In this document: positions 1 to 64,000 of the stretch, piece after piece
Layout: the number at the start of each line of letters is the position of its first letter
Position numbering within the stretch: position 1 is the first letter of the stretch
NCBI GenBank assembly: GCA_964419615.1
Contig: CAYQPU010000001.1
Location: forward strand, 17,266 to 81,265
Source of the DNA: an uncultured Methanosarcinales archaeon
GTDB lineage: Archaea; Nanobdellota; Nanobdellia; Woesearchaeales; JAGVZT01
DNA length: 64,000 nucleotides
Reading direction: 5' to 3'
Position numbers and translations under genes: made by a program
Notes under the pieces: model-generated
What the model was told of the DNA's origin: nothing
The model's input: only the letters and a program-made list of their open reading frames with translations
Databases searched by the model: none

Positions 1-8595: not shown

Positions 8596-10347
8596 ATGAC
8601 TAGAATTGCTGTTGTGGAAAAAGAGAAATGCAATCCAATTAAGTGCGGAGATTGGCTGTGTATTAGACTGTGCCCTGTTAACAGAACTGGTGAAGAGTGC
8701 ATTTCCAAAACAGCTGACAAAAAAGCTCAGATTGATGAAAAGCTTTGTACTGGTTGCGGTATTTGTCCAAAAAGATGTCCTTTTGGAGCTATTCATATTC
8801 TTAATTTACCAGAACAGTTAACTCAAAAACCAATTCACAGGTATGGAGATAATTCTTTTGCTTTGTATTCATTGCCTACACCCATGTTTGGTAAAGTTGT
8901 TGGAGTTATTGGAAGGAATGGTATTGGTAAGTCAACTGCAGTCAAGATTTTGGCTGGTATTCTCAAGCCTAATCTGGGAAAGATTGGACAAGAGGCAAAA
9001 ACAGATAGACTTATTGATTATTTTAAAGGAACTGAAGCACAAAAGTTTTTTGAAGGTGTTAGAGATGAAAAGATTGTTGTTAGTTTCAAACCCCAAAAAG
9101 TTGATACAATTCCAAATCAGTATAAGGGAAAGGTTATTGATTTATTGAAGAATGTTGATGAAAAAGGAGAATTAGATATAATTGCAGAAAAGTTAGACTT
9201 GACAAAGATTCTTGATAATGATATTAAGAATATTTCAGGCGGAGAATTACAAAGAGTTGCTATTGCTGCAACCGTTCTTAAGAAAGCAAACCTATATGTT
9301 TTTGATGAACCTACTTCATATCTTGATATTAAACAGAGAATTAAGGTTAGTAAGTTTATTAAAGATCTTGCTGATGAAGAAACAGCAGTTTTGGTTGTTG
9401 AGCATGATCTTATTATTCTTGATTACATGACTGATTTGATTCATATTATGTATGGTAAAGAGGCTGTTTATGGTATTGTGAGTTTACCAAAGACAACTAA
9501 AGCAGGGATTAATATTTATTTATCTGGTTATCTAAAGGAAGAGAATATGAGGTTTAGGGATTCCAAGATTAAGTTCTTTGAAAAAGCTCCTTCAAAACAA
9601 GTTAAACAAAAAACAATTGTTGAATGGAGTGATATTCACAAAAAACTGAGTAAGTTTGAACTTACAGTTAATTCTGGTAAACTTGAGAACAAGAAAGTTG
9701 TTGGTATTGTTGGAGAAAATGCAATTGGTAAGACAAGTTTTGTTAAGATTCTTGCTGGTGTACTTGAGGCAGATGATGGAAAGATATTAGGGGATATCAA
9801 AGTTAGTTACAAACCACAGTATGTGCAGGCATCTGAGAAAATGGTTGCTGTTGTACTAAAACATGCTATTAAATACAAGAATCAATTAATTGCACCTTTA
9901 GGTATTGAACCTTTAATGCAAAAAAAATTATCTGAATTGTCTGGTGGAGAGTTGCAAAGAGTTGCTATTTGTGTTTGCCTTGCACAAGATGCGGATTTAT
10001 ATTTACTGGATGAACCTTCTGCATATCTTGATGTTGAACAAAGGTTAAAGGTTTCAAAAGTTTTAGAGAACATAATTTCCAAAAGAGAAAAGTCTGCTTT
10101 GGTTGTTGACCATGATTTACTGTTTATTGATTATATTTCTCAGCAGTTATTAGTGTTTGATGGTATTCCAGCTGAGAAAGGAATGGTTAAGGGTCCTTTT
10201 GAAATGGAACAAGGTATGAACAATTTCTTAAAAGACCTTGGAATTACTTTTAGAAGAGATCCTGAAAGCAAAAGACCAAGAGCTAATAAACCTGAGTCTG
10301 TTATGGATAGAAAACAAAAACAAGAAAAGAAATTGTATTATGGATAA
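8596..10347 (+). CDS. rli1: Ribosome recycling ATPase ABCE1 (RNase L inhibitor homologue)
   Basis: N-terminal two-[4Fe-4S] Cys cluster, two ABC domains (GRNGIGKS, GENAIGKT, twice SGGELQR). Confidence 0.97.
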   Translation: MTRIAVVEKEKCNPIKCGDWLCIRLCPVNRTGEECISKTADKKAQIDEKLCTGCGICPKRCPFGAIHILNLPEQLTQKPIHRYGDNSFALYSLPTPMFGKVVGVIGRNGIGKSTAVKILAGILKPNLGKIGQEAKTDRLIDYFKGTEAQKFFEGVRDEKIVVSFKPQKVDTIPNQYKGKVIDLLKNVDEKGELDIIAEKLDLTKILDNDIKNISGGELQRVAIAATVLKKANLYVFDEPTSYLDIKQRIKVSKFIKDLADEETAVLVVEHDLIILDYMTDLIHIMYGKEAVYGIVSLPKTTKAGINIYLSGYLKEENMRFRDSKIKFFEKAPSKQVKQKTIVEWSDIHKKLSKFELTVNSGKLENKKVVGIVGENAIGKTSFVKILAGVLEADDGKILGDIKVSYKPQYVQASEKMVAVVLKHAIKYKNQLIAPLGIEPLMQKKLSELSGGELQRVAICVCLAQDADLYLLDEPSAYLDVEQRLKVSKVLENIISKREKSALVVDHDLLFIDYISQQLLVFDGIPAEKGMVKGPFEMEQGMNNFLKDLGITFRRDPESKRPRANKPESVMDRKQKQEKKLYYG

Positions 10348-10362
10348 AAGAAAAAGAAAAAA

Positions 10363-11175
10363 TTACCTAATCCTACTTGCCTCTGTTATTGGCAATGTTC
10401 CATCCATTTGTAGATAAATTACATCTGCTTCAGGATTAATGCTCTGGATTGCCAAGTACTGCAGGTATTCAGGAGTTAAAGTTTGATCAATTATATCTTG
10501 TGCTTTTGCAATACCTCCTGCTTCTGCTATTCTAATGTCTGCTTCTTTTTTTGCTACTTCCAATTGAAATTCTTTTTGAAGAACTTCTTGTTCTTTTGTT
10601 AGTTTTAATTCAATAGCTTTTGTTAATTCAGCAGGTATAGAAATGTCTCTTAGCAATACATCCTCAATTACTATTCCTCTAGGTTCTAGTTTATTAACTA
10701 GATAGGTTTGCATTTCAACAGATACTTGTTTTCTACCCATCTCAGAGTATAAATCTTCTACTTTGTACTTGGATGAAGAGTCTCTGATTGCATTTCTAAT
10801 GTAAGGAACCAGTAATGTCTCCCTATAATTGTTAGATGTTGTTTTTCTAAGTTCAGCTACTTTTTCTGAATTTAATTTGTAGAGAACACTAATATCTAAC
10901 GTTACAATTAATCCTTCATTACTTGGAACTGTTGCTGTTTCTTTGATTTCCTTTGTTCTTACATCATATTTTGTGATTGTTGAAAAAGGAGGTAGTGCAA
11001 GATGTACTCCACTTAAGAGCTCCTTGTCATTTATTTTTCCAAGTGTTTTTCTAACCCCTACTTCTCCATCACTGATAACTCTGATAGTTGTTAACAGGAA
11101 GATAAATGCAAATAGTAAAAATCCTCCAATCAAAATTACTTTAACTGGATTTGGTAGTTCTTTTGTTCTAACCAT
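10363..11175 (-). CDS. SPFH / prohibitin / band-7 membrane protein
   Basis: Single N-terminal TM, GEVGV, SNEGLIVTLDISV, VLLRDI and coiled-coil tail; start moved to ATG 11175 after GAGGTG. Confidence 0.92.
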   Translation of the reverse strand: MVRTKELPNPVKVILIGGFLLFAFIFLLTTIRVISDGEVGVRKTLGKINDKELLSGVHLALPPFSTITKYDVRTKEIKETATVPSNEGLIVTLDISVLYKLNSEKVAELRKTTSNNYRETLLVPYIRNAIRDSSSKYKVEDLYSEMGRKQVSVEMQTYLVNKLEPRGIVIEDVLLRDISIPAELTKAIELKLTKEQEVLQKEFQLEVAKKEADIRIAEAGGIAKAQDIIDQTLTPEYLQYLAIQSINPEADVIYLQMDGTLPITEASRIR

Positions 11176-11266
11176 AATTACACCTCTTAATATATTATAT
11201 TGATTATTAGTTACTGTCATTTGCATTAATACAGTATATATACTTTTCTAATCAAAAAACCGTAAA

Positions 11267-12391
11267 TTAAGCCAATATGTTTAGAATGTCTTTTCTATAG
11301 AATAATAGTATCCCAAATACAACAATACTAAGTGAGATTGTGACACCAGTTATGTTGGAGTTATCATTCATATTTATTTTTTGTTCAATAACTTTTGATG
11401 TTTTTCCATCATATAATATATTTCCAATTAATTCATATTCTCCTGCTTGAGGTAGTTTATAGTTTGTTTTTATGGTTCTTTCTTCTCCAGGTATGATTAG
11501 TATTGAATCACTTTCAATTATGTCAAGTAGTTTATTATTAAAGTAAATTTTTCCTTGGAATTTGGCATTTAATGGAGCTTTTCCTGTGTTTTTAAATATG
11601 GAACTTATTTCTAATATTTGCTCAGTTAATGTTAAATCCATTTTTTCAAAGGATCCTTTTCTTGACAAACTTCCAAATGGAAGAATATTAAATGATAGTT
11701 CCTGATATTTTATTGGTTTATCTAAACTAACTTGCAGTTTTGCTAAATGGGTTCCAATATACATATGTTCTGTGCTTCTGTTAATTAGAATCTTTTGTCT
11801 TGAATTTGGTAGAATATAATCTGATTCAAAGTTAAATTCATCAACAGAGATATTATTTTTTTCAATTAAAAAATTAAATAAAGGTTTTAATTTAACATTT
11901 CCATTGTTGTGAACTATAGTTTTAAAGGAAACAAAGTTTCCTTGTTCTGCATCTTCAACACCAATTTTCTCAACCGCAAGATTGATAACTTGTTTTCCAG
12001 TTATCTTGACTTTTGTTTTTATTGATATTCCTGTGTTAAATGATACGCCTTGTTTGTTTGGGTTATCAATTGATATAGTTATGAATGTGTTGTATTCTCC
12101 ATTTGAGGTTTCATCAGAAGTATTAACAAAAATATCAATAACTTGAGTTTGGTTTGGTTCTATTTTTCCTTTTTGTTGAAAAATTGTAAACCATTCTTTG
12201 TAGTCATCTACCTTAGTTTGATATTCTATCACATGATCTGAAGGGTTTATTATTAATAGCTGAGTTCTTGCTTGCTCTCCTCTATAGATTTCAATTTCCA
12301 ATCTTGATGGAGATATTCCTACACCTTGAGCACTCACAAATGGAATGAATAGCAAGCTAAGTGCTAACAGCATTAATGTATATTTGGCCAT
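11267..12391 (-). CDS. Exported multi-Ig-like-domain protein with C-terminal membrane anchor
   Basis: Signal peptide, GVGISPSRLEI start, repeated N.GN.. beta-sandwich motifs, C-terminal TM helix. Confidence 0.75.
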   Translation of the reverse strand: MAKYTLMLLALSLLFIPFVSAQGVGISPSRLEIEIYRGEQARTQLLIINPSDHVIEYQTKVDDYKEWFTIFQQKGKIEPNQTQVIDIFVNTSDETSNGEYNTFITISIDNPNKQGVSFNTGISIKTKVKITGKQVINLAVEKIGVEDAEQGNFVSFKTIVHNNGNVKLKPLFNFLIEKNNISVDEFNFESDYILPNSRQKILINRSTEHMYIGTHLAKLQVSLDKPIKYQELSFNILPFGSLSRKGSFEKMDLTLTEQILEISSIFKNTGKAPLNAKFQGKIYFNNKLLDIIESDSILIIPGEERTIKTNYKLPQAGEYELIGNILYDGKTSKVIEQKINMNDNSNITGVTISLSIVVFGILLFYRKDILNILA

Positions 12392-13637
12392 GATAATTAC
12401 CTGAGACTGTTCCTCTTGGCATTTCCAAAGCTATTGTTAATTCTCTGTATTGAGAAATACCATAGTTTAGTCCAACTGGAACTAGTTGTTTTGATGTACC
12501 AAGAGATCCACCATATCCTGATTCAAAGTCATTGTCAAGGAAGGAGTATTTTAGGTTGTTAACTGTTATAGTATCAAATACTGAATTTAAATCTGAAGCT
12601 CTTATTTCAAAGTCAAGTTGTGTGTTTCCAATGTTTCTGACGGTTGGATTAGGTGTTGTCATGTCGTGATCTCCTAGTACTTCTACATAAGAGCCAGATT
12701 TTCCACTAAAGTTTATTTGAGGCGTGTCAATTTCAAAGGCGATTAATTCAAGGTATTCTATGTTTTGATTAGAAGTTAGATTATTGCCAGCAGTATCTTC
12801 AACAAATAAATCTACAGAATAATTTTCTGGTGCAAGATAATAGTTAAGTGGTATTTCCAAAGAGTATTGAACAGAGCTAGTGTTAAACTCTCGCACAAAT
12901 ACCATTAGATAATCTTGATTATTAAAACTGATTACTGGAGTTTCAAGATCTTCATCATAATCTGTTATGTTGACTTTGATAACAAGGTTTTTTGTTGCAC
13001 CAGGATTTGGTATAACTTGAATTCCAGCAAATTCTGAATCATCAGGTGTTAATGTAAATGAATCTAATATTGGAGGATTACTTAGAACTTCAGCATAGAT
13101 TTCAATTATTTTCTCATTTTCTGCAACTGCATTTGAATTTGTTGGGCTTGGTGATTGCTGTGAAAAATCAAAACTGTTGTTGTTTGTATCTACAAAGTTA
13201 TTTCTTGATAGACTTGTTCCTTCATCAACATCATCTGCAGGTGTTCCCTCGTAAATTAAGGAATCTCCCCAGCCAACAACATCAACTAGCTGTCCTTGAC
13301 TGTCTAAGAGTTGTACTCCTGAGTTAGTGTTTGGTAAAGTAATTTCATCAACAAAATCTGGTTCTGACCATTCTTCGGGCCATACCTCATTATCATCTTC
13401 GTCTGCAATTAAAAAAGATGTATTTGCTTTCAACACAGTATTGTCTGGAATTGTGGCTTGAATACTTGTTGTGTTTAGTTTCCAGCCACTAATGTCAATT
13501 TCATCTCCAAGATTATATAATTCAATATACTCACTATCTGATTCAGACAAGCTTGGATCATAGTGAACTTCTGTTATGATAACGTTTGCCGACGCAAAAG
13601 GGATCAGTAGTAGTAGTAAAAAAAGGTGGGTTTTCAT
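12357..13637 (-). CDS. Secreted lamin-tail-domain (LTD) surface protein with C-terminal beta-sandwich
   Basis: Signal peptide; VIITEVHYDP...EYIELYN...IDISGWKL LTD motif; ends GNYHGQIYINAVST. Confidence 0.8.
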   Translation of the reverse strand: MKTHLFLLLLLIPFASANVIITEVHYDPSLSESDSEYIELYNLGDEIDISGWKLNTTSIQATIPDNTVLKANTSFLIADEDDNEVWPEEWSEPDFVDEITLPNTNSGVQLLDSQGQLVDVVGWGDSLIYEGTPADDVDEGTSLSRNNFVDTNNNSFDFSQQSPSPTNSNAVAENEKIIEIYAEVLSNPPILDSFTLTPDDSEFAGIQVIPNPGATKNLVIKVNITDYDEDLETPVISFNNQDYLMVFVREFNTSSVQYSLEIPLNYYLAPENYSVDLFVEDTAGNNLTSNQNIEYLELIAFEIDTPQINFSGKSGSYVEVLGDHDMTTPNPTVRNIGNTQLDFEIRASDLNSVFDTITVNNLKYSFLDNDFESGYGGSLGTSKQLVPVGLNYGISQYRELTIALEMPRGTVSGNYHGQIYINAVST

Positions 13638-13683
13638 AATATCTGTTTGAAATTAGAATTTAATATGAATTGTGGAGGTTTTG

Positions 13684-13698
13684 CCGGAAAGTTTGCGG
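13684..13698. promoter_or_regulatory. Imperfect palindrome CCGGAAAGTTTGCGG upstream of the LTD gene
   Basis: 47 bp from ATG 13637, the same offset as the 34804 site from ATG 34757. Confidence 0.5.
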
Positions 13699-13832
13699 TG
13701 CTTATTCTACAATATAGTTATTTTTATTTTTGCAGTGCTTCCACCAAGTTGAATCCTCGTGAAGAATATGATTTTAAGTTGATCTTAACTAGAATTAAAA
13801 GCTAATAATAAAAGAAAAAAATTTCATTAAAA

Positions 13833-14275
13833 CTAATGTGCTGTAGTAAGTTGATGTTCATAATACGCAGGTTCTGCCTCAATTGTGTCCAAAATCTGTA
13901 GAGTCAAATCAGAATATGCTGTTTCAATTTCTCCAAGTGCTTGCCCTAATTTCGCACCCATTTCTTCTGATATTTTATCAGTTGGATTATATTCTAACAT
14001 TCCATCAACAATTCTTAGAGTTGCAATATGATCTGGTGTTTGGTTTATAGTTAAATGCACAAGGTGGTTTTTTTTATTACATAAATCTCATCACCTTCTC
14101 CAAATCCAAAAAAACTTTTTGTTTCCTCCAAAAAATCTTTTTTGTATGGAAATCTTTGAGCCAAACTAAAGTTCCTTTGTTCCATTAATTCATAAGCCAC
14201 ATGTGTTTCTAATACCTGGTTTGCTGTTGGATTCATTCCCTTGCTACTTGTAATAACATCTATTGGATCTACCAT
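13833..14275 (-). CDS. Hypothetical protein split into two ORFs by an apparent -1 frameshift at an A8 tract
   Basis: ORF 14051-14275 ends just after ATA AAA AAA ACC; the -1 frame continues NHLVHLTINQTPDH into ORF 13833-14060, which has only a GTG start. Confidence 0.55.
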
Positions 14276-14388
14276 TGTGATTTCCTCCGATACATTTTGT
14301 ATAAGGGTAATTTAGTTAATATTTAAATCTTTCCCAAATTAGTTATTTTTTAGTAGTAAATAATTGGATATAAATATATATAAATAAA

Positions 14389-15294
14389 CTACTCTTTACT
14401 CGAAGCCAAATACCTGGCAGCCTTTATCAGTGCCATTGCCCCTTGGCCTGCAGAAATAACATATTGATACTCATGACCTGATGCACAATCTCCCGCTGCG
14501 AATATTCCTGGAACAGATGCTTTTGTTTGACAATCTACTTGTATGTGTCCATGGTTATCTAGCTCAACAAGTTCTTTGAATGGTGCTGTGTTTGGTATTC
14601 TTCCTATTTCTATGATTATACCTTGAGTATTGATTTCTTTTTCTGTTCCATCCTGTTCATACTTTAATCCGGAGACAAATTTATCTCCAACAATCTCTGT
14701 TGTTTGTGCATTATAAATTACTTCTACTTTGGGATTGTTTTTTACTTTCTCCATAAGATATTCATGACCTTTTAATTTATCATCTCTTACAACAAGGTAG
14801 ATTTTTGATGTAATATCTTTTAGAAAGTCAACAGCTTCCATTGCAGAATCTCCTCCACCTACAACTGCAACTGTCATATCTGAAAACAATGGACCATCAC
14901 ATATTGAGCAATATGTAACTCCTTTATTGTTTAGTCTTTCTTCACCAGGCACATTAAGTTTTCTTGGTTTGGATCCTGTGGCAATGATTATTGTTTTTGT
15001 TTTATACTCTGAGTTATTGCCAATCACAACAAAATGATTTTCTTGTTTCTCTATTTTCTTAATGTATTCTTGTTTGATGTTGACCAGGTTGAATTCCATT
15101 TGTTTTTTCATTACTTCACTAAATTCAACTCCTGTGGTTTGCACAATCCCAGGATAGTTTAATATCTCCCCGCTTGACATGAATTGACCTCCTGCTTCAG
15201 CTGAGATGATTTCATACTTTATCCTTTTTCTAGAGGCATAAATTGCTGCTGTCATGCCTGCAATTCCACCTCCAATTATGATTGTGTCATACAT
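14389..15294 (-). CDS. trxB: Thioredoxin reductase family (AhpF C-terminal-like) flavoprotein
   Basis: IIIGGGIAG FAD motif, CSICDG redox pair, VVGGGDSA NAD(P)H motif, IFAAGD; start moved to ATG 15294. Confidence 0.93.
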   Translation of the reverse strand: MYDTIIIGGGIAGMTAAIYASRKRIKYEIISAEAGGQFMSSGEILNYPGIVQTTGVEFSEVMKKQMEFNLVNIKQEYIKKIEKQENHFVVIGNNSEYKTKTIIIATGSKPRKLNVPGEERLNNKGVTYCSICDGPLFSDMTVAVVGGGDSAMEAVDFLKDITSKIYLVVRDDKLKGHEYLMEKVKNNPKVEVIYNAQTTEIVGDKFVSGLKYEQDGTEKEINTQGIIIEIGRIPNTAPFKELVELDNHGHIQVDCQTKASVPGIFAAGDCASGHEYQYVISAGQGAMALIKAARYLASSKE

Positions 15295-15295
15295 C

Positions 15296-15529
15296 TTATA
15301 AGCCAAGTAGTTCATCTATTTTTGATTTGTTGAATCCAACTATCACATTTTCATCAATCAATATAACAGGAACTCCCATCTGACCTGATTTTTCAATCAT
15401 TTCTTTTCTAGCTTCTGCATCTTCTGCAACGTTTTTATGTTCAAATTCAACATTTTTCTCTTTAAAATAATCTTTTGCTTTCACACACCATGGACATGTA
15501 GGTGTTGAAAAGACTGTAACTTTTGCCAT
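15296..15529 (-). CDS. Glutaredoxin-like redoxin (NrdH/YruB type)
   Basis: CPWC motif and GQMGVPVI; start moved to ATG 15529, overlapping the upstream stop as TAATG. Confidence 0.92.
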   Translation of the reverse strand: MAKVTVFSTPTCPWCVKAKDYFKEKNVEFEHKNVAEDAEARKEMIEKSGQMGVPVILIDENVIVGFNKSKIDELLGL

Positions 15530-15642
15530 TATTCTTGCCTCCATTCTCTTGTGAATATTTCACATTCACATTTCTCTTCATCACATTTGCAGGTTGTACA
15601 TATTAATTTTTCGCCAACTTGTATGCATTCTTCTTTTGTCAT
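15529..15642 (-). CDS. 37-aa Cys-rich miniprotein (metallothionein-like)
   Basis: Not in track. MTKEECIQVGEKLICTTCKCDEEKCECEIFTREWRQE; GGAGTGA ribosome-binding site; fills the gap between ferritin and glutaredoxin. Confidence 0.75.
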   Translation of the reverse strand: MTKEECIQVGEKLICTTCKCDEEKCECEIFTREWRQE

Positions 15643-15646
15643 ATAT

Positions 15647-16132
15647 TCACTCCCTTTTTTTTAATTGCTTATCAAGTACCATCAAAGCTGGTTTCATTTC
15701 TCCAACCATTTTGAGTTTTTGTACAATCTCATCTGCTGACGCTTCTTCTTCAACTTGCTCTTTTACAAACCATTGTAAAAAGTTTTCAGTTGCATGATCT
15801 TTTTGCTCTCGAGCAAGATCTACGAGAAAGTGTATTCTTTTTGTGATATGCACTTCATGATTGTAAGCTGCAGTTATTGCATCTATTGGACTTTTCCATT
15901 CAAATGCTGGTTTTGCAATTTCTGTTAATTCTACTCTGGCTCCTCTTTCATTGACATAATTATAAATTTTCATTGTATGTTCTATTTCCTCTTCAGCTTG
16001 CTTGATCATCCAATGGCTAAATCCTGGAAGATTAGTGGATTCAAAGTATGCTGACATTGATAAATAGATATAGGCAGAAGCTAGTTCTTCATTAATTTGT
16101 TTGTTTAATTCATCGGTTACTTTTTTGTTCAT
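15647..16132 (-). CDS. ftnA: Non-haem ferritin
   Basis: LNKQINEEL.SAY.Y, EE.EH, FLQWFVKEQVEEE ferroxidase motifs. Confidence 0.93.
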   Translation of the reverse strand: MNKKVTDELNKQINEELASAYIYLSMSAYFESTNLPGFSHWMIKQAEEEIEHTMKIYNYVNERGARVELTEIAKPAFEWKSPIDAITAAYNHEVHITKRIHFLVDLAREQKDHATENFLQWFVKEQVEEEASADEIVQKLKMVGEMKPALMVLDKQLKKRE

Positions 16133-16146
16133 TTTTTTCTCCTCCT

Positions 16147-16689
16147 TTATTCAGGTTTGATAGCATCTTGTCCTGGTTCCCAATTTACAGGGCACACATA
16201 TTCTGAATGCTCATTTATGTATTTTGCTGCCTTAATTTTTCTTAGGATTTCTTGAATGTTTCTTCCAATCGCATTGTCGTGAAATTCAAATGCTTTAACA
16301 TTCTGATCTGGATCAATAATAAATGTTGCTCTAAGGCTTAAACCTTCCTCTGGAATTAATGTTCCATAAGCTTGTGTTACTCTACGAGCTGGATCAGCAA
16401 GCATTGGATATTTTATTTTGGCAATTGCATCAGAGTTTTCATGCCATGCTTTGTGTACAAAGGCTGTGTCCGTACTAACACTAATTACCTCTGCATCAAG
16501 TTTTTTAAATTCTTCATATTTATTTGCCAATTCCTCAAGTTCAGTTGGACAAACAAATGTAAAATCAGCTGGATAAAAGAATAATACTACCCATTTTCCC
16601 GTATAATCAGTTAATTTGATTTTTTTAATATCCTTATTAATAAAAGCATCCTCTTGAAAATCCGGTGCTTTATCTCCAATATTTACCAT
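16147..16689 (-). CDS. ahpC: 2-Cys peroxiredoxin
   Basis: FYPADFTFVCPTE and resolving VCPVNW. Confidence 0.95.
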   Translation of the reverse strand: MVNIGDKAPDFQEDAFINKDIKKIKLTDYTGKWVVLFFYPADFTFVCPTELEELANKYEEFKKLDAEVISVSTDTAFVHKAWHENSDAIAKIKYPMLADPARRVTQAYGTLIPEEGLSLRATFIIDPDQNVKAFEFHDNAIGRNIQEILRKIKAAKYINEHSEYVCPVNWEPGQDAIKPE

Positions 16690-16698
16690 AATTTCACC

Positions 16699-16953
16699 TC
16701 AAAATTTTATTTTAGTATTTCCTTGATTAATCTTGGATTGACAAGCAAGTCTTTGATTATCATCTAAATCCATGTCAATTTCTTCTTGTGTTAGCTGATT
16801 GAGATTATCCAAACCTTCTTCTACCTGGATTTTACATGAACCACAAGTACCTGCATAGCATCCAAAAACAACACCTAATTTTTCACAGGCATTAGTGATA
16901 TCACTGCCATCTTTAACTTCAATCTTGTTGCTATTTGATTCTATTGTTGCCAT
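16699..16953 (-). CDS. [2Fe-2S] ferredoxin
   Basis: FGCYAGTCGSC...RLACQ. Confidence 0.9.
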   Translation of the reverse strand: MATIESNSNKIEVKDGSDITNACEKLGVVFGCYAGTCGSCKIQVEEGLDNLNQLTQEEIDMDLDDNQRLACQSKINQGNTKIKF

Positions 16954-17543
16954 TTTCCAAGATTTCTATCTGCTTGTTCCCAATTGATTATCTTAAAGAA
17001 GTTTTCAACATATTCTGCTCTTTTGTTTTGGTATTTAAGATAATATGCATGTTCCCACACATCAAGCATTATAATTGGTTTTAATCCATCTGTTATAGGA
17101 TTGTCTTGGTTTGGTGTGCCCATTATTTTTAGTTTACCATTATCTAAAACAAGCCATGCCCATCCACTTCCAAATCTTGTTAGTGCAGTTTTTGAGAATT
17201 GTTCTTTGAATTGATCAAATCCACCAAACTGACTATTGATCATATCAGCAACTTGGCCTTTGAAATCCTGATCTTTTTTAAGAATTTTCCAAAACATTGA
17301 ATGGTTTAAGTGTCCACCGCCACTATTTCTAACAGCAGTTTGTGTTTCAGCTGGAATATCATTTAAATTCTTTATTAATTCCATTGGTTCTTTTTTCTGT
17401 AACTCTGGATTATTCTCCAAAGCCTTGTTAAGTTTATTCACATATCCTTGATGATGTTTAGAATGATGTATTTGCATTGTTTTTGCATCTATATATGGTT
17501 CTAATGCATCATACTCGTAATCTAATTTTTTTAGTTCAAACAT
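16941..17543 (-). CDS. sod: Fe/Mn superoxide dismutase
   Basis: HHSKHH, NSGGGHLNHSMFW, FGSGWAWL, DVWEHAYY. Confidence 0.96.
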   Translation of the reverse strand: MFELKKLDYEYDALEPYIDAKTMQIHHSKHHQGYVNKLNKALENNPELQKKEPMELIKNLNDIPAETQTAVRNSGGGHLNHSMFWKILKKDQDFKGQVADMINSQFGGFDQFKEQFSKTALTRFGSGWAWLVLDNGKLKIMGTPNQDNPITDGLKPIIMLDVWEHAYYLKYQNKRAEYVENFFKIINWEQADRNLGKWQQ

Positions 17544-17629
17544 TTTTACACCTCCAATTCTGTTTGTTAATTTTTCAAATATAAAGGTTTGTAATTATTT
17601 TTTTCTCCGCGTATTTTTATCACATCTGT

Positions 17630-17676
17630 AAAAAAAAGCCCTGCAGGAAAGAGGCGGGAACCTGCAGTGCCTTTTT
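17630..17676 (-). terminator. GC-rich hairpin with flanking A/T runs (intrinsic-terminator-like)
   Basis: CTGCAGG (17641-17647) pairs with CCTGCAG (17661-17667); A8 on the left (U8 on minus strand), T5 on the right. Confidence 0.55.
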
Positions 17677-17796
17677 AATTAATTATATAATATTTCATGG
17701 TATTGTTGCTTGTCAATTTCATCTTTTATATTGTCCTTTTCAAGTATGCCATTCATCTTTGTTATTTCTCCATTATTGTCTACACACTTTCCTTCA

Positions 17797-18033
17797 TTAC
17801 ATTGAATTTTTTGCTCGATTTTGTATCACCACCTCAAAATTTTTGTTTGTTACAATCTTACCAAGTTCTTGTGTTAATTTTTCAACGTCAGCTTCATATG
17901 ATTCTGCGCATTGCTGCACTGTTTCCCATGTTGCAACACAGCAACCAACGCATGGAATGCCGTGTTTTGACAATATTTGCACAGAATCAGGGTATCTTTT
18001 TACCAGATCTGCAATGATCATATCCTTTACCAT
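17797..18033 (-). CDS. DUF1858 family redox/disulfide domain protein
   Basis: KDMIIADLVKRYP...GIPCVGC..ATWETV pattern. Confidence 0.82.
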   Translation of the reverse strand: MVKDMIIADLVKRYPDSVQILSKHGIPCVGCCVATWETVQQCAESYEADVEKLTQELGKIVTNKNFEVVIQNRAKNSM

Positions 18034-18156
18034 CTTAAAAATGATTATTTGTGCTGATTTAATAAATGTATTCCAAATAATTTATGGGATAATTATATTT
18101 TGAACTTATGAATTATAAGTAAAATATTTATAGAAGTTCCATTTTCTTATAGTTCA

Positions 18157-18723
18157 ATGGCAAATAAACCAAAAACATTTTCAAATATTGAAGAATTTGA
18201 TAAAACATTAGGATTAAACCAAAAGCTAGCTCTTGACAAAAGAGATAATGTTATTTTGTCGATGATCCAGCAAAATCCAGATGTTTCTCAGGAAGAGATT
18301 GCTAAAATGATTAAGCTTTCCCAGCCTTCTGTTGGAGCAAGACTTAAGAAATTAAGAGATAAGGGCATTTTGCATAAAGTTAATGGGGTTAATTTTAGAG
18401 TGGTTGATTTAAGTTTGGGTTTGGTTCTGGTTAATAGTACAGACACTTCTGCTATTATTAGTGAGTTTAGGGATTGTCCTTTTTTTCTTAATGCAATGAT
18501 TACATCTGGACAGCACAATTTGACATTATTATTTATGGCAACAGATTTGAAAAGATTAGAGGGAATTGTTAATCATCATTTGAGGGGAAATGAGAAAGTA
18601 AAGGATATTCAATTAAATATTGTTATTTCAACAGCAAAAGATTTTGTGCTGCCCCTAAATATTAATTATAATAATAAAAATCAGCTTGGGTGTGAGCAGC
18701 ACTGCAAAGATTGTTTAGCTTGA
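18157..18723 (+). CDS. Lrp/AsnC family regulator with Cys-rich C-terminal tail
   Basis: HTH (SQEEIAKMIKLSQPSVGARLKKL), RAM domain containing CPF, tail CEQHCKDC; divergent from the redox genes. Confidence 0.85.
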   Translation: MANKPKTFSNIEEFDKTLGLNQKLALDKRDNVILSMIQQNPDVSQEEIAKMIKLSQPSVGARLKKLRDKGILHKVNGVNFRVVDLSLGLVLVNSTDTSAIISEFRDCPFFLNAMITSGQHNLTLLFMATDLKRLEGIVNHHLRGNEKVKDIQLNIVISTAKDFVLPLNINYNNKNQLGCEQHCKDCLA

Positions 18724-19194
18724 GGATTTTTCTTTCCAGGTTGCATTAACTTTTGAGAGTAATTCTGTTAATTTTGGTTTAAGTTTTTCATTCCAAAACA
18801 CAACAGAATCGTCTATAAACTGTGCTTCTTGTTTTTTGTTTTTTGTAAGGCCAATTAAGGTATTTCTTGAGACTATCTCCATTATTTGGTTTAGTAATAC
18901 AATTACTTCTTGTTTTGCATCTTGCTCAAACATTTGACTTTCAGTTACGCCGATCATGGAACCTGGGTTAGGCATTACAAGCCCGTGCAAATATGATACC
19001 CATGAGTTAAATGTTGATGTTATTCTATGACACATCATTCTTGATAAGGAGGTGCTTATGAATCCTTCTTTTTGAATAAAATCTCTTAGAAAAAAGATCT
19101 TTTCAAGTTCCTCAAACGATGATTTGAATCCTAGCTCCTGCTTCATCTTAGCAAATTCTTGATCAAATTCCTTTTGTAGCTCGTTACTGACCAT
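18715..19194 (-). CDS. Hypothetical protein
   Basis: 159-aa ORF, no recognised motif. Confidence 0.65.
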   Translation of the reverse strand: MVSNELQKEFDQEFAKMKQELGFKSSFEELEKIFFLRDFIQKEGFISTSLSRMMCHRITSTFNSWVSYLHGLVMPNPGSMIGVTESQMFEQDAKQEVIVLLNQIMEIVSRNTLIGLTKNKKQEAQFIDDSVVFWNEKLKPKLTELLSKVNATWKEKSSS

Positions 19195-19333
19195 TGTAGG
19201 TAAAAGGGAAGGCAGGATTATATTTAAATGATTCCTTAAACGGACTTTCAGATCAAATTGCTATCCTCAAGTAGTAAAATACCGAAACATTTAAATACTC
19301 AAGATATCAATTACTACTCTAAGGTGGTTTTAC

Positions 19334-19575
19334 ATGGATGAATTATCAGAATTAGTAAAAAAAGATACAAAACACCTTGAAGAAAAAGGGGTTGAGCACG
19401 TCAAAAAGAGGGATTACTTGGAGATATACTAGGTGAAAAACCAATGTTCGAAGATGATGGCGACCAAGAGATCCTAAAAGCTCTTAAAAAAAGAAAAAAG
19501 AGCTTTGAAGAAGTCGTGAACCAAAAAAATATAGACAAAATTGAATTAGACGAAGTTATGCAAGAGGATTTTTGA
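19334..19575 (+). CDS. Small acidic/basic ORF pair (32 aa and 43 aa) or one 80-aa protein split at GTC AAA AAG
   Basis: Not in track. ATG 19334 to TAG 19432; the -1 frame is open to TGA 19575 and has its own ATG 19444 after AGGTGA. Confidence 0.45.
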
Positions 19576-19611
19576 CAAAGCTTTTTAAAAAAGACCCTGT
19601 TCTGAGATATT

Positions 19612-19863
19612 ATGGAATATGAACTTGAGATTAACAAAGTTATTAAACAGATTAAAAAACAGAATGCTAAGACTGTTTGTTTACAACTTGCAGATGGACT
19701 TAAGCCAAAGGCAAAGATGATACAAGAAGAGATTACAAAGGAAACAGATGCTCAGGTTGTTATATGGGCTGGTTCTTGTTTTGGAGCTTGTGATATCCCA
19801 TTAGAGTTAAAGAATTTGAAAATTGATTTATTAATACAATTTGGGCATAGTGAATGGAAATAA
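19612..19863 (+). CDS. dph2: Stand-alone N-terminal domain of diphthamide synthesis protein Dph2
   Basis: VCLQLADGLK, SCFGACD and LLIQFGHS motifs; only 83 aa, clean stop. Confidence 0.8.
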   Translation: MEYELEINKVIKQIKKQNAKTVCLQLADGLKPKAKMIQEEITKETDAQVVIWAGSCFGACDIPLELKNLKIDLLIQFGHSEWK

Positions 19864-19976
19864 AAATACAAGTAAATCAAAAATTTCCCTGTATTTTTAG
19901 TGTTATAATTCACCCCAAATGCTGAGAAGAAATGAGAGGAAAACAAGTTATTGTAGTTAAGGAGGTTTTATAACAA

Positions 19977-21128
19977 ATGAAGTTTTTAATTGAATCAGAT
20001 ATTTTGAATAAATTGGAGCCAAACATAACGAAGGCTGTGGAATTAATAAAAAACAATATTGGTAAAAGTCAAATTGTTATCAGACACCACGCAGATTGTG
20101 ATGGTTACACTGGAGCAATCGCTGTTGAACAAGCAGTTAATAGTTCTTTGATTAGTAGGAGAAAATGGTTTTATTTAAAGAGAGTTTCCTCTCGAGCCCC
20201 TTATTACGAACATAGAGACGTTTTTTGGGATATTTCAAATTATTTAAAGGATGTTTCAAAAGATCAAGCACCATTATTGATCCTTATGGATCATGGCAGC
20301 ACTACTCAAAGTTTGTTTGCAATTAAACTTGCTAAACTTTATGGATTGAAAGTCATTGTTATTGATCATCATAAACCAACAATGATTGATGGTAAATCAG
20401 TTATTAGTGAGCATGCTGATGTTTTTATTAATCCATACCTGGTTGGAGGAGATTCTAATTTAACTGCAGGTATGCTTGGTGTTGAGATTTCAAGATTAAT
20501 TAAGAAAAATCCAATTTCCCACTTAGCTGCAATTTCAGGTATTGGAGACAGAGCAGAAGGAAAAGAGTTTGACCAATATTTAAGAATTGCAAAGGAAAAA
20601 GGTTATACAAAAGAATTTGCTCGGTCACTTGCACGATGTGTTGATTTTGAAGCGTATTATCTTAGTGGAGATTCTAAGTTAATTCATGATTTACTACTGT
20701 CAGACTTAAAGGAACAAAAGATTAAGAGTTTTTTAATTGAAAATGAGGTTAAAAAGCTTGAAGATGAGGCAAAAGAGTCATTACTTGGTTTAACTAATAT
20801 TTCGGGTCAAGGGTTTAAGATAATTGAGATTAATGTTGAAAGTTTACAATGGGGATATCCTTCACAAGGTAAAGCAACTGGTTTAATGTTTAGGCATTTT
20901 GAAAATGAGTATAATGAAAAGATTTTAGTTTTAGGGATTGGTGAATCAGCAATCACTATCAGAACTAATTTGAATAATTTCGATGTTAATGAGATAATTG
21001 CACAATTAAAAGAAAAGTGCAAGCATGCTGCTGCTGGTGGCGGTGGTCATGAAGTTGCTGGAACAATTCATTTTGTTGCTGCTGCAAAACAAGATGTGCT
21101 TAATGCTATTAAGGATCATGCAAAATGA
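19977..21128 (+). CDS. DHH family (archaeal RecJ-like) phosphoesterase
   Basis: RHHADCDG, MDHGS, IDHH and GGGGHEVAG motifs. Confidence 0.85.
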   Translation: MKFLIESDILNKLEPNITKAVELIKNNIGKSQIVIRHHADCDGYTGAIAVEQAVNSSLISRRKWFYLKRVSSRAPYYEHRDVFWDISNYLKDVSKDQAPLLILMDHGSTTQSLFAIKLAKLYGLKVIVIDHHKPTMIDGKSVISEHADVFINPYLVGGDSNLTAGMLGVEISRLIKKNPISHLAAISGIGDRAEGKEFDQYLRIAKEKGYTKEFARSLARCVDFEAYYLSGDSKLIHDLLLSDLKEQKIKSFLIENEVKKLEDEAKESLLGLTNISGQGFKIIEINVESLQWGYPSQGKATGLMFRHFENEYNEKILVLGIGESAITIRTNLNNFDVNEIIAQLKEKCKHAAAGGGGHEVAGTIHFVAAAKQDVLNAIKDHAK

Positions 21129-21569
21129 TACAATATTTGTTGATAACTCTGGTTTGTTATTTTGGCATTTATAGCAAAAACAGAGGAAGTTAAGCCTGGT
21201 AGAAAGTATTTTTTGTTCATGCGAAAAGTTGTGCTTAGCTTAATTATTGGAGTTATGTTTTATAATATCCATTGGATTTGTGCTTTGTTAGCTGCAGGAC
21301 TAGTTTATTATTTTAGCAAACAGATTAAAAAATACAAAGTTGTTTATTTATTACTAGGATTGGTTTTATTTGTTAGTTCTTCTTACCAAATTTTCACTGT
21401 TGCAAGTCTGATTTTATTTTATGGTTTTGTGCAAGGAACCTTGGATACAGAAAAGCTGCTTAAGAAAAAGGTTTTTTATGTTATGGGTGTTGAGTTTAAG
21501 AGATATTATGGATTCTTGTTTGTATCTGTAATACCTAAGGTTCTTTGGAGCTTTGTCCAGATTCTTTGA
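21125..21569 (+). pseudogene. Membrane protein with an apparent frameshift near 21160
   Basis: ATG 21125 (ATGA overlap with the DHH gene) reads MIQYLLITLVCYFG then stops; the +1 frame from TTG 21162 carries the rest (AFIAKTEEVKPGRKYF...). Confidence 0.5.
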
Positions 21570-23497
21570 AGGTTCTGCTTGATTGTTAGTTTTTCAAGTT
21601 CTATTACTATTTCTTGGCTTGAGTAGTATTCTTTTTGATTTGAATCATAATATAAAACCATTATTTCAACTGTATTGTTGCCTTGTTTTAGTTCTTCACT
21701 GTTAAATCTTAATACCAGTTCTTTGTCACCCTCAAATTCTTCAAATTCAAATTTACCCTGCAAAGTCCCAATTATTACAACTTGAACATTTTGCGGCAAA
21801 GTGGTTGAGTTCGTTGTTAAATGAATTACAATTTCATGTTCATTATCAAAGCTTACATTTACAGGATAGGTGATATTATTAATAAGTAGCTTTGGCTGAT
21901 CAAGAATTGTGTACTTTATATTTGAGGTTTTAGTAATTTCTGAATTTTTAATTGTAATTGTCTGCTCAATAAATCCAGGATTTTCTGGTTGGATTGTAAA
22001 GTTTATTTGAGATGATCTTCCAATTCCAAGTTCAAGTGTGTTGCATTTATCTATGCAAATACTTAAGTTTTGTAGGATTACGTTGCCTATATTTGTTATT
22101 TTGCATGAACCTATAATTTCTTCATAAATATAATATTCTTCTTGTGATATACTACAATTCAAGTTAACATTTCGAGAATAAGCAAGAGAATCTTGCTTTA
22201 CAAGATCACTTAGTAATTTGTTGATTTCTCCTAAAGAATAATTTGGATAAGTAACTGAAGAATCAAATGCATTATATGTAGCAGTGCCTCTTAGAGAGAC
22301 AATACCAAAAGGCATCTCGTATCTATACATAGAATTAAGGTTTTTGTCAACTTTTATTATCCAGTAAATGTTTTTTTCTGAACTCGGTTCGAGTAATACA
22401 TGTTTGTTATACGGGCTTATTATTTGTGTTCCTGATGAAGTTGATAAGCTAAGATCTGTTTCCACGTAAAAATTATTCTTATTAACAATTCTTGCGTTGA
22501 TCAGATTATAAGACCCAAAGCCAACCATTTGTCTGAGCGGTCTTAGTTCAAATTCAAGTAAACTACTTTGCGCTTGTGTTCTGTCAACCATGCTAGCATT
22601 AATGTTAAGTTGTTTAGAAGTCATTTGTACATCTCTTCCAACCCACATTATGAAACTTGTGCTTCTGTTTGAATCAGGATTATTACTGAATACAACATGT
22701 GATGCATCTACAAATCCAAATTCACCATAAGTTACATCAAATGGTATCCAGCCATATTCTGGAAAATATAATTCTGCCCAACCATGCGGTTCCCACCCTT
22801 CTATTCCAAGGTAGTTTGTGTATGCAACTCCGCTTACATAACGTGCTGGGATTCCCAAGCTTCTGGAAAGAGCCATAAATAGGGTGGTGATTTCATCACA
22901 TACACCATATCTGTTTTCAAGTACCCAAGATGCAGGTTGAGATGCTGTTGCTGTGATTGTGCTCATGTTATATTGCACATTTTGACTTACCCACCTAAAT
23001 AGTTCAAATACAACATAGTTTAGATCATCTTGGCCTTTGGCAAGGTCAGATGCAAGCTCAATTATAAGTGGATCATCTGAATCAATGTTTTCAGTTGCTA
23101 CAAGATACTCATTAAGTGAAGGATCAAATTCTCCCAAAGGAAAATCGATTTTTTCTTTTATGATTGGGAAATAATCGCTTACCTCAACTCTAGAGTCAAC
23201 ACTAGTTGTGAAAACAAGATCATCAAACGTGGTCCATTCAAATATGATTGTATCATCTATTGATTTTGGTTTAGGAGATATTTCCTGATTAATGATTGTT
23301 TGTTGCTCTGTGTTTTGAGGATATATTGTTAGTTGGTATTGCAGCTCTGTTAACCTTGCTGAACTGCTTTTTTCAATTGCACGAAGTTCAGAATCAATTG
23401 AAACATCTATGACCATTTTGCTTGAATCAAGGCCAAGGTTAGCACAGGCAATAGGAATGATCAAAATAACTAAAAGTAGATACACACCTCTTTTCAT
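21506..23497 (-). CDS. Secreted transglutaminase-like domain protein with Ig-like C-terminal domains
   Basis: Signal peptide; GVCDE...LGIPARYVSG...HGWAE...WIPFD Cys-His-Asp triad. Confidence 0.88.
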   Translation of the reverse strand: MKRGVYLLLVILIIPIACANLGLDSSKMVIDVSIDSELRAIEKSSSARLTELQYQLTIYPQNTEQQTIINQEISPKPKSIDDTIIFEWTTFDDLVFTTSVDSRVEVSDYFPIIKEKIDFPLGEFDPSLNEYLVATENIDSDDPLIIELASDLAKGQDDLNYVVFELFRWVSQNVQYNMSTITATASQPASWVLENRYGVCDEITTLFMALSRSLGIPARYVSGVAYTNYLGIEGWEPHGWAELYFPEYGWIPFDVTYGEFGFVDASHVVFSNNPDSNRSTSFIMWVGRDVQMTSKQLNINASMVDRTQAQSSLLEFELRPLRQMVGFGSYNLINARIVNKNNFYVETDLSLSTSSGTQIISPYNKHVLLEPSSEKNIYWIIKVDKNLNSMYRYEMPFGIVSLRGTATYNAFDSSVTYPNYSLGEINKLLSDLVKQDSLAYSRNVNLNCSISQEEYYIYEEIIGSCKITNIGNVILQNLSICIDKCNTLELGIGRSSQINFTIQPENPGFIEQTITIKNSEITKTSNIKYTILDQPKLLINNITYPVNVSFDNEHEIVIHLTTNSTTLPQNVQVVIIGTLQGKFEFEEFEGDKELVLRFNSEELKQGNNTVEIMVLYYDSNQKEYYSSQEIVIELEKLTIKQNLQRIWTKLQRTLGITDTNKNP

Positions 23498-23608
23498 AAT
23501 CTACTCTGAGTTTGAACTATATATAAGGTTTTTGCCAAAAATAAAAGATTCTGTTTTTTCAAACCTTTAATCAAAAACCTTAAAAACCTATATTCATTAC
23601 AATGGATT

Positions 23609-24676
23609 ATGGGGATGTTTGATGGAATGCTTGGATCTGATGAAACTTTGTTTAAGAATCCTGTTGCTCTTGATTATGATTATCTTCCAAAAATATTACC
23701 TTATAGAGAGGGTGAACAGCGAAAAATTGCTGCTTGTGTAAAACCTCTGTTTAATAGAAGGAATGGTCGTAACTTGATTATTTTTGGTAAGTCTGGTGTT
23801 GGTAAGACTGCTGCTTGCAAGCATGTTTTAGTGGAATTAGAAGAGCAAACAGATGAGATTGTCCCTATTCATGTTAATTGCTGGCAAAAAAATACTTCTT
23901 ATAAGATTCTTACAGAGATGTGTGAGGAGTTAGGTTATAGGTTGACACATAACAAGAAAACTGATGAGCTGCTAAAAGTTGTGGTTACTATGCTTAACAA
24001 AAGTTCAGCTGTGCTTGTGTTTGATGAGATTGATAAGGTTGAGGATTATGATTTTTTGTATAATTTTTTAGAAAGTCTTTATAGAAAGAGTGTTGTTTTA
24101 ATTACAAATCACAAAGAGTGGTATAATGAGCTTGATTCTAGGATCAAATCGAGGTTAGTCCCAGAGATGCTTGAGTTCAAGCCTTATAACGTTGAGGAGA
24201 CTGGAGGGATTTTAAAGCAGAGAATTGTGCATGGTTTTCAAGAAGGTGTTTTTGGGTCAGATTCAATTAGTTTGGTTACTAAAAAAACCCATGAGATGCA
24301 GGATATTAGATCTGGTTTGTATTTGTTAAAAGAAGCTGCTAATATTGCTGAGGAAAAAGCTTGCCGAAAGGTTGATATTGAACATGTTAAGATTGCTGTT
24401 GGTAAGTTAGATGAGTTTAAGATCAAGGATAGCGGGGATTTAGATGAAGAGACTCAGAATATTTTAAAGATTATTAAGAATAATTCTGGTAAAAAGATTG
24501 GAGATTTGTTTAAGGTTTATCAAGAGGATGGTGGGAGTTTAGTGTACAAGTCTTTTCAAAGAAAGGTAAAAAAGCTTGAGAAAGGTAAGTATATTTCGGT
24601 TTTAACAAAGACAGGTGGAAAAGAAGGAACAACTTCTATTTTGAGTTATAGTGATAAGAAGTTGACTGATTTTTAA
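23609..24676 (+). CDS. cdc6: Orc1/Cdc6 replication initiator
   Basis: YLPKILPYRE, Walker A GKSGVGKT, Walker B FDEID, LDSRIKSR, C-terminal winged helix. Confidence 0.9.
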   Translation: MGMFDGMLGSDETLFKNPVALDYDYLPKILPYREGEQRKIAACVKPLFNRRNGRNLIIFGKSGVGKTAACKHVLVELEEQTDEIVPIHVNCWQKNTSYKILTEMCEELGYRLTHNKKTDELLKVVVTMLNKSSAVLVFDEIDKVEDYDFLYNFLESLYRKSVVLITNHKEWYNELDSRIKSRLVPEMLEFKPYNVEETGGILKQRIVHGFQEGVFGSDSISLVTKKTHEMQDIRSGLYLLKEAANIAEEKACRKVDIEHVKIAVGKLDEFKIKDSGDLDEETQNILKIIKNNSGKKIGDLFKVYQEDGGSLVYKSFQRKVKKLEKGKYISVLTKTGGKEGTTSILSYSDKKLTDF

Positions 24677-24945
24677 AACACCATCAAGAAGTCATCATAA
24701 TCGTCAGAAGGTTCTTCATATTTTATGTCCAGATTATCTACTCTTGCTAAGAAGGATCCTTTTCTAGCTTCATGGATTAGTTCATCTATTAGTTTTTGAT
24801 CACCTTCTGCAATTATTTCTACTGAACCATCTGGTTTGTTTCTAACGCAACCTTTTAGTCCAATCTGGTTAGCTCTCTTTTTTATATGTAATCTATAAGA
24901 TACTCCCTGGACTTTTCCTTGGGCATTTAGGATAACTCTTTTCAT
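24673..24945 (-). CDS. acyP: Acylphosphatase
   Basis: GKVQGVSYR and GCVRNKPDGSVE motifs. Confidence 0.92.
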   Translation of the reverse strand: MKRVILNAQGKVQGVSYRLHIKKRANQIGLKGCVRNKPDGSVEIIAEGDQKLIDELIHEARKGSFLARVDNLDIKYEEPSDDYDDFLMVF

Positions 24946-24988
24946 TACTTTCTTTGTTTGTGATATTGATATAAATAGATTTTGTTAC

Positions 24989-25134
24989 TTAGTCCCACCT
25001 GGCCAGTTCGTGAGCCAGTTTGCTAGCTGCCAAACAAAGTGAGTTCAAGTGTTTTCTACAAATGGCAAACTGTTCCTTACCCTGTCTGATGACGATCTAA
25101 GTCTCTCTCTCTTTCTTGGCCTTGCTGGGACTAA
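24989..25134. ncRNA. Candidate structured RNA (about 146 nt), family and strand not assigned
   Basis: GC-richer intergenic tract closed by TTAGTCCCA/TGGGACTAA, then GGCC/GGCC, inner helix CAGTTTGC (25016-25023)/GCAAACTG (25065-25072). Confidence 0.5.
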
Positions 25135-25221
25135 TTTTTACAACTAACACACTGGACACTGGACATTGTGATGTGAGGTATTTAAACAAATTTGTCTGAT
25201 CTACTCCCTGAGGTGATGTTA

Positions 25222-25302
25222 ATGGAAAATACAAGTAATATCCAGGAACTATTTTTTGAGCAGGTTAAGCAAATGACTTTAAGAGGTGGTACAAATGCTT
25301 GA
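25222..25302 (+). CDS. 26-aa small ORF
   Basis: GAGGTGA site; MENTSNIQELFFEQVKQMTLRGGTNA; overlaps the next small ORF. Confidence 0.35.
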   Translation: MENTSNIQELFFEQVKQMTLRGGTNA

Positions 25303-25399
25303 TTATTATTCAGAAGAAGAATTGGAAAGTGGTGTTAGTGATGGTAGTGTAGCAGCTGGAGACTGTGCTTTTATGAGAGGTTATCTAGATGCAGCCTAA
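25295..25399 (+). CDS. 34-aa acidic small protein ending AFMRGYLDAA
   Basis: GAGGTGG site; MLDYYSEEELESGVSDGSVAAGDCAFMRGYLDAA; resembles short acidic F-M-x-G-Y proteins I recall from DPANN genomes (not verified). Confidence 0.55.
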   Translation: MLDYYSEEELESGVSDGSVAAGDCAFMRGYLDAA

Positions 25400-25522
25400 T
25401 TATATGGATTGGAAGGATTACTCTAAAAAGGCTGATTTTTTTAATCTTTTTTATTTTCAGCAGCAAGTAAGAAAACAAAACTGTCACAAGCTATTTAAAT
25501 AGAAGTTGATTACCATATATGT

Positions 25523-26095
25523 ATGCAGGTTATGACTAAAGATGAAGTTTTGCTGAACAAAAAAAGAATAGTTCAGGGTATTAAGAAGGGTGCTGTTTTT
25601 ATTCATCCTACTGACACAATTTATGGAATTGGATGTAGTGTACTAGATCAAGATGCTGTTAAAAAAGTTAGAGATTTGAAAAAAAGGAATTTTATGCCTT
25701 TTTCCATATTTGCTCCATCAAAGGAATGGATCTTTGAGAACTGCAAAGTAAGTGAGCAGGCCCAAGAATGGATAGAAAAACTACCTGGACCTTATACTTT
25801 AATTTTGGCATTAAAAAACAAGGATGCTGTAGTTCCAGAGGTTAATAATAGTCTGAACACAGTTGGTGTTAGAATTCCTGATCACTGGTTTAAAGAGGTT
25901 GTTAGTGAGCTTGGAATTCCAATTGTTACCACAAGTGCCAATATTAAAGGAGAGAATTTTATGACTGATATTGATAATCTTGATCCAAGTATTAAATCTG
26001 GAATGGAATTTATTGTTTATGAAGATGAGAAACAAGGAAAACCTTCTACTTTAGTTGATCTTTCTAAAAAAGAGCCTAAGATACTTCATAGGTAG
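25523..26095 (+). CDS. sua5: Threonylcarbamoyl-AMP synthase (YrdC domain only)
   Basis: HPTDTIYGIG, PGPYTLIL, VGVRIP, TTSAN motifs. Confidence 0.93.
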   Translation: MQVMTKDEVLLNKKRIVQGIKKGAVFIHPTDTIYGIGCSVLDQDAVKKVRDLKKRNFMPFSIFAPSKEWIFENCKVSEQAQEWIEKLPGPYTLILALKNKDAVVPEVNNSLNTVGVRIPDHWFKEVVSELGIPIVTTSANIKGENFMTDIDNLDPSIKSGMEFIVYEDEKQGKPSTLVDLSKKEPKILHR

Positions 26096-26141
26096 GATCT
26101 TAACAAGATTTTTAAATAAACAGACCTTATTCCTTTTTAAT

Positions 26142-26744
26142 ATGAAAATACTAGCATTTGGGGATATTCATGGAGATACTAGGTTAGCATTAAAGCTAGC
26201 TGAGAGAGCTGAAAAAGAGAATGTTGATTTGGTTGTTTTGTGTGGAGATATTACCTATAATGAACAATCAACTGAGAATTTGATTGGACCTTTTGTTAAA
26301 AAGAACAAAAAGGTTTTATTGATTCCAGGCAATCACGAGAGTGTTGCTACATCTGATTTTCTAGCAAGGCTTTATGGAGCCACTAATTTACACGGTTATT
26401 CTATTACTTCTGGAGATGTTGGATTTTTTGGTTGTGGTGGTGCAAATATTGGCATTCACCAATTAGAGGAAAAAGAGATATTTGATTTACTTAAGAAAAG
26501 TCATGATAGTATTGAGGAAGTTAAAAAGAAGATTATGGTTACTCATGTTCATCCTTCTGGTTCAACAATGGAAAAAATGTCAAGTTTTTTCCCAGGTTCA
26601 GATGGTGTTAAAAAAGCTATTGATGAGCTAAAACCGGATTTACTTTTATGTTCTCATGTACATGAAGCTGAAGGTCTTGAAGAGATGATAGGTGGCACTA
26701 AAGTTGTTAATGTTGGAAAAGAAGGTAAGATAATTGAATTATGA
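26142..26744 (+). CDS. Calcineurin-like metallophosphoesterase (paralogue of 6628-7218)
   Basis: GDIHG, GD, PGNHE, THVHP, SHVHE; start moved to ATG 26142. Confidence 0.88.
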   Translation: MKILAFGDIHGDTRLALKLAERAEKENVDLVVLCGDITYNEQSTENLIGPFVKKNKKVLLIPGNHESVATSDFLARLYGATNLHGYSITSGDVGFFGCGGANIGIHQLEEKEIFDLLKKSHDSIEEVKKKIMVTHVHPSGSTMEKMSSFFPGSDGVKKAIDELKPDLLLCSHVHEAEGLEEMIGGTKVVNVGKEGKIIEL

Positions 26745-27406
26745 AATCTTTTGATCTTGATATTGGTGAGCCGTATTTAGTGCAGATTGCAAAAGATCAC
26801 AAGTGGGAAAACACTTGGGATATTGATTTGAGTTCTGATTTGCCAAACGCAGATAAGTTTATTGAGTACACAAAAGGTAGTTATGACAATGTTGCGATTG
26901 AAATTCTGTTTAAAAACAGTGAAGGTATGAAGAACATACTTGGGTTTGTTTTTAGTGACAAACTCAAAATCAAAACTGAAGCAGAGTTTTTAGAAATAAT
27001 AACAAGGATTGCTAGCAACAAATCTGGTTTTGAAGACCTGGTAGGTGAGCTCAACAAAACATTATTGCATAAAGATGAGTTCTTGTTTAAAGGAATGCCT
27101 GACATGATCAGAGTTGGTGTTGTTAATCATTGGTTTTCTGTTGGTCCTTGTCTGATTTGGGAAAAAGACTCCTCAACTGTAATACCAAAAGAAGAACTGC
27201 TTGACAAATTACAGCAGAATCAGGGTTTGTTTAAATCAAGGCTAAACTATCAAGGAATTAGTTTCATATTTAATAGAAATGAGTTTGATTTTTATTATTG
27301 GATCAAACCTTCTTGTTTTAAAAAAAAAGGTGAATATTTTGTTGTTGATATTAATAAAATAATCAAACTAATGCAAAATATGTTTAGGTTTGAGTTCAGT
27401 TCCTAG
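26741..27406 (+). CDS. Hypothetical protein
   Basis: 221-aa ORF, ATGA-coupled to the upstream gene. Confidence 0.65.
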   Translation: MKSFDLDIGEPYLVQIAKDHKWENTWDIDLSSDLPNADKFIEYTKGSYDNVAIEILFKNSEGMKNILGFVFSDKLKIKTEAEFLEIITRIASNKSGFEDLVGELNKTLLHKDEFLFKGMPDMIRVGVVNHWFSVGPCLIWEKDSSTVIPKEELLDKLQQNQGLFKSRLNYQGISFIFNRNEFDFYYWIKPSCFKKKGEYFVVDINKIIKLMQNMFRFEFSS

Positions 27407-27408
27407 AA

Positions 27409-27792
27409 TTAAGGCATGATATATCCTTCTACTTTCTGTTTTGATCCGTGAGCTCCTTTGTAGAGAATTGAGTTTTCAGGTATTATTTCGTTTACATCTT
27501 CATTATTATTAAGCATGCATGTTATTCTAGTTGCTAATCCATCATCATTCACTCCTGTCATAAAAATACCATGATATACAAGTGATAAAGATTTAGCTTC
27601 TAGTTTTCCTCCAATAACTTGAGTTTGCTCAATAAAACACATTGAGAATTTTTTTGGTTTACTTGGGATTACAACAACAGGTCCATAATCAGGAGTTGCT
27701 GTTAAATCTTCTAAGTTGATTTTTTCAGCAGACTCAATAATTTCTAGTTCCACAAGCCTTTCTACCACAGGATCTGGGTTATATTCATCCAT
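27409..27792 (-). CDS. Hypothetical protein
   Basis: 127-aa ORF with TATA-like box upstream. Confidence 0.6.
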   Translation of the reverse strand: MDEYNPDPVVERLVELEIIESAEKINLEDLTATPDYGPVVVIPSKPKKFSMCFIEQTQVIGGKLEAKSLSLVYHGIFMTGVNDDGLATRITCMLNNNEDVNEIIPENSILYKGAHGSKQKVEGYIMP

Positions 27793-27858
27793 TTTAATCT
27801 AATATAAGGGAATTGAGTTTAATATATAAAGTTAATTATTATAAAAGAGTAAAACAGC

Positions 27859-29325
27859 TTAACCTTTCACACTTATCAATGGTTTTACTCTGACAACTCT
27901 TTTTGCAACATCTGAGCTGTGCATTACACCTACAACAAGATCTACCGCTTTATAAGCTCCAGGTGCCTCTTCTGCAACTCCACCAAGACTATGCCCTTTT
28001 ATGATTATGCCTTTTTCTGCAAGGTGTTTGACAAGTTCTGTTCCTCGCCATTGTCTTTTTGCTTGGTGCCGGGACATTACTCTTCCAGCGCCATGTATTG
28101 CGCTTCCAAATGTTTCTTTCATTCCAGTTTCTGTTCCATGTAATATATATGAAGATGTACCCATTGTTCCACCAACTAATACTGGTTGACCTATTGATCT
28201 GTATGCACTTGGAACCTCATCCCTACCAGGACCAAATGCTCTTGTTGCTCCTTTTCTATGAACCATTAATTCTTTTTGTTTTCCTTGAACTGTGTGTTTT
28301 TCAACTTTTACATTGTTATGACCAATTTCGTAGAAGGTTTCAATTTCTTCGGGTTTTACATTTATTGATTTGAAAGCTTGTCTTGTTAAGTGAGCTATCA
28401 TTTCTCTGTTGGCAAATGCACAGTTAATTCCAGCTTTTACCGCCGCCAGGTAATCTTCTCCTTCTGGGCTTTGGATTGGAGCACATACAAGTTCTTTTTC
28501 TCTAATTGGAATATTGTATTTTTTATTTGCAGCTTCAAGTGTTTTTAGATAGTCTGTTCCAATTTGATGGCCTAATGCTCTTGATCCACAGTGGATGCTG
28601 ATTAAGATTTGATCTTTGAACAGACCATAAGCCTTGGCTGCATTTTCATCAAATACTTCATCAACATATTGAACTTCAAGATAGTGATTTCCTGATCCAA
28701 GTGTTCCTACTTGTCTAAATTGCCTTTGTTTAGCTTTGTCACTTACTTTTGATGGATCAGCACCTTTGACTCTTCCATTTTCTTCAATGTACTCAAGATC
28801 AGATTCAAATCCATAACCTTGCTCAACTACATATTCTGCTCCTCTAATCAGAACATCATTAATTTGCTTCATATCTAATCTTAAGTCTCCTTTTGAACCA
28901 ATTCCTGCTGGAACTGTTTTAAAGAGTGCATCTGCTAATTGTGATTTTACTTTTTCAACATCAGCTCTTGTTAACTGAGTTTTCAGAGTTCTAACTCCAC
29001 AATTAATGTCAAAACCAACTCCAGCGACACTTATAACTCCTTCTTGCAGGTCAAATGCTCCAACACCTCCAATCGGAAATCCATAGCCAGGATGTACATC
29101 TGACATTGCTAAAGAATATTCTTGTATTCCAGGTAAACATGCAACATTGATTATTTGTTTAAAAGCATTCCATTTCTTGCCTGCTTTAACATCAGCTATT
29201 AAATGATCAATTATTTCTTTGTTAGCATATATTCTTCCAGGAACATTCATTTCTCCATGTTTTGGGATGTCCCAAACATAGTCTGTGACTTTTTTTGCTT
29301 CATTCATTTCTTCCATTTGTATCAC
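27859..29325 (-). CDS. rtcB: RNA-splicing ligase RtcB
   Basis: MSDVHPGYGFPIG, GFDINCG, GTLGSGNHY, HCGSR, HRKGAT, HGAGR, EEAPGAYK. Confidence 0.97.
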   Translation of the reverse strand: MIQMEEMNEAKKVTDYVWDIPKHGEMNVPGRIYANKEIIDHLIADVKAGKKWNAFKQIINVACLPGIQEYSLAMSDVHPGYGFPIGGVGAFDLQEGVISVAGVGFDINCGVRTLKTQLTRADVEKVKSQLADALFKTVPAGIGSKGDLRLDMKQINDVLIRGAEYVVEQGYGFESDLEYIEENGRVKGADPSKVSDKAKQRQFRQVGTLGSGNHYLEVQYVDEVFDENAAKAYGLFKDQILISIHCGSRALGHQIGTDYLKTLEAANKKYNIPIREKELVCAPIQSPEGEDYLAAVKAGINCAFANREMIAHLTRQAFKSINVKPEEIETFYEIGHNNVKVEKHTVQGKQKELMVHRKGATRAFGPGRDEVPSAYRSIGQPVLVGGTMGTSSYILHGTETGMKETFGSAIHGAGRVMSRHQAKRQWRGTELVKHLAEKGIIIKGHSLGGVAEEAPGAYKAVDLVVGVMHSSDVAKRVVRVKPLISVKG

Positions 29326-29745
29326 CTATACATCTAATAAACATTCAAAATAATGGTTTCCTCCTTCATATTTATAACTCAAACCTGAGTATGTTGCAGC
29401 TTTAACTTCTGTTTTTGTTTCATGTTTCTTAAGATTGATTTCTTCACCAATTGCTATTCCTTTTAATACAAATTTCTCATCTTGTTTAATGGAAACTTTA
29501 AATTCTGAGAAAAACATGCTGTTTATATCAGCTTGGGCTAGTAATTCATTTAGCCATTCCACAAAAAGAGCTGCTAAACTATCTGCTTCACACTTTATTT
29601 TAACTTCTTGTTTTTGATCAACCTCATCAAGGTTTATCATTACATTAAACATCGCCTTTGCTCCTTCTTCAAAAGCCTTATTAACAGACTCAGCGAAGCT
29701 TTGGATGCCAACATCAGCTTGATGTTCAAGGTATTTATATCCCAT
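29326..29745 (-). CDS. Archease
   Basis: YKYLEHQADVG and EVKAATY...LLDV; directly upstream of rtcB. Confidence 0.95.
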   Translation of the reverse strand: MGYKYLEHQADVGIQSFAESVNKAFEEGAKAMFNVMINLDEVDQKQEVKIKCEADSLAALFVEWLNELLAQADINSMFFSEFKVSIKQDEKFVLKGIAIGEEINLKKHETKTEVKAATYSGLSYKYEGGNHYFECLLDV

Positions 29746-29780
29746 AGCTAGATTGTATTGCCAGGTGATTTAAAAGGTTT

Positions 29781-31346
29781 GTGTACATGATATCAAAGAA
29801 AACCTTTTTATATTTGATTATACTCCGTTTTGTTATTATGGCTGTAATGTCGTTGGTCTGGGGTATATTTAGTAGTGGGACTACAAAGCAGTTGATCACT
29901 TCTTTCTTGATTTTGCTAGTTGGATTTCTTATTGCTAAATTTTCAACAAAGATATTTCATATACTGTACAGAACAGTTAGAGGTTCAGAGTCAATTAAAC
30001 TGCATGAAGAAAAGGAGCCTTTACTAAGGTTTGTAAAGTATATAATTATGAGCCTTACTATTATTATTGCACTCTTATACCTTCGAGTTTCAATTGTTGA
30101 ACATCTTAAGTTAACTTATGATCTTATTCCACAAATACTGTCTATCATATTGGTAATTGTGCTCGGAATTACGATTATTGAGTTTTTTATTTTTATATTA
30201 AAATCATTTATTAAGTCTGTTGGTCTTGATGAGTATTTGGAATTGTATAATCTTGGGCATTTGCTAGGAGTTATTATTTGGATTGTGAAAGTAACAATGC
30301 ATCTGGTGTTGATTGAAATTATACTAAGAATGGTTGGAGTTGATTTTACCCCATTTACAACATTTTTAAGGATTGTTTTTTATGCATCATTTGTGCTGTT
30401 AGTCCTTTTTACATTTATTGGGTTAAAATGGTTTGTAGAAAATCTGTTTGCAGGATTGTTTTTAAGAAGCATACCTTATTTTAAAGTTGGTAGAAGCATA
30501 AAATATGGTGATTTTAAGGGAGAAATACAGAGTATAACAAAAGCTGCTATAACAATTAAAAGGGGTAAGAAGATTAAATGGATTCCAAATAAGCTTATGA
30601 CTCATGCTGAGCTCGAGTTTGAAGAGAAAATCCCTGAGCTTAGATCTTTGCCAAAAATTAAAAAATATTTTGTTGAGCAAAAGCCAAGTTATTGTGGTCC
30701 AGCATCTGCTGAGATTATATTAAACATATTTGGACATAAGGTTGACCAATTGGATATTGGAGAAAAATGCAAAACAGCTGTAGGAGTTGGCACTCATCCT
30801 AAAACATTAATTGGAGTTTCTGAAAAGCTTACCAAGAAAAAGGTTAGAGGAGTTTGGATTGATTATGATAATATTCTTGATCTTCAAAAAGAAATCAAGT
30901 CTTGGCTTGACCAAGGTGCCCTTGTAATTATAGATTATAAGAAAAACTATCTTTTCCCAAAAGCTAAAACTGCTCATTATTCAGTTGTTATCGCTGTTGA
31001 AGGTAATGAATTGCTAGTTGTAGATCCAAGTATGCATACAGGTGGAGTTTATTATGTTGATCCAAATAGAGTTTTCAAGGGAATGAATACTTATTCTAAG
31101 CTGATTAAAGGCAAGCGAGGATATATTGTGTTAGCACCATCTGGTACAAATGCATATTGGAGAATTGAAAATGATCTTGCTTATGCAGATATAGGATTAT
31201 ATGATGATTTGAACAAAAAGTTAAGAGATAAACTTGCAAGACTAACAAATAAGACTAACAATGGAACTATTTTCCCAAACAAAGTTAAAAAGTTCCTGAA
31301 TAATTGGGAAAAGAAGGAAAAGATTAGTCGAGTTTGGAAGCCTTAG
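29781..31346 (+). CDS. MscS-like membrane/beta domain fused to a C39-like cysteine peptidase
   Basis: TM helices, ENLFAGLFL..FKVG..I.YG..GEI..I MscS core, then EQKPSYCGPA...AHYSVV...VVDP peptidase triad. Confidence 0.78.
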   Translation: MYMISKKTFLYLIILRFVIMAVMSLVWGIFSSGTTKQLITSFLILLVGFLIAKFSTKIFHILYRTVRGSESIKLHEEKEPLLRFVKYIIMSLTIIIALLYLRVSIVEHLKLTYDLIPQILSIILVIVLGITIIEFFIFILKSFIKSVGLDEYLELYNLGHLLGVIIWIVKVTMHLVLIEIILRMVGVDFTPFTTFLRIVFYASFVLLVLFTFIGLKWFVENLFAGLFLRSIPYFKVGRSIKYGDFKGEIQSITKAAITIKRGKKIKWIPNKLMTHAELEFEEKIPELRSLPKIKKYFVEQKPSYCGPASAEIILNIFGHKVDQLDIGEKCKTAVGVGTHPKTLIGVSEKLTKKKVRGVWIDYDNILDLQKEIKSWLDQGALVIIDYKKNYLFPKAKTAHYSVVIAVEGNELLVVDPSMHTGGVYYVDPNRVFKGMNTYSKLIKGKRGYIVLAPSGTNAYWRIENDLAYADIGLYDDLNKKLRDKLARLTNKTNNGTIFPNKVKKFLNNWEKKEKISRVWKP

Positions 31347-32146
31347 AATTCTTTTGTTCTTTTAATTTCCAAATCTGTTTGGTCAGTAATATGTTTTATT
31401 TTTTCTTTGTATGGACCAAGTCCTTTCCAATCTAAGATTATGAGATCTGCTTTTGGAATAGTTCTATTTATAGCCTGACCTAACAACTCAAGATTCAAAT
31501 CATCAAGTTTGTATTTGGGGCATACATGACCTATTGCAATTTCTGAGTTTAAAATTATTTTTTTGAAGCTTGGTGTGTGATGCAGTCCACCAATTCCAAC
31601 TGCGGTTTGGTATTGTTTTGGTTCAGATGATATTAAGTCTAGAATTGTTTTGGCTATTATGTTTGCGGCAGTTTTATCATTCCAGTGCTCTTCTGATGAA
31701 CCTATCTCAATAAACATAGATGGTTTTTCGATATATGGCCCATGGTGAGTGCATTCCTGAATAATTTCAAATTGAGTATCTTTGCCGAGTTCATTTAGTT
31801 TATTAAGTGCTTTTTTTAAGTGCAAAGCTGGAGCAACAGCAAGTTCATTATCTTTGCCGCCCATCATTGCTTCTCCCCAATTGCCTTGAGTGTGCACACT
31901 TAAGGAGGAAATTTGAGCTTTTGATTCGTGCTTGGTTGCAAATATGAACAAATCTGCTTGAATTTCCTGATCCAGGTTTTCACAATCAACAGAATCTTTT
32001 TTTACGGTGTACAGTTTTGCATTTCCAAGTTTGTATACTTGAGAATCATCAAATTCACCATCTGGTTCAAATCCTAATTCTAATAGTGAGTTTTTTATGT
32101 TTAAACCTGCCAGATCCTTGCTAGATACAATTATTCCGAATTCCAT
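31343..32146 (-). CDS. dtdA: Archaeal D-aminoacyl-tRNA deacylase (DTD2 type)
   Basis: FATKHES, LSVHTQGN, ECTHHGP, FIEIGSSEEHW, IGGLHH. Confidence 0.92.
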   Translation of the reverse strand: MEFGIIVSSKDLAGLNIKNSLLELGFEPDGEFDDSQVYKLGNAKLYTVKKDSVDCENLDQEIQADLFIFATKHESKAQISSLSVHTQGNWGEAMMGGKDNELAVAPALHLKKALNKLNELGKDTQFEIIQECTHHGPYIEKPSMFIEIGSSEEHWNDKTAANIIAKTILDLISSEPKQYQTAVGIGGLHHTPSFKKIILNSEIAIGHVCPKYKLDDLNLELLGQAINRTIPKADLIILDWKGLGPYKEKIKHITDQTDLEIKRTKEF

Positions 32147-32169
32147 TCTTGAAACTAAAGTACTTTGTT

Positions 32170-33519
32170 TTATAGATTTTTTGATAGATAGCTTAACACA
32201 TTCCTATAAAAATTAATATCAGATAGTTTTGTAATATTATTTGTTATTGTTTTGTGATGCAAGTAAAAGCTTTTATATGCTTGTTTTTGTGTTTCCTTTA
32301 ATGTTTCAGGATTATAGTTTTCGTTTACAACCAATGGATTTTCATTATGAGTTGAGAATCTTTGCCATTCATTGTTTGAATTTTTATCAATAAATGGATA
32401 TGGAACATACATATGAAATGATGCTCCGCATAAAGGAAGTTGTTTTGCAAGCGCTATTGACTTATTCACATCTTTTAAGGTTTCACTTGGAGATCCAATA
32501 ATAAACGATCCGAATACCCTTATCCCTTGTTTTTTAACCATTCTTATTTTATTCTTAATGTCTAAGATATTGATTTGCTTATTCATTTTTTTTAGAATAT
32601 TCTGAGATCCTGATTCTATACCAACATAGATACAATAACAGTTTGATTTTTTCATTGATTTGATCATTTTTTCATTTATATCATTTAGATGCATACTAGC
32701 ACTCCAACCCATATTGTGCCTTTGCATATGTTCTGAGAATTCAATTACTCTTTGATTATCAACTCCAAAATTATCATCTTGGAAAAAAATAAAATTTCTA
32801 CCGAGTTTTTTTGCAGTTATTACCATGTCAATTATATTTTCTGGTGAGTGTGCTCTCCATTCTCCAAAAACCGCCTGGTCACATATTTTGCATTTGTATG
32901 GACATCCCCTACTGCTTATTAACAAGAAGGGTTTTCCATATGTTTGCAATGCATGAAATCGATAGTTTTTTGGATTAATTAGGTCAAAAGCAGGTAGTGG
33001 TAGAGAATCAAGTTTGGATACTGGCTTTCTTGTTGGAGTTTGAATGATTGTGCCATTATGTCTGTAGATTATACCTCTTACCTTGGATAAAGTTTTATCT
33101 TTTTTTAGGGTATCTAATAAATCAAACATAGTCAATTCTCCTTCACCAATTACTCCTATGTCCAAATCTAAACATTTTTTCATAGCAGAAACTGGAACTG
33201 AGGAGATGTGAGAACCTCCAAGGATTGTGATTATTTTCTTGTTTTGTTTTTTGATCCTAGAAAAAATCTTTTTAATTGATGGAAATACTGCAGTTGCTGC
33301 TGTAATTGCTACAACATCAGGCTCTGCCTTGGTTATTAATGTGATTAGCTTGCCTTCACCAATTTTCTTTGCTGGACAGTCAATTAATTCAATTTCATGA
33401 TGCTTCCTAATGTAAGATGCAATGTACAATAATCCAACCGGGGGAAGAATTGCTGCAGACTCGTAATAATTAGAATATACCTCTTGATTAACAGGAGGAT
33501 TGACTAATAATACTTTCAT
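32170..33519 (-). CDS. B12-binding radical SAM protein
   Basis: PPVGLLYIAS B12-binding region, SRGCPYKCKIC CxxxCxxC, DDNF, GIESG. Confidence 0.9.
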   Translation of the reverse strand: MKVLLVNPPVNQEVYSNYYESAAILPPVGLLYIASYIRKHHEIELIDCPAKKIGEGKLITLITKAEPDVVAITAATAVFPSIKKIFSRIKKQNKKIITILGGSHISSVPVSAMKKCLDLDIGVIGEGELTMFDLLDTLKKDKTLSKVRGIIYRHNGTIIQTPTRKPVSKLDSLPLPAFDLINPKNYRFHALQTYGKPFLLISSRGCPYKCKICDQAVFGEWRAHSPENIIDMVITAKKLGRNFIFFQDDNFGVDNQRVIEFSEHMQRHNMGWSASMHLNDINEKMIKSMKKSNCYCIYVGIESGSQNILKKMNKQINILDIKNKIRMVKKQGIRVFGSFIIGSPSETLKDVNKSIALAKQLPLCGASFHMYVPYPFIDKNSNNEWQRFSTHNENPLVVNENYNPETLKETQKQAYKSFYLHHKTITNNITKLSDINFYRNVLSYLSKNL

Positions 33520-33542
33520 TATATCTGAGTGTGCTTGTACTC

Positions 33543-34757
33543 TTATAATTGTTTCTGATATTTATTGTGAAGTGTTTTTTGAAATACTGAGGATTTTGTT
33601 AATTGTTCTAAGAGATGATCTGCTCTGACCAGACCAGAACCGAAGATCCATTGATTGTCATAGTCTCTTTCTGAATCAAGGTGGTCTGCTGTGTCTTCCA
33701 TTATTTGTTCCAAATCCATGTCATTGTAAACTGAAAGAGCTAATGCGATGGTTCCTGTTATGTGTGGTGTTGCCATGGATGTTCCGCTTAGGATTGCAGA
33801 TCCTCCTCCAGGATAACATGACATGATATCAACTCCGGGTGCAGATATGTCATTTGTCTCACAAATGTTACTAAAGTCTGCATGTTGATTGGCTTGATTT
33901 ACAGCAGCAACTGCAATTACTGATTCATCAAATGAAGCAGGGTATGAAGGGCCATATCTTTCGTTGCCTGCTGCAGCAACAACAAAATGACCATTATTAT
34001 AAGCTAGTCTGCATATGTCTTCAAAGGCTCTTGAGGCATCTCTTGATCCAAGACTCATGTTCATTACATCAATTTCATTTTTAATGCACCATTCAACACC
34101 TGCTATTACATCTGCTTCTGAGCCAGAGCCATATTCATTTAGGACTCTTACAGCATATAGTGTTGAGTCAAGACTAACTCCATAATTATTTGAACAGCTT
34201 GTTCCTGCAACATGTGTACCATGTCCTTCTTCATCCATGGGGTTAGAATCTAAGTTAACTAGATCAACTCCTTTGGATTTACCAAAGTTTGATCTAAGTT
34301 CTGGATGATTGTAATCAATACCTGTGTCAATAATTCCAATTGATATATTTGATCCAGTAGATATTTTGTGTGCACCATACACACCAATGTTTCTTAAGTT
34401 CCATAGACTACTGAATTCAAGGCTGTGGTAAACATCAGGCTGATGTTTGAATGAAGGAACTTTTGACACCTTTGAAACAACATTAATTGTTGTGATTGAA
34501 GATAACTCATCTGATAGTGTTTTTGAATGCATTTTAGATGTTATTCTTTGCACATCTCCCGCAGACATAGTTACACTAATGTACGGGATCAGATCATAGA
34601 CATGATCCACATTACCAAGTTTGCCCAATGATTCCGCAACTGCTGGTTGATATCCATTTTTTACACCGATAATAACACTAAATTTATCATCTTTATGTGA
34701 TTTTGCAAGTTTTGCTTCGAGATGTTCTTTTCTCTTTACTTCTCTAAGAATTTTCAT
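33543..34757 (-). CDS. S8 subtilisin-like serine protease with inhibitor-I9-like propeptide
   Basis: IIDTG, GHGTHVAG, GTSMATPH catalytic triad; no hydrophobic signal peptide. Confidence 0.93.
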   Translation of the reverse strand: MKILREVKRKEHLEAKLAKSHKDDKFSVIIGVKNGYQPAVAESLGKLGNVDHVYDLIPYISVTMSAGDVQRITSKMHSKTLSDELSSITTINVVSKVSKVPSFKHQPDVYHSLEFSSLWNLRNIGVYGAHKISTGSNISIGIIDTGIDYNHPELRSNFGKSKGVDLVNLDSNPMDEEGHGTHVAGTSCSNNYGVSLDSTLYAVRVLNEYGSGSEADVIAGVEWCIKNEIDVMNMSLGSRDASRAFEDICRLAYNNGHFVVAAAGNERYGPSYPASFDESVIAVAAVNQANQHADFSNICETNDISAPGVDIMSCYPGGGSAILSGTSMATPHITGTIALALSVYNDMDLEQIMEDTADHLDSERDYDNQWIFGSGLVRADHLLEQLTKSSVFQKTLHNKYQKQL

Positions 34758-34803
34758 AAAAACAATTTTAGTTTTTTGTTAAATATGTTCTACCCAAGAA
34801 TTG

Positions 34804-34818
34804 CCGAAAACTTTTCGG
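34804..34818. promoter_or_regulatory. Perfect 15-bp palindrome CCGAAAA-C-TTTTCGG upstream of the subtilase
   Basis: 47 bp from ATG 34757; same family as sites at 4227, 4247 and 13684. Confidence 0.55.
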
Positions 34819-34897
34819 AATTAGTGAAAATACTGTATTCTTCACAGACTAGTGTATAGTAAATTTTATAAAACAAACATAATTTTGCAAGGTAAAG

Positions 34898-35215
34898 ATG
34901 ATAGTAATCTACATCACTTTTGCAACAAAAGAGGAAGCTGAATCTGTTTCTAGAGTGCTTCTTGAAAAAAAATTGATTGCATGTTCAAATATTCATTCAT
35001 TTGATTCAAGTTATTGGTGGAAAGGTGAAATTATTAGCAAACCTGAGTTTATGATGCTTGCAAAAACTAGTAAAGAAAAATTTGAAGATATAAAAATTGA
35101 AGTTAAAAAGCTGCATAGCTATGAAGTTCCTTGCATTATTTACTGGGAAATTAACGGAAATAAAGAATACATTGATTGGATGAAGCGATGCGTTAATGAA
35201 GGACCATTTGATTAA
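34898..35215 (+). CDS. cutA: Divalent-cation tolerance protein CutA
   Basis: LEKKLIACSN, SYWWKG, HSYEVPCI. Confidence 0.92.
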   Translation: MIVIYITFATKEEAESVSRVLLEKKLIACSNIHSFDSSYWWKGEIISKPEFMMLAKTSKEKFEDIKIEVKKLHSYEVPCIIYWEINGNKEYIDWMKRCVNEGPFD

Positions 35216-35222
35216 GATAAAT

Positions 35223-35399
35223 ATGGAATGCCTATATTGTTGTGAAAATGGCGAAAAGAGATGGTTCTCTGAATGGAACCATGAACATCATTATAAGACG
35301 TTTCTATGCAAATGTTGTGGGAAAAAGAACTTTGTTAGAGTCAGTTTCCAAGGTTCAGGTCATGATAATTGGGGACTTGAGGATCAGGTAGATTCATAA
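35223..35399 (+). CDS. Small zinc-finger protein
   Basis: CLYC...CKCC and FQGSGHD; start moved to ATG 35223. Confidence 0.6.
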   Translation: MECLYCCENGEKRWFSEWNHEHHYKTFLCKCCGKKNFVRVSFQGSGHDNWGLEDQVDS

Positions 35400-35444
35400 T
35401 ATCTATAGATTAAATATAAAAATATCAAGTACTTTTGGTTTGCT

Positions 35445-35882
35445 ATGGAAGATTGCATAACATGTAATTATAATAAAGATCCATCTAGTGTGCCTGGAGG
35501 AAGGATTAAAGAATATGAGTATTGGATTTTAGAACATATTAATGAACCAATACCTGTTAAAGGTTGGCTGGTTTTAAAAACTAAAAGACATACTGAAGGA
35601 ATAGATGGTTTCAATATTAATGAGTCTCAAGAATTATCTGAAATTCTTTTTAACTTACCAAAAATCCAAAAGCAAATCTTTGATACTGAACAGATTTACA
35701 TTTGCTGTTTTACAGAACTAGTGAATCATTTACACTTCCATCTTATTCCTCGTGGCAAGAATGAGATAAGGAAAGGTACTCAAATTGTTGATCTAATGTC
35801 TGATGTTAAAAAAAATAAAACCTTAGCAATAGACCCAAATTTAATTTTGGATTCAATTCAAGAATTAAAAAAGAGACTTTAG
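35445..35882 (+). CDS. HIT family nucleotide hydrolase
   Basis: HLHFHLIPR histidine triad. Confidence 0.88.
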   Translation: MEDCITCNYNKDPSSVPGGRIKEYEYWILEHINEPIPVKGWLVLKTKRHTEGIDGFNINESQELSEILFNLPKIQKQIFDTEQIYICCFTELVNHLHFHLIPRGKNEIRKGTQIVDLMSDVKKNKTLAIDPNLILDSIQELKKRL

Positions 35883-35883
35883 T

Positions 35884-37041
35884 TTATAAGATATTATTTA
35901 ATTCTTCTACTGTTCTATCAACATGTTCTTTTTGTATTATTAATGGTGGTAGGAATCTAAGTACTGTTGATGATGCCGGAGCTGCTATTATTCCTTTTTC
36001 CTGAAGTTTTTTTAGGTATTCACTGCTTTTCTTTTTTAGATCTAGTCCTATCATTAGACCTGCTCCACGTACATCTCTTATCAGAGGAGAATCAAGATTG
36101 TTTAGTTCTGACATAAAGTAACTTCCAATTTCCTTACTATGACTTAATAGGTTGTTTTGCTCAATGTAATTGATTGTTGCAAGGCTTGCAGCACATACTA
36201 ATGGATTCCCTCCAAAAGTAGAGCTGTGAACACTCTTACCTACAGTTTCTGCAATTTCTTCAGTAGTGAGTGTTGCACTCATTGCAAGACCATTTGCTAT
36301 TCCTTTGGATAAACAGATTATATCTGGTTCTACATTGTAAAGTTCTGAAGCTGTCCAATGTCCTGTTCGAAATCCTGTTTGGACTTCATCAAAGATTAAT
36401 ACTGTTTCTGTGTCATTGCAGATGTCTCTAGCTGCTTTAAGGTATTGCTTTGTTGCAAGTTTTATTCCTGATTCTCCCTGGATTGGTTCAAGGATTAATG
36501 CGGCTGTATCTTTATTCACTGTTTCTTTTAATTCTTCCTCATCATTAAATCTGATTTGCTCAAAGCCAGGAATTAGTGGTAAAAATGGTTTTCTGTACTT
36601 AGGACTTGAAGTTGTTGCTGAGAGTGTAGCCAAAGTCTTTCCATGATAACCTAATTTTGCGGATATTATCTTTCTTCTTCCAGAATAGATCATTGAGAAT
36701 TTTATAGCTGCTTCAACTGCTTCTGCACCAGAGTTTCCAAAGTAGATTCTATTTAGATTCTTGGGTGTAATACTGATCAATTTTGCTGCTGCTTTTTCAC
36801 GGACTTTATTATGAAAACTCCAATGTATGTTTGAGATTTTGGATAGTTGATCTGTGATTGCGCTGTTTATAGCTTTACAGTTATGACCCAAAATACTAAC
36901 CCCAATGTTTGTCATTAAGTCAAGATATTTATTTCCCTTATCATCATATAGATAGACTCCGTTTCCTCTTGTGATGTTTAGTTCTCTAACTGGAAAGGTT
37001 GAGATCATTATTTTTTTATTATCTAAGTTTTCATTATTCAT
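35884..37041 (-). CDS. lysJ: [LysW]-aminoadipate semialdehyde / glutamate semialdehyde transaminase
   Basis: Class III PLP aminotransferase (EPIQGE, FDEVQTG, SKGIANG, HSSTFGGNP) in a LysW cluster. Confidence 0.88.
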   Translation of the reverse strand: MNNENLDNKKIMISTFPVRELNITRGNGVYLYDDKGNKYLDLMTNIGVSILGHNCKAINSAITDQLSKISNIHWSFHNKVREKAAAKLISITPKNLNRIYFGNSGAEAVEAAIKFSMIYSGRRKIISAKLGYHGKTLATLSATTSSPKYRKPFLPLIPGFEQIRFNDEEELKETVNKDTAALILEPIQGESGIKLATKQYLKAARDICNDTETVLIFDEVQTGFRTGHWTASELYNVEPDIICLSKGIANGLAMSATLTTEEIAETVGKSVHSSTFGGNPLVCAASLATINYIEQNNLLSHSKEIGSYFMSELNNLDSPLIRDVRGAGLMIGLDLKKKSSEYLKKLQEKGIIAAPASSTVLRFLPPLIIQKEHVDRTVEELNNIL

Positions 37042-37823
37042 TGTATCACAGTTCCTTTTTTTATATCTTTTATTGGGTGCTCAACTCTCCCATCTGTAAT
37101 GTAAACTGTTGTTTGACTATTTTCAAATAGTTTTCTAAGGGCAAGGATTTTGCGTTTTATTCTGCCTTCTACTTGTTGCTCGCGCTGCTCTAATTCATCA
37201 CAGTTTATTTCCTTTACAAGTGAATCAGGATCATTAAGATTATCTAATAAACCCTGAGCTTCTATTAATTGGATTATTTTGTCTGCAGGTATTGCTTGGT
37301 GAATTACATTTACTATATTATCATTTTCAGAGTTTATTGCAAACCCATTTTCATCAACTATGGGTACAGTAATTACCGGAGTGTATCCATTATCTAATAA
37401 TAGCCTGAGTAGGGCGGTGTTTACAGATTTTGGTTTACCTGAAAAATCTCTTACAATTTTTAGCTTGTTATTTTCTTTAATCCTAATCCCATTGTTTCTA
37501 CTTCCTTGAATTAATCTTCCATCTAAACCAGTTAAACCTATTGCGTTTATTCCATTTTGTTGACATAGTTCAACAATTCTTTTGTTTTTAAGGCCAGAGT
37601 ATGCCATCATCATTATATCAAGGGCATCCTTGTCTGAGAATACACTTGAATAGCCAGATACTGATTGAATTGTTTTTTTTGGTTTGTCTAATTGCTCAGC
37701 AATTTTATCTCTTAGAGCATTTGCTCCATGAACTATTATGAATTTTTCATCTAGTTCTGATAGATCCTTAATTATCCCTTCAATGTTAATATCTGCTCCT
37801 CCTCCAATCTTTACAATTATCAT
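37038..37823 (-). CDS. lysZ: [LysW]-aminoadipate / glutamate kinase
   Basis: IVKIGG, VHGAN, SVSGYSSV segment, NSENDN amino-acid-kinase fold. Confidence 0.9.
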   Translation of the reverse strand: MIIVKIGGGADINIEGIIKDLSELDEKFIIVHGANALRDKIAEQLDKPKKTIQSVSGYSSVFSDKDALDIMMMAYSGLKNKRIVELCQQNGINAIGLTGLDGRLIQGSRNNGIRIKENNKLKIVRDFSGKPKSVNTALLRLLLDNGYTPVITVPIVDENGFAINSENDNIVNVIHQAIPADKIIQLIEAQGLLDNLNDPDSLVKEINCDELEQREQQVEGRIKRKILALRKLFENSQTTVYITDGRVEHPIKDIKKGTVIQ

Positions 37824-38479
37824 TTAAAACACCTTGTTGTGTTGTTAGGTATAGGTTTTGATTCATTGTTAAATTTTTCTGAACATATTACCAATTTGTC
37901 AGTTTCACTAAGGTGCATTGTGAAATATTCTGATCTTTCATTAAAATTTGTTGATAAAAATATGTTTTTAGTTTGCATATTTACAATTACCAAATTTATT
38001 GCTTTAACAGTATTTGTTCTACATACAAGATAATCAATTCCTTTTTTAATTGCATTTAATAAAGAATCTGATCCACTTGATTGTTGTAGTTCAGAGTCTC
38101 GAAATCTTTTGATAAGATTAAATATTTTTTCAGCACCAATTCTTCCATGTTCCCTTATTCTAACTCCTCTTAATTCTCCATTAAACACAAAGACTAGTTC
38201 ATTATCAGTAAACGGCATGTTGTTTTCAATTACTATGTCTTTGTCTTCAAATGCACTTCTTGCATGAACAATTAGTAAGTTTGTTTTTTCAAATTTCTCA
38301 AAATCATCTTCCCAGATAGGATTAATGTTTTTGTAAAATTTCCAACCTCCTGAAAAAAAGGCACACCCCCAACCATGGCCTTGATACTCTTTGCTGTTTT
38401 GGCACAATTTAGCAAATTTTTCTAGATAGGGAGCTATTTCAAACTCAGTGTTTGATTTGATTATTAGTATTCTACACAT
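37820..38479 (-). CDS. Class II glutamine amidotransferase-like Ntn hydrolase (EgtC/YafJ-like)
   Basis: N-terminal M-C-R, GHGWG, HARSA, NNMPF, FNG; GRIGAE in place of the usual GxTDSE. Confidence 0.82.
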   Translation of the reverse strand: MCRILIIKSNTEFEIAPYLEKFAKLCQNSKEYQGHGWGCAFFSGGWKFYKNINPIWEDDFEKFEKTNLLIVHARSAFEDKDIVIENNMPFTDNELVFVFNGELRGVRIREHGRIGAEKIFNLIKRFRDSELQQSSGSDSLLNAIKKGIDYLVCRTNTVKAINLVIVNMQTKNIFLSTNFNERSEYFTMHLSETDKLVICSEKFNNESKPIPNNTTRCFK

Positions 38480-38495
38480 TTTTTATGTTGAGTTA

Positions 38496-39527
38496 TTAAA
38501 CTGGATGAAGGCCTGGAAATTCAAGTCCAAGGGTTTCTTTGAAACCACTCATTAGATTCATTGACTGAACTGCTTGACCTGCTCCTCCTTTCATTAGATT
38601 GTCAATAGCGCCCATTACAACTAACCGGTTTGATTTTGGATCTACCTCAAATCCTACTTCACATATGTTTGTTCCTGCAAGTATTTTTGGTTCAGGGTAT
38701 CTATATACTCCAGTTCGCTTTTTTACTAGTCTTACAAAAGGTTCATCTTTGTAGGCTTGCCGATATGTATTCCAGATTTGTTTTTCATCAACTCCATCTT
38801 TTAAAAAAAGGTGAGATGTTGCCAAGATTCCTCTTATTAATTCAATTGAAGTTCCTGAGAAATGAACAGTTGGTTTGTGGCGAAAGTTTAGTTCTTGCTC
38901 TACTTCTGCTGTGTGTCTGTGACCTGTTGGCTTAAATGATCTTACAGCATGTGATCTTTCTGAGTGATGCGAGGCAAGGCTTGGCTTGTTTCCTGATGCC
39001 GAGCTTCCTACCTTTGCTTCAGTGATCACTGTTGATTCAACAAGGTTGTTTTTAAACAAAGGATATAGTCCTGTGATTGTTGCTGTGGCTAGACATCCTG
39101 TTCCTGCAACTAGATCTGCTTTTTTTATTTTTTCTCTATGTAGTTCAGCCATGCCATAAACAAATTTACTTAAGTATTCTGGATTAGGATGATCTTCACC
39201 ATACCACTTTTGATAGTCTTCTTTTTGTCTTAATCTAAAGTCTCCGCTAAGATCAATTATTTTTCCTGCTTTTTGCTGGAGCTCTGTTATTTTTTTCATT
39301 GCTAATCCATGGGGCAGTGCTAAAAATAATATGTCTGATTCTTCTAGATCATTTATTGTTGAAAATTTCAAGTTGTGGCCTCGAAGGTTTGGATGTACAT
39401 CATGGACAAATTTTCCTGCAAATCTTTCTGAGGTTACTTGTTTTAGTTTTACTTTTGGATGTCCTAAGAGAAGTCTTACAGCTTCTCCACCTATGTAACC
39501 GCTCGCTCCAACTACACTTACTTTCAT
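38496..39527 (-). CDS. lysY: [LysW]-aminoadipyl / glutamyl-phosphate reductase
   Basis: VGASGYIG, LALPHG, DLSGDFRL, GTGCLATA, GKV-like KVGSSASG, DNLMKGGAGQA. Confidence 0.92.
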   Translation of the reverse strand: MKVSVVGASGYIGGEAVRLLLGHPKVKLKQVTSERFAGKFVHDVHPNLRGHNLKFSTINDLEESDILFLALPHGLAMKKITELQQKAGKIIDLSGDFRLRQKEDYQKWYGEDHPNPEYLSKFVYGMAELHREKIKKADLVAGTGCLATATITGLYPLFKNNLVESTVITEAKVGSSASGNKPSLASHHSERSHAVRSFKPTGHRHTAEVEQELNFRHKPTVHFSGTSIELIRGILATSHLFLKDGVDEKQIWNTYRQAYKDEPFVRLVKKRTGVYRYPEPKILAGTNICEVGFEVDPKSNRLVVMGAIDNLMKGGAGQAVQSMNLMSGFKETLGLEFPGLHPV

Positions 39528-40366
39528 TTTTTTGCCTCCTTGATTAAATAATTAACAATTTTTTCTGGAATATTAACTCCAGTTGTATCAATGCTGTTTC
39601 TAAATTCCATTGTATGATTGATTTCATTTATTATCATTCCATTGTCTGTTTCAAATATATCCATTGCTAAGATTCCACCACCAACTGCTTTAGCAGCCTT
39701 TAAACAGATATTATTGATCTCTTCTGTTATTGGGCAGTTAGTTGCCGTGCCACCTCTTGCTGTGTTGGTTATCCAATGGTCTGAAGCTCTGTAAATTGCA
39801 CAAATTGTTTCATTTCCTACTACAAATGCCCTTATATCCCTTCCTGGTTTTTTTATGTATTCATTAATAAAAAAAACTGAGTGATGGTATGAACCAAGTA
39901 CTTGTTTGTGTTCAAGTACTGTTTCTGCAGCAGCTTCATTATCAATTTTTGACAAGAGTCTTCCCCAAGAACCTATTGCCGGTTTTAAGACTACTGGATA
40001 ACCAAATTCTTGTATTGCTTTCATTGCGCTTTCCCTTGAAAATGCAACTTTCACTCTTACCGCAGGTACTTTGTTTTTTTCCAAAGCAAGTGTTGTTAAT
40101 ATTTTATCTCCACATGTTCGTACTACTTTTGGTTTATTTACTATTTTTATATCATGATCATCTAGGATTTTTGTGATATGTCTTGATCTTGAAAAATTGA
40201 TGCTTCTATCTATTATTATATCTGTTTCAAAGACTGGTGTTTTTTCCAAACAAAAAGTTAAATCTCTATCATCAATTCTTACTAATTCAGCTTTGCTCTT
40301 CTTTATAGTCTCAAATAGTAATTTCTCTTCACGTCTAACCCTTGAGCATATGACTCCAATTTTCAT
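39524..40366 (-). CDS. lysX: Aminoadipate-LysW ligase (ATP-grasp)
   Basis: SRVRREEKLL, KPAIGSWGRL, WITNTARG, EINHTMEFRN. Confidence 0.92.
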   Translation of the reverse strand: MKIGVICSRVRREEKLLFETIKKSKAELVRIDDRDLTFCLEKTPVFETDIIIDRSINFSRSRHITKILDDHDIKIVNKPKVVRTCGDKILTTLALEKNKVPAVRVKVAFSRESAMKAIQEFGYPVVLKPAIGSWGRLLSKIDNEAAAETVLEHKQVLGSYHHSVFFINEYIKKPGRDIRAFVVGNETICAIYRASDHWITNTARGGTATNCPITEEINNICLKAAKAVGGGILAMDIFETDNGMIINEINHTMEFRNSIDTTGVNIPEKIVNYLIKEAKK

Positions 40367-41193
40367 TTTAGGCTCACCATGTAATCTATAATATCATCTG
40401 TTATTTTTTCATCTAGATGAGGGAAGTAAACACTAAATTCAGGTGTATAATCTACTTCTAACACTTGTATTCCTTTACGAGATTCAAGCATATCAACACA
40501 TACAAAATCTCCGTTTACTGCATTTTTTGCCTTTAAGGCCAATTTTTTGATTTTTGGAGTGACTGTGCATTTAGATATGCTTGCTCCTTTGTCTATATGA
40601 GTTATCCAATGTTTTGAATTACGGTAAATTGCATATACTTTGTTCCCTACAACAAATACCCTTATGTCTCTGCCGTGTTTCTCAATGTATTCTTGAACAT
40701 AGTATACTGAGTGGTGATATGTTCCAAGATTCTTTTTATGATAGACAATTGCTTCAGCTGCTTCTTTATCATTGATTTTTGCAAGAAGTTTACCCCAAGA
40801 GCCAATGGCTGGTTTTAGTATGACTGGGTAACCCATTTCCTCGATTATATCAAGTGCTTTTTCTGGTGTGAAGGCTATTTGTACTTTTGGTGTTGGAATT
40901 TTGTTCATGATTAAGGCTTCTGTAACTGAGAACTTGCTGCCGCAGATTTGAGCAGTTCTACCTGAGTTTACTGTTTTTACTCCAAAACTGTTTAGAATAT
41001 TAAGTGCATACATTGCTGTTAAATGATTCATGCATCTTTCTAGAACAATATCATGATCAAATCCATTTTTTCCTATGTCAAATAGTAGATCTTGCACTTT
41101 AATTAAGTCTAGTTCAATGCCTTTTTTATTAGCTGCAGCTATTAGAAGCTTTTCATCTTTTCTAATTCGCTCATATAGCATTCCAATTTTCAT
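40363..41193 (-). CDS. Second, divergent LysX/ArgX-like ATP-grasp ligase
   Basis: ERIRKDEKLL, KPAIGSWGKL, but WITHIDKG and EVDYTPEF. Confidence 0.82.
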   Translation of the reverse strand: MKIGMLYERIRKDEKLLIAAANKKGIELDLIKVQDLLFDIGKNGFDHDIVLERCMNHLTAMYALNILNSFGVKTVNSGRTAQICGSKFSVTEALIMNKIPTPKVQIAFTPEKALDIIEEMGYPVILKPAIGSWGKLLAKINDKEAAEAIVYHKKNLGTYHHSVYYVQEYIEKHGRDIRVFVVGNKVYAIYRNSKHWITHIDKGASISKCTVTPKIKKLALKAKNAVNGDFVCVDMLESRKGIQVLEVDYTPEFSVYFPHLDEKITDDIIDYMVSLK

Positions 41194-42323
41194 CGATATA
41201 CACCCGGTAATTGTACACTTGGATTAACTTCTCTAATTATTCTCACAATCTGTGAATCTCCTAATACATTGCTATCTCTATTTTTTATTAAACTAATTAC
41301 CTCACTAAAAAATTCTTCTGGAAGCTCTATTCCCATCAGATCCAGCTTATATTGTAGAGCTGGCTTACTTACAAATTTATCAATTATAATTTCTCTTTGG
41401 CCACCTACCAAATCAGTAAACCCATTTTCATAATGGTCAGGACTTGATAAGACTGCTGACACGTGTAATCCTGCATTATGAGTAAATGCATAACCCCCTA
41501 CAAAGGGTTCCTGCTCTGGTATTAAAATTGCAGAATATTTTTCCACAATAGAAGATAATTCTTGAATTACATCAAAATTCCATTCATTTGTAACATTGAA
41601 ATCATGTTTTAAAAGAGTACACACACTTGCAAGTGAAGCTATTCCTGTTCTTTCACCTAGTCCATTAACTGTTACATCAATTACACTTGCTCCAGCTCTG
41701 TATGCTGCAATTGAGTTTGCAGTCGCCATTCCTTTGTCATTATGACAATGTACATGAAGATCTACATCTAGTTCTTGTGATAGTCTTAAAACATAGTCAT
41801 ACATTTGCCAAGGTAGCATACAGCCTGCTGTATCAGCAATACTGATTCTGTCTGCTCCAGCTTGCACAGCAGCTCTTGCTACTCTTACAACTCGGTCAAA
41901 ATCACTTCTAACAGTGTCTTCAGGTGTGTATCGAACTTTTAATCCATATTGTTTTGCATGTTTTATTGTATCAGTTATGATTCTTGTTGCATCTTCTTCA
42001 GATTTTCGATACATCTCTTCCATTCTCTTATCTTTAAGACTGTAAAAAATTCCAACCCAGTCTGCTCCAAATTGATGGGCATAGTCTATGTCAGAAGACA
42101 CAGCCATACAGTGAACTAAGAATTCGGCTCTAAGATCAAGCATGCAGATTTTCTCAACAGCTTTTCTAATACTTGGACTAACTGCTGGGTGACCTACTTC
42201 AATTATTTCAGCACCAAATTCATCAAGAAGCTTTGCAATTTCTATTTTTTCATTTACTGTAAAGCTTACATATGGTGTTTGTTCACCTTCTCTTAGTGTA
42301 CTGTCCAATATGGCAATACTCAT
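41190..42323 (-). CDS. Homocitrate synthase (DRE-TIM metallolyase)
   Basis: LDSTLREGEQ, HVHCHND, GLGERTG, THNAGLH; start moved to ATG 42323, which overlaps the lysW stop. Confidence 0.85.
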   Translation of the reverse strand: MSIAILDSTLREGEQTPYVSFTVNEKIEIAKLLDEFGAEIIEVGHPAVSPSIRKAVEKICMLDLRAEFLVHCMAVSSDIDYAHQFGADWVGIFYSLKDKRMEEMYRKSEEDATRIITDTIKHAKQYGLKVRYTPEDTVRSDFDRVVRVARAAVQAGADRISIADTAGCMLPWQMYDYVLRLSQELDVDLHVHCHNDKGMATANSIAAYRAGASVIDVTVNGLGERTGIASLASVCTLLKHDFNVTNEWNFDVIQELSSIVEKYSAILIPEQEPFVGGYAFTHNAGLHVSAVLSSPDHYENGFTDLVGGQREIIIDKFVSKPALQYKLDLMGIELPEEFFSEVISLIKNRDSNVLGDSQIVRIIREVNPSVQLPGVYR

Positions 42324-42481
42324 TGACCCCAATCCTCTTCAGCCTCAGGAGCAAGTTCTAATGCTAAAGGATCCAAGGCTCTTACTTCTAGTTCAGCTCC
42401 ACAATCCCCACAGTTTACAACTTCTCCCACTTCAACTTCTCCGATTTTAATATTTGCTCCACATTCTGGACAATCTACCAT
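42320..42481 (-). CDS. lysW: Amino-group carrier protein LysW (53 aa) ending EEDWGQ
   Basis: Not in track. MVDCPECGANIKIGEVEVGEVVNCGDCGAELEVRALDPLALELAPEAEEDWGQ; two CxxC; GGAGGT site. Confidence 0.95.
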   Translation of the reverse strand: MVDCPECGANIKIGEVEVGEVVNCGDCGAELEVRALDPLALELAPEAEEDWGQ

Positions 42482-42577
42482 ATTTTTACCTCCGTTTGTT
42501 TAGATTTATTCATATTATGTTATTTGCCTGTTTAATTTTTCATATTGAAAACCTTGGCAAAATAAGACAATGAAGAG

Positions 42578-42631
42578 CTAACGCTGTTCTAATTTAAATT
42601 TTGATTTAGCCATAATCATATTATCTCTCAT
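42578..42631 (-). promoter_or_regulatory. Candidate leader peptide ORF of the lysine operon (MRDNMIMAKSKFKLEQR)
   Basis: In-frame ATGs at 42631, 42619, 42613; K-S-K-F-K; stop lies inside the motif shared with the thrS leader. Confidence 0.55.
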
Positions 42632-42751
42632 TGTACACACACAAAATATATTCTAATAGTTAGATTATTTAAGAATCATAAAAGGTTATATTAACTTAAT
42701 GTTATTATTTTAACAAAATTTATAAGTAATTGTTATTTCTTAATATTTAAA

Positions 42752-43408
42752 ATGGTAACCATTTCCCATATTGTTTCAGAAAAATTGTCCAAACGCCCAT
42801 TTTTGCAGGAAGCTCTTTCAAGAGGACTGATCAACTACGGTGCTTTAGCTGATGATTTAATTCCCATAGTTGAAACAACTCTTCACAAAAAAGTCAAACA
42901 TTCTGCAGTGATGATGGCGATTAGAAGATATACTGAAAATGTCCGGAAAAATGAGTTTAAGCAAATTGAATTTTTTAAAGGTACAGATTTGAGTGTCAGA
43001 TCTAATTTATGTGAGATTACTTTCCAGCGTTCAACCAAAACATTGGACAAAATAATGTTGATATATGATATTATTAATCCTAATCAAGGAGATATGCTTA
43101 ATATAATTCAAGGTAACTATGAAATAACAATTATTTCAAATCAATCTCTAAAAAAACAGATTATCAAGATAGTTGGCAAAAGTAATATGATTAAGTGCTT
43201 TGATAAGCTTTCTTCAGTTTCAATTCGTTATCGTGAGGAGATCATTCACACACCTGGTTTTATTTTGGCTTGTGTGAAAGCAATATCCTGGGAACAGATT
43301 AATATTGTTGAAATTGTATCAGCAATGACTGAATTAACTTTTATTCTGGCAGAAAAAGATGCAATTCCTGCCTTTGAGATTCTACAAAACTTAATTTCCA
43401 GCAATTAG
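42752..43408 (+). CDS. Putative amino-acid-binding regulator (N-terminal helical domain plus ACT-like domains)
   Basis: GLINYGALA...AVMMAIRRY N-terminus and aspartokinase-like ACT C-terminus (INIVEIVSAMTELTFIL); divergent from lysW. Confidence 0.7.
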   Translation: MVTISHIVSEKLSKRPFLQEALSRGLINYGALADDLIPIVETTLHKKVKHSAVMMAIRRYTENVRKNEFKQIEFFKGTDLSVRSNLCEITFQRSTKTLDKIMLIYDIINPNQGDMLNIIQGNYEITIISNQSLKKQIIKIVGKSNMIKCFDKLSSVSIRYREEIIHTPGFILACVKAISWEQINIVEIVSAMTELTFILAEKDAIPAFEILQNLISSN

Positions 43409-43580
43409 ATGGTCTTAAAACATAGTTTTTTAAATCAACCAATTTTTATCATAGCACTTTAAGGTAATCTATCGTTACATAACCGCTTCATTAAAAAGTG
43501 GTAGTAAATTTACTACATTTTAAAGTAACAAAAAATCAAAAAATTAATATAGGAGTTGATTATATTCAAGATCAAAGGGG

Positions 43581-44087
43581 ATGAATTTGAAAAAGTTAAT
43601 TTTAATTGGTTTGATATTGTTGATAACGTGCATGGTTCTTGCACAAGAGGAAGCAATTCCTGAGCTTATTAGTGTTGAAGATCCTCAGGATGTTCCCCCA
43701 GCAGAACCTGTTCAAGAGTTGGAAGTTGAGATTGTCGGAGAAGAAAAGGGGTCAGCTATGGAAAGTTTATCACAGCTAAAAACAAAGGTGATTGGCTGGT
43801 TCTCTTTTGTTGCTAGTAGAAATTATTTATCTGCTGCAAAAAATCTTGCAAGTAATGTTTTAGGATTGAAACTATGGATTAAGATTGCTATATCTGTTGC
43901 TATTGTAATAATTGCATTGATTGTTTGGGCATCTTTGTTCAAAGATTCAAAACGTAACAATATGCGAAGAGCAAGAAAACTGCATAAAAAAGCAAAAAAA
44001 GCTCATGACAAGGGTGATGAAGATAAAGCAACTGCTTTGTATCAAAGATCAGCTGAATACCGAGAAAAAGCCCAGGAGCAATGGTAA
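43581..44087 (+). CDS. Exported/membrane protein with basic C-terminal tail
   Basis: Signal peptide, acidic linker, TM helix, basic helical tail. Confidence 0.7.
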   Translation: MNLKKLILIGLILLITCMVLAQEEAIPELISVEDPQDVPPAEPVQELEVEIVGEEKGSAMESLSQLKTKVIGWFSFVASRNYLSAAKNLASNVLGLKLWIKIAISVAIVIIALIVWASLFKDSKRNNMRRARKLHKKAKKAHDKGDEDKATALYQRSAEYREKAQEQW

Positions 44088-44797
44088 AAATGGAATGGTT
44101 TGAAGAACTTGATTTTGATGAGAATCCTTTTGATACTAATCCAAAAAAGTATCCAGAAAAATTAGTTGGATTAACAGAGATATTTGAAGATCTTATTTAT
44201 AGAATAGAATCTGGGGCAATGGTCTTTTTGGAAGGTAAAGAAGGTTTTGGAAAGACTTCCTTGCTTTGGAATGCTATAAAGAAAAAAAGAGGAAAGGGAA
44301 AGATAATTTATGTTGATTGTGATATGCTTGATGAAGACTTGAATATTGAAAAGCTAATGATCAACAGGCATGGTCTTTCTGGGAAACTGTTTAAAACAAA
44401 ACCAAAAGGTATGATTCTGCTGCTTGACAATGTTACAGCACTCAGTAAACTTAATTCAGAAAGAGTTAAGTACTTTTTTGACCAGGGTTATCTTAGGTCA
44501 ATTGTTTTTACTGGAAAAAGTTTTGGGAAAGTTAATTTTTCAAAAAGCCTAAAGCAAAGAATTGGAAGTAGAGTATTGAATATTAAGTCTGTTGACAAGT
44601 ACCAAGCAATTGCTATTGTCAGAAACAGGATTCAAGATCTTAATATGATATCTGATGATCTTATTGAAGAGGTTTTCCAAAAATCAGGTGAGAATCCAAA
44701 AAGATTGTTAGAGAATTGTGAAAAGCTTTTTGGTCATGTGATTGAGAGTAATGAAGATAAAATAACTAAAAAGCACTTGAAAGTAATAGAGGGATAA
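44081..44797 (+). CDS. ExeA-like P-loop (AAA+) ATPase 1, degenerate Walker B
   Basis: W...LDFDENPF start, GKEGFGKT, ILLLDNV. Confidence 0.75.
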   Translation: MVKMEWFEELDFDENPFDTNPKKYPEKLVGLTEIFEDLIYRIESGAMVFLEGKEGFGKTSLLWNAIKKKRGKGKIIYVDCDMLDEDLNIEKLMINRHGLSGKLFKTKPKGMILLLDNVTALSKLNSERVKYFFDQGYLRSIVFTGKSFGKVNFSKSLKQRIGSRVLNIKSVDKYQAIAIVRNRIQDLNMISDDLIEEVFQKSGENPKRLLENCEKLFGHVIESNEDKITKKHLKVIEG

Positions 44798-44798
44798 A

Positions 44799-45719
44799 AT
44801 GTTATGGTATAAAGAATGGGGATTTCATGATAATCCTTTTAGTATAAAACCTGCTGCTTTTAACAGCATTGTAGTTGGATATGATCTATCTGAGATCTTT
44901 GAGAAAATTGATAATGGTGAAATATTGTTTCTCGAAGGAAAATTTGGTTATGGAAAAACAACTATACTAAAGCATATTATTAGCAGATACGGTGGTAGAA
45001 GAGAAGTTGCGTATTATAATTGCAACAGAAAAGAAGGTGACGTTGAAGTTGAGAGTGTCCTGAGAGGAAAGTATGGTTTGCTTGGCAAATTGTTTCTTGG
45101 AACTCCAAATAACATGATTCTTTTGCTTGATGAAGTAGGTAGTCTGTCTGAATCTGACCAGCAGGAATTATTAAGACTTCATTCAGAAGGCAATTTAAAA
45201 TCTGTTGTACTCTTCGGACCAAAATTTGAATTGGTTAATGTGATTGCAGACTTAAAGCAAAAATTGGTTGATAATGTAATTGAATTAACGAAGTTAAGTG
45301 ACGAAGAGGCAATTGAACTAGTGAGACAAAGGATTGGCAATGTTAAATTATTATCAGATGAGATTATTAAAAGAGTATATGAAAGTTCTGATAAAACTCC
45401 TAGAGTGTTGCTTGAAAATCTTGAAGACTTGTGCAAATATGCTGTTGAGAATAATGAAGAAGAAGTTACAGAGGATCATTTAAAGGATGTTCTTGACATC
45501 AAGAAAACAAAAAAGAAAAAACCTAAGGCAGTGGCAGTTGTAAAAAAGAAAAAACCTAAAAAGGAAGCAAAGAAAGAAGGCAAAAAAGAAAAGGTTGAAG
45601 AGAAAACAGAAACTAAAGAGAAAGAAAAACCTAAGGAAAAAGTAAAACAAGGACCAAAGGGACTTCAAACACCTCAGGAAATTGCTGAAGAAAAAGAAGC
45701 TGAATTTTTTTATTATTGA
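44799..45719 (+). CDS. ExeA-like P-loop (AAA+) ATPase 2 with Lys/Glu-rich tail
   Basis: WYKEWGFHDNPF, GKFGYGKT, ILLLDEV, low-complexity C-terminus. Confidence 0.78.
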   Translation: MLWYKEWGFHDNPFSIKPAAFNSIVVGYDLSEIFEKIDNGEILFLEGKFGYGKTTILKHIISRYGGRREVAYYNCNRKEGDVEVESVLRGKYGLLGKLFLGTPNNMILLLDEVGSLSESDQQELLRLHSEGNLKSVVLFGPKFELVNVIADLKQKLVDNVIELTKLSDEEAIELVRQRIGNVKLLSDEIIKRVYESSDKTPRVLLENLEDLCKYAVENNEEEVTEDHLKDVLDIKKTKKKKPKAVAVVKKKKPKKEAKKEGKKEKVEEKTETKEKEKPKEKVKQGPKGLQTPQEIAEEKEAEFFYY

Positions 45720-45740
45720 AATGTTTTGGTGAACTTTTCT

Positions 45741-46652
45741 TTAGTTATTTATTTTTTTAAGTGCATTATTTTTTTTTGAAGTTTTCATCAGTTGAATAAC
45801 AATACCTGCAACAATAAGCACTAATCCAATAATCGAAGCAAAGGGGATAGTTTCATTATTTAAAAAGTAGACAAATATTAGAGATAAAAAAGGATTCACA
45901 TAAACAATATTTGCCATTTTATGTGTGTGTCCGATTTTCAGTGCTTTGAACCAAAAAACAAATCCGATTGAATTTGCTAAACCACCCAAAAACAATAATG
46001 ATAATATTGTGGTAGGTGATGTTGGAATAGTAAATTTGGAAACCACTAGCATTGTTGGTGTAATCAATATAAAAGAGGAAGTATAATACACCAGCATACT
46101 TGTAAACTTTTCATGTTCATGCTTTTTTCCTAGTACTGAAAACAAACCATAACATATTGCTGCTCCTAAAGCAAGGAGATATCCACGAGCATATTCATTT
46201 TGAAAACTCGTGAAAGTACCTTTAGTAAAAACAATAAATGCTCCAATGAAACTAATTAGTATAGCAATAATGGTTTTTTGATTCCATTTTTCATGGAGTA
46301 AAAATATTGAAAAAATTACAATGAAAATTGGCCAGAGATAATTAATCATATTTGCCTGACCTGCAGGTGCTATATTAAAACTTCCATATAGTAAAATATA
46401 ATACATATACAAACCAAGAAATCCCATACCAAACATCTTTGCATAATCTGATTTCTTATATTCTTTAAACAGTTTATACTTATTTTGGAATTTAATAATT
46501 AATGAAAGAGTTATTATACCAACAATATTGTTGTAAAATAGAATTTGAAAGTTATTAAGTTCATTCAAAGCCAGTTTAGCAACAGCAGGTACAGCTGACC
46601 ACATTAAAATTGTAAGGATCAAGTAAGAATATGCTGACATCTCTTTTTTCAT
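45741..46652 (-). CDS. EamA/DMT family transporter
   Basis: About ten TM helices in two repeats; GFLGLYMYY, NYLWPIF. Confidence 0.9.
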   Translation of the reverse strand: MKKEMSAYSYLILTILMWSAVPAVAKLALNELNNFQILFYNNIVGIITLSLIIKFQNKYKLFKEYKKSDYAKMFGMGFLGLYMYYILLYGSFNIAPAGQANMINYLWPIFIVIFSIFLLHEKWNQKTIIAILISFIGAFIVFTKGTFTSFQNEYARGYLLALGAAICYGLFSVLGKKHEHEKFTSMLVYYTSSFILITPTMLVVSKFTIPTSPTTILSLLFLGGLANSIGFVFWFKALKIGHTHKMANIVYVNPFLSLIFVYFLNNETIPFASIIGLVLIVAGIVIQLMKTSKKNNALKKINN

Positions 46653-46790
46653 ATCTTAACAAAATTTGCTTTAATTAAAAAATGTTTCTAGAAACAGTTT
46701 CAGTTTTCAAACAAAATAATATACTAGTGCATATTCTTTGGTCCTCCATTAATAAAGTTTTTAAATAACACACTCATTCTAGCATGTACA

Positions 46791-49544
46791 ATGGAAGATA
46801 ATCAACTTTTAAGAGAGCGGAAAAGAAAATTAGCTGAGCTTAGAAAAAAAGGTATTGAGCCATATGCATATAATTTTGATAAACAGCATTTTGCTGATAA
46901 AATATTAAAAGAATATAATAAATATGAAGATAAGAAAGTAAGTGTTGCTGGAAGAGTTATGTCTATGAGGGATATGGGAAAGGTTAGATTTGCTCATATT
47001 AATGATTCTACTGCACAGATTCAATTGTATTTTAAAAAAGATATTATTGGCAGTGATAAGTATTCTGTGTTAAAGCTACTGGATATTGGAGATATTATTG
47101 GATGCCAAGGAAAGGTGTTTAAGACAAACAAAGGTGAAGTGAGCATTGAGGTAAAAAGCTTTAGTCTGTTGACAAAATCTCTAAAACCTCTTCCTGAGAA
47201 ATGGCATGGTATTAAGGATAAAGAACTTCAATATCGGCAAAGGTATGTTCATTTAATAATGAATCCTGATGAAAAACAAGTATTTGTGACCAGAGAAAAG
47301 ATTATTGGTGGGATTAGGCAATACCTGTTGGATAGAGACTATGTTGAGGTTCAAACCCCAATCTTGCAACCTATGTATGGAGGTGCTTCAGCAAGACCTT
47401 TTGAAGCAAATCTACATGCTTTGAATATGCCTGTTTATATGAGAATTTCTAATGAGATGTATCTGAAAAGGCTTATTGTGAGCGGCTTTGACAGAGTATT
47501 TGAGTTTTCAATTGATTTTAGAAATGAAGGAATTGATAAAAACCATAATCCTGAATTTTTATTGTTTGAAGCAATGACTGCATATACAGACTATTTTGAC
47601 GGTATGAAATTGATTGAGGATATTACTGAGCATGTTGTTAAGAAAGTTAAAGGTACAACAAAAGTTAATTATCAGGGAAAAGTTATTGATTTTAAGGTTC
47701 CCTGGACCCGAATTTCTGTTAGAGAGTCTATTTTAAAATATGCTAAAATTGATATTGAAAAAGTAGACGATAATGAGCTAAAAAAGATTTTGGATAAAAA
47801 CAAGATCCAACTAAAAGGGCAATACACTCGAGGAAATGCAATTTTGGCTTTGGTTGATGAATTTTGTGAACAGCATTTTGTACAGCCAACAATTCTTTAT
47901 GATTATCCAAGGGAAACTTCTCCACTATCAAAACCAAAAAGAGATGACCCAAAATATACCGAGAGATTTGAGCAGTTTGTAAACTGTTCTGAATTAGGAA
48001 ATAATTATACAGAGGTTACCAATCCTCAAATTCTCAGAGAGAATTGGGAAAATGAAGAGGATGCATTGAGTAAAGGAGATTATGAGGCAATGAGAATGGA
48101 CTATGATTACCTTAATGCTCTTGAAGTTGGAATGCCTCCAGTTTGTGGGATTGCAATTGGTATTGACAGATTGATAATGATTCTTACTGACAAAATATCT
48201 ATTAGAGATGTTATTTTGTTTCCATTTATGAAACCATTGGACATGCCAAAGCCGCAGCTTCAGACTGTCCAGCTTAAAGATATATCCGGGAGTAAAGTTA
48301 TTGTAACAAAGGGAGCTCAAGATCTGGGTTTAAAAACAGCTTATGCAATAATTGATGGAGTTAATGTTAAGTCCAAACATGAAGAGTTGGAAAAACAAAA
48401 AAAGAAAGCTGGTATTCTAAAGGCAGATACAGGGAAGTTAAATGGTATGCAAGAAGCTTATAGATCATTTGGTATTGATCCAACTAAGAGGATCCCTAGT
48501 GCAGAAGCTTTGATAAAAAGAGTTGAACAAGGAAAAGGGATATACAAAGTAAATACGTTAGTAGATGCTTATAATCTTTCTTCTATTAGAGAAAGTTTAC
48601 CAATGGCTGCTTATGATTTAGTCAAAGTTAACTGGCCAATCAAATTAAGAGAGGCTAAAGAAGGCGAAGAAATAACTATTATTGGTGGGGATAAAAAGAA
48701 AACAAAACAAGGAGAGATTATTTATGCTGATGAATCAAGAGTGTTATGTTTAGATTTTAATTATAGAGACTGTGATTTTACTAAGATCACAAATAAAACT
48801 AAGCAAGTTATTGTTTTTGTTGATGGATGCATTGGAGTTAGTGATGATGAATTATTGCAATCTCTTGATAACACGTGTGATTTAATTACTCAGTTTAATG
48901 GTGGGGAGGTTGTTGAGAAATGTATTGCAGGAAGAGAAGCTTTATCTGAAAAAACTTCCTTGTCAAAACCTCCACTTACAAGAGAGCAAGCATGGGCACT
49001 TATTAAAAAGTACAATAAGCATGAACCAGATACTTATCATTTTCTTGAAAGTGAAGCAATAATGAAGGCTTTGGCTGAAAAGCTAGGTGAAGATGTTGAT
49101 GCTTGGGGAATGCTTGGTTTATTACATGATGTTGATTGGGGTTTGACTAAAGATAATGTGAGTGAGCATACAGTTAAGTCTATTGAGATTCTAAAGGAAG
49201 CTGGATTTAAGGAAGATTTTATTGAAGCTGTTGCATCCCATAATTATGGCTGGCCAGGTGGACAGTGGGCAGATAAGAAGAGAACAAAAAAAGTTCATTT
49301 TGCCCTTGCTTGTGCAGAAACCCTAACTGGATTAATACATACTTATGCTTTGATGAGAAAGGATAAAATACAAGGCATGAAAGCAAAGGGTCTAAAAAAG
49401 AAGTTTAAGGACAAGAGCTTTGCAGCTAAGGTAAATAGAAATATCATCAGAGAATGTGAAAAGATTGGTCTGAGTATGGATGAATTTTTTAATCTAGCAA
49501 TTGATGCTGTACGCAAGATTGCAGACCAAGTAAAGCTTAAATAG
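46791..49544 (+). CDS. lysS: Class II lysyl-tRNA synthetase fused to B3/4 (PheT-like) and HD domains
   Basis: OB-fold (VSVAGRVM), YRQRY, FRNEGID..HNPEF, GIAIGIDRL, RDVILFP; then YRSFGIDPTK..PSAEAL..INTL-like VNTLVDAYN; then GLLHDVD. Confidence 0.93.
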   Translation: MEDNQLLRERKRKLAELRKKGIEPYAYNFDKQHFADKILKEYNKYEDKKVSVAGRVMSMRDMGKVRFAHINDSTAQIQLYFKKDIIGSDKYSVLKLLDIGDIIGCQGKVFKTNKGEVSIEVKSFSLLTKSLKPLPEKWHGIKDKELQYRQRYVHLIMNPDEKQVFVTREKIIGGIRQYLLDRDYVEVQTPILQPMYGGASARPFEANLHALNMPVYMRISNEMYLKRLIVSGFDRVFEFSIDFRNEGIDKNHNPEFLLFEAMTAYTDYFDGMKLIEDITEHVVKKVKGTTKVNYQGKVIDFKVPWTRISVRESILKYAKIDIEKVDDNELKKILDKNKIQLKGQYTRGNAILALVDEFCEQHFVQPTILYDYPRETSPLSKPKRDDPKYTERFEQFVNCSELGNNYTEVTNPQILRENWENEEDALSKGDYEAMRMDYDYLNALEVGMPPVCGIAIGIDRLIMILTDKISIRDVILFPFMKPLDMPKPQLQTVQLKDISGSKVIVTKGAQDLGLKTAYAIIDGVNVKSKHEELEKQKKKAGILKADTGKLNGMQEAYRSFGIDPTKRIPSAEALIKRVEQGKGIYKVNTLVDAYNLSSIRESLPMAAYDLVKVNWPIKLREAKEGEEITIIGGDKKKTKQGEIIYADESRVLCLDFNYRDCDFTKITNKTKQVIVFVDGCIGVSDDELLQSLDNTCDLITQFNGGEVVEKCIAGREALSEKTSLSKPPLTREQAWALIKKYNKHEPDTYHFLESEAIMKALAEKLGEDVDAWGMLGLLHDVDWGLTKDNVSEHTVKSIEILKEAGFKEDFIEAVASHNYGWPGGQWADKKRTKKVHFALACAETLTGLIHTYALMRKDKIQGMKAKGLKKKFKDKSFAAKVNRNIIRECEKIGLSMDEFFNLAIDAVRKIADQVKLK

Positions 49545-49549
49545 TTTTA

Positions 49550-51553
49550 TTATACTTTTCCTTTTATTTTTTCTTTAAGATTTACTATCTTGTTAAAGAC
49601 TTCTTCTTTTTTCTTTTTTGGTAAAAGTGTGTATAACTCATTTATACTCAAATACAGAACATGAGCTCTTTTATAGTCCCTTATATTTACCACTTCTGTT
49701 GCTTCATCCAAAAGCATGTCAATTTTTTTGACTGGATCTAGTTTTTTATCAGTTGTGTCAGCTACTTTAGCTATATTTTTTGGAGCAATTCTTAGGACAT
49801 ATTTTTTAATGATGTGTTTTTTGATAATTGTATTAAGCAAGACTATTAGTACAGCAAAGAATGCTACATAAGCTACTAACAAAATCAAAGCTGAAACCTG
49901 GCTTACAAAGTAACTTTCTGAGATTATTGCTGGAAGCTTGGCATTAAATAGTATGCTTCTTCTAAGCAAGAATTGACTAATCACAAAAGGATTAAATCTA
50001 GCAATATCAATGAAATGCAAAGGCATTGATTCCAAAGGTAATATTACATCTGACAAGAACAAACTGATACTTGTGAAAGATATGGCTGCGAGTGTTCCTG
50101 TTTCAGCTGAATTAAATGCCACACCAATCAGTATTCCTATTAATGAGAATAAGATCGTGATCATGAGCAATATGATGCTTGTTGGTAGAATGTTTGTTAG
50201 AACATTTACATCAAATACAAAGTATGATATGCTTAATATTAAGATTAATTGAAGTACAACAAGGATTAGCGTGCTTAATAGATTTGCCACAAGATATAGT
50301 ATGTCAGGATTTGGAACAATTAGATTTCTAAAGTATGCTTTAGAACGTTTTTCCATCATAACTATTGTGGATGAGAATAAAATTGATACTAGCATCACAA
50401 CTAGTGCAACTATGCTTGGGAACATGTAGTTTAGATAGGTTTGAGATACAACTTCCTCTTTTGTTGTTTTGATAGGACTTACAATGGTCTCAGTTTCTGT
50501 TATTTGAATTTGATCAATATCTTTTTTGATGTCTTCCAATCCAGATTTTACAGCCATTAACTTGTTTAAACTGTCTTCAAGATCTTTAGTGCTATCACTA
50601 ATTCCTCTTGTAACCTCGGTTTTCTTATTCGATGCAGATTTTAGTTTGTCCTTTGTTGAGGCAAGTTCAGTTTCAATATTGTCTACTGCTGATTTTAATG
50701 AACCAATTGTTTCACTGTTCAAGTCTTCCAATTCTTCCTGAATGTCCTCTAGATTGTCTTCCAGGTCTTCAACATCAGATTCTGTTGAGGTTCCATTTAA
50801 GGTAGAGTCTCCTATATCATCAATAATATCATCCACAAGATCAAGGCTTTCGTTTAATAACTCATTTAAACTGCTGTTTGAGGCAAGTACTGAAGAACTT
50901 AGTGTTGTTTCAACTTTTCTTAGGTCGCTGATTTTATAGTTTTCTTCATTGATGTCAAAATCCATTTCCCCAAGATTTCCTTTCATTTTAGCCTGGGTTA
51001 ATTGAACTCTATCATTAATTTCAACAAGTTCAGTGAATTTTGGATTTTGTTCATCTATAGTTGTTTTTGTGTTATCAAGTGTGTTTAGAATGACTGTTGT
51101 GAGTTCTGCACTTATTTCTTGAGTTCTAGAAGCAACTTTTGTAGAGATCATATCAATAACACTATCTGCAAGATTCATTCTAGATGGATCAACATAGAAT
51201 TTTATTTCATTACTGACATCGGGTTTACCTGCTTCTGCAATTTCAAAGTTTTTGGGAAAGGACATGCAGATATTTACTATTCCTTGCCTTAGATTGTCCT
51301 GACATATTAATTCAGTATCTGTTTTTAATATTCTAAATTGAGATTCTTCAAGTTTGGCAACAAATGAGTTAACTAGATCGTTGTATTCAGGAGAGTATAC
51401 ACCGATGTTGATGCTATAATTAGAGGCATTATTAAAAGCTAGTCCAACAAGTAATGTTATTATTAAAGGCCCAAATACTGTTATCAGTGCAGATACTTTG
51501 GATCGGATTATTAATCTAAAGTTCTTGGTTATTACTCTAATCAGTTTGTTCAT
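49550..51553 (-). CDS. ABC-2 type permease with a large extracytoplasmic coiled-coil region
   Basis: N-terminal TM, about 300-aa heptad-rich acidic region, C-terminal multi-TM ABC-2 block. Confidence 0.85.
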   Translation of the reverse strand: MNKLIRVITKNFRLIIRSKVSALITVFGPLIITLLVGLAFNNASNYSINIGVYSPEYNDLVNSFVAKLEESQFRILKTDTELICQDNLRQGIVNICMSFPKNFEIAEAGKPDVSNEIKFYVDPSRMNLADSVIDMISTKVASRTQEISAELTTVILNTLDNTKTTIDEQNPKFTELVEINDRVQLTQAKMKGNLGEMDFDINEENYKISDLRKVETTLSSSVLASNSSLNELLNESLDLVDDIIDDIGDSTLNGTSTESDVEDLEDNLEDIQEELEDLNSETIGSLKSAVDNIETELASTKDKLKSASNKKTEVTRGISDSTKDLEDSLNKLMAVKSGLEDIKKDIDQIQITETETIVSPIKTTKEEVVSQTYLNYMFPSIVALVVMLVSILFSSTIVMMEKRSKAYFRNLIVPNPDILYLVANLLSTLILVVLQLILILSISYFVFDVNVLTNILPTSIILLMITILFSLIGILIGVAFNSAETGTLAAISFTSISLFLSDVILPLESMPLHFIDIARFNPFVISQFLLRRSILFNAKLPAIISESYFVSQVSALILLVAYVAFFAVLIVLLNTIIKKHIIKKYVLRIAPKNIAKVADTTDKKLDPVKKIDMLLDEATEVVNIRDYKRAHVLYLSINELYTLLPKKKKEEVFNKIVNLKEKIKGKV

Positions 51554-52550
51554 TTTTCCCTTTTATGAGTGATTCAAATACCTCTATTAATGACGGTTTT
51601 GCTACCTCAATGTCTATTATGTGTTCTTTTTGTTTTTCAAGTATGTGCAATATCTCATGAAGCACCTTTATTGAGTCTGGTGTATAGATTATCAGTTTGT
51701 GACCCTCATTTTTAACTTCTTTAACTACTGTTTTTTTGGATTTACTTAATTTTTTAATAATTTGGCCATATTTTCCAGGATATGTCTGAATATGAATTTC
51801 TTCATTTTTTGTGTACATGCTTTTTATTTGATCTGGAGTTCCAACTGTACCTAGCTGTTTTTTATGTAGAATTCCAATTCTAGTACAAAGACTTTCCATA
51901 TCTTTCAAAAAGTGAGATGCGATAATTATTGTGGTTCCCTGGCGGTTAATCCTCTTGATTAACTCAATCATTTGAGTTCTAAGCAAAGGATCAAGATCAG
52001 AAGTTGGTTCATCTAGAATTAGAACGTCTGGATTATGCACAAGTGCACAAGCAATGTCCAATCTTTTGAGCATGCCACCAGATAATTGTCCAGCTAGGGA
52101 TTTTTTGCAATGGTCAAGTCCAACTAGCTCCAAGACTTCTGACATGTTTTTTTCTCTAATTTCCTTTTTTATTCCATACATTGAGCTAAAATATCTTAGA
52201 TTTTCATCAACAGTTAATTTAGTGTAAACAGAGGGGTCTTGGGCAGCAAAACCAAATATTTTTCTAACTCTTAATTGATTACTTTCAACATATTTGTATT
52301 CTGTTTTTGGCTGGGTTTCTTTGCCTTTTTTCTTTTTTTTCTCTTCTAAAAACCGGTATTCAATCTTACCTGTTGATGGTTCAATAACACCACCTAGCAT
52401 GTTTAGAAATGTTGTTTTTCCACTTCCACTTAAACCCACTATTCCAAAGATTTCCTCTTTATTTATGTCCAAATTCACATTATTGAGAACTAATAGTTTT
52501 CCAAAAATTATAGTAAGGTTTCTAACTCTAATCAAGGCATCTTTAGCCAT
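51537..52550 (-). CDS. ABC transporter ATP-binding subunit
   Basis: GLSGSGKT, LSGGM, LILDEPT. Confidence 0.93.
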   Translation of the reverse strand: MAKDALIRVRNLTIIFGKLLVLNNVNLDINKEEIFGIVGLSGSGKTTFLNMLGGVIEPSTGKIEYRFLEEKKKKKGKETQPKTEYKYVESNQLRVRKIFGFAAQDPSVYTKLTVDENLRYFSSMYGIKKEIREKNMSEVLELVGLDHCKKSLAGQLSGGMLKRLDIACALVHNPDVLILDEPTSDLDPLLRTQMIELIKRINRQGTTIIIASHFLKDMESLCTRIGILHKKQLGTVGTPDQIKSMYTKNEEIHIQTYPGKYGQIIKKLSKSKKTVVKEVKNEGHKLIIYTPDSIKVLHEILHILEKQKEHIIDIEVAKPSLIEVFESLIKGKNEQTD

Positions 52551-52608
52551 AGAGCTTTTTATTTATTATTAATTATTAAATTTAACGCTATCATTTAACA
52601 GTGGGTAC

Positions 52609-53190
52609 TTACTTTTTTAGTTTTACATATATGAAATCAATCAAAAGATACAATACTACAACTAATACTGCTCCTGCTAAGAAATAGACAGCATAGTTTG
52701 GATTAGATACCTGGATTTCTGAAGCTAGGGGAGCTGCAGCAAGTTCTCTTGCACCTTCTAGCATTACATCTGCAGCCATAGCTTTTGGGGCTGCAAAAGT
52801 TTTATTCTGGTATGTTTGCAACATGGCTGCTGTCAAGGCTGTGAGTGTTATTGCTGGTAGAATAGATTTTAGTTTTTGCTTGATTCTTGGAACCTTACCA
52901 GGCGTTATTATTATGTATTTGTTAGCAATAGAATAATGGTTTACTTCTTTTCCTTTTTTACTATAGTGATATTCATCAGCTAAGACTAGTTTTGCTTTCA
53001 GCAGATGTTTTATGTTGTAGTGAACTGTTGAAAGAGGGATGTCTAGCTTTTTTGCAAGCTCTGTTTCTGTGGCTTTTTTCTTGCTTAAATAATCAAGAAT
53101 TTTCCTGGATGTTTCATTGCTAATAACTTGAGCCAGTTTTTTTGATTTGCTATCGCTTAAAGACATTAGCAAGAATGATTCTTCTGCCAT
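52609..53190 (-). CDS. ArsR-like HTH regulator with C-terminal TM helices
   Basis: SRKILDYL...TETELAKKLDIPLSTVHYNIKHL HTH; hydrophobic C-terminus. Confidence 0.82.
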   Translation of the reverse strand: MAEESFLLMSLSDSKSKKLAQVISNETSRKILDYLSKKKATETELAKKLDIPLSTVHYNIKHLLKAKLVLADEYHYSKKGKEVNHYSIANKYIIITPGKVPRIKQKLKSILPAITLTALTAAMLQTYQNKTFAAPKAMAADVMLEGARELAAAPLASEIQVSNPNYAVYFLAGAVLVVVLYLLIDFIYVKLKK

Positions 53191-53271
53191 AATATACTAG
53201 AACAAGGTTTAGTATTTAAATATTAAGTTAACTGCAATGCGGATTAAAGTGATCAACACAATGATCTTAAT

Positions 53272-56200
53272 CTACAAATACTTTACAAGATAGTAATCAA
53301 CGATATCTTCTGGCCAGCCTGCATCTAGTAAGGCCTTTTTAACAAATTCTCGACTAATCCCTCTTGATTTACAATTTTTAACAAAATTCTCAAGATCAGT
53401 ATGATGATGTTCTTTAGTAATACTTTTTGTTTTTTGTTTTTGGTGGGAGATGTATTTTTCTATGTTTTTCATAGAATTCATATGATCATATTTTTTGTAA
53501 CCTATGATTGCTCCAACAAATGCACTGATTACTACAAGGAAGATTATTATCACAAATATTTTGCTTATTTCTTTTTTGTGTGTTTGAGGTGCTTCCTGTT
53601 CGGGCTCTGCATTTGGCTCTTGCTCTACAGGTTCTTGGATAACCTCAATTTCTTCTTGTTCTGATTCCGCTTCTGTTTGCCGCACCTGAGGTGTGATTGA
53701 AACGATTGCAAATTTGCTAAATGAAACACTTGTTGCCTGGTACTGATAATAACCAGATCTTTGACCAATTAATTCAGTTGGAAGTTGGATCCATTTAGTT
53801 GTATATTTGTACAGTTTTATGTGTGATGCTGAACTTGAATTAGCTGTAATCCAAGATCTTGGTACTTTGAATTTGATAGATACTGATTCATAGTCTGTAT
53901 CTTCAATATCTTTCTCAGATATTTCAAGGATTTTGTATAGAGTGCTGTTTGAGACTATTGTTTCAGTATCTTTCAATGATTCAACAGTTAGTTCAACACT
54001 ACTTGTGTTTTTGTTTAATACAAATGTTAAGTTTGTGAATGCAATCTCATCATTATTAATACTCATGATGTTTTCTGTGCTAGATTTAACATCTATCCAT
54101 TTTTTGGATGCACTTGGATTTGGCACTGTTGTTATTGAACCGCCTCCACCTCCACCACCTTCTGAACTTCCAGCTGCATTTATTGTGAAATTGTGAGTAA
54201 ATTCTCCACTTATTCTATTGGATCTGTCAATACATTTTATGTAGTATGTTTGTGCTCCGTTTGATAGACCTCCAACATAGACTGTATGACTTAAACCAGG
54301 TTCATCAAATGTACCGTTCATGTCATAGTAATTTGTTCCATTTGTCATATAGTATCTACAAGCTGCCCATTCACTTGTGGTTAGTCTAAGACTTGTTGAT
54401 GTATCATATACTGTACCCTGTGGTTGCCATTCAGTGATATTTGGAGGAGAGATGTCTGATGATAGGTTTAGTGGAGTTTTGGTTAATAACTCCACACCAC
54501 CTATTGTTGTGTTGATAGATACATCAGGGAGAGATATGTTATACGACAGATTGTAGTTAGAGGTGTTGTACGTCAAATTCAGTATAGCATATCCACTTCC
54601 TGTTGAACCACTCCAAAGAGTGGTTTGATTGTCAATTATGGTTAAGTTTTTGCTTACTTCAGGGAGTCCAGAGTAATTGATTATGTAGATTGGGTAGAAT
54701 CTGGTTAGTTGTCCTGATAAGCTCAGATTAAGGAATTGTGCAATTCCATCAATAGTTGATGTTCCACTTGTGTTTAGCTGCCTTGTGATATTTGTGAATT
54801 CTGTGAAGTTGGCAGTTGTATTTGTTAAGGACAAATCAATTATTGTTGAGTTTATCAAAGTGAGGTTTGAATTAATGGAGGTAAACAAGCTGATGTTTGA
54901 GTTTTCCATTGTTATTGATGAGGTTGTTGTACCTATTTGCATTAATCCGATTGTTGTGTTGGTTAAAGTTAGTGTTGTGCCTGCAACTAGGCTAATGTTG
55001 TTAAGGCCAGTTGTTAATGTTGTAAAGTTAGTGTTTTGTGTTGCTATGTTTAACTGTACTATTGAAAGAGCTGAATTTGTTAATTGAATTGTTCCGTTGT
55101 TTAGGGTTATCATATCCGAGGTAAGAGTGGATATCTGGTTATTTGAACTACCTCTTATTGTTATATTCCGGAATACAGAATTGGAAATAATTGAATTTGT
55201 AGTTCCAGATAATTCAACATTGGTGTTGGTTGTGCTATCATTTATGTTTAGCATGAATTGATTTGAGAAGTTAAATGCTGTGCTTGAGTTAAATGTTGAT
55301 GAAAGGATAGATATGTTTTGATTATTGGTAAACATAGATTGATGATTTGTTAAAACAACATCTGATCTATCAAAATAGTAGTCATATCCCAAACTTTCAA
55401 TCACAGATGAATTTGTTAGTGTTAATGTGCTGACGTTTGTGGCTGTAATTCCAGTGCTGAAGTTTCTAAAAGCACAGTCAATGATGTTTAGACTGTTATA
55501 GTTTTGAGTAGAGAGTGCTGTTCCAATTATTGTTCCTCTAACTGGATAATTGCTGCAATTTAATGTTATTGAATTGTTCATTACTTCAAAACAAACTCCA
55601 CCACCAGAGTAGCTGATATTGCTTTGTATTGTGTATGAGTTGTAGAGTTTTCTACAGTTGTCAAATGTTGAGAAGTTGTATGGCCCTGATTCTGCGCAGT
55701 ACCCAGATGCATAGCAGCTCGTGACATTAAAGTAATATAATGAAGCTGATGCAAGATTTGAGATTGAAACTTGATGTCCACCTAGAGTTACAGATGTGTT
55801 TGTTGATAGATTTCCAAGGTTGATTGAGGTTCCATAGTCTATTGTTGAATTTCCTGACAACATTGTGTCCCAATTAATTATTGCTGTTTGGTTTGAAACT
55901 GATAATGTACTTACATTTTCAATGCTGCTTGTTGCATTAACAAAGACTGTTCTCATTTCCTCTGTGAAATTGTCACAACCAGAGGTTAGGTAAGTGTAAT
56001 TATGATAACCACTGCTTACAACAACAGGGTTTGTTGTATTTGTGCCGTCAAAGTATAATGTGTAATTACATCCAACATCACCTACATTTGTTTCAGATGC
56101 TGATATGTTAACTCCTTCAGATGTTACCTTGGTTTCGTATGTTCGAAAGCCAGTTAATACTCCGTCCTCTTCTCCTGCAATTATGTGCCAAATTCCTTGA

Positions 56201-57003
56201 TGATGAAATACTGTTGGTGCAGAGTAGGCTCCAATGTCAGAAAGTCCAGTTTCAATTGCATTGTAGTCTGACCAAGCATTTGTTTGCCATATTTTAGCAT
56301 GGAATCTACCAGTGGCATCTCCTGAGATTAAGTAAAACTCACCATCTTTTTGGAATGCAGAAGGTGTTGAACCCCAGTCTCCGATTGACAAGCTTGTATT
56401 TATTGTATTATTTTGATCCCAACCGCTTCCATTCCAGTTAAATCCATAAAACCCTCCAACTTCTTCTCCTGAAATTAAGTATACTGTATTGTTCATTTCA
56501 AATACTGTGAGTGTGGAATAGTCTCCTATATCTCCAAGACCTGCTGATACTGTGCTATTTGCAGTCCATGTTGAACCACTTCTATGGTAACCACTAAAGG
56601 TTCCATCTTGTTGTCCAATTAAAAGATACCAGTTTCCATTTATTTGGAATGCTTTTGGAGCCGCAAAGTTTTCTGTGGATAGACCAGATAATATTGATGA
56701 GTCTGTTTGCCACGCTGAACCAGACCAGTTGTACCCGTATAATAGACTTTGTTCTCCTCCAATCAAGTACAAGGTTGTGCCCATTTGGAATATTGTGACA
56801 TATGAATTTGTTCCTAAATCAGATAGTCCTGATGTTATTGCTGTATCTGATAGCCAGCCACCTTCAAGATTAGAGTATTCTGAGTTTATTGTTATGGTCA
56901 TGTTGCTTGTTGGTTTTTTTATGTTGAATGGCTTGTCAATTGCCGAAACTACAACAATTAATAGGAAAATTATAAGGCCCAGGAAGAGTTTATTTTTTCT
57001 CAT
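53272..57003 (-). CDS. Large surface glycoprotein: propeller-like repeats, Fn3-like, beta-helix-like, PGF-pre-PGF-like domain, TM anchor
   Basis: Signal peptide; five ~49-aa repeats (GL.D.G..S.P..F...G..YLI.G...G); many NxS/T sequons; FKVPRSWI...SFSKFAI; TM then LLDAGWP tail. Confidence 0.85.
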   Translation of the reverse strand: MRKNKLFLGLIIFLLIVVVSAIDKPFNIKKPTSNMTITINSEYSNLEGGWLSDTAITSGLSDLGTNSYVTIFQMGTTLYLIGGEQSLLYGYNWSGSAWQTDSSILSGLSTENFAAPKAFQINGNWYLLIGQQDGTFSGYHRSGSTWTANSTVSAGLGDIGDYSTLTVFEMNNTVYLISGEEVGGFYGFNWNGSGWDQNNTINTSLSIGDWGSTPSAFQKDGEFYLISGDATGRFHAKIWQTNAWSDYNAIETGLSDIGAYSAPTVFHHQGIWHIIAGEEDGVLTGFRTYETKVTSEGVNISASETNVGDVGCNYTLYFDGTNTTNPVVVSSGYHNYTYLTSGCDNFTEEMRTVFVNATSSIENVSTLSVSNQTAIINWDTMLSGNSTIDYGTSINLGNLSTNTSVTLGGHQVSISNLASASLYYFNVTSCYASGYCAESGPYNFSTFDNCRKLYNSYTIQSNISYSGGGVCFEVMNNSITLNCSNYPVRGTIIGTALSTQNYNSLNIIDCAFRNFSTGITATNVSTLTLTNSSVIESLGYDYYFDRSDVVLTNHQSMFTNNQNISILSSTFNSSTAFNFSNQFMLNINDSTTNTNVELSGTTNSIISNSVFRNITIRGSSNNQISTLTSDMITLNNGTIQLTNSALSIVQLNIATQNTNFTTLTTGLNNISLVAGTTLTLTNTTIGLMQIGTTTSSITMENSNISLFTSINSNLTLINSTIIDLSLTNTTANFTEFTNITRQLNTSGTSTIDGIAQFLNLSLSGQLTRFYPIYIINYSGLPEVSKNLTIIDNQTTLWSGSTGSGYAILNLTYNTSNYNLSYNISLPDVSINTTIGGVELLTKTPLNLSSDISPPNITEWQPQGTVYDTSTSLRLTTSEWAACRYYMTNGTNYYDMNGTFDEPGLSHTVYVGGLSNGAQTYYIKCIDRSNRISGEFTHNFTINAAGSSEGGGGGGGSITTVPNPSASKKWIDVKSSTENIMSINNDEIAFTNLTFVLNKNTSSVELTVESLKDTETIVSNSTLYKILEISEKDIEDTDYESVSIKFKVPRSWITANSSSASHIKLYKYTTKWIQLPTELIGQRSGYYQYQATSVSFSKFAIVSITPQVRQTEAESEQEEIEVIQEPVEQEPNAEPEQEAPQTHKKEISKIFVIIIFLVVISAFVGAIIGYKKYDHMNSMKNIEKYISHQKQKTKSITKEHHHTDLENFVKNCKSRGISREFVKKALLDAGWPEDIVDYYLVKYL

Positions 57004-57157
57004 TTTCTTCCTCCTTGATTTTTTCCATGACTAAGGCTTCAAATGCATGGCTTTCGCTTGCATATTTTTTATCTTTAATTTTCTTGTAAACCCATTTTAG
57101 AATATCTTCATCTACTCTTAACCATACTCGCTCCTTTTTAGGATTAGGTTTATTCAT
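56990..57157 (-). CDS. Ribbon-helix-helix (CopG/MetJ-like) small DNA-binding protein, 55 aa
   Basis: Not in track. MNKPNPKKERVWLRVDEDILKWVYKKIKDKKYASESHAFEALVMEKIKEEENEKK; overlaps the surface-protein start. Confidence 0.75.
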   Translation of the reverse strand: MNKPNPKKERVWLRVDEDILKWVYKKIKDKKYASESHAFEALVMEKIKEEENEKK

Positions 57158-57262
57158 GTGTCAGATGACACAAATTGTGCTAAATGACAATATAAATGTT
57201 TTGGTTTTTACTAGTAAAAAGCTTCCAAAAATTATATAAGCAATTAAGAAATTGAGAATCAC

Positions 57263-57919
57263 ATGCATTTTGTTATTGAGCTTTTAATGGTTTTAATCAT
57301 TGTTTTAATTACAACAGGGATCAGTATTTGGTTCCAAAGAAAAGGAATTGATTATCTAAACAAGTCTTGGGTTATTTGTTTAATTTTATGGCTAGGTTTC
57401 TTAACAATGCTTATTGTTATGAAGAAATATTTATTACTAGTTGTGAGCAAAGTCCAGGTTGACACTGTGCTGGTTTTTATGAGTATGTTCTTATTTTCTT
57501 TTTTTCTGATTTGGATCATTAAAAAGAAGTTTGTTGTTCCAAGAAAAGTTAAGAAAAGATTTTCGCATCTTTATTTGTTAGAATTTAATAATAGTTTTAT
57601 GATAACAAAAGTTTTTGACATCATTTTTCAACAGGTTTCAGTACTTGCTGCAATAAGGATCTTAGTTTCAAATGGTTTTAATAACATACAAATTATTGGA
57701 ATGTTTTCAATTGTTTTTTGTGTTTTTCATATTCCTCTGCTGCTACACGCTGGAAAAGCAGCTTTATTTCACATTTCAGTATCTTTACCAGGCGCTGCTA
57801 TTATGACAATACTAATTTTGAATGTTAGAGATGGTTTTGTTTATTCATTATTGCTTCACTGGTATGGTTATGTTTTTGCAAGATTGTTTTTTGGTTTAAT
57901 TTATAGAAAAAAACAATAA
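57263..57919 (+). CDS. Multi-pass membrane protein, possibly CPBP/Abi-like with degenerate first motif
   Basis: Several TM helices; F..FH and LLHW motifs; DIIFQQ where EExxxR is usual. Confidence 0.55.
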   Translation: MHFVIELLMVLIIVLITTGISIWFQRKGIDYLNKSWVICLILWLGFLTMLIVMKKYLLLVVSKVQVDTVLVFMSMFLFSFFLIWIIKKKFVVPRKVKKRFSHLYLLEFNNSFMITKVFDIIFQQVSVLAAIRILVSNGFNNIQIIGMFSIVFCVFHIPLLLHAGKAALFHISVSLPGAAIMTILILNVRDGFVYSLLLHWYGYVFARLFFGLIYRKKQ

Positions 57920-57954
57920 TAAGGGAAATTATTTTATAGATTACATAGTTTAGT

Positions 57955-58356
57955 TTGATTATGATGCAAGAATTCACTTTTCAAACCTCAAAAAAATATG
58001 AAATAGTTGATGTAACTTCAATAGTGCAGAATATTGTCAATGAGTCAGAAGTTAAAGAAGGTATTTGTGTCGTTTATGTACCGCATGCTACAGCAGCTGT
58101 GATTATTAATGAAAATTATGATCCTAATATTTGTGATGATTTGCTTGATTCTTTAAGGGATAATATTCCCGAGGGTAAATGGCGGCATGATAATATTGAT
58201 GGGAATGCTGCTGCTCATATTAAGGCAGCTATTGTTGGGCCAAGTGAGACTTTGATTATTAAAGATGGAAAATTGGTTTTAGGAACATGGCAGAGCTTGA
58301 TGGTTGCTGATTTTGATGGTCCTAAGCAGAGGAGAGTTGTTGTTAAGATTGTTTAA
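57955..58356 (+). CDS. yjbQ: UPF0047 / YjbQ family protein
   Basis: VPHATAAVIINEN, HDNIDGNAAAHIK, LGTWQ, FDGP motifs. Confidence 0.92.
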   Translation: MIMMQEFTFQTSKKYEIVDVTSIVQNIVNESEVKEGICVVYVPHATAAVIINENYDPNICDDLLDSLRDNIPEGKWRHDNIDGNAAAHIKAAIVGPSETLIIKDGKLVLGTWQSLMVADFDGPKQRRVVVKIV

Positions 58357-59830
58357 GGCTAAAAGTATCTAGTCCAAGGCCAGAGAGATTCTGTCCATTT
58401 TGTTGTTCTTGCTCCTTTTTAAGTTCCAGAGCCTTTACATAAGCTGGATCTCTGTTTAGAAAATGATATTCGTAATTTATTGGATCCTGCAAATAACATT
58501 CGTGGAGTTCTTTTAACCTAACCGCAATATCTTTACTTACAATAGTTTGAACAGAAGGATGGGCTACGAAGTCATCAACACTGTCAACACAATCAATAAG
58601 GTAAGTGAAAATAAGATCTCTAAATAATTTGTACTGCTCCAAAGGGAAGTTAAGATTACCCCTATTTTTTGAATAGATATTATCGTTCATTAAGGGAGAT
58701 TCTGCCAGAGTTAGATACAAAGGTACATAATCCGGATTTTGCTTTTTAACATCCATTCTTGCTTGATATACTAATTCGTCTGTCTGACTCTTTTCTAGAG
58801 TAAAAGTTGAAAGATTTACGTCCATAAAAAAACCACATAGAGTCCAAATAAAATCAAAAACATCTAATCTTGGATCTTGTTTGGTTCCATGTTTCTCAAC
58901 AAGCTTTGCTGCCCTTCTAACAAACTCCCATTCAACTACAACTGACGGATTTTTCAATCCAAGTTTTTTAACAAAGTCTGGGTCAAATTCATCTAGATTG
59001 TATTCAAATGTGTATTCAATAACAGATTTATGAGCATAGGCATGTGCAGGTGTTGTAGGGAATAACTCGGATATAACTAACTCTTTGCTTGTGGTTTTGT
59101 CTATTAGACCAGTACCTTCATTTATCATGAAAGATCTTCCGACATCACATGTTGCATATAGGACAAAATCAGCAAGTAGTTCAGGTGGTTTTTCTGATTC
59201 TTCATTGTCTGGACGTAATTCTGATAGTTCAAAAGAGAGGTCATAATCACAAATTTCAAATCTTCTTAAGATTGCTTCAAATTCCCGTACTCTCGATTGA
59301 AATACATTTAATACAAATTCAGTATGTAATTCATCATAGAATCTTACAAATTTCCCAATTGAATCTATCCTCCTTAATCCTGCTCTTGAGTATTCGTCAT
59401 GATTGGATTTTTTACTGTAATGCAATGTATCTTCATTAAATCTAAAAAACTGACCTTGATTTAATAACAGAGCTGAGAATATTTCTTTTTGTCGAGCATT
59501 CGCCAAGACAAGTTCTGCTCTTAAATCAAATTCAACAAAAGAATCATTTGCATCCAAGGGTCCATGGTATTCAAAATGATTAGGATCACCATATATCCCT
59601 TCAAACACTACTCTTACTTCTAGACCATCAAAAGTTTCAAAATGTCCTTTAACACTAAGAGTATCATCTTGTTCTTTTACACTTTCAATTAAAAAAGGCC
59701 TATAACCTTGTCTATTTACAAAGGCATTTATTCTTAGTGTGAGTTCATCATCATATGTAGGAAATGAAAAGGAAGTACCTAAATCAAAAAATTTGTCAAT
59801 GCCATTAAATAGATTAAATATCTCTTCCAT
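58343..59830 (-). CDS. Hypothetical protein
   Basis: 495-aa ORF, no recognised motif. Confidence 0.7.
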   Translation of the reverse strand: MEEIFNLFNGIDKFFDLGTSFSFPTYDDELTLRINAFVNRQGYRPFLIESVKEQDDTLSVKGHFETFDGLEVRVVFEGIYGDPNHFEYHGPLDANDSFVEFDLRAELVLANARQKEIFSALLLNQGQFFRFNEDTLHYSKKSNHDEYSRAGLRRIDSIGKFVRFYDELHTEFVLNVFQSRVREFEAILRRFEICDYDLSFELSELRPDNEESEKPPELLADFVLYATCDVGRSFMINEGTGLIDKTTSKELVISELFPTTPAHAYAHKSVIEYTFEYNLDEFDPDFVKKLGLKNPSVVVEWEFVRRAAKLVEKHGTKQDPRLDVFDFIWTLCGFFMDVNLSTFTLEKSQTDELVYQARMDVKKQNPDYVPLYLTLAESPLMNDNIYSKNRGNLNFPLEQYKLFRDLIFTYLIDCVDSVDDFVAHPSVQTIVSKDIAVRLKELHECYLQDPINYEYHFLNRDPAYVKALELKKEQEQQNGQNLSGLGLDTFSLKQS

Positions 59831-59952
59831 AGTATATCAAAAGGGAATATTTTACTAGATAAAAAGATTATTGAAATTTCAATCAAAAAGTGGTTGTCTG
59901 TTCATAATTTACCCAAAATATTTATATAATCCCTTTATTTTCTTGTTATAAA

Positions 59953-60012
59953 ATGGTTGCAAAGAATATACTTGGATTTGAAGTTTTAACTACTACAACC
60001 ACTACAGCGTAA
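59953..60012 (+). promoter_or_regulatory. Thr-rich leader peptide ORF of thrS (MVAKNILGFEVLTTTTTTA)
   Basis: ACT ACT ACA ACC ACT ACA; TTTATATA box at 59921-59928 implies a leaderless start; stop lies in the loop of ACAGC-GTAA-GCTGT followed by a T-rich tract. Confidence 0.8.
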
Positions 60013-60096
60013 GCTGTTCATTGTTTCTTTTAAATTTAGATGTTTTTAAAAAGATATAAATAAAAGATTTCAAACTAAGGAGGATAAGGAGCAAAA

Positions 60097-62001
60097 ATGA
60101 AAATCAAAATAGAATTTCCAGATGGATCAAAAAAAGAATATGAAAAAGGCATTTCTGGCCTAGATATTGCTAAATCAATAGGGGAAAGGCTTGCAAGAGC
60201 AGCTCTAGCTATTGAGGTAGATGGAGAAATAAAAGATTTAGATGTAAATATCAAAAATGATTCAAAGATAAGAATTATTACATTTGCCGACAAAGAAGGA
60301 AAAGATATATTCTGGCATAGTGCTTCTCATCTTATGACTCAAGCTGTTTTGAGAGTTTTTAAGGGTCAAAATATTGGTCTTGGCGTTGGTATGCCTGTTG
60401 AAAATGGATTTTATCAAGATTATGGTATAAAAGAATTACATCCAGAAGATCTAAAGAAGATAGAAAAAGAGATGCAAAAGATTGTAGCTGAGAAATTGGA
60501 AATTACTCAAAAAGATATTTCAAAAAAAGATGCACTCAAGTTTTACAAAAAAGATCCTTATAAGATAGAACTAACAAAAGCTGTTCCGGGTAATAAAGTA
60601 AGTATGTATTGTCAGGGTGAGTTTGACAATTTATGCAAAGGACCACATGTTCCAAATACTTCTTATCTTAAGGCATTTAAGTTAATGAAGATTGCTGGAG
60701 CTTATTGGAGGGGTAATTCTAAAAACAAGATGCTCACAAGAATTTATGGTGTTGCTTTTCCAGATAAAAAGCAGTTAAAGGGTTATCTTAGATTACTTGA
60801 AGAAGCTGAAAAGAGAGATCATAGAAAGCTTGGTAAGAAACTTGAATTGTTTAGCATCCATGATGAGGGACCGGGATTTCCATTCTTTTTACCTAAAGGA
60901 GTTGTGCTATGGAACCAATTAATTAGTTTTTGGAGGAAGCTGCATGATGAAGCTGGGTATGTTGAGGTAATGACTCCTGTTATTTTGCATAGATCTTTGT
61001 GGGAACAATCTGGTCATTGGACAAATTATAAAGAGAATATGTACACTTTAAAGATCGAGGATCAGGATTATGCAATTAAACCAATGAATTGTCCTGGAGG
61101 GATGCTTATCTACAATGAGAAGATTCATTCGTACAAAGAACTTCCATTAAGAGTTGGTGAATTGGGACATGTTCACAGGCACGAGATGAGTGGTGTACTG
61201 GCAGGTTTATTTAGAGTTAGGGCTTTTACCCAAGATGATGCACATATTTATATGACTCCAGATCAAATTAAGGATGAGATAATTAAAGTTATTGATCTGT
61301 CTGAAAAGTTTTACAAAATATTTGGTTTTGAGTACGAGATTGAACTTAGCACAAGACCTGAAAAATCTATTGGAACTGCTAAACAATGGGAATTTACAAC
61401 AGCTCAGCTTAAAAAAGCTCTTGATGAAAAAGGCATAGACTATAGGATCAATGAAGGAGATGGTGCTTTTTATGGACCAAAGATTGATTTTCATCTCAAA
61501 GATGCTATTGGTAGAACCTGGCAGTGTGGTACAATCCAATTAGATATGAGTCTTCCTGAGAGGTTTGATTTAACTTATGTTGGTGAAGATGGAAATAATA
61601 CACATAGGCCTTTCATGATTCACAGAACAATTTATGGCAGCATTGAGAGGTTTATGGGGATATTAATTGAGCATTACGCAGGAAAATTCCCATTATGGCT
61701 AAATCCTGAGCAAGTTAGGGTGATTGTGGTATCTGATAAGTTTAAACCTTATGCAAAAAAAGTGCTGCAGCAATTTAGAAATACAGGAATCAGAGCACAA
61801 GGAGATTTTCGAGCAGAATCTATTTCAAAGAAGATAAGGGAAGCTCAATTGGATTATGTTAATTACATGATTGTTATTGGAGAAAAAGAAGTAGAAAAGA
61901 AGACAATTAATGTAAGAACCCGGGATAACAAAGTTCTAGGTGAACTTGATCCAAATAAGTTTGCTAAAGATTTGCTAAAAGAGATTAAAGATGGAAAATA
62001 A
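60097..62001 (+). CDS. thrS: Threonyl-tRNA synthetase, bacterial type with TGS and editing domains
   Basis: WHSASH, LCKGPH, RDHRKLG, KPMNCPG, FRVRAFTQDDAH, GAFYGPKID, IHRTIYGSIERF. Confidence 0.97.
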   Translation: MKIKIEFPDGSKKEYEKGISGLDIAKSIGERLARAALAIEVDGEIKDLDVNIKNDSKIRIITFADKEGKDIFWHSASHLMTQAVLRVFKGQNIGLGVGMPVENGFYQDYGIKELHPEDLKKIEKEMQKIVAEKLEITQKDISKKDALKFYKKDPYKIELTKAVPGNKVSMYCQGEFDNLCKGPHVPNTSYLKAFKLMKIAGAYWRGNSKNKMLTRIYGVAFPDKKQLKGYLRLLEEAEKRDHRKLGKKLELFSIHDEGPGFPFFLPKGVVLWNQLISFWRKLHDEAGYVEVMTPVILHRSLWEQSGHWTNYKENMYTLKIEDQDYAIKPMNCPGGMLIYNEKIHSYKELPLRVGELGHVHRHEMSGVLAGLFRVRAFTQDDAHIYMTPDQIKDEIIKVIDLSEKFYKIFGFEYEIELSTRPEKSIGTAKQWEFTTAQLKKALDEKGIDYRINEGDGAFYGPKIDFHLKDAIGRTWQCGTIQLDMSLPERFDLTYVGEDGNNTHRPFMIHRTIYGSIERFMGILIEHYAGKFPLWLNPEQVRVIVVSDKFKPYAKKVLQQFRNTGIRAQGDFRAESISKKIREAQLDYVNYMIVIGEKEVEKKTINVRTRDNKVLGELDPNKFAKDLLKEIKDGK

Positions 62002-62085
62002 ATTTTTATTTTTTTTATTCCTTTTAACTTTTAAAAGATTGAATATTTCTAAACCTTTATAAACAATATATTCTTACTGATATAT

Positions 62086-63432
62086 ATGGTATTAAATAAG
62101 CTTGGAGACTCGCTCAGAGCGACCTTAGAAAAGGTTGCACAGTCTGTTTTTGTAGATGACAAACTAGTAAATGAGCTTGCCAAGGATATTCAAAGAGCTC
62201 TTTTGCAGGCAGATGTTGATGTAAAGCTTGTTTTAAAGCTTAGTGAGGAGATTAAAAATAGAGCTCTTAAGGAAAAAACACCTCCTGGAATAACTAAGAA
62301 AGAGCATTTGATTAATATTGTTTATGAGGAGCTTGTTAAGTTCTTAGGCCAAGAAGAAGGTAAGATCGAGATTAAGGAATCAGCAAAAATTATGCTTGTT
62401 GGCCTGTTTGGTTCTGGTAAGACAACTCAGGCTGCTAAGATTGCCAAATATTTTCAAAAACAAGGTCATAAAGTTGCAGTTGTGCAGACTGATACTTACA
62501 GGCCTGCTGCTTATGAGCAATTAAAGCAATTAGCAGCGCAGATTAATATGCCTGTTTTTGGTGATAAGGATGAAAAGGATGCTGTTAAGATCTATAAAAA
62601 GTTTGAGAGTGAGCTTGATAAGTTTGATCTTGTGATTGTTGATACTGCTGGAAGAGATGCTTTAAGTGATGAACTTATTGAAGAGCTTAATCAGATTAAC
62701 AAAGTTGTCAAACCAACTGAAACTTTACTTGTGTTGTCTGCTGATATCGGCCAAGCTGCTGAAAAACAAGCTCAAGCATTTCATGATACTTGTAAAGTCA
62801 CAGGTATTATTGTGACAAAATTAGATGGAACTGCTAAAGGTGGTGGTGCATTGATTGCTTGTTCGATTACTGATGCCAAGGTTAAGTTTATTGGTGTTGG
62901 AGAAAAGGTAGATGACTTTGAGAAGTTTAAGCCAGAGAATTTTGTTGGTCGCTTGCTTGGAATGGGTGATATTGAAGCTTTACTTGAAAAAGCTCAAGAT
63001 GCAATTACTGAGGAAAAAGCAGAAAATCTTGGTAAGAGGTTTTTGAAGGGAGAATTTAATCTTGTTGATCTTTATGAACAAATGGAAGCTATGGGTAAGA
63101 TGGGTCCATTAAATAAAATAGTTGATATGATTCCAGGTTTTAGTTCACTCAAAATGCCAAAAGAATTACTTGATGTTCAGGAAGGCATGCTCAAAAAATG
63201 GAGGTTTGCAATGGATTCTATGAGCAAAGAGGAATTAGAGAATCCTGATATTATTTCTTCTGCACGTGTTAAGAGAATTGCTGCTGGTTCTGGTATACAG
63301 GTCTCTGAAGTTAGGAGTTTATTAAAACAGTATAAGCAAGCAAAGAAAATGTCCAAGATGCTTAAAGGTGGTTCACCTGAAAAGCTTATGAAGAAATTTC
63401 AGCAAGGTGGAACTCAGGTAAAATTTAAGTGA
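62086..63432 (+). CDS. srp54: Signal recognition particle protein SRP54
   Basis: GLFGSGKTT, DTAGR, TKLDGTAKGGG, Met-rich M domain with RVKRIAAGSG. Confidence 0.97.
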   Translation: MVLNKLGDSLRATLEKVAQSVFVDDKLVNELAKDIQRALLQADVDVKLVLKLSEEIKNRALKEKTPPGITKKEHLINIVYEELVKFLGQEEGKIEIKESAKIMLVGLFGSGKTTQAAKIAKYFQKQGHKVAVVQTDTYRPAAYEQLKQLAAQINMPVFGDKDEKDAVKIYKKFESELDKFDLVIVDTAGRDALSDELIEELNQINKVVKPTETLLVLSADIGQAAEKQAQAFHDTCKVTGIIVTKLDGTAKGGGALIACSITDAKVKFIGVGEKVDDFEKFKPENFVGRLLGMGDIEALLEKAQDAITEEKAENLGKRFLKGEFNLVDLYEQMEAMGKMGPLNKIVDMIPGFSSLKMPKELLDVQEGMLKKWRFAMDSMSKEELENPDIISSARVKRIAAGSGIQVSEVRSLLKQYKQAKKMSKMLKGGSPEKLMKKFQQGGTQVKFK

Positions 63433-63954
63433 TTATTGAAAGGGCAGTTGGTCTATATCCACACATATGTTCTCTGCAATGTATTCTCTGATTAATGCGT
63501 CCAACTCATCCCACCCAGCTTGAATTTCAACTTTCCTTACTTCTGCTCTAGCAATATACTTTTCTTGTTCACCTTGTGACCAACCAGAATAACAACTACC
63601 TAGTTCACGGTCATGATGGGATTCAAAATGACCTATGACTGTATATATTGAAGGTGCGTTTTCTATATATGGTGGTTTTTGAAGTGTAAAAAAGTCCAAA
63701 CCATCACAAAACTCTTCAAACAATGCTAACAATTCATCTGTGTTTGTACAAAAATGCACCCAACCATCCTTTGTTGGCCATGCAGGTGTGTCATACCAAA
63801 TATGTCCTTCACATGTTGTTAATGTGCTATTACCTGGAATTCTATTTATGTCTATTACAAGCTGCCGGATTCCATCATCCAACCAATTTAAATTAAATTT
63901 TTCTGGTAAGGACATACTATCTGGGACAAATATCTGGTATATAAATTTTCTCAT
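63433..63954 (-). CDS. Hypothetical protein with a TYW3-like N-terminal motif
   Basis: DDGIRQLVIDIN...STLTTCEGH resembles D..I..L...IN......TSSCSG; weak. Confidence 0.55.
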   Translation of the reverse strand: MRKFIYQIFVPDSMSLPEKFNLNWLDDGIRQLVIDINRIPGNSTLTTCEGHIWYDTPAWPTKDGWVHFCTNTDELLALFEEFCDGLDFFTLQKPPYIENAPSIYTVIGHFESHHDRELGSCYSGWSQGEQEKYIARAEVRKVEIQAGWDELDALIREYIAENICVDIDQLPFQ

Positions 63955-64000
63955 CAGAATTACTTGAAAGTAGTGAATTTTGAAAGATTTAAATATTCTA

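Follow-up and report, generated by a model that had tools for sequence, protein, structure and literature searches.

A stand-alone Ntn cysteine hydrolase encoded within LysW operons as a candidate functional replacement for LysK

The amino-group carrier protein LysW carries biosynthetic intermediates, and LysK, a metalloenzyme of the M20 family, cleaves the gamma-glutamyl-Lys/Orn amide at its C-terminus. LysX is an ATP-grasp ligase, and a Gln side chain is not activatable by an enzyme of this kind. Related chemistry is carried out by EgtC, the gamma-glutamyl-hercynylcysteine sulfoxide hydrolase of the ergothioneine pathway, whose reaction is the hydrolysis of a gamma-glutamyl amide and not an ammonia transfer, and by Dop, which in actinobacterial pupylation deamidates the C-terminal Gln of Pup and later cleaves a gamma-glutamyl isopeptide; Pup itself is encoded with Gln or Glu depending on the species. 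In class-II amidotransferases such as GlmS and PurF, free glutamine is held through its alpha-amino group by an Asp and through its alpha-carboxylate by an Arg, and an Asn-Gly pair forms the oxyanion hole. Where LysK is missing, the LysW (AmCP) pathway counts as incomplete in annotations. LysK is the only hydrolase named in a 2025 study of how the LysW pathway evolved, and our full-text literature search returned no paper in which LysW was connected with an enzyme of the Ntn or amidotransferase type.

Within the window (the whole stretch of DNA analysed here, 64 kb from an uncultured Methanosarcinales archaeon), eight packed genes on the minus strand form an operon with the order lysW-HCS-lysX-lysX-lysY-hydrolase-lysZ-lysJ, and Pfam and NCBIfam family assignments agree with the order that an initial annotation of this DNA had given around the embedded Ntn gene. 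The operon begins with lysW (42320-42481, -), which codes for a carrier protein of 53 aa (TIGR01206, 76.3 bits; cut-off 53.2), followed by a homocitrate-synthase-like gene (41190-42332, -; HMGL-like and HCS_D2 by Pfam/NCBIfam), the real start of which is probably an ATG overlapping the lysW stop codon. Then come two ATP-grasp ligase genes, namely a lysX/argX paralogue (40363-41193, -) that scores 271.6 bits on TIGR02144, just below the cut-off of 275.6, and lysX, encoding the LysW-amino acid ligase (39524-40366, -; TIGR02144, 327.9 bits), together with a lysY/argC-type reductase gene (38496-39527, -; TIGR01850, 396 bits). The gene studied here (37820-38479, -) was assigned by translation, Pfam and NCBIfam searches, alignment, AF2 modelling and Foldseek to a stand-alone Ntn (class-II amidotransferase-type) cysteine hydrolase of 219 aa. 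It is followed by lysZ, encoding the [LysW]-aminoadipate/glutamate kinase (37038-37823, -; NF010659, 245 bits), and by the final gene of the operon, a lysJ/argD-type aminotransferase gene (35884-37041, -; Pfam/NCBIfam), 3' of which there is no lysK, the next ORF lying on the opposite strand. Adjacent genes overlap by 4 nt throughout, the hydrolase gene and lysZ included, with the sole exception of a 16-nt gap 5' of the hydrolase gene; the hydrolase gene is translationally coupled within the LysW operon.

The hydrolase belongs to a small and distinct family, with 255 representatives at E <= 1e-3 among 1.84 billion representative proteins, the members of which are mostly 205-230 aa long and start with MC. 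Its AF2 model (pLDDT 97, pTM 0.92) is that of a protein with the four-layer alpha-beta-beta-alpha Ntn fold. In a Foldseek search the top solved match of this model was EgtC (PDB 4zfj/4zfk/4zfl; TM 0.73-0.76, E 1.6e-11), and the next were the glutaminase domains of PurF, GlmS and GFAT, with all matches between E 1e-11 and 1e-7. At the level of profiles the protein falls below the Pfam thresholds for GATase_4 (PF13230; 20.3 bits, threshold 23) and GATase_6 (PF13522; 20.6 bits, threshold 27), does not reach the cut-off of the EgtC model TIGR03442 (30.1 bits, cut-off 218.65), and shows no homology to M20 enzymes, with no M20 profile match and a different fold. EgtC has in common with it the stand-alone class-II Ntn hydrolase architecture, a length of about 220-230 aa and the N-terminal Cys, and differs from it in sequence (only 14-16% identity) and in its egt gene context.

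The translation bears out the motifs previously noted in this protein, that is, an MCR start, HARSA at 72-76, FNG at 99-101 and GRIGAE at 112-117. In an alignment of 79 family sequences, M1, C2, R3, W56, R74, N100, G112 and G115 are invariant, and Q33, G36-W37-G38, H72, A73, P89, F99, G101, N162, Y185 and S200 are nearly so. Thus, of the features of class-II amidotransferases, the Cys directly after Met1, the Asn-Gly pair and the Arg are present, and the Asp of xTDSE and a fused or partner synthase domain are absent from this single-domain protein. Among solved structures, the best sequence-profile match is PDB 3mdn (SPO2029; E 2.4e-10), which, like 1te5 (PA1307, YafJ type), is an uncharacterised protein that shares the fold, the single domain and the N-terminal Cys. 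3mdn differs from the hydrolase in keeping the Asp of STDSE, with which G115 aligns in the profile alignment; the replacement of GxTDSE by GRIGAE, and with it the loss of the Asp that had been proposed, is therefore real in that G115 is invariant in this column. This difference holds against the free-glutamine-binding relatives GlmS, PurF and 3mdn. To our knowledge, proteins of the 3mdn/1te5 type have no link to LysW clusters. The roles of R74 and N100 were assigned on the basis of what is known for GlmS and PurF. On these residues, a retained Arg and Asn-Gly pair together with the missing Asp would fit a gamma-glutamyl substrate in which the alpha-carboxylate is free and the alpha-amino group is peptide-linked, and the C-terminal Glu or Gln of a protein would be exactly such a substrate.

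We then looked at the genomic contexts of homologues, for which an association with lysW clusters had been predicted. None strays from such clusters: all 41 genomic homologue loci, comprising 37 GTDB loci and four relatives of the window genome, lie within LysW clusters and keep the arrangement lysX-lysY-hydrolase-lysZ-lysJ, in most cases with lysW adjoining, and no M20 gene was found within 10 kb of the hydrolase gene in the homologue loci checked. These loci span four bacterial phyla as well as archaea, the GTDB carriers being delta-proteobacterial/Thermodesulfobacteriota MAGs, Gemmatimonadota, Gammaproteobacteria and one Parasphingorhabdus. More distant members, at about 32% identity, are encoded in the order lysW-HCS-lysX-lysY-lysZ-lysJ-hydrolase or lysZ-lysJ-hydrolase, and this position 3' of lysJ, the usual slot of LysK, is also occupied by the hydrolase gene in two metagenomic clusters. 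Since the gene is found at another position of the same cluster, it has been kept in the cluster through rearrangements.

A general Peptidase_M20 search was dropped as a test for LysK, as it returned 4-18 paralogues in each of five carrier genomes, and a LysK-specific model was used instead, with canonical LysK defined as a TIGR01902 match over the curated cut-off (163 bits). Measured in this way, LysW-bearing genomes from two samples (n=18) fall into 15 that encode the hydrolase without LysK and three that encode LysK without the hydrolase, with none encoding both and none encoding neither, as expected if the hydrolase tracks LysW genomes that lack canonical LysK; here "no canonical LysK" rests on the curated score cut-off, the bacterial carriers having many other M20 paralogues. 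One sample was the order of the window genome, in which six of 61 genomes encode LysW (G000, which is the window genome, G001, G002, G006, G007 and G035). Five of these carry the hydrolase (G000, G001, G002, G006 and G035) and one, G007, carries only LysK (TIGR01902, 320 bits), its cluster ending in lysY-lysZ-lysJ-lysK with the hydrolase absent; this five-to-one split includes the unpublished genome G006 and is four to one when that genome is set aside. In the carrier G035 (91% complete), the Peptidase_M20 profile found nothing. In the other sample, of 151 Gemmatimonadota genomes, LysW was found in 12, with the hydrolase in ten, LysK in two and no overlap; the unpublished genomes of this sample (G118 and G158) fall only among those lacking LysW. 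In three additional bacteria with the hydrolase (G063, G064 and G065), nothing scored above the LysK cut-off. The same clean partition is thus seen in one archaeal order and in one bacterial phylum, although these counts overstate the number of events, because related genomes are not independent.

The initial annotation had reported an M20 peptidase to be missing. This stands for the operon and for the 64-kb window, in which a Peptidase_M20 profile search found none, but the genome (1.48 Mb) is not free of M20 genes, having just two Peptidase_M20 matches, on contigs C5 and C45. Neither is a canonical LysK, as no match over the TIGR01902 cut-off was found elsewhere in the window genome. The gene on contig C45 lies between argH and carA (L002, 14-3559: an argF fragment at the contig start, argH, the M20 ArgE/DapE-family deacylase gene and carA), and with the LysK models TIGR01902 and NF003367 (cut-offs 163 and 363) its product reaches 96-99 bits. 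The GC content of this contig (0.345) gives no sign of contamination. The gene is unique to the window genome among its 61 relatives, bar a match of 35% identity in G052, which has no LysW, and it has no orthologue in the hydrolase carriers G001, G002, G006 and G035. We therefore rejected this M20 enzyme as the general missing LysK, given its scores below the LysK cut-offs and its absence from the other archaeal carriers; in the window genome itself it could in principle hydrolyse LysW-ornithine. The second M20 gene is paired with serS, an arrangement conserved in G000, G001, G002 and G006 (L001, contig C5 26-2364; L218, L219 and L220), with proteins that are 47-65% identical. Conceivably, this enzyme acts on LysW-ornithine in the window genome, and it may be the LysW hydrolase in the family formed by these four genomes.

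The gene content of the window genome (99% complete) also bears on the product of the operon. No aconitase-family gene and no isocitrate/isopropylmalate-dehydrogenase (Iso_dh)-family gene was found in it, so that alpha-aminoadipate is not makeable by the known route, and lysine was rejected as the operon product here on these grounds. A canonical lysA was likewise not found. Because argF, argH and carA are present and the route from homocitrate to 2-oxoadipate is missing, ornithine is the likelier product, and the LysW cluster of this genome probably makes ornithine for arginine, as judged from gene content. The operon nevertheless contains its homocitrate-synthase-like gene, in a genome without the known steps that lead from homocitrate to 2-oxoadipate. 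In G007, the homologue of this gene product carries a C-terminal AsnC/RAM ligand-binding domain.

The LysW protein encoded in the window is unusual in its C-terminus. It ends in EDWGQ, the last codon being CAA followed by TGA, whereas LysW carriers, which consist of a Zn-ribbon and an acidic tail, usually end in EDWGE and so present a C-terminal Glu gamma-carboxylate; the protein scores above the TIGR01206 cut-off but has Gln as its terminal residue. By scanning metagenomes for EEDWGQ immediately before a stop codon, we identified about 75 genuine LysW genes, and all 22 of the Gln-ended clusters that were long enough to judge carry the hydrolase gene (between lysY and lysZ in 20, after lysJ in two); none of the 22 has an M20 gene. 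Conversely, all 77 database relatives (47-100% identity) of one LysK-type LysW end in EDWGE, the Gln set being drawn from a metagenome scan and the Glu contrast from database relatives, which are different collections. The cluster context of three of these 77 Glu-ended controls comprised one clean lysWXYZJ-M20 cluster, one contig end and one cluster broken by IS elements. In one metagenomic genome (L240, 9001-12222), a LysK-type lysW-lysX cluster is interrupted just after the lysX start by several DDE transposase genes.

In the genome-based set, which was found via the hydrolase itself and is therefore unbiased for the LysW terminus, LysW is Gln-ended in seven of 38 hydrolase clusters and Glu-ended in about 31. 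The same-genus relative G001 has a LysW ending in EDWGE. Among the Gemmatimonadota, one of the ten hydrolase carriers (G209) has a Gln-ended LysW and both LysK-type genomes have Glu-ended proteins. A tree indicates that the terminus has switched between E and Q at least five times. The predicted co-occurrence with LysW ending in Q was thus recovered in one direction: no Gln-ended LysW turned up in a cluster lacking the hydrolase, the only gene that always accompanies such a carrier, and the LysK-type clusters observed all had a Glu-ended LysW. As the ATP-grasp ligase cannot activate Gln, a Gln-ended LysW needs a deamidase; however, because about five-sixths of hydrolase clusters have a Glu-ended LysW, deamidation alone is not the hydrolase's reason to exist.

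The initial annotation had left the choice between a LysK replacement, a LysW-Gln deamidase and both, and the comparisons between genomes favour both, release being the general role. A gamma-glutamyl amidase acting on the LysW C-terminus is the simplest account, because it covers the exclusion of LysK, the use of the LysK slot, the association with Gln-ended LysW and the changed Asp. We consider it likely that the enzyme hydrolyses [LysW]-gamma-ornithine/lysine and also deamidates LysW-Gln. Following removal of Met1, Cys2 would attack the carbonyl of the gamma-glutamyl amide, with Asn100 and Gly101 providing the oxyanion hole and Arg74 holding the free alpha-carboxylate of the terminal residue; Gly115, in place of the Asp that binds an alpha-amino group, would give room for the LysW peptide chain. 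In its general role the enzyme would free the finished amino acid from LysW, that is, carry out the LysK reaction with an unrelated protein. In its second role it would convert LysW-Gln to LysW-Glu, the form required by LysX. No gamma-glutamyl amide is smaller than that of a terminal Gln, so one enzyme could do both, and a Gln-ended LysW would be tolerated only in hydrolase clusters because there the hydrolase would supply LysW-Glu.

Co-folding of the hydrolase with LysW had been suggested as a check. The pair scored 0.51, with the best of three controls at 0.09; at least 90% of contacts recurred between runs, and the partner pLDDT was at least 79. In calibration, 58 of 80 solved complexes and two of 110 mismatched pairs attained the mark, but at scores of 0.60 or less, the range in which this pair falls, it was reached by only seven of those 80 complexes, together with both of the mismatches that passed. 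The co-fold model therefore lends the pairing of hydrolase and LysW weak support.

An alternative is that the hydrolase serves maturation only, deamidating LysW-Gln, and that the product is freed by one of the M20 enzymes encoded elsewhere, next to argH-carA or serS. The Gln at the end of the window LysW, an M20 gene set among arginine genes and the restriction of Gln-ended LysW to hydrolase clusters would all be accommodated by such a division of labour. It is harder to reconcile with the roughly 31 of 38 hydrolase clusters, that of G001 included, whose Glu-ended LysW needs no deamidase, or with the carriers in which the argH-linked enzyme has no orthologue (G001, G002, G006 and G035), the last of which lacks any M20 gene, and it leaves the mutual exclusion of hydrolase and LysK unexplained; we regard it as improbable. 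The same exclusion, together with the association with Gln-ended LysW, is equally unaccounted for if the protein is an ordinary glutaminase or amidotransferase subunit that hydrolyses free Gln and supplies the pathway with ammonia, or with glutamate from which LysJ would take its amino group. In favour of a glutaminase are the fold and catalytic residues, which are those of class-II amidotransferases, and the weak GATase_4 and GATase_6 matches. In this family, however, the Asp that holds the alpha-amino group of free glutamine is an invariant Gly, no synthase domain is fused or adjacent, the neighbours all being known LysW-pathway enzymes, and we know of no amide-nitrogen step in the LysW pathway, so that of the alternatives weighed here we give this one the least credence.

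It is also conceivable that the hydrolase is an editing or recycling enzyme that disposes of LysW adducts that are mis-loaded or dead ends, such as those in which LysX has ligated a wrong amino acid, with release left to something else. Its chemistry would be the same as in the preferred account, and the weak LysW co-fold is just as compatible with it; yet a release enzyme would still be required, and none is conserved in the hydrolase-carrying genomes, while a gene that takes up the LysK slot in distant clusters is more in keeping with a core step than with an accessory function. We see little chance that this is the main function. Returning to the amidase that releases the amino acid and deamidates LysW-Gln, we are slightly inclined to go further and to propose that one Ntn cysteine hydrolase both activates the carrier (LysW-Gln to LysW-Glu) and unloads it (LysW-gamma-Orn/Lys), following a logic like that of Dop and Pup that would have evolved independently.

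By analogy, the logic of hydrolase and LysW would thus parallel that of Dop and Pup, but the proteins differ. Dop is a glutamine-synthetase-like ATP-binding enzyme and not an Ntn hydrolase, and Pup is a degradation tag, whereas LysW carries biosynthetic intermediates. With LysK the hydrolase shares the proposed reaction and pathway step and, in some clusters, the slot after lysJ; it differs in being a cysteine Ntn hydrolase of unrelated fold rather than a di-metal M20 enzyme (ArgE/DapE family; TIGR01902, NF003367), so that the likeness is one of functional analogy only. In comparison with EgtC, the proposed substrate is the C-terminus of a protein.

If the proposal is correct, a second, widespread class of LysW pathways exists in bacteria and archaea. 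Assigning the hydrolase family would close the gap in pathways that lack LysK in the Gemmatimonadota, in Thermodesulfobacteriota-like lineages and in the Pseudomonadota, at the loci seen here, and in some archaea. Enzymology would gain a clear example of non-orthologous displacement, with a metallopeptidase on one side and a cysteine Ntn hydrolase on the other, and a deamidase activity would explain the otherwise puzzling Gln-ended carrier. Metabolic models of supposedly auxotrophic small-genome archaea would change as well, the window genome appearing able to make ornithine and arginine, and a new enzyme would be on offer for cutting gamma-glutamyl-linked cargo off carrier proteins.

Some further features of these clusters were noted. 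The identities between the window operon and related clusters look mosaic (window 37038-40366), LysX and LysJ being nearer to the family relative G002 (L005: LysX 73%, LysJ 59%; hydrolase 41%, LysZ 44%), and the hydrolase and LysZ nearer to the cluster of a delta-proteobacterial MAG (L008: LysX 54%, LysJ 45%; hydrolase 53%, LysZ 63%). In the hydrolase tree the archaeal family is grouped weakly (89/79). From the sequences, a cassette exchange between the archaeal cluster and bacteria is possible.

Upstream of lysW in the window lies a divergent DUF7523-like gene (42752-43408, +; PF24367, 27.4 bits). A member of this family, with an ACT domain, is also encoded divergently from lysW in the LysK-type relative G007 (L213, 1791-2450, +), and the DUF7523-like gene may encode an amino-acid-sensing regulator of the operon. 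In G007 the lysW region is adjoined, in addition, by an ORF resembling ADP-ribosyltransferase exoenzymes (L213, 2602-3138, +; PF03496, E 6.5e-16).

Follow-up and report, generated by a model that had tools for sequence, protein, structure and literature searches.

How can an amino-group carrier protein be loaded if its last residue is glutamine? In work on Thermus and Sulfolobus, the cargo was linked to the gamma-carboxyl of the terminal glutamate of LysW, and this glutamate is regarded as the residue that defines the function of amino-group carrier proteins. Across the studied systems, the cargo is attached to the C-terminal glutamate (PMC12998189). The window that we analyzed, a 64,000-nucleotide stretch of DNA from an uncultured archaeon, encodes a LysW that ends in glutamine. 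Because glutamine has no gamma-carboxyl, this LysW must be deamidated, or else it is used differently.

The terminal glutamine of LysW

The lysW gene lies at 42320-42481 on the minus strand and encodes a 53-residue protein with a zinc ribbon and an acidic tail. The translation ends in EAEEDWGQ, followed by TGA, as the earlier note had read it; the last codons are GAG GAT TGG GGT CAA TGA. The CAA codon for Gln53 spans 42323-42325 (minus strand, with the C at 42325), where a canonical LysW has GAA or GAG for glutamate. The protein matches the zinc-ribbon domain models PF21344 (65.1 bits; cut-off 27) and TIGR01206 (76.3 bits; cut-off 53.2), and the archaeal domain model NF041070 scores 55.1, which is under its cut-off of 75. 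In an alignment of 35 sequences, the zinc-ribbon cysteines (C4, C7, C24, and C27) are all invariant, and E49, D50, W51, and G52 of the tail are the same in 35/35. Along with these domain models and the acidic EDWG tail, an operon that includes LysX, LysZ, LysY, and LysJ identifies the protein as a LysW. What is missing, as encoded, is the C-terminal glutamate for gamma-carboxyl loading. There is no second carrier to fall back on: this is the single LysW in the whole genome (1.48 Mb, 99% complete).

CAA is one base away from GAA, and the earlier note had offered a G-to-C sequencing error as an alternative explanation. We found the exact LysW gene and protein on 15 contigs. In the 10 of these that we inspected, drawn from separate metagenome samples (ENA, JGI, and Logan), the 162-nt gene has no nucleotide differences and always ends in CAA TGA. 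Because these are 10 separate assemblies, a sequencing error is excluded. Three further relatives, at 69-74% identity, also have a LysW that ends in EDWGQ. Given the identical assemblies, the many other species with EDWGQ (see below), and the intact operon, there is practically no chance that CAA arose as an artifact of sequencing or assembly or that lysW is a dead gene.

The earlier note had also mentioned Q-ended LysW sequences in other genomes, and this turned out to be right. A scan of genomes, one for each species, for DNA that encodes AP-x3-EDWGQ-stop (carriers with other tails fall outside this pattern) found at least 119 loci, of which at least 117 are true LysW genes. By their record titles, the hosts listed include Gammaproteobacteria (many of them Arenicellales), Acidobacteriota, Ignavibacteria/Melioribacteraceae, Calditrichia, Gemmatimonadota, Phycisphaerae, candidate-phyla-radiation bacteria, and archaea. 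In a metagenome scan that allowed either E or Q at the last codon, 112 of the true LysW genes were E-ended and 7 were Q-ended. So, Q-ended LysW is a minority form, but it is widespread. Within the window's own order, LysW itself is rare: the pattern matched in 7/61 genomes, and one of these matches was due to chance.

The operon and its Ntn hydrolase

All the genes of the operon are on the minus strand. The order is lysW, a homocitrate-synthase-like gene, two ATP-grasp ligases of the LysX/ArgX family, LysY, a 219-residue hydrolase, LysZ, and LysJ. The stop codon of lysW and the ATG start of its neighbor overlap (ATGA); this neighbor is the homocitrate-synthase-like gene (41190-42323; 377 amino acids; PF00682 and PF22617). 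This protein scores 368 bits against TIGR02146, under the cut-off of 413. (The list of open reading frames also includes an alternative TTG start for this gene, at 42332; the gene calls on the identical contigs have 377 amino acids.) The first ligase (40363-41193) matches PF22626 and PF08443 and scores 271.6 bits against TIGR02144, just below the cut-off of 275.6; the second (39524-40366) is above it, at 327.9 bits. They are followed by the LysY/ArgC-type semialdehyde dehydrogenase (38496-39527; PF01118 and PF22698), the hydrolase (37820-38479), the LysZ/ArgB-type amino-acid kinase (37038-37823; PF00696), and the LysJ/ArgD-type class-III aminotransferase (35884-37041; PF00202, 356 bits). A Pfam domain search found no M20 (LysK-type) gene within the lysW operon.

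The operon is similar to the LysW/ArgW pathway of Thermus thermophilus, Sulfolobus, and Thermococcus kodakarensis. It has the zinc-ribbon carrier with the invariant EDWG tail, and the ligase, kinase, reductase, and aminotransferase genes of that pathway are likewise together in one operon. It differs in that the last residue of the carrier is glutamine, there is no LysK that reaches the cut-off, and a cysteine Ntn hydrolase is encoded between lysY and lysZ.

We then examined the hydrolase, which is a stand-alone protein with the class-II glutamine-amidotransferase fold and begins with Met-Cys. It matches two Pfam models for this kind of domain weakly, both under the cut-off (PF13230, 20.3 bits with a cut-off of 23; PF13522, 20.6 bits with a cut-off of 27). 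Its best match in NCBIfam is the EgtC model TIGR03442, at 30.1 bits (cut-off 218.65). Judging from these scores, the hydrolase belongs to a divergent family of its own and is not an orthologue of EgtC. We found over 3,100 homologues of about 211 amino acids and with 50-58% identity. In every case whose context we inspected, the homologue is in a LysW operon. The usual order is LysY-hydrolase-LysZ-LysJ, but in some LysW operons, the gene is elsewhere (after LysJ, or upstream of lysW).

Several positions of the hydrolase are conserved. Cys2, which directly follows the initiator methionine, is nearly invariant (the sole gap in the alignment is in a truncated row), and Arg74 and Asn100-Gly101 are invariant. 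These residues and 13 more positions are invariant or nearly so across rows from both E-type and Q-type operons. An AlphaFold2 model of the hydrolase, built from a 30-row alignment, has a pLDDT of 95.7 and a pTM of 0.92. When we compared this model to solved structures with Foldseek, the best matches were to EgtC (PDB:4zfj, 4zfk, and 4zfl; TM 0.70-0.76, E = 5e-11), followed by the glutaminase domains of PurF and GlmS; EgtC, PurF, and GlmS all had a probability of 1.00. A profile search of the sequences in the PDB found 3mdn and EgtC. With a putative cysteine nucleophile after the methionine, the four-layer Ntn fold in the predicted model, and the Asn-Gly motif of the oxyanion hole, the protein has the features of an Ntn hydrolase.

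The comparison to EgtC hints at the type of reaction. By hydrolyzing a gamma-glutamyl amide, EgtC releases a bulky amino-acid derivative, and it was also crystallized with glutamine (according to the titles of the PDB entries). Both proteins are stand-alone enzymes of the class-II fold with a cysteine after the methionine, their H-x-R-S-A and F/H-N-G motifs align, and the leaving group of EgtC is amino-acid-like, as we propose for the hydrolase. But the two are only 16-17% identical, and there are no ergothioneine genes near the hydrolase. Also, the proposed gamma-glutamyl donor of the hydrolase would be the end of a protein instead of a free glutamyl group.

The predicted complex of the hydrolase with LysW suggests that the two proteins bind each other. 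The ipSAE was 0.64 (0.73, 0.58, and 0.64 in separate runs), as compared to 0.04 for the best control; the mark for ipSAE is reached by 58/80 solved complexes and by 2/110 mismatched pairs, which are approximate counts with our own alignments. At least 91% of contacts agree between runs, and the pLDDT of the partner is at least 80. In the predicted interface, residues 44-53 of LysW face residues 1-2, 74-78, 99-109, and 114-119 of the hydrolase, and the residues of the pocket are the invariant ones. W51 is buried, and residue 53 of LysW touches residues 101-102 of the hydrolase. The tail of LysW is thus predicted to be held in the active site around Cys2. We are not aware of a solved complex like this one for the model to have memorized.

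Association of the hydrolase with glutamine and with the absence of LysK

The earlier note had suggested surveying the C-termini of LysW proteins and testing whether glutamine correlates with neighboring class-II amidotransferase genes. It does. We considered a locus to be informative if both LysY and LysZ were visible. Among the matches listed, 65/67 informative Q-ended loci have a homologue of the hydrolase, versus 11/51 E-ended loci; related genomes are among those counted, and the Q sample was obtained with a pattern specific to Q. For 10 Q-type genomes, the locus was cut or uninformative, and 8 of these carry the hydrolase elsewhere in the genome. Overall, among the matches listed, 77 Q genomes or loci allowed a judgment, and the hydrolase is absent from 2 of them. 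One of these two is on a cut contig of 4.4 kb, and a sister genome has LysJ and the hydrolase together on another contig. The other is an Actinomycetes metagenome-assembled genome (G005) with two orphan genes for Q-ended LysW, one of which is frameshifted. No LysX, LysY, LysZ, or LysJ is near these orphan genes, and a profile search of that genome found no homologue of the hydrolase.

The association does not run in the other direction. When hydrolase-type operons were sampled from metagenomes regardless of the terminus of LysW, 11 were E-ended and 3 were Q-ended. Sampling from homologues of the hydrolase gave 7 E and 1 Q (4 of the E rows are near-identical and Desulfobacterales-like). In a LysY tree of 136 loci, the terminus changed between E and Q at least 10 times among the hydrolase-type rows; this tree was built with FastTree, has local supports only, and over-samples Q rows. 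Glutamine is absent from all of the M20-type clades in this tree.

The window's close relatives show the same pattern. A genome from the same genus (G016) has the same operon, including the hydrolase, but its LysW ends in EDWGE, with the codons GAA TGA. Three members of the family (G017, G021, and G022) are E-ended as well; of these, G021 (an unpublished genome) has a match to the hydrolase and a partial match to M20. The hydrolase is present in 4/5 of the relatives with LysW and in 0/26 of the relatives without it. In a sample of 200 genomes from the phylum, all five further genomes with LysW have the hydrolase at 3-7 kb from lysW, and three of these are E-ended and two are Q-ended. Between close relatives that differ in the terminus, LysX is 73-78% identical. 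As E-ended operons keep the hydrolase, and make up the majority in both samples above, the idea that it is present only for the sake of glutamine is ruled out.

Instead, the presence of the hydrolase corresponds to the absence of LysK, the M20 enzyme that releases the product from the carrier. There is an M20 gene at 0/76 loci with the hydrolase and at 14/42 loci without it (Fisher p = 1e-7, although related genomes are not independent). Similarly, the LysK model TIGR01902 has a match above its cut-off in 0/11 hydrolase-type genomes, including the window's own, versus 4/14 control genomes. At E ≤ 1e-5, TIGR01902 had no match in four genomes (G015, G126, G168, and G269), and PF01546 had no match in G050; completeness is given for only some of these five genomes. 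The best reading of these comparisons is that operons with the hydrolase lack LysK and that the hydrolase is a putative replacement for it. A caveat is that generic M20 enzymes are still encoded by most of the bacteria that have hydrolase-type operons, so LysK function may not be absent there.

The window's genome also lacks a clear LysK. Its best scores against the LysK models are 95.7 bits for TIGR01902 (cut-off 163.1) and 98.6 bits for NF003367 (cut-off 363). With no M20 gene in the operon either, the canonical LysWXZYJK set is missing its last member. The genome contains two M20 genes, one between argH and carA (L005, 1327-2445; 96-99 bits against the LysK models, below the cut-offs) and one adjoining serS, and neither of them tracks LysW. 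The gene between argH and carA was not found in any of the 30 relatives that we searched, including G016 and G017, which have LysW; this weakens the case for it as the LysK of the family, but in this organism, it may nonetheless be able to release ornithine or lysine. The case for the gene adjoining serS is weakened because it is also found in relatives without LysW.

A proposed dual role for the hydrolase

We think that the hydrolase is probably the counterpart of LysK and performs both the release of the product and the deamidation of Gln53 to glutamate. (Both catalytic activities are what we infer from its sequence, distribution, predicted fold, and predicted docking.) The enzyme would bind the EDWG-E/Q tail of LysW, and Cys2 would attack the gamma-carbonyl of the last residue. 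This would form a LysW-gamma-glutamyl thioester on Cys2 and expel the amine, and hydrolysis would leave LysW with a terminal glutamate. At the end of each cycle, the expelled amine would be lysine or ornithine. If LysW is newly made, with its C-terminal glutamine, then the expelled amine would be ammonia, and Gln53 would become a glutamate that is competent for ligation. In other words, the hydrolase would recognize its substrate by the acyl portion (the carrier), whatever the leaving group. If so, a change from glutamate to glutamine in lysW would be harmless wherever the hydrolase is present. This change has arisen many times. A dual role would explain why glutamine is confined to hydrolase operons, why E-ended operons keep the hydrolase, why LysK is absent, and why the terminus flips so often.

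The proposed release reaction, which is hydrolysis of a gamma-glutamyl-Lys or -Orn isopeptide, is the same as that of LysK (M20, ArgE/DapE family; TIGR01902 and NF003367). But the two enzymes are not homologous: LysK is a di-metal peptidase, while the hydrolase has a cysteine as its N-terminal nucleophile, and they are mutually exclusive at loci. Also, an enzyme that recognizes the acyl side should be able to cleave the plain amide of glutamine as well, which LysK would not be expected to do.

The occurrence of glutamine in other genomes, its association with the hydrolase, and the predicted docking of the tail together make deamidation by the hydrolase the most likely fate of Gln53. This agrees with part of the earlier note, which had proposed that LysW is made as an inactive precursor and is deamidated, plausibly by the co-encoded Ntn hydrolase. 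What does not hold up is the idea that the hydrolase exists because of the glutamine, given the E-ended majority of hydrolase operons and the EDWGE terminus in G016. It seems more likely that the main job of the hydrolase is product release and that the glutamine is a variant that the system tolerates, not a pro-form that it regulates.

Could the hydrolase be a maturation deamidase only, acting once per LysW, with release by an M20 enzyme that is encoded elsewhere (perhaps the gene between argH and carA)? Such an enzyme would also account for the near-confinement of glutamine to hydrolase operons and for the predicted docking of the LysW tail in the active site, and one M20 gene of the window's genome, which lies among arginine genes, is weakly similar to LysK. 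But it would leave unexplained why the hydrolase persists intact in E-ended operons, which outnumber the Q-ended ones, and in the E-ended relative from the same genus, and why the hydrolase and M20 are never at one locus. Furthermore, several genomes with LysW and the hydrolase do not have any M20 or LysK-like gene, and the argH-linked M20 gene was found in none of the 30 relatives, LysW-bearing ones included. We consider this explanation unlikely. It is also conceivable that the substrate of the hydrolase is a free small molecule (either glutamine or some gamma-glutamyl compound) and that the enzyme is unconnected to the tail of LysW; the terminal glutamine would then be neutral for some other reason, such as the action of a general amidase. 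The weak matches to glutamine amidotransferase domains and the small-molecule substrate of EgtC are compatible with this. We give it little credence, as the hydrolase gene has a fixed position inside LysW operons from many phyla, glutamine is tightly restricted to those operons, and the predicted complex with the tail in the active site scores far above the controls.

Alternatively, Gln53 might be used without being deamidated first. RimK-family ligases can extend alpha-carboxylates, so LysX might load the alpha-carboxylate of LysW. Or the hydrolase might transfer the LysW-gamma-glutamyl group from its thioester to aminoadipate or glutamate: the acyl-enzyme intermediates of Ntn enzymes are open to interception by amines, as in gamma-glutamyl transpeptidase. 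However, the terminus swaps between E and Q among close relatives whose LysX proteins are similar (73-78% identity, as described above), which makes a different ligation chemistry unlikely. All of the hydrolase-type operons retain LysX, and transfer from the encoded glutamine could occur only once per carrier molecule. Overall, use of the glutamine without prior deamidation seems very improbable. A bolder idea is that interception of the thioester by the alpha-amino group of aminoadipate or glutamate allows the carrier to be reloaded without ATP, with the encoded glutamine as a pre-activated first charge. In a milder version, Gln53 would be a deliberate pro-form that ties activation of the carrier to expression of the hydrolase. 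We give this idea, in either version, only a very slim chance.

We did not find any paper on Q-ended LysW or on an Ntn hydrolase in LysW operons in our search of the literature, which covered few subscription journals. In a large and phylogenetically wide set of operons, from at least 117 species, glutamine is encoded in place of the defining glutamate, and a cysteine hydrolase apparently takes the place of the metal enzyme LysK, to which it is unrelated. If the dual role is correct, then the last step of lysine or arginine synthesis on a carrier would have been solved a second time, by convergence. It would give a function to a family of over 3,000 proteins that are annotated only as "glutamine amidotransferase." It would also correct the reconstruction of the pathway in genomes like this one, where LysK would otherwise count as missing and the carrier as dead.

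A dual role for the hydrolase would also be a biosynthetic counterpart to the logic of Pup and Dop in Actinobacteria. Dop removes Pup from its substrates, and it deamidates Pup in species that encode the glutamine form (PMC8599861). There too, one enzyme both removes the conjugate and deamidates the glutamine. This is a functional analogy only: Dop is glutamine-synthetase-like, depends on nucleotides, and is unrelated to the hydrolase, and the role of Pup is to mark proteins for degradation, not to carry a biosynthetic intermediate as LysW does.

LysZ and the start of the homocitrate-synthase-like gene

We compared LysZ and LysY between LysW operons that encode a homologue of the EgtC-like hydrolase (hydrolase-type operons) and other LysW operons. 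The median identity to the window's LysZ was 58% in hydrolase-type operons but only 35% in the others, while the corresponding difference for LysY was far smaller. Judging from these identities, LysZ may have co-diverged with operon type.

In the window, lysW and the homocitrate-synthase-like gene overlap: the stop codon of the first shares bases with the ATG of the second (ATGA; 42320-42332), which suggests that the two genes are translationally coupled. The gene calls for identical contigs use this ATG (giving a protein of 377 amino acids), and the window's ORF listing has an alternative TTG start 9 nt further upstream.

The pathway among relatives, and an M20 gene

Few of the small-genome archaea in the window's order have the LysW pathway: a survey of 61 genomes yielded just six true LysW genes, mostly from the window's own family. 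(One genome, G015, is titled Methanosarcinales at NCBI, but genome grouping places it in the window's own phylum.)

The window's own genome also has a gene for an M20 peptidase (the LysK-type family) between argH and carA (L005 1327-2445, on contig C45). Among 31 related genomes, including one from the same genus, this gene turned up only in the window's own genome. It may have been acquired recently, or contig C45 may be foreign to the genome, whose estimated contamination is 2.3%.

LysW variants in other genomes

An Actinomycetes MAG (G005) has two orphan LysW genes that end in EDWGQ (at L278 4847-7909 and L279), one of them frameshifted. No genes for LysX, LysY, LysZ, or LysJ lie near either one. 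Genes near the intact copy encode, among others, a choloylglycine-hydrolase-family (Cys-Ntn) amidase and a DJ-1/PfpI-family protein; this Q-ended carrier may thus have a different use.

A distinct LysW subfamily has a longer linker, and its second zinc knuckle is followed by R/K-L-V-V. Its members come from MAGs of the candidate phyla radiation and of "Gammaproteobacteria" (L012, L017, L037, L038, L050, L063, L072, L079, L109, L125, L205, and L240). These operons run LysW-LysX-LysY-(HMGL-like gene)-LysZ-LysJ-hydrolase, so that the hydrolase comes last instead of lying between LysY and LysZ; the HMGL-like protein is 22-31% identical to HCS (homocitrate synthase). In Calditrichia operons (L026, L032, and L254), a second ATP-grasp ligase takes the position between LysY and LysZ, and the hydrolase follows LysJ.

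What the first reader, a model, noticed from the sequence alone, without database searches (positions are those of the whole stretch)
42567..60024. Same 21-nt motif ends two amino-acid-specific leader ORFs: candidate attenuation system in a DPANN archaeon
Seen in sequence: ACAGCGTAAGCTGTTCATTGT (+, 60004-60024, upstream of thrS) and ACAGCGTTAGCTCTTCATTGT (-, 42587-42567, upstream of lysW) are 19/21 identical, 17 kb apart, and each is followed by a T-rich run. In both, a short leader ORF enriched in the cognate amino acid (Thr x6; Lys x3) stops at the centre of the motif, though in different frames. They lie 73 and 86 nt before the regulated start codon. Established: bacterial leader-peptide attenuators (thrL, hisL) sense charged tRNA by ribosome stalling; archaea couple transcription and translation but, to my knowledge, such control is poorly documented there. 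Inference: a conserved RNA element (small hairpin plus U-tract, or a factor-binding site) whose exposure depends on whether the ribosome reaches the leader stop.
Basis: partly seen in the sequence, partly recalled or inferred. Interest (0 to 1): 0.92.

Follow-up and report, generated by a model that had tools for sequence, protein, structure and literature searches.

The report
Archaeal amino-acid-sensing leader mini-genes
The repeated 21-base motif is the common tail of at least ten tiny upstream genes in a Woesearchaeota archaeon, most ending in codons for the amino acid their downstream gene handles; this looks like a ribosome-based amino-acid gauge known from bacteria, for which I found no published report in archaea.

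Summary
The two 21-mers exist, are 19/21 identical, and are the only copies in the 1.48 Mb genome. They are not a two-copy oddity. Their core, TCATTGT, closes at least ten short ORFs that are probably leaderless.

Seven or eight of these ORFs end in a run of the cognate amino acid:
- Thr before thrS
- Ser before serS
- Met before metG
- Val before valS
- Cys before serK-cysKM-cysS
- Arg (twice) before an argG cluster
- Asn (variant motif) before asnA-asnS

The lysW and PEP-carboxylase copies have unclear specificity. The Lys enrichment claimed for lysW is weak.

Thr, Val, Met, Cys and Arg elements recur in related genomes of several families. In one relative the Thr leader precedes homoserine dehydrogenase. 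In three relatives the Cys leader precedes a tRNA-Cys gene.

The last cognate codon lies 9-12 nt before the motif in 22 of 26 elements, and it usually forms the 5' arm of a small hairpin with the stop codon in its loop.

Best reading: ribosome-sensed attenuation, most likely of transcription. The output step and the role of the invariant heptamer are unproven, and no RNA data exist. I found no paper on this in archaea. Earlier AI notes of this scan report similar leaders on other archaeal DNA.

The parts
59916..59929 (+). TATA-like box (aaaatatttatataa) about 24 nt before the thr leader ATG; presumed promoter P1 giving a leaderless leader mRNA
   Evidence: Sequence read. The same box sits at the same distance in thr_G020 and hom_G070, and a TATA-like box lies within 40 nt of every leader ATG. 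No SD precedes the leader ATG. Promoter use is inferred, not shown.
59953..60012 (+). Thr leader ORF MVAKNILGFEVLTTTTTTA* (six consecutive Thr codons using ACU, ACA and ACC)
   Evidence: P about 5e-7 for 6 Thr in the last 8 residues. Orthologous Thr-run leaders occur in seven other genomes or contigs.
60004..60017 (+). Hairpin ACAGC-GUAA-GCUGU. The 5' arm is the last Thr codon plus the Ala codon, and the stop codon UAA lies in the loop.
   Evidence: RNAfold -6.5 kcal/mol, z = -3.4. The loop varies (GUAA, AUAA, UUAG, UUAA) while the stem is kept. Three of five pairs change on both sides between Thr-type and Val-type elements. A generic scan flags it as terminator-like.
60018..60024 (+). Invariant core TCATTGT (UCAUUGU), shared by all elements
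   Evidence: Genome-wide the heptamer is not enriched (345 seen, about 338 expected), so it is specific to this context.
60025..60031 (+). U-rich tract TTCTTTT after the core; candidate pause/termination tract and possible anti-SD strand
   Evidence: T count in the 12 nt after the motif is 5.8 on average against a background of 3.9. In the MFE fold it pairs with AAGGAGCA of the thrS leader.
60050..60066 (+). Second TATA-like box (aaagatataaataaaag) between the motif and thrS; possibly an internal promoter or only an AU-rich loop
   Evidence: Conserved in thr_G020, thr_G148 and thr_L072. Its function was not resolved.
60077..60099 (+). Two SD-like boxes (AAGGAGG, AAGGAG) and the thrS start codon; predicted to pair with UUCAUUGUUUCUU
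   Evidence: Start codons of the regulated genes are predicted to be less accessible than those of control genes (0.30 vs 0.54, P = 0.0012).
60097..62001 (+). thrS, threonine-tRNA ligase (TGS, second additional domain, class II core, anticodon-binding domain)
   Evidence: Pfam. NCBIfam TIGR00418, 697.7 bits against a cut-off of 383.65.
42642..42653 (-). TATA-like box (agaatatatttt) before the lysW-operon leader
   Evidence: Sequence read. Inferred promoter.
42578..42631 (-). Leader ORF MRDNMIMAKSKFKLEQR* before the lysW operon; sensed amino acid unclear
   Evidence: Lys enrichment has P about 0.05. The codons at the usual sensing distance are CAG and CGU.
42567..42589 (-). Hairpin GAA.AGC-GUUA-GCU.UUC with the stop UAG at the loop, overlapping the core TCATTGT (42573-42567)
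   Evidence: RNAfold -3.8 kcal/mol, z = -1.4.
42559..42566 (-). Tract CTTATTTT after the core
42475..42513 (-). Second small ORF MNKSKQTEVKIW*, which overlaps the lysW start. Its AUGAA is the predicted pairing partner of the core in this copy.
   Evidence: Status unknown.
42320..42481 (-). lysW (amino-group carrier protein), first gene of the operon lysW, homocitrate synthase, LysX-type ligase x2, LysY (down to about 38496)
   Evidence: Pfam PF21344, PF00682, PF22626/PF08443 and PF01118; NCBIfam.

Best explanation
The 21-mer is the shared 3' module of a genome-wide set of ribosome-sensed leader elements. The module has three pieces: a small hairpin with the stop codon in its loop, the invariant UCAUUGU, and a U/pyrimidine-rich tract.

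Each element starts with a TATA-like box. About 20-27 nt later comes an ATG with no SD, so the mRNA is probably leaderless. The ORF has 9-32 codons, and in most elements its last codons encode the amino acid handled by the gene downstream.

Shown here:
- the cognate pairing between leader and gene;
- conservation of the elements in relatives;
- a fixed gap of 9-12 nt between the last cognate codon and UCAUUGU;
- a 3' hairpin arm that changes with the cognate codons.

Inferred:
1. When the charged cognate tRNA is scarce, the ribosome stalls on the last cognate codons. Its front edge then reaches just to UCAUUGU and holds the 5' arm of the hairpin.
2. The hairpin, UCAUUGU and the U-tract act as a pause/termination site for RNA polymerase.
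3. With ample tRNA the ribosome reaches the stop codon in the loop and is released. The hairpin then forms behind the paused polymerase and the transcript ends.
4. With a stalled ribosome the hairpin cannot form. The polymerase reads through into the synthetase, the biosynthetic operon or, in relatives, tRNA-Cys.

On this reading the invariant heptamer is read by a constant partner, most simply the polymerase itself. It may in addition help mask the start codon of the downstream gene.
For: 1. Ten elements in G000 carry TCATTG(T/A) after a short ORF: thr, ser, met, val, cys, argA, argB, asn (variant), lysW and ppc.
2. Downstream genes are confirmed as thrS, serS, metG, valS, SerK-like/cysKM/cysS, argG, asnA/asnS and PEP carboxylase.
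3. Cognate enrichment in the ORF tails has P from 1e-7 to 5e-4 for Thr, Ser, Met, Val, Cys and Arg.
4. Orthologous elements exist in relatives:
 - Thr-type in G020, G148, G039, L068 and L072, and before homoserine dehydrogenase in G070;
 - Val and Met in G020 and G148;
 - Arg in G020;
 - Cys in G020, G148, G039, G072, G237 and G103.
5. The gap from last cognate codon to motif is 9-12 nt in 22 of 26 elements. In G041 the only Thr codon of the thrS leader sits at that position.
6. The hairpin is significant in 15 of 26 elements (z < -1). Compensatory changes separate Thr-type from Val-type stems: 95% of cells are paired and 0 of 500 shuffles reach the covariation score.
7. The thr element scores as hairpin plus T-rich tail in a generic terminator scan (1 found, 0.0 expected). 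T is enriched after the motif.
8. tRNA-Cys(GCA) lies 20-45 nt after the Cys-leader motif in three genomes. At 20 nt there is no room for its own promoter, so the output must act on the transcript.
9. hom in G070 starts 33 nt after the motif, so it is co-transcribed with the leader.
Against: - No transcript data exist: start sites, 3' ends and read-through are all unobserved (one search listed no RNA run).
- From my own knowledge, archaeal intrinsic termination is thought to need only oligo-T, not a hairpin.
- The T-tract is weak or absent in hom_G070, thr_L068, met_G148 and asn.
- No mutually exclusive antiterminator structure was found, so the model needs a long polymerase pause, which is pure inference.
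- Several simple kinetic readings of the same anatomy give the opposite logic (stall leads to OFF).
- A conserved second TATA-like box lies between the motif and many of the genes, so part of the expression may bypass the leader.
- The hairpin is weak in Arg-type and some Cys-type elements.
- In met_G020 the ORF runs through the motif.
- Motif plus tract is complementary to the downstream SD and AUG, which fits a translational mechanism as well or better at those loci.
- The invariance of the G and the last U of the heptamer is unexplained.
Confidence: 0.5

Rival explanations
1. The sensor is the same, but the output is translational attenuation. UCAU(U) pairs with the (A)AUGA/G start codon, and the following pyrimidine tract pairs with the SD of the downstream gene, so the motif region masks the translation start. 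A ribosome parked at the end of the leader, or passing over it, opens this structure. This resembles ermC/cat and the mycobacterial leaderless poly-Cys short ORFs.
For: - Motif plus tract pairs with the cognate start region better than random upstream 24-mers do: hom_G070 P = 0.002, val_G148 P < 0.002, val_G020 P = 0.008, argB P = 0.035.
- In about 11 of 16 MFE folds UUCAU(U) pairs with the gene's start codon, and in many of them the tract also pairs with the SD.
- The anti-SD:SD helix co-varies among the three valS leaders.
- Start codons of the regulated genes are predicted to be less accessible than those of 250 control genes (0.30 vs 0.54, P = 0.0012).
- Anti-SD-like YCUYY occurs after the motif in 9 of 26 elements against a 9% background.
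- A bacterial precedent exists (bioRxiv 10.1101/834739).
Against: - It cannot regulate the tRNA-Cys that follows the Cys leader in G072, G237 and G103.
- A ribosome stalled on the last cognate codon ends just before the motif and does not cover it. Simulated occupancy there does not open the start region.
- The cognate start region is not preferred over the start regions of other genes.
- The identical Thr-type module faces different start regions with no covariation.
- Much of the signal comes from U-richness plus the trivial CAU/AUG complementarity.
- Accessibility for the ten own-genome elements alone is not significant (P = 0.07-0.2).
Confidence: 0.22
2. The sensor is the same, but UCAUUGU next to the hairpin is the binding or cleavage site of a trans-acting protein or RNA. 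Candidates are an aCPSF1/FttA-type termination factor, an endonuclease or a small RNA. A ribosome stalled with its edge at the motif sterically excludes that factor, so the transcript is spared.
For: - The heptamer is invariant across amino-acid classes and families while all its flanks vary. This is what a fixed trans partner predicts, and it is not expected for a cis pairing partner.
- The constant 9-12 nt gap puts the edge of a stalled ribosome exactly at the motif.
- The model works for a tRNA downstream.
Against: - No candidate factor was identified.
- The only rRNA complement found (16S ACAAUGG) is universal, and it does not co-vary with the motif variants UCAGUGG, UCAUUGG and UCAUUUU.
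- No known RNA family matches.
Confidence: 0.15
3. The short ORFs are not sensors. On this reading TCATTGT is a DNA site for a transcription factor that controls a downstream promoter, or the ORFs encode functional micro-peptides, or the resemblance is chance.
For: A second TATA-like box follows the motif at many loci, so a DNA-level role upstream of a promoter can be imagined.
Against: - The distance from motif to that box varies from 9 to about 30 nt and beyond.
- hom_G070 and tRNA-Cys in G103 have no room for a second promoter.
- The match between leader and downstream gene, using mixed synonymous codons, cannot be chance.
- Peptide sequences outside the run are not conserved.
- The fixed codon-to-motif spacing and the hairpin covariation are RNA/ribosome features.
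Confidence: 0.05

Closest known systems
Classical bacterial leader-peptide transcription attenuators (E. coli thrL-thrABC, hisL, trpL, pheM-pheST); from my own knowledge and as summarised in PMC2965389 and PMC1262725
   Same: A short upstream ORF carries a run of the cognate amino acid. It sits before biosynthetic operons and an aminoacyl-tRNA synthetase gene. A hairpin followed by a U-rich stretch lies next to the leader stop. The ribosome acts as sensor of charged tRNA.
   Different: - The organism is an archaeon (SSU rRNA).
- The leader is probably leaderless and preceded by a TATA box.
- There is only one small hairpin, with the stop codon in its loop, and no detectable antiterminator alternative.
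- One invariant heptamer is shared by all amino-acid classes.
- Synthetase genes are the main targets.
- No Rfam leader family matches.
Mycobacterial leaderless polycysteine short ORFs, the 'Cys ribulon' (bioRxiv 10.1101/834739)
   Same: Leaderless short ORFs end in cognate codons. Several independent loci are coordinated through ribosome pausing. A Cys leader precedes cysteine-synthesis genes. The downstream SD may be masked.
   Different: - In mycobacteria the Cys codons themselves pair with the SD region. Here they pair with an adjacent 3' arm, and a separate invariant motif follows.
- At least seven amino acids are covered, not one.
- The targets include synthetases and a tRNA gene, which argues for transcript-level output.
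T-box riboswitches before bacterial aminoacyl-tRNA synthetase genes
   Same: The regulatory task is the same: to adjust synthetase and biosynthesis genes to tRNA charging, one amino acid per element, with a shared expression platform.
   Different: T-box elements bind tRNA directly and have no ORF. No T-box or any other Rfam family was found here. In the metagenome scan several distant thrS homologues carried T-box-like leaders instead.
ermC / cat translational attenuation
   Same: In both, a ribosome arrested in a short leader remodels a downstream hairpin. The start region may be masked by a strand placed just after the leader.
   Different: In ermC/cat the arrest is caused by a drug and the nascent peptide, not by hungry codons, and the design has four segments. 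No equivalent second and third segment could be defined here.

Membership tests
Leader-peptide (ribosome-mediated) transcription attenuator | Short upstream ORF enriched in codons of the amino acid linked to the regulated gene | tested here: met
   Met for Thr, Ser, Met, Val, Cys and Arg (x2), and weakly for Asn. Not met for lysW (P about 0.05). Unclear for ppc.
Leader-peptide (ribosome-mediated) transcription attenuator | Leader and regulated gene lie on one transcript | tested here: inconclusive
   Supported by the 33-nt gap to hom in G070 and the 20-nt gap to tRNA-Cys in G103. A second TATA-like box lies between motif and gene at thr, ser, met and val loci. No RNA data exist.
Leader-peptide (ribosome-mediated) transcription attenuator | Intrinsic terminator (hairpin plus U-tract) between leader and gene | tested here: inconclusive
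   The thr element scores as terminator-like. The hairpin has z < -1 in 15 of 26 elements. T is enriched after the motif but not in every element. The lysW copy does not pass the generic scan.
Leader-peptide (ribosome-mediated) transcription attenuator | Mutually exclusive antiterminator structure whose formation depends on ribosome position | tested here: not met
   No conserved alternative pairing was found. The predicted partners of the motif differ from element to element.
Leader-peptide (ribosome-mediated) transcription attenuator | Read-through rises when the cognate amino acid or charged tRNA is limiting | not testable with these tools
   The organism is uncultured and no RNA run was listed.
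Leaderless short-ORF translational attenuator (mycobacterial Cys type) | The short ORF starts at the 5' end of the transcript | tested here: inconclusive
   A TATA-like box lies within 40 nt upstream of all 26 leader ATGs (about 20-27 nt where I read it), and none of the 26 has an SD. No start-site data exist.
Leaderless short-ORF translational attenuator (mycobacterial Cys type) | Cognate codons base-pair with the SD region of the downstream gene | tested here: not met
   The cognate codons pair with the adjacent 3' arm. Masking of the SD and AUG, where predicted, comes from the motif and tract downstream of the stop.
T-box riboswitch / known Rfam cis-regulatory leaders (including Thr leader RF00506) | Match to the family covariance model | tested here: not met
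   No match at the gathering threshold anywhere in the window. Only chance-level hits (E > 1) occur around the two sites.

The most novel reading that the evidence does not exclude
Part of the Woesearchaeota uses a modular, ribosome-read regulon. One invariant expression module (stop-loop hairpin, UCAUUGU, U-tract) is combined with interchangeable codon sensors. It controls aminoacyl-tRNA synthetases, amino-acid biosynthesis operons and even a tRNA gene. This would be a leader-peptide attenuation system in Archaea, working with an archaeal polymerase and leaderless mRNAs by a single-hairpin mechanism unlike the bacterial four-segment design. I found no published case in archaea.
Probability: 0.6. 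Interest if true: 0.9.

Novelty: new variant of a known kind. Interest (0 to 1): 0.82.

Why it matters
Leader-peptide attenuation is a textbook bacterial mechanism that depends on coupled transcription and translation. In five full-text searches I found no report of it in archaea.

This is a whole set of such elements in one small DPANN genome, with one shared module. It offers three things:
- evidence that ribosome-polymerase coupling is used for gene control in archaea;
- a compact, portable sensor design (9-32 codons plus about 30 nt) whose amino-acid specificity can apparently be changed by swapping codons;
- a short conserved sequence that may be a natural pause or termination signal, or a factor site, for an archaeal RNA polymerase.

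It also shows which amino acids a reduced, probably host-dependent archaeon monitors. The elements can serve as functional labels for unannotated neighbours, for example the two unknown small proteins behind the Arg leaders.

Tried and rejected
- **Rfam.** Searches of both sites and the whole window found no family.
- **Sequencing runs.** No RNA holder is listed; only marine and seawater DNA runs hold the stretch.
- **Specific pairing with the cognate start region.** Hairpin plus motif pairs no better with the cognate start region than with those of 358 other genes.
- **Ribosome occupancy simulation.** Blocking the footprint of a ribosome at the sensing codon gave no consistent change in start-region accessibility.
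- **5' panhandle.** Pairing of the leader's own 5' AUGA with UCAU reaches 6-8 bp in about a third of elements and only 4-5 bp in the rest, which is near chance.
- **Pairing with rRNA.** 16S has ACAAUGG, but that segment is universal, and the motif variants in other genomes do not co-vary with it.
- **Frameshift sensor.** The +1 and -1 frames are often open through the motif, but in three different registers and with variable ends, so there is no consistent second frame.
- **Second ORF from the UUG inside the motif, antisense ORF or antisense promoter at ACAATGA.** Lengths, spacing and peptides are inconsistent (read).
- **DNA-level site at a fixed distance from the second TATA-like box.** The distance varies from 9 to more than 30 nt.
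- **Metagenome scan with ThrRS.** Hits were mostly distant or bacterial homologues. It added only a copy of the G022-type variant.
- **Val-run-plus-motif pattern over 400 genomes.** The pattern sat at chance level against its own control, but it surfaced the Cys-type elements.

Full report
**Observation.** They differ at two positions. No match occurred in 100 shuffles of the window. With up to three mismatches they are the only copies in the 1.48 Mb, 99%-complete genome. The genes behind them are thrS and the lysW operon (lysW, homocitrate synthase, two LysX-type ligases, LysY). The organism is an archaeon, since its SSU rRNA scores 1409.6 bits on the archaeal Rfam model. Contigs carrying the same element are titled Candidatus Woesearchaeota archaeon.

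**What the motif belongs to.** A scan of the whole genome for short intergenic ORFs with amino-acid runs returned the thr leader and two more:
- MNIYMNQSSSSSQSS* before serS;
- an ORF ending HVVVVVA* before valS.

Both are followed within a few bases by TCATTGT and a T-rich stretch. Listing every intergenic TCATTGT added further cases:
- MKSNHSLKMMTSMLAMRMR* before metG;
- two leaders ending LVRRR* before paralogous unknown small proteins, one of them followed by argG;
- MSLTININNTDCDSQ* before an archaeal-type PEP carboxylase.

Allowing one mismatch gave MKHTINFRCCC* before an operon of a SerK-like protein, cysteine synthase and cysS. An earlier AI note on this genome pointed to an Asn-ending leader before asnA-asnS. 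I confirmed those genes and found that the leader carries a variant core (CATTGA) after a hairpin.

The heptamer is not enriched genome-wide (345 seen, about 338 expected), so it is specific to this context. Tail enrichment for the cognate residue has P between 1e-7 and 5e-4 for Thr, Ser, Met, Val, Cys and Arg. It is only about 0.05 for Lys in the lysW leader.

**Conservation.** A pattern search in 200 genomes of the same order gave true Thr-type elements in G020 (same genus), G148 (same family) and G039 and G070 (other families). The remaining three-mismatch hits lie inside coding sequence, at the rate of the reversed-pattern control.

In G070 the identical 21-mer follows SSTTTTTMTTA* and precedes homoserine dehydrogenase, a threonine-pathway gene, only 33 nt downstream. 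An exact-pattern scan of one genome per prokaryotic species found the Thr-type only on five archaeal MAG contigs. All bacterial hits were chance matches without a leader.

Other classes also recur:
- Val and Met elements with TCATTGT in G020 and G148;
- the Arg element in G020;
- Cys elements in G020, G148, G039, G072, G237 and G103.

Most other families of this very diverse order have no leader before thrS. G022 has a variant (TTTTTC*, a GGCC hairpin, TCATTTT), and G007 has a Thr-run leader without the motif. The lysW leader of the same-genus genome G020 is peptide-similar but lacks the motif and has a different long hairpin. The second site of the finding is therefore the weakest member of the set.

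**Anatomy.** I read five regularities from 26 elements.
1. Every leader ATG has a TATA-like box within 40 nt upstream (about 20-27 nt where I read it) and no SD, so the leader mRNA is probably leaderless. This is an inference.
2. The last cognate codon ends 9-12 nt before TCATTGT in 22 of 26 elements, while the distance from stop to motif varies from 4 to 9 nt. In G041 the thrS leader has a single Thr codon, and it sits exactly at that distance.
3. The last cognate codons usually form the 5' arm of a 4-6 bp hairpin with the stop codon in the loop. The 3' arm changes with the amino acid: ACAGC/GCUGU, GUGGC/GCCAC, UGUUGU/ACAACA, UCUAG/CUAGA, AUGAUGGC/GCUAUCAU. Fifteen of 26 hairpins have z below -1. 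On nine elements of identical geometry, 95% of cells are paired and three of five pairs change on both sides. This is effectively one Thr-to-Val switch, so it is modest evidence.
4. The 12 nt after the core are T-rich (5.8 against 3.9 T), but not always.
5. A generic scan scores the thr hairpin plus TCATTGTTTC as terminator-like.

From established ribosome geometry (my own knowledge), about 9-10 nt are covered beyond the A-site codon. A ribosome waiting for the last cognate codon would therefore hold the hairpin's 5' arm and end right at the core. A ribosome on the stop codon would cover the core.

**Output step.** Two lines of evidence pull in different directions.

*For a translational output.* The core and the following pyrimidine tract are complementary to the downstream start codon and SD:
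- they pair better than random upstream windows do;
- the two-helix arrangement appears in about 11 of 16 MFE folds;
- the anti-SD:SD helix co-varies among the three valS leaders;
- start codons of the regulated genes are predicted to be less open than those of controls.

Against this, the cognate start region is not preferred over others. A simulated stalled ribosome does not open it. The identical Thr module faces different start regions.

*For a transcript-level output.* In G072, G237 and G103 the Cys leader and core are followed after 45, 45 and 20 nt by a tRNA-Cys(GCA) gene, and only then by cysteine synthase. G039 has what looks like an intron-containing tRNA-Cys 16 nt after the motif, although ARAGORN did not call it. 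A tRNA cannot be controlled by masking a start codon, and 20 nt leaves no room for a separate promoter. At least there the module must act on the transcript.

I therefore rank transcription attenuation first. With ample charged tRNA the ribosome reaches the stop in the hairpin loop and leaves, the hairpin forms behind a polymerase paused on the U-rich tract, and the transcript ends. A ribosome stalled on the cognate codons keeps the hairpin open until the polymerase moves on.

The pause, the termination and the direction of control are all inferred. Several simple kinetic readings of the same anatomy would give the opposite sign, which I could not exclude by computation. The strict invariance of UCAUUGU while all flanks vary argues for a constant reader (the polymerase or a factor) rather than a cis pairing partner.

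**Comparison with known systems.** The elements work like bacterial leader-peptide attenuators (thrL, hisL, pheM), but they fail one defining feature, since no alternative antiterminator fold could be found. They match no Rfam family.

The nearest described relative in design is the mycobacterial set of leaderless poly-Cys short ORFs. There the Cys codons themselves pair with the SD region, and the output is translational. Here the codons pair with a local arm and a separate invariant module follows.

Five full-text searches found no paper describing leader-peptide attenuation in archaea. That is absence in the searchable library, not proof. Earlier AI notes of this scan report comparable unverified leaders before leuS in Asgard archaea, ileS in Thermoplasmata and valS in other DPANN genomes. 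They also noted the ser, met, val and asn leaders of this same genome. The phenomenon has therefore been seen before in this scan on other DNA. What is added here:
- the shared TCATTGT module that ties the elements into one system;
- the fixed spacing between the last cognate codon and the module;
- the hom, arg and cys members;
- the tRNA-Cys link.

**Verdict.** The mechanism is open between transcriptional, translational and factor-mediated outputs. This is a new variant of a known kind of control, of high interest, and it needs transcript-end mapping and reporter tests.

Noticed in passing
L188:1574-1645, L189:1574-1645, L199:1549-1621 (relatives G072, G237, G103): A tRNA-Cys(GCA) gene sits between the Cys-run leader/TCATTGT module and the cysteine synthase gene. 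The gap is 20 nt in G103, which is too short for its own promoter. A tRNA gene behind a leader ORF rich in its own codons is unusual.
   Followed up: partly
L180, about 16-180 nt after the TCATTGT of the Cys leader (relative G039): The sequence starts and ends like the tRNA-Cys of G072 but is interrupted by two inserts, and ARAGORN does not call it. It may be an intron-containing or split tRNA-Cys.
   Followed up: no
G000 contig C12 9622-9933 (L019:323-634) and C44 4189-4521 (L020:290-622): Two paralogous small proteins of 103 and 110 aa, both starting MKFIKI, have no Pfam or NCBIfam match. Each is the first gene behind an Arg-run leader, and one is followed by argG. A homologue holds the same place in G020. 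This is a candidate unknown arginine-related protein.
   Followed up: partly
G000 contig C2 45331-47500 (L022:332-2501): The operon behind the Cys leader holds a 135-aa protein resembling only the N-terminal part of archaeal ADP-dependent serine kinase SerK (ParB_N fold), then a cysK/cysM-type synthase and cysS. This suggests an O-phosphoserine route to cysteine that is co-regulated with CysRS.
   Followed up: partly
L083:1293-1400 (metG leader of G148): A branched structure of about 100 nt with strong predicted pairing (outer stem TCAAGAACCAC/GTGGTTCTTGA) is inserted between TCATTGT and a second TCATGCT plus T-tract. It matches no Rfam family. It may be an inserted element or an added regulatory domain.
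   Followed up: partly
window 42475-42513 (-): A second small ORF, MNKSKQTEVKIW*, lies between the lysW leader and lysW and overlaps the lysW start codon. Its AUGAA is the predicted pairing partner of the motif in this copy.
   Followed up: no
window 60050-60066 (+); also after the ser, met and val modules (G000 C5 about 20520, C5 about 26890, C10 about 39180): A strong TATA-like box (for example aaaatttatata) lies between the module and the regulated gene, about 24 nt before the ATG in ser, met and val, although these genes also have GGAGG SD boxes. It may be a second promoter giving a leaderless mRNA, or only the loop of an SD-masking hairpin.
   Followed up: partly
L175 (G020), about 150-250 nt upstream of lysW: The same-genus lysW leader MRILKNLTKFSERTLKS* lacks TCATTGT. 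Its last codons form one arm of a perfect 15-bp hairpin (AGAGAACTTTGAAAT/ATTTCAAAGTTCTCT). The orthologous operon therefore has a different expression platform.
   Followed up: no
window 60097-62001 (+): The ThrRS is of the bacterial type, with an N-terminal TGS domain and the second additional (editing-associated) domain, in an archaeal genome. Earlier notes of the scan made the same remark for related genomes.
   Followed up: no
L050 (relative G007), about 70 nt upstream of thrS: The leader MASKKTTTTN* precedes thrS without the TCATTGT module. Cognate-run leaders therefore seem more widespread in the order than this particular module.
   Followed up: no

What the first reader, a model, noticed from the sequence alone, without database searches (positions are those of the whole stretch)
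46791..49544. Class II LysRS carrying fused B3/4 editing-like and HD domains
Seen: one 917-aa ORF with a complete class II LysRS (to about 48240), a B3/4-like domain (about 48290-48930) and an HD domain (about 48970-49544, GLLHDVD), no internal stops. Established: most archaea use class I LysRS; class II LysRS lacks a dedicated editing domain; B3/4 edits Tyr-tRNA in PheRS and free-standing B3/4 proteins such as CtdA deacylate mischarged tRNA. Inference: cis-editing of near-cognates such as ornithine (a LysW-pathway product), with HD hydrolysing Ap4A-type by-products that LysRS-II can make, or acting on tRNA ends.
Basis: partly seen in the sequence, partly recalled or inferred. Interest (0 to 1): 0.75.

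Follow-up and report, generated by a model that had tools for sequence, protein, structure and literature searches.

The report
LysRS fused to deacylase and HD
The only lysine-tRNA charging enzyme of this tiny Woesearchaeota archaeon carries two extra enzyme modules. One is a relative of a known tRNA proofreading enzyme (CtdA) that recurs on both unrelated classes of LysRS, suggesting an undescribed proofreading step for lysine; the other is an HD hydrolase of unknown substrate.

Summary
ORF 46791-49544 (+) is one 917-aa frame: a canonical class II LysRS, a B3/4 module and an HD module. It is the only LysRS found in a 99%-complete genome.

It is not an artefact. The triple fusion recurs in about ten unrelated metagenomic proteins. 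The same-genus genome has a syntenic LysRS-B3/4 gene that differs by a clean ~620-bp in-frame indel carrying the HD.

The B3/4 module has the fold of the free-standing deacylase CtdA (TM 0.84), not that of PheRS-beta. It sits in a supported clade (98/87) made almost entirely of modules fused to LysRS. Class I and class II partners are interleaved and share one pocket signature. A sister clade holds the ArgRS fusions and is closest to CtdA, whose known substrate is canavanyl-tRNA(Arg). My best reading is a post-transfer editing domain for mischarged tRNA(Lys); the target amino acid is unknown.

The HD belongs to a ~194-aa HDIG family with all six metal ligands kept. It is an operon partner of lysS in Pacearchaeota, and 117 of 129 fusions counted are to LysRS of either class. 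The Ap4A idea is weakened: class I fusions exist and the nearest profiles are RNA-linked HDs.

This scan had already noted LysRS-HD fusions in CPR bacteria (e1-701596). I found no paper on either fusion.

The parts
46791..49544 (+). Whole 917-aa fusion gene (LysRS-II, B3/4, HD); the stop codon is at 49542-49544
   Evidence: Single ORF with no internal stops. It is the only class II LysRS match in the genome, and no class I LysRS was found.
46938..47171 (+). OB-fold anticodon-binding domain of LysRS (aa 50-127)
   Evidence: Pfam PF01336, 7e-18.
47217..48230 (+). Class II catalytic core of LysRS (aa 143-480)
   Evidence: Pfam PF00152, 6e-76. Full-length alignment to G. stearothermophilus LysRS 3a74 at 455 bits, with the FRNEG (motif 2) and GIGIDRL (motif 3) regions conserved.
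48237..48281 (+). Linker 1 (about aa 483-497), low-confidence and unstructured
   Evidence: The first 9 residues of the B3/4 model have pLDDT below 50. This is the boundary between the LysRS and B3/4 phmmer envelopes.
48282..48935 (+). CtdA-type B3/B4 module (aa 498-715). Pocket and core residues: R577, D592, Y594, N595, A606, A607, D609, Y645, D647, C653, L654, D655, N657, R659, D660
   Evidence: Pfam B3_4, 6.6e-21. AF2 model pLDDT 94. Foldseek TM 0.84 and rmsd 2.4 A to CtdA 9f7e, against 0.57-0.65 to PheRS-beta. Clade signature.
48936..48977 (+). Linker 2 (about aa 716-729), joining the B3/4 end to the point where free-standing HD proteins begin (PLTREQA)
   Evidence: Alignment A1: free-standing homologues start M-x-x-LP[IL]xREQA, which corresponds to aa ~727-733 here.
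48978..49541 (+). HDIG-type HD module (aa 730-917). Conserved putative metal ligands: H750, H779, D780, H817, H850, D874
   Evidence: Pfam HD 7e-11 and HDIG TIGR00277. These columns are invariant or nearly so in 27 family members. AF2 pLDDT 91. HD-fold matches at Z 9-12.5.
48934..49554 (+). ~620-bp segment present here and missing from the syntenic same-genus locus (G020). It carries linker 2, the HD and the stop codon
   Evidence: DNA alignment A3. G020 reads ...ATT GCT TAA and then the shared downstream sequence. The window reads ...ATT GCA GGA AGA..., continues through the HD, and then rejoins the same downstream sequence.

Best explanation
This is the housekeeping class II lysyl-tRNA synthetase of a Woesearchaeota (DPANN) archaeon that has acquired two accessory enzyme modules at its C-terminus.

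Module 1 (aa ~498-715) is a CtdA-family B3/B4 aminoacyl-tRNA deacylase of a lysine-associated clade. I infer that it hydrolyses a non-cognate aminoacyl group that LysRS has placed on tRNA(Lys). That would be post-transfer editing, either in cis or by recapture right after release, while the cognate Lys-tRNA(Lys) is spared. Its pocket keeps the residues shared by all B3/4 deacylases but replaces the Arg-Arg pair of the CtdA/ArgRS-type pocket with [L/I/M]-Asp. This points to a different side chain, probably a cationic or lysine-like analogue such as ornithine, thialysine/oxalysine or a modified lysine. The identity of the target is not shown.

Module 2 (aa ~730-917) is a catalytically intact HDIG phosphohydrolase, apparently binuclear, from a family that is normally a free-standing ~194-aa protein and is co-transcribed with lysS in related archaea. 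It works alongside LysRS of either class. Its substrate is unknown. I lean towards an RNA or tRNA phosphodiester over a dinucleoside polyphosphate.

Shown: the architecture, the folds, residue conservation, recurrence, phylogeny and synteny. Inferred: both catalytic activities and all substrates.
For: Real gene and sole LysRS.

Recurrence: the triple fusion occurs in P0002, P0011, P0023, P0024, P0029, P0030, P0184, P0213 and P0371, from different samples and phyla. One of them has the HD and B3/4 in swapped order.

Synteny: the same-genus genome G020 has a 710-aa LysRS-B3/4 gene with the same downstream ABC-2 permease and a clean ~620-bp indel.

B3/4 identity: CtdA is the best PDB sequence hit at 1.9e-7. 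The fold has TM 0.84 to CtdA against at most 0.65 to PheRS-beta.

B3/4 phylogeny: in the careful tree a 38-row clade (UFBoot 98, SH-aLRT 87) holds 13 class I fusions, 21 class II fusions, 3 free forms and 1 tRNA_bind fusion, with class I and class II sister pairs at 100/99 and 97/92. A separate clade (99/92) holds all 4 ArgRS fusions and is nearest to CtdA (4e-20), whose proven substrate is canavanyl-tRNA(Arg). A third clade holds the MetRS fusions (PMC12449066).

Free forms: several 'free' Lys-clade members are fragments of LysRS fusions. The closest truly separate one overlaps the 3' end of lysS.

Pocket signature: it is the same in class I-fused, class II-fused and free members. N595 is in 77/78, D655 in 71/78 (against R in 4/4 ArgRS fusions) and D660 in 77/78; D660 corresponds to the essential Q173 of CtdA, where Glu is tolerated.

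HD: more than 3000 free-standing homologues at ~60% identity, with H, HD, H, H and D columns invariant or nearly so. The HD gene starts 1 nt after the lysS stop in Pacearchaeota-type contigs. In the partner census 117 of 129 fusions are to LysRS, including 4 to class I.
Against: No biochemical data exist for any member of the Lys-associated B3/4 clade or of this HD family.

LysRS is known (from my own knowledge: Jakubowski 1999) to clear ornithine and homocysteine before transfer by cyclisation, so the need for a post-transfer domain is not obvious.

Both modules are sporadic in this order: the HD family is in 15 of 121 genomes and the B3/4 module in 19 of 121. They are therefore accessory, not essential.

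Three CtdA pocket positions differ here (G116 to A, E118 to Y, Q173 to D), and the equivalent of C166 is Cys in only 45 of 78 clade members. Catalytic competence is therefore inferred from conservation alone.

The HD subfamily is unresolved. The structural matches are tied: GlyRS-beta HD-like domain Z 12.5, PgpH 11.9, HD-GYP 11.5, YqeK ~9. For helical folds such Z values can reflect shared architecture only. The HD also fuses to FtsY, S3 and NYN domains, so it is not strictly specific to LysRS.
Confidence: 0.6

Rival explanations
1. The HD module is a YqeK-like symmetrical Ap4A/Np4N hydrolase that removes the dinucleoside polyphosphates made by class II LysRS as a side reaction.
For: With a family profile, the only PDB sequence hits are YqeK-family entries: 2ogi at E 0.025 and the Ap4A hydrolase 8jja at E 0.12. 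The spacing of the first His and the HD doublet matches. The family has the six-ligand H..HD..H..H..D pattern typical of binuclear HD phosphodiesterases. Its size (~194 aa) is similar to YqeK. Class II LysRS is a classic source of Ap4A (my own knowledge). 112 of the 129 fusions counted are to class II LysRS without B3/4 or with it.
Against: Those PDB hits are weak and cover only the N-terminal third. The HD is also fused to class I LysRS (P0353, P0359, P0361, P0367), which activates lysine only with tRNA bound (my own knowledge), and to FtsY, S3 and NYN domains. All 27 family members approach the RNase Y HD and the aTrm56-HD (PRK12703) profiles, while only 1 of 27 touches a NadD-YqeK model at E 0.014. 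YqeK structures score Z ~9.1, below GlyRS-beta, PgpH and HD-GYP.
Confidence: 0.25
2. The HD module acts on RNA, most likely tRNA(Lys). It could be a 2',3'-cyclic phosphodiesterase or phosphatase that heals tRNA ends, or an RNase Y-like nuclease, tethered to its client through LysRS.
For: The nearest curated profiles for 27 of 27 members are the RNase Y HD domain (best 3e-7) and the HD fused to the tRNA methyltransferase aTrm56 (best 2e-7). The top structural match is the GlyRS-beta HD-like domain that clamps the tRNA acceptor arm (Z 12.5; PMC8464048). Every fusion partner binds RNA in translation: LysRS I and II, FtsY, ribosomal protein S3 and NYN. The association is independent of LysRS class, as expected if the shared feature is tRNA(Lys).
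Against: The profile E-values are far below family cut-offs and cover only the core HD motif region. The structural Z values are tied with cyclic-dinucleotide phosphodiesterases. No RNA-binding motif was identified. Nothing explains why tRNA(Lys) in particular would need such an activity.
Confidence: 0.35
3. The B3/4 module is not a hydrolase here. Instead it is an appended tRNA-binding or chaperoning domain that raises the affinity of LysRS for tRNA(Lys), like other non-catalytic domains appended to synthetases.
For: Non-catalytic appended tRNA-binding domains are common in synthetases, and the GlyRS-beta HD-like domain is one example (PMC8464048). One Lys-clade member is fused only to a tRNA_bind domain (P0185). 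Pocket positions G116, E118 and Q173 of CtdA are changed.
Against: The residues conserved across all B3/4 deacylases are nearly invariant in the Lys clade: D592 78/78, Y594 73/78, N595 77/78, Y645, D647 and R659 78/78, N657 and D660 77/78. That pattern fits a conserved active site better than a binding surface. The sister clade includes an experimentally proven deacylase. Truly free-standing members exist (P0214, P0188).
Confidence: 0.12
4. The fusion is an assembly chimera, or a stop codon lost only on this contig, and the three parts are really separate genes.
For: The genome is a 64-contig MAG and read support cannot be inspected. Split versions do exist elsewhere: lysS and HD as adjacent genes, and lysS and B3/4 overlapping by 52 nt.
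Against: The same co-linear triple fusion is found in independent samples: P0002 at 60% identity, P0371, P0184, P0213 and others. Both flanks of the HD segment are syntenic with the same-genus genome, and the indel is exactly in frame. Composition is uniform across both junctions, with GC 0.30-0.37.
Confidence: 0.03

Closest known systems
CtdA, canavanyl-tRNA(Arg) deacylase (free-standing B3/B4 protein; PDB 9f7e, 9mkl; PMC10018355, PMC12449066)
   Same: Same fold over the full length, including the CtdA-specific helical insert (TM 0.83-0.84, rmsd 2.4-2.6 A). CtdA is the best PDB sequence hit. The equivalents of N105 and C166 are kept, and Q173 is replaced by Asp (Glu is tolerated in C. perfringens CtdA).
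   Different: Only ~20% identical. It lies in a different, supported clade (98/87 against 99/92). It is fused to LysRS rather than free. The pocket has AA where CtdA has GG (G116/G117), Tyr/Phe in place of E118, and [L/I/M]-D in place of RR after the pocket Cys. The associated tRNA is Lys, not Arg. The published CtdA phylogeny kept only proteins of 180-260 aa, so fusions were excluded.
PheRS beta-subunit B3/B4 editing domain (Tyr/m-Tyr-tRNA(Phe) hydrolysis)
   Same: The only previously known case of a B3/4 hydrolase built into a synthetase for cis editing. Both match the Pfam B3_4 family, and the PM-x-A-[FY]-DL stretch resembles PheRS PMHAFDL.
   Different: The structural match is weaker (TM 0.57-0.65). 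The editing-site His of PMHAFD is Ala here. The PheRS-specific inserts that dock onto B1/B5 and the alpha subunit are missing. This genome has its own ordinary PheRS-beta on another contig.
Canonical bacterial-type class II LysRS (LysS/LysU; PDB 3a74, 1e1o, 1bbu)
   Same: Aa 1-482 align end to end at 431-455 bits and score above the NCBIfam lysS cut-offs.
   Different: Known LysRS enzymes have no hydrolytic editing domain and no HD domain. This one carries ~435 extra C-terminal residues.
YqeK, HD-domain symmetrical Ap4A hydrolase (PDB 2ogi, 2o08, 8wmy, 8jja)
   Same: HD fold, similar size, six-ligand motif pattern, and a weak profile hit over the H...HD region.
   Different: No match to curated YqeK models for 26 of 27 family members. 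Z ~9.1, below other HD subfamilies. Different gene context: lysS here, nadD for YqeK.
HD-like domain of bacterial GlyRS beta subunit (PDB 7yse, 7eiv; PMC8464048)
   Same: Top structural match (Z 12.5, 163 residues, rmsd 3.8 A). It is also an HD fold built into a class II synthetase system, where it contacts the tRNA acceptor arm.
   Different: In E. coli GlyRS the HD doublet has degenerated to Ser-Lys and no nucleotide binding was seen. Here the H, HD, H, H and D columns are invariant or nearly so, which implies an active metal site.

Membership tests
Class II lysyl-tRNA synthetase (lysS) | Scores above the curated lysS family cut-offs | tested here: met
   NF001756 scores 617 bits against a cut-off of 468; TIGR00499 scores 537 against 427.6.
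Class II lysyl-tRNA synthetase (lysS) | N-terminal OB anticodon-binding domain plus a class II catalytic core with motifs 2 and 3 | tested here: met
   PF01336 and PF00152. End-to-end alignment to 3a74 with the FRNEG and GIGIDRL regions conserved.
Class II lysyl-tRNA synthetase (lysS) | Charges tRNA(Lys) with lysine | not testable with these tools
   Indirect support only: it is the sole LysRS of either class found in a 99%-complete genome.
CtdA family (free-standing B3/B4 aminoacyl-tRNA deacylases) | B3/B4 fold with the CtdA-type topology | tested here: met
   Model pLDDT 94. TM 0.84/0.82 to 9f7e over 224 columns, against at most 0.65 to PheRS-beta.
CtdA family (free-standing B3/B4 aminoacyl-tRNA deacylases) | Falls in the CtdA-1 clade, the one that contains the characterised enzymes | tested here: not met
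   It lies in a separate starred clade (98/87). The clade nearest to solved CtdA is the one holding the ArgRS fusions (99/92; 4e-20 to 9f7e).
CtdA family (free-standing B3/B4 aminoacyl-tRNA deacylases) | Pocket residues N105, G116, E118, C166, Q173 (S. enterica numbering) | tested here: inconclusive
   N105 corresponds to N595 and C166 to C653, both kept. G116 corresponds to A606, E118 to Y608 and Q173 to D660, all changed. The paper reports that Glu is tolerated at position 173.
CtdA family (free-standing B3/B4 aminoacyl-tRNA deacylases) | Hydrolyses canavanyl-tRNA(Arg) | not testable with these tools
   The fusion partner and the pocket signature argue for a different substrate, bound to tRNA(Lys).
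PheRS beta B3/B4 editing domain | Embedded in a PheRS beta subunit and carries the editing-site His of PMHAFD | tested here: not met
   It is fused to LysRS. The motif reads PMAAYD, with Ala in place of His. The genome's PheRS-beta is elsewhere.
HD superfamily, HDIG subgroup (PF01966 / TIGR00277) | H...HD...D metal-binding motifs and an all-helical HD fold | tested here: met
   PF01966 scores 42.8 bits against a cut-off of 22; TIGR00277 scores 41.8-44.9 against 27.6. H750, H779, D780, H817, H850 and D874 are conserved. HD folds match at Z 9-12.5.
YqeK symmetrical Ap4A hydrolase | Matches YqeK sequence models or structures better than other HD subfamilies | tested here: inconclusive
   Weak profile hits to 2ogi and 8jja at E 0.025 and 0.12. 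YqeK structures score Z ~9.1, below GlyRS-beta, PgpH and HD-GYP. 1 of 27 members touches a NadD-YqeK model.
YqeK symmetrical Ap4A hydrolase | Hydrolyses Ap4A to 2 ADP | not testable with these tools

The most novel reading that the evidence does not exclude
The Lys-associated branch of the CtdA/B3/4 family is a true post-transfer editing domain for lysyl-tRNA synthetases. It would be the first for an enzyme regarded as lacking one, and it has been recruited interchangeably by the two unrelated LysRS classes across CPR bacteria, Chloroflexi and DPANN archaea. More broadly, CtdA-type modules would be portable proofreading cassettes that also plug into ArgRS and MetRS. The HD partner would then be a second, still unknown quality-control activity acting on tRNA(Lys) or on a LysRS by-product.
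Probability: 0.5. Interest if true: 0.85.

Novelty: new variant of a known kind. Interest (0 to 1): 0.72.

Why it matters
LysRS, ArgRS and MetRS are the standard examples of synthetases with no dedicated hydrolytic editing domain. Here a CtdA-type deacylase module turns up repeatedly on all three. The clade structure follows the amino acid or tRNA, not the synthetase fold: class I and class II LysRS share one module clade and one pocket signature.

This gives a concrete, testable function to a large uncharacterised part of the B3/4 family. That part may include the CtdA-2 group, which Maldonado et al. left unassigned. It also points to an unrecognised fidelity problem at lysine codons, perhaps specific to scavenging symbionts with tiny genomes.

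The HD partner defines a second conserved protein family of thousands of members at ~60% identity across DPANN and CPR. Its only functional clue is its attachment to LysRS. Both activities can be tested with ordinary recombinant-enzyme assays.

Tried and rejected
1. I proposed that the HD pairs only with class II LysRS, which would have favoured Ap4A hydrolysis. The search for longer proteins refuted this: four class I LysRS-HD fusions exist.

2. I asked whether the HD-FtsY fusions come from a lysS-HD-ftsY gene string. They do not. They sit in the usual prefoldin-ftsY context with no lysS nearby.

3. PDB sequence search with the single HD sequence found nothing. Foldseek against the PDB gave no hit at E <= 0.001. 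The ESM Atlas returned only 'HD domain-containing protein'.

4. The search for related loci in genome contigs with the whole protein confirmed no relatives, so organism names came only from homologue annotations and from the match of G020 to P0003.

5. Literature searches found nothing describing these fusions. I searched for LysRS with B3/B4, for LysRS with HD/Ap4A/fusion, for aaRS with DPANN and editing domain, for DUF2000, and for LysRS with CPR or Woesearchaeota. The two CtdA papers do not mention LysRS or fusions.

6. No tRNA genes or Rfam elements occur in the window. The neighbouring genes (EamA transporter, ABC-2 transporter, ArsR-type regulator, AAA ATPases) give no functional hint.

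7. The first 178-row quick tree supported the Lys clade only moderately (SH-aLRT 80), so I rebuilt it carefully with 78 rows. I did not run the AU test I had planned.
Full report
**Observation.** The window holds one uninterrupted 917-aa ORF at 46791-49544 (+). Pfam finds an OB anticodon-binding domain (aa 50-127), a class II catalytic core (143-480, 6e-76), a B3_4 domain (554-679, 6.6e-21) and an HD domain (749-824, 7e-11), each above its gathering score. NCBIfam lysS models score 617 and 537 bits, above cut-offs of 468 and 428. Residues 1-482 align end to end with solved bacterial-type LysRS structures (455 bits to 3a74), with the motif 2 and motif 3 regions intact.

The genome is 1.48 Mb in 64 contigs and 99% complete. 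It has no other class II LysRS, and the class I LysRS model gives only weak hits around the KMSKS region of other class I synthetases. This protein must therefore do the cell's lysine charging. The only other B3_4 match in the genome is the ordinary PheRS-beta.

**Organism.** The closest homologues are annotated Candidatus Woesearchaeota. The same-genus genome G020 carries a 710-aa protein of the same length as P0003, on a contig of the same length (76,175 bp) as that protein's Woesearchaeota MAG contig. Earlier notes of this scan also call the genome a Woesearchaeota/Nanoarchaeota DPANN archaeon.

**Not an artefact.** Co-linear LysRS-B3/4-HD proteins occur in independent samples: P0002 (60% identical over the C-terminal 428 residues), P0023, P0024, P0030, P0184, P0213 and P0371. 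Two Dojkabacteria proteins of ~1110 aa add a DUF2000 domain, and one of them has the HD before the B3/4.

G020 has LysRS-B3/4 followed by the same convergent ABC-2 permease gene as in the window. A DNA alignment shows a clean ~620-bp difference. G020 reads ATT GCT TAA and runs into the shared downstream sequence. The window reads ATT GCA GGA AGA and continues in frame through the HD before rejoining that sequence. Composition is even across both junctions. No HD of this family was found in G020 with this query. Read support itself could not be checked.

**The B3/4 module.** By sequence its best PDB hits are the two CtdA structures (1.9e-7 and 2e-6), ahead of PheRS-beta. An AlphaFold model built on 34 sequences has pLDDT 94. 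It superposes on CtdA over the full length (TM 0.83-0.84, rmsd 2.4-2.6 A), against TM 0.57-0.65 for PheRS-beta B3/B4. It is therefore a CtdA-type module, not a copy of the PheRS editing domain.

*Fusion partners.* An exhaustive HMMER search found 2422 cluster representatives. Among the best 150, about 100 are free-standing proteins of 215-240 aa. The rest are fusions:
- to class I LysRS, mostly C-terminal, one N-terminal;
- to class II LysRS, mostly C-terminal, one N-terminal;
- to ArgRS, with the module N-terminal;
- to MetRS, as MetRS-B3/4-tRNA_bind;
- to a tRNA_bind domain alone;
- to ankyrin repeats.

*Phylogeny.* A careful IQ-TREE analysis of 78 modules resolves three supported clades:
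- A 38-row clade (UFBoot 98, SH-aLRT 87) holds 13 class I fusions, 21 class II fusions, 3 free forms and one tRNA_bind fusion.
- A separate 21-row clade (99/92) holds all four ArgRS fusions, many free forms, and three LysRS fusions including both N-terminal ones. It is the clade nearest to solved CtdA (4e-20).
- A third clade holds the MetRS fusions (100/97).

Inside the lysine clade, class I and class II partners are sister pairs at 100/99 and 97/92. The module has therefore moved between the two unrelated LysRS folds, or the LysRS body has been swapped beneath it.

*Free forms.* Several 'free' lysine-clade representatives are fragments on contigs under 1.4 kb whose 90% clusters also contain 769-aa and 943-aa LysRS fusions. 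The closest truly separate relative (P0430) overlaps the 3' end of a 488-aa lysS gene by 52 nt in four contigs. P0214 and P0188 are truly unlinked.

*Why this points to tRNA(Lys).* CtdA's proven substrate is canavanyl-tRNA(Arg) (PMC10018355, PMC12449066), and the CtdA-like clade is the one fused to ArgRS. The fusion partner therefore predicts the tRNA in the one case where the answer is known. The same logic assigns the lysine clade to tRNA(Lys).

*Pocket.* The lysine clade keeps the residues shared by all these modules: D592, Y645, D647 and R659 in 78/78; N595, N657 and D660 in 77/78; Y594 in 73/78. It differs from the CtdA-like clade at pocket positions:
- A/G-A at 606-607, where the CtdA-like clade has G-G;
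- Y/F at 608;
- [L/I/M]654-D655 (Asp in 71/78), where the CtdA-like clade has R (37/39) followed by R (20/39; 4/4 in ArgRS fusions).

The signature is the same in class I-fused, class II-fused and free members. In CtdA the aligned C166 tunes specificity, and Q173 is essential with Glu tolerated. Here these positions are C653 and D660. An acidic residue next to the pocket fits a cationic, lysine-like side chain, but that is inference.

Candidate targets, all from my own knowledge of LysRS misactivation, include ornithine, thialysine, oxalysine, hydroxylysine, modified lysines and arginine. None was tested. The LysW-carrier operon ~4 kb upstream makes ornithine conceivable but is no evidence for it.

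**The HD module.** It belongs to a very large family of free-standing ~194-aa HDIG proteins: more than 3000 hits, 57-66% identical, in Pacearchaeota, Woesearchaeota, Odinarchaeota and others. The columns H35, H64-D65, H102 and H135 are invariant and D159 nearly so. These correspond to H750, H779, D780, H817, H850 and D874 in the fusion. This six-ligand pattern is typical of binuclear HD phosphodiesterases (my own knowledge).

*Gene context.* In Pacearchaeota-type contigs the HD gene starts one base after the stop of a 481-484-aa class II LysRS that is 40% identical to this one. In one contig a PIN toxin-antitoxin pair is inserted between the two genes. The Odinarchaeota copy is not linked to lysS.

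*Partner census.* Among the proteins retrieved:
- LysRS-II-HD: 106
- HD-FtsY: 9
- LysRS-II-B3/4-HD: 6, plus the query and two found
- LysRS-I-HD: 4
- LysRS-II-HD-B3/4: 1
- S3-HD: 1
- HD with an NYN domain: 2

*Subfamily.* The model (pLDDT 91) matches many HD folds with tied scores: GlyRS-beta HD-like domain Z 12.5, PgpH 11.9, HD-GYP 11.5, YqeK ~9.1. In E. coli GlyRS the HD doublet has degenerated to Ser-Lys and the domain helps bind the acceptor arm. Here the metal site is intact, so catalysis is likely.

A family profile hits only YqeK-type entries in the PDB, and weakly (E 0.025 and 0.12, N-terminal third only). Against NCBIfam, all 27 members approach the HDs of RNase Y (best 3e-7) and of the aTrm56-HD fusion (best 2e-7), while YqeK-type models are almost absent.

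I had predicted that an Ap4A role would confine the HD to class II LysRS. The class I fusions refute that prediction. The substrate remains open. I rate an RNA or tRNA phosphodiester somewhat above Np4N hydrolysis.

**Distribution.** Among 121 genomes of the order, each from a different genus apart from the window's own genome and G020, the HD family was found in 15 and the B3/4 module in 19. Both are accessory and patchy, like CtdA itself. That fits a niche-dependent protective role better than a core function.

**Comparison with the known, and novelty.** Synthetases with built-in editing domains, and CtdA as a free-standing B3/B4 deacylase, are both known. A B3/B4 module on LysRS of either class, on ArgRS or on MetRS is not described in any paper I could find. 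The CtdA phylogeny kept only proteins of 180-260 aa, which would have removed fusions. That paper left its CtdA-2 clade (Chloroflexi, Bacillota, archaea) unassigned. Many class I LysRS-B3/4 fusions here are from Anaerolineae, so the two may be the same group, but I could not test this.

This scan had already noted LysRS-HD fusions and lysS-HD adjacency in CPR bacteria (e1-701596). My look-ups reproduce the adjacency independently in DPANN contigs.

**Verdict.** This is a real and recurrent fusion. It is a new variant of a known kind, with a well-supported but biochemically untested editing role for the B3/4 module and an unresolved role for the HD.

Noticed in passing
P0283, P0296, P0297, P0309, P0239 (metagenomic proteins, 849-1124 aa): ArgRS proteins carry an N-terminal CtdA-like B3/4 module, and P0239 has two copies. 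They fall in the clade nearest to solved CtdA, so they look like built-in canavanine-type editing on ArgRS, an enzyme regarded as having no editing domain.
   Followed up: partly
P0308, P0318 (877 and 928 aa): MetRS-B3/4-tRNA_bind fusions form their own supported clade (100/97) together with two free-standing proteins. This may be a methionine-analogue editing module.
   Followed up: partly
P0011, P0029 (Candidatus Dojkabacteria LysRS, 1121 and 1107 aa): These LysRS proteins carry B3/4, HD and a further C-terminal PF09391 (DUF2000) domain. The order of B3/4 and HD is swapped between the two proteins. The nature of DUF2000 was not examined, and no papers mention it.
   Followed up: no
P0009, P0010, P0012, P0017, P0018, P0027, P0339, P0346, P0358; loci L026-L031: In several Woesearchaeota/Nanoarchaeota the same HD family replaces the N-terminal region of the SRP receptor FtsY. 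These genes sit in the usual prefoldin-ftsY context with no lysS nearby.
   Followed up: partly
P0329 (419 aa); P0340, P0341 (377-389 aa): The same HD family is fused to ribosomal protein S3 (KH_2 plus S3_C) and, in two proteins, to an NYN ribonuclease-type domain.
   Followed up: no
L016/L017 3365-3999: An 80-aa gene plus a PIN-domain gene (a VapBC-like toxin-antitoxin pair) is inserted exactly between lysS and its HD partner in one Pacearchaeota contig. Related contigs have the two genes 1 nt apart.
   Followed up: no
L033 2086-4199; L034 2-2094: A 488-aa lysS gene and a 232-aa B3/4 gene overlap by 52 nt in different frames, in four contigs from separate samples. This is either a truly split form of the fusion or a conserved frameshift.
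   Followed up: no
P0003 (= G020 gene, L032 1799-3931): The NCBI record names this LysRS-B3/4 protein 'Aspartate--tRNA(Asp/Asn) ligase', which looks like a misannotation. Its LysRS part matches the query at 6e-270.
   Followed up: partly
window 53272-57003 (-): A 1243-aa ORF with no Pfam match at E <= 0.001 lies downstream of an ArsR-type regulator and the ABC-2 transporter pair.
   Followed up: no

Follow-up and report, generated by a model that had tools for sequence, protein, structure and literature searches.

Textbooks describe the sensing of amino acids by leader peptides as a mechanism of bacteria, and in Escherichia coli the tnaC leader senses free tryptophan through its nascent peptide and blocks Rho. 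In thrL (RF00506) and pheM-pheST, a short open reading frame (ORF) with cognate codons stands before a co-oriented gene, and attenuators are also found before bacterial synthetase genes, among them trpS and leuS of Streptomyces (PMC1262725). The T-box (RF00230) of bacterial thrS genes, presumed to provide more thrS product at low charging of tRNA-Thr, binds uncharged tRNA directly and does not need translation. In mycobacteria, leaderless short ORFs with polycysteine tracts exert translational control, the codon tract pairing with the Shine-Dalgarno (SD) sequence of the next gene (Canestrari et al., bioRxiv 10.1101/834739). A paper describing a tool states in general terms that upstream ORFs act in archaea as well (PMC10219788); in the literature searched, no description of an archaeal amino-acid leader peptide was found.

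The leader described here lies in the window, by which we mean the whole stretch of 64,000 nucleotides that was analysed, and belongs to a genome of 1.48 Mb (64 contigs, 33% G+C) with archaeal SSU and LSU rRNA, whose closest matches among public thrS loci carry the label Woesearchaeota or Nanoarchaeota. The gene downstream of the leader (60097–62001, plus strand) is thrS, as the first-pass annotation of this DNA had said: its product of 634 aa, the sole threonyl-tRNA synthetase (ThrRS) match of the genome, has the Pfam domains TGS, tRNA_SAD, tRNA-synt_2b and HGTP_anticodon and matches the NCBIfam thrS equivalog. The enzyme, a ThrRS of bacterial type made up of TGS, SAD, core and anticodon-binding domains, is ~55% identical to Firmicutes enzymes; a T-box directly precedes thrS in five of ten loci of its closest bacterial homologues, as against none of ten archaeal loci. 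A search of Rfam for the thrS leader gave no match in the window, in the leader region at E-values up to 10, or in the ten archaeal loci. The genome, rated 99% complete, yields just five tRNA genes with ARAGORN, or ten with introns allowed; long introns are present in several of its tRNA genes, the tRNA between the SSU and LSU rRNA genes measures 126 nt, and the SSU rRNA gene is 1640 nt long against a 1478-position model.

The leader ORF (59953–60012, plus strand) has 19 sense codons and a TAA stop codon (60010–60012), is co-oriented with thrS and lies 84 nt before it. Its presumed sensing codons form the run ACT ACT ACA ACC ACT ACA (59989–60006, plus strand), in which three different Thr codons are used and which is followed by GCG TAA. 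The leader promoter (P1) has a TATA box, TTTATATA (59921–59928, plus strand), with 24 nt between the end of the box and the ATG. In genes of this genome that have no SD, the end of a TTTAWATA box is found 21–26 nt (peak 22) before the ATG, and since the spacing at the leader falls within this calibration, the ORF is predicted to begin at the transcription start, that is, to be leaderless. The first-pass annotation had claimed such a start for the 19-aa upstream ORF, which as a prediction agrees both with the calibration and with the same spacing in orthologues; every sequence detail given there, from the TATA box, the ATG at 59953 and the six Thr codons to the hairpin whose loop contains the stop codon, and the coordinates, proved correct. 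Divergent from the leader promoter, on the minus strand, is an ORF of 495 aa (58343–59830) with no Pfam match.

The logic proposed for the Thr leader is like that of thrL and pheM, and the thrL likeness suggested by the first-pass annotation holds at this level; at the level of the RNA it does not, in that the Thr_leader family (RF00506) gave no match to the thrS leader at the gathering threshold or at E-values up to 10. Unlike these bacterial systems, the Thr leader has an archaeal host, a TATA promoter with no sigma factor, a predicted leaderless start with no SD, an invariant TCATTGT box common to leaders for different amino acids, and a candidate second promoter between leader and gene; thrL is built from four segments pairing as 1:2, 2:3 and 3:4, whereas the Thr leader has one short hairpin with the stop codon in its loop. 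With the T-box of bacterial thrS it shares its place and its presumed purpose, although no T-box was found in the window or in the ten archaeal loci. As in tnaC-tnaA, the putative regulatory site directly follows the leader stop codon and could be reached by a ribosome at or near the stop; in contrast to nascent-peptide sensing by tnaC, the codon run is the obvious sensor here. The mycobacterial polycysteine ORFs are alike in their leaderless start, in consecutive cognate codons at the 3′ end and in the presence of genes for the same amino acid downstream, and differ in their bacterial host and in pairing between leader and SD, for which we see no counterpart; in the Thr leader, a terminator-like module follows the stop codon. 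On the evidence set out below, the thrS leader very probably serves to gauge charged tRNA by way of the ribosome that reads it.

Conservation of the leader before thrS

Just one of the 2515 intergenic ATG-initiated ORFs of 8–45 codons in the host genome, where Thr accounts for 5.4% of codons, has a run of at least four Thr codons, and this is the thrS leader with its run of six. As the only such ORF sits before the only thrS, a chance origin of the Thr leader is excluded. Runs of five occur in one Val ORF and one Ser ORF of the same set, before valS and serS. In a control set drawn from metagenomes, with some 65 upstream regions of mostly bacterial thrS genes, one ORF had at least three Thr residues among its last ten, and this single positive is a Woesearchaeota leader identical to that of locus L044; a metagenome scan with ThrRS returned mostly bacterial or leader-free loci and no additional leader of the two classes with a Thr run (A and B, below).

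Seven genomes of the same family have an intact upstream region, and in every one of them thrS has a Thr-rich leader ORF in front of it; one of the seven is the unpublished genome G006 (locus L009), on which no conclusion depends. The first-pass annotation had named the lack of such an ORF in orthologous loci as the finding that would speak against its reading, and had proposed an alignment of thrS upstream regions, in which we found conserved Thr runs with synonymous variation across genera. Among relatives at large, which are non-independent samples, a Thr leader was found before thrS in 11 of 29 loci, including those of other Woesearchaeales, and it is present in several more public assemblies. 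A TATA box lies 22–25 nt before the leader ATG in 14 of 19 orthologous leaders, in some of which the start codon was itself picked by TATA spacing; the other five have an incomplete upstream region or no TATA box by the pattern used. The orthologous ORFs are open from the ATG to a stop codon just past the Thr run, and their codon differences are mainly in the third position. Between two species of the host genus, the N-terminal half has six amino-acid replacements and the Thr run just two synonymous changes, a pattern that points to a translated ORF with selection on its Thr codons.

In the thrS leaders of the host family (class A), the Thr run is followed by an Ala codon, the stop codon and then GC, CATTGT and a T tract. 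Class B leaders have a Thr run, a Cys codon and the stop, with a GC-rich hairpin across the stop (e.g. CCTGC/GCAGG). Those of class C have two Thr codons only, and their peptide end, FLLTTR, is kept through many synonymous changes; there are hints that the nascent peptide of this class may itself take part, in the manner of an arrest peptide. Leaders of the FLLTTR type were seen at loci L036, L039, L042, L049, L015 and L003, the last with one Thr codon and the end LLSTGL.

Leaders for other amino acids in the same genome

In at least eight loci of the host genome, the amino acid of a predicted leader is matched to the gene downstream. The eight leaders were located by scanning the genome for the TCATTGT box and for amino-acid runs, and the downstream genes were named by NCBIfam. 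Besides the six Thr codons before thrS, there are five Val codons in a leader of nine before valS (contig C10, 39244–39218, minus strand; locus L112), seven Ser codons among 15 (AGC, TCA, AGT and TCT) before serS (contig C5, 20445–20492, plus strand; L113) and six Met codons among 19 before metG (contig C5, ~26815–26874, plus strand; L113), the downstream products being ValRS, SerRS and MetRS. Two leaders with three Arg codons each lie at loci L114 (contig C12, 9487–9933) and L115 (contig C44, ~4060–4521); at one of the two loci the leader is followed by a small ORF and argG, and at the other by a paralogous small ORF and an ORF of 266 aa. A leader of 15 codons, many of them for Asn, Asp and Thr, belongs to a gene for an archaeal-type PEP carboxylase (L114; contig C12, 16855–18438), and a 17-codon leader containing Lys (window, 42631–42567, minus strand) to an operon with lysW and a homocitrate synthase-like gene.

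The last of these also came up in a search with the 21-nt stretch 60004–60024 of the Thr leader, which found a second copy, identical at 19 of 21 positions, on the minus strand of the window (42587–42567); this copy includes TCATTGT and comes after the stop codon of the Lys leader, before the lysW operon. The 5′ region of the Lys leader, ACAATGAGAG, is complementary to CTCT-TCATTGT. At the eight loci, the genes that received no NCBIfam name are the small ORFs and the 266-aa gene behind the second Arg leader. The paralogous small ORFs encode 103 and 110 aa and have no Pfam or NCBIfam match; the protein may be an uncharacterised arginine-related factor. The leader of the PEP carboxylase gene suggests control of anaplerosis by amino acids of the aspartate family.

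Outside the host genus, Val leaders were seen in two genera and Met leaders in four. The Ser leader, which mixes AGY and TCN codons, was found in the host genome alone, where the SerRS is 42–50% identical to those of its own family and 63–75% identical to those of five other families. Because the enzyme is closer to the latter, serS has probably been replaced in this genome, and in view of the Ser leader being confined to it, the leader module seems to be readily acquired or rebuilt.

The presence of the same architecture, with other amino acids, before valS, metG, serS, argG and lysW bears directly on the view that the thrS leader is no gauge of Thr-tRNA at all, but an operator in the RNA to which ThrRS or tRNA would bind (as in E. 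coli thrS or the T-box), a gene for a small protein, or a chance ORF. There is a precedent in E. coli ThrRS, which autoregulates through a tRNA-like operator, and the box contains UGU, a Thr anticodon; a site specific for ThrRS, however, cannot explain a family whose members precede genes for other amino acids. The third-position variation and the conserved reading frame point the same way, Rfam gave no match, T-box included, and the chance expectation is negligible. Moreover, the fold of 59953–60125 puts no hairpin whose loop resembles an anticodon next to the SD, the sole pairing that touches the SD being a 16-bp helix not seen in relatives. We regard all these explanations as exceedingly improbable and consider it highly likely that the leader is a translated, cis-acting gauge of Thr-tRNA of some kind.

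The module after the stop codon

The eight leaders of the host genome have a module in common, in which the stop codon is followed after 4–8 nt by TCATTGT and a T-rich tract. In the Thr leader, the stop codon lies in the loop of the predicted hairpin ACAGC-GTAA-GCTGT (60004–60017, plus strand), the 5′ arm of which is made of the last Thr codon and the GC of the Ala codon; the TCATTGT box (60018–60024, plus strand) stands directly 3′ of the hairpin, and the T-rich tract TTTCTTTT (60024–60031, plus strand) is a candidate termination site. In a simple terminator scan of 59800–60200, the hairpin with its T-rich tail was the sole terminator-like site, with 0.1 expected from shuffled sequences. The stem is short, at 5 bp. 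Compared with shuffles, the hairpin segment of the Thr leader has a z-score of -2.8, and stop-spanning segments have a modest mean of -1.36 over 28 leaders; the whole Thr leader folds no better than shuffles (z -0.98 for 80 nt and z -0.49 for 173 nt, 59953–60125). In other leader classes there is an equivalent hairpin across the stop codon with differing stem sequences. In most leaders the regulatory codons lie within the 5′ arm of this hairpin, and a GC usually comes right after the stop, closing a mini-hairpin whose tetraloop contains the stop codon.

CATTGT is invariant in all 17 leader elements of the host family, which precede thrS, valS, metG, serS, the argG operon, the lysW operon and the PEP carboxylase gene and in which the surroundings vary; the full TCATTGT is present in 15 of them. 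In 16 of the 17 the motif lies 4–9 nt after the stop codon, and T-rich sequence follows. At least seven T in 8 nt occur within 35 nt of the stop in five of eight elements, compared with 8.1% of control small ORFs. The T before G in the box, together with a G nine bases upstream, resembles the consensus of the bacterial elemental pause.

Several other roles for the box were considered and set aside. TCATTGT is not a general terminator or intergenic motif, as it has 53 copies where permuted 7-mers have a median of 47, and its complement is absent from the 3′ end of 16S rRNA, with which it might have paired. It is not a coding feature, the frame relative to the stop codon varying among loci, nor part of the downstream promoter, the distance from box to TATA ranging over 9–28 nt while that from the stop is fixed at 4–9 nt; at one metG locus, where 203 nt separate leader and gene, the distance from box to TATA is far above 28 nt. 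An ORF re-initiated from the TTG in the box was rejected on inconsistent lengths and ends, and an antisense leaderless start at the complementary ATG on inconsistent TATA spacing. A fuzzy search for the box and T tract in the genomes of five relatives gave thousands of matches, which in three genomes were no more numerous than those of the control pattern and in the other two exceeded them at most 1.7-fold, and the 30 loci inspected had no leader.

A motif invariant in 17 elements before different genes amid variable surroundings, tied to the stop codon (4–9 nt in 16 of the 17) while its distance to the downstream promoter varies, and no general feature of intergenic DNA or gene ends, would suit a post-transcriptional mechanism as well, as would the weak hairpin, by itself a poor terminator. 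Hairpin and box would then form a site for a trans-acting factor, for example a nuclease or the archaeal termination factor aCPSF1/FttA, which would cut or dislodge the complex except where it is blocked by a ribosome stalled close to the stop; or such a ribosome might simply shield the mRNA from 5′-to-3′ decay, as in erm-type induced stability. We think this unlikely: the factor would be hypothetical, part of the box can be explained by RNA pairing (CAT with the 5′ AUG, P ~0.009; TTGT with ACAA of the Thr run), and leader classes of other families have a Thr leader without the box.

The pairings just mentioned involve the 5′ end of the leader RNA. In the Thr leader, the 5′-proximal TGGTTG (59954–59959, plus strand) is predicted to pair with CAACCA (59996–60001) inside the Thr run. 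A helix of this type is present in a same-genus relative and, with 9 bp and a z-score of -3.0, in a same-family relative, in which the single non-Thr codon within the run corresponds to an altered 5′-terminal base, giving a double change from G-C to A-U. The Thr run could thus pair either with the 5′ end (TGGTTG:CAACCA) or with the box (ACAA:TTGT), the comparison offering one compensatory change among few sequences; in class A, the 5′ end pairs with the Thr run or, in three other genera, with the region after the stop codon. The paired probability of nucleotides 1–6 is 0.77 in the Thr leader of the window against 0.56 in shuffles, and averages 0.57 over 28 leaders against 0.44 in shuffles (Wilcoxon P 0.008). 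Helices extending an AUG:CAU pairing are longer in cognate than in permuted pairs (permutation P ~0.009), and in the window's own leader this pairing is weak (4 bp); pairing of the box CAT with the 5′ AUG is only moderately supported. The base-paired 5′ ends suggest that the 5′ AUG would be closed once the leader is complete, and that only the first, co-transcriptional ribosome would read it.

Candidate downstream promoter and proposed mechanism

Between the leader and thrS lies a TATA-like box, TATAAATA (60055–60062, plus strand), a candidate thrS promoter (P2) 34 nt before the ATG with a predicted start near 60086. Three same-family relatives have such a box before thrS (at 34, 40 and 31 nt) and two have none. 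It is followed by two SD motifs, AAGGAGG and AAGGAG (60077–60091, plus strand), and an SD at -10 to -13 of thrS is kept in orthologues. At valS and metG, a consensus TATA box stands 22–26 nt before the ATG in seven of seven loci, with a conserved GGAGG in between at -13/-14; serS of the host genome likewise has a consensus TATA box at the leaderless distance and a GGAGG in between. Probably, then, thrS, valS and metG also have a promoter of their own downstream of the leader, in which case the leader would at most add to or modulate expression. That an SD is conserved within these leaderless-type promoters, at valS and metG, speaks for the use and translation of transcripts that start at the leader promoter and read through.

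For the first-pass annotation, a transcription start of thrS downstream of 60012 would have counted against its reading. The predicted TATA-like box may partly bring this about, although it does not remove the role of the leader. Sensing of Thr-tRNA by the upstream ORF in the manner of thrL is strongly backed by its conservation, by the fixed TATA spacing and by the seven other cognate leaders, whereas the picture of the leader as sole control of the gene is weakened by the gene's own promoter.

A further possibility is translational attenuation of the mycobacterial type, in which the codon run or its surroundings would pair with the ribosome-binding site of thrS and a stalled ribosome would free it. 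The ingredients are the same as in the mycobacterial polycysteine leaders (bioRxiv 10.1101/834739), and a 16-bp A/U-rich helix is possible between leader codons 7–12 and the bases just before the first SD. Sequestration of the SD by the leader is not supported by duplex energies, which over 24 leaders are no better than those of shuffles (mean z +0.13); the 16-bp helix is not seen in relatives, and the fold of the whole region is unremarkable (z -0.49). We judge this mechanism very unlikely.

The reading that we prefer, and that taken as a whole statement we think somewhat better than even, is ribosome-gated premature termination, in which a stall at the Thr codons would lead to read-through into thrS. 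The leader ORF would be the translated 5′ end of a leaderless transcript from the TATA box at 59921–59928, and the hairpin, TCATTGT box and T tract a terminator-like module ~65 nt before the ribosome-binding site of thrS. When charged tRNA-Thr is plentiful, the first ribosome would run through the leader, terminate and leave, and the hairpin would form, the rest of the Thr run being paired with the box (ACAA:TTGT) or with the 5′ end; the T tract would then bring RNA polymerase to a stop, and thrS would be expressed solely from the basal promoter with its box at 60055–60062. When charged tRNA-Thr is scarce, a ribosome stalled at the Thr codons would cover the 5′ arm, the terminator would not form, and the polymerase would read through, adding SD-led thrS mRNA. 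Translation of the leader, an end to transcription at the T tract, the direction from stall to read-through and the role of the box are what we infer from the sequences.

Some features sit awkwardly with this model. We know of no need of archaeal RNA polymerase for hairpins in termination. As a ribosome at the stop codon would cover the hairpin too, termination after a fast run would require the polymerase to pause at the T tract, and the inner hairpin would stay uncovered if the ribosome stalled as early as the first or second Thr codon. Nor is the invariant TCATTGT box explained by the termination model. The same geometry could be read as the same sensor wired the other way round or indirectly: when it is at the stop in the hairpin loop, a ribosome masks both arms, so that a close ribosome would keep the hairpin from forming and allow read-through, as at the E. 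coli pyrBI attenuator, whereas an early stall in the Thr run, which begins 21 nt before the stop, would let the inner hairpin form, so that the leader transcript would end before the thrS promoter is reached. What sets the output would in this case be interference of leader transcription with the promoter of the gene itself, and a conserved promoter does stand just past the T tract at valS and metG (seven of seven loci), with a TATA-like box at thrS. This wiring appears improbable to us, since the biosynthetic operons with the same module (argG and lysW) need induction by starvation and not repression, and read-through transcripts with a conserved SD would be translated.

A bolder reading, to which we give limited credence, is that the leaders make up a regulon of a Woesearchaeales family, with eight loci in the host genome, each leaderless and reading the amino acid of its own gene, in which TCATTGT would be a dedicated ribosome-gated signal, either for programmed pausing or termination of the polymerase or as a site for a factor such as aCPSF1/FttA. 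Each synthetase gene might then have two mRNA forms, a basal one from its own promoter (leaderless at valS and metG) and an induced, SD-led read-through form. If true, this would be the first ribosome-mediated attenuation in Archaea, with a sequence signal of its own. Ribosome-gated control of this kind would, if real, imply that transcription and translation are coupled tightly enough for regulation in these archaea, provide a defined sequence (stop-loop hairpin, TCATTGT and T tract) for the study of archaeal termination or pausing, and explain how very small, host-dependent archaea fit the expression of synthetases and amino-acid pathways to supply without dedicated regulators.

With eight parallel loci that have different codons and one common module, the hypothesis is directly testable by codon swaps. 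The metG leader of a same-genus relative (L279) is a natural variant in which box and stop codon are separated: its stop codon is replaced by TAT, and the ORF reads through an intact TCATTGT to a TAA four codons on.
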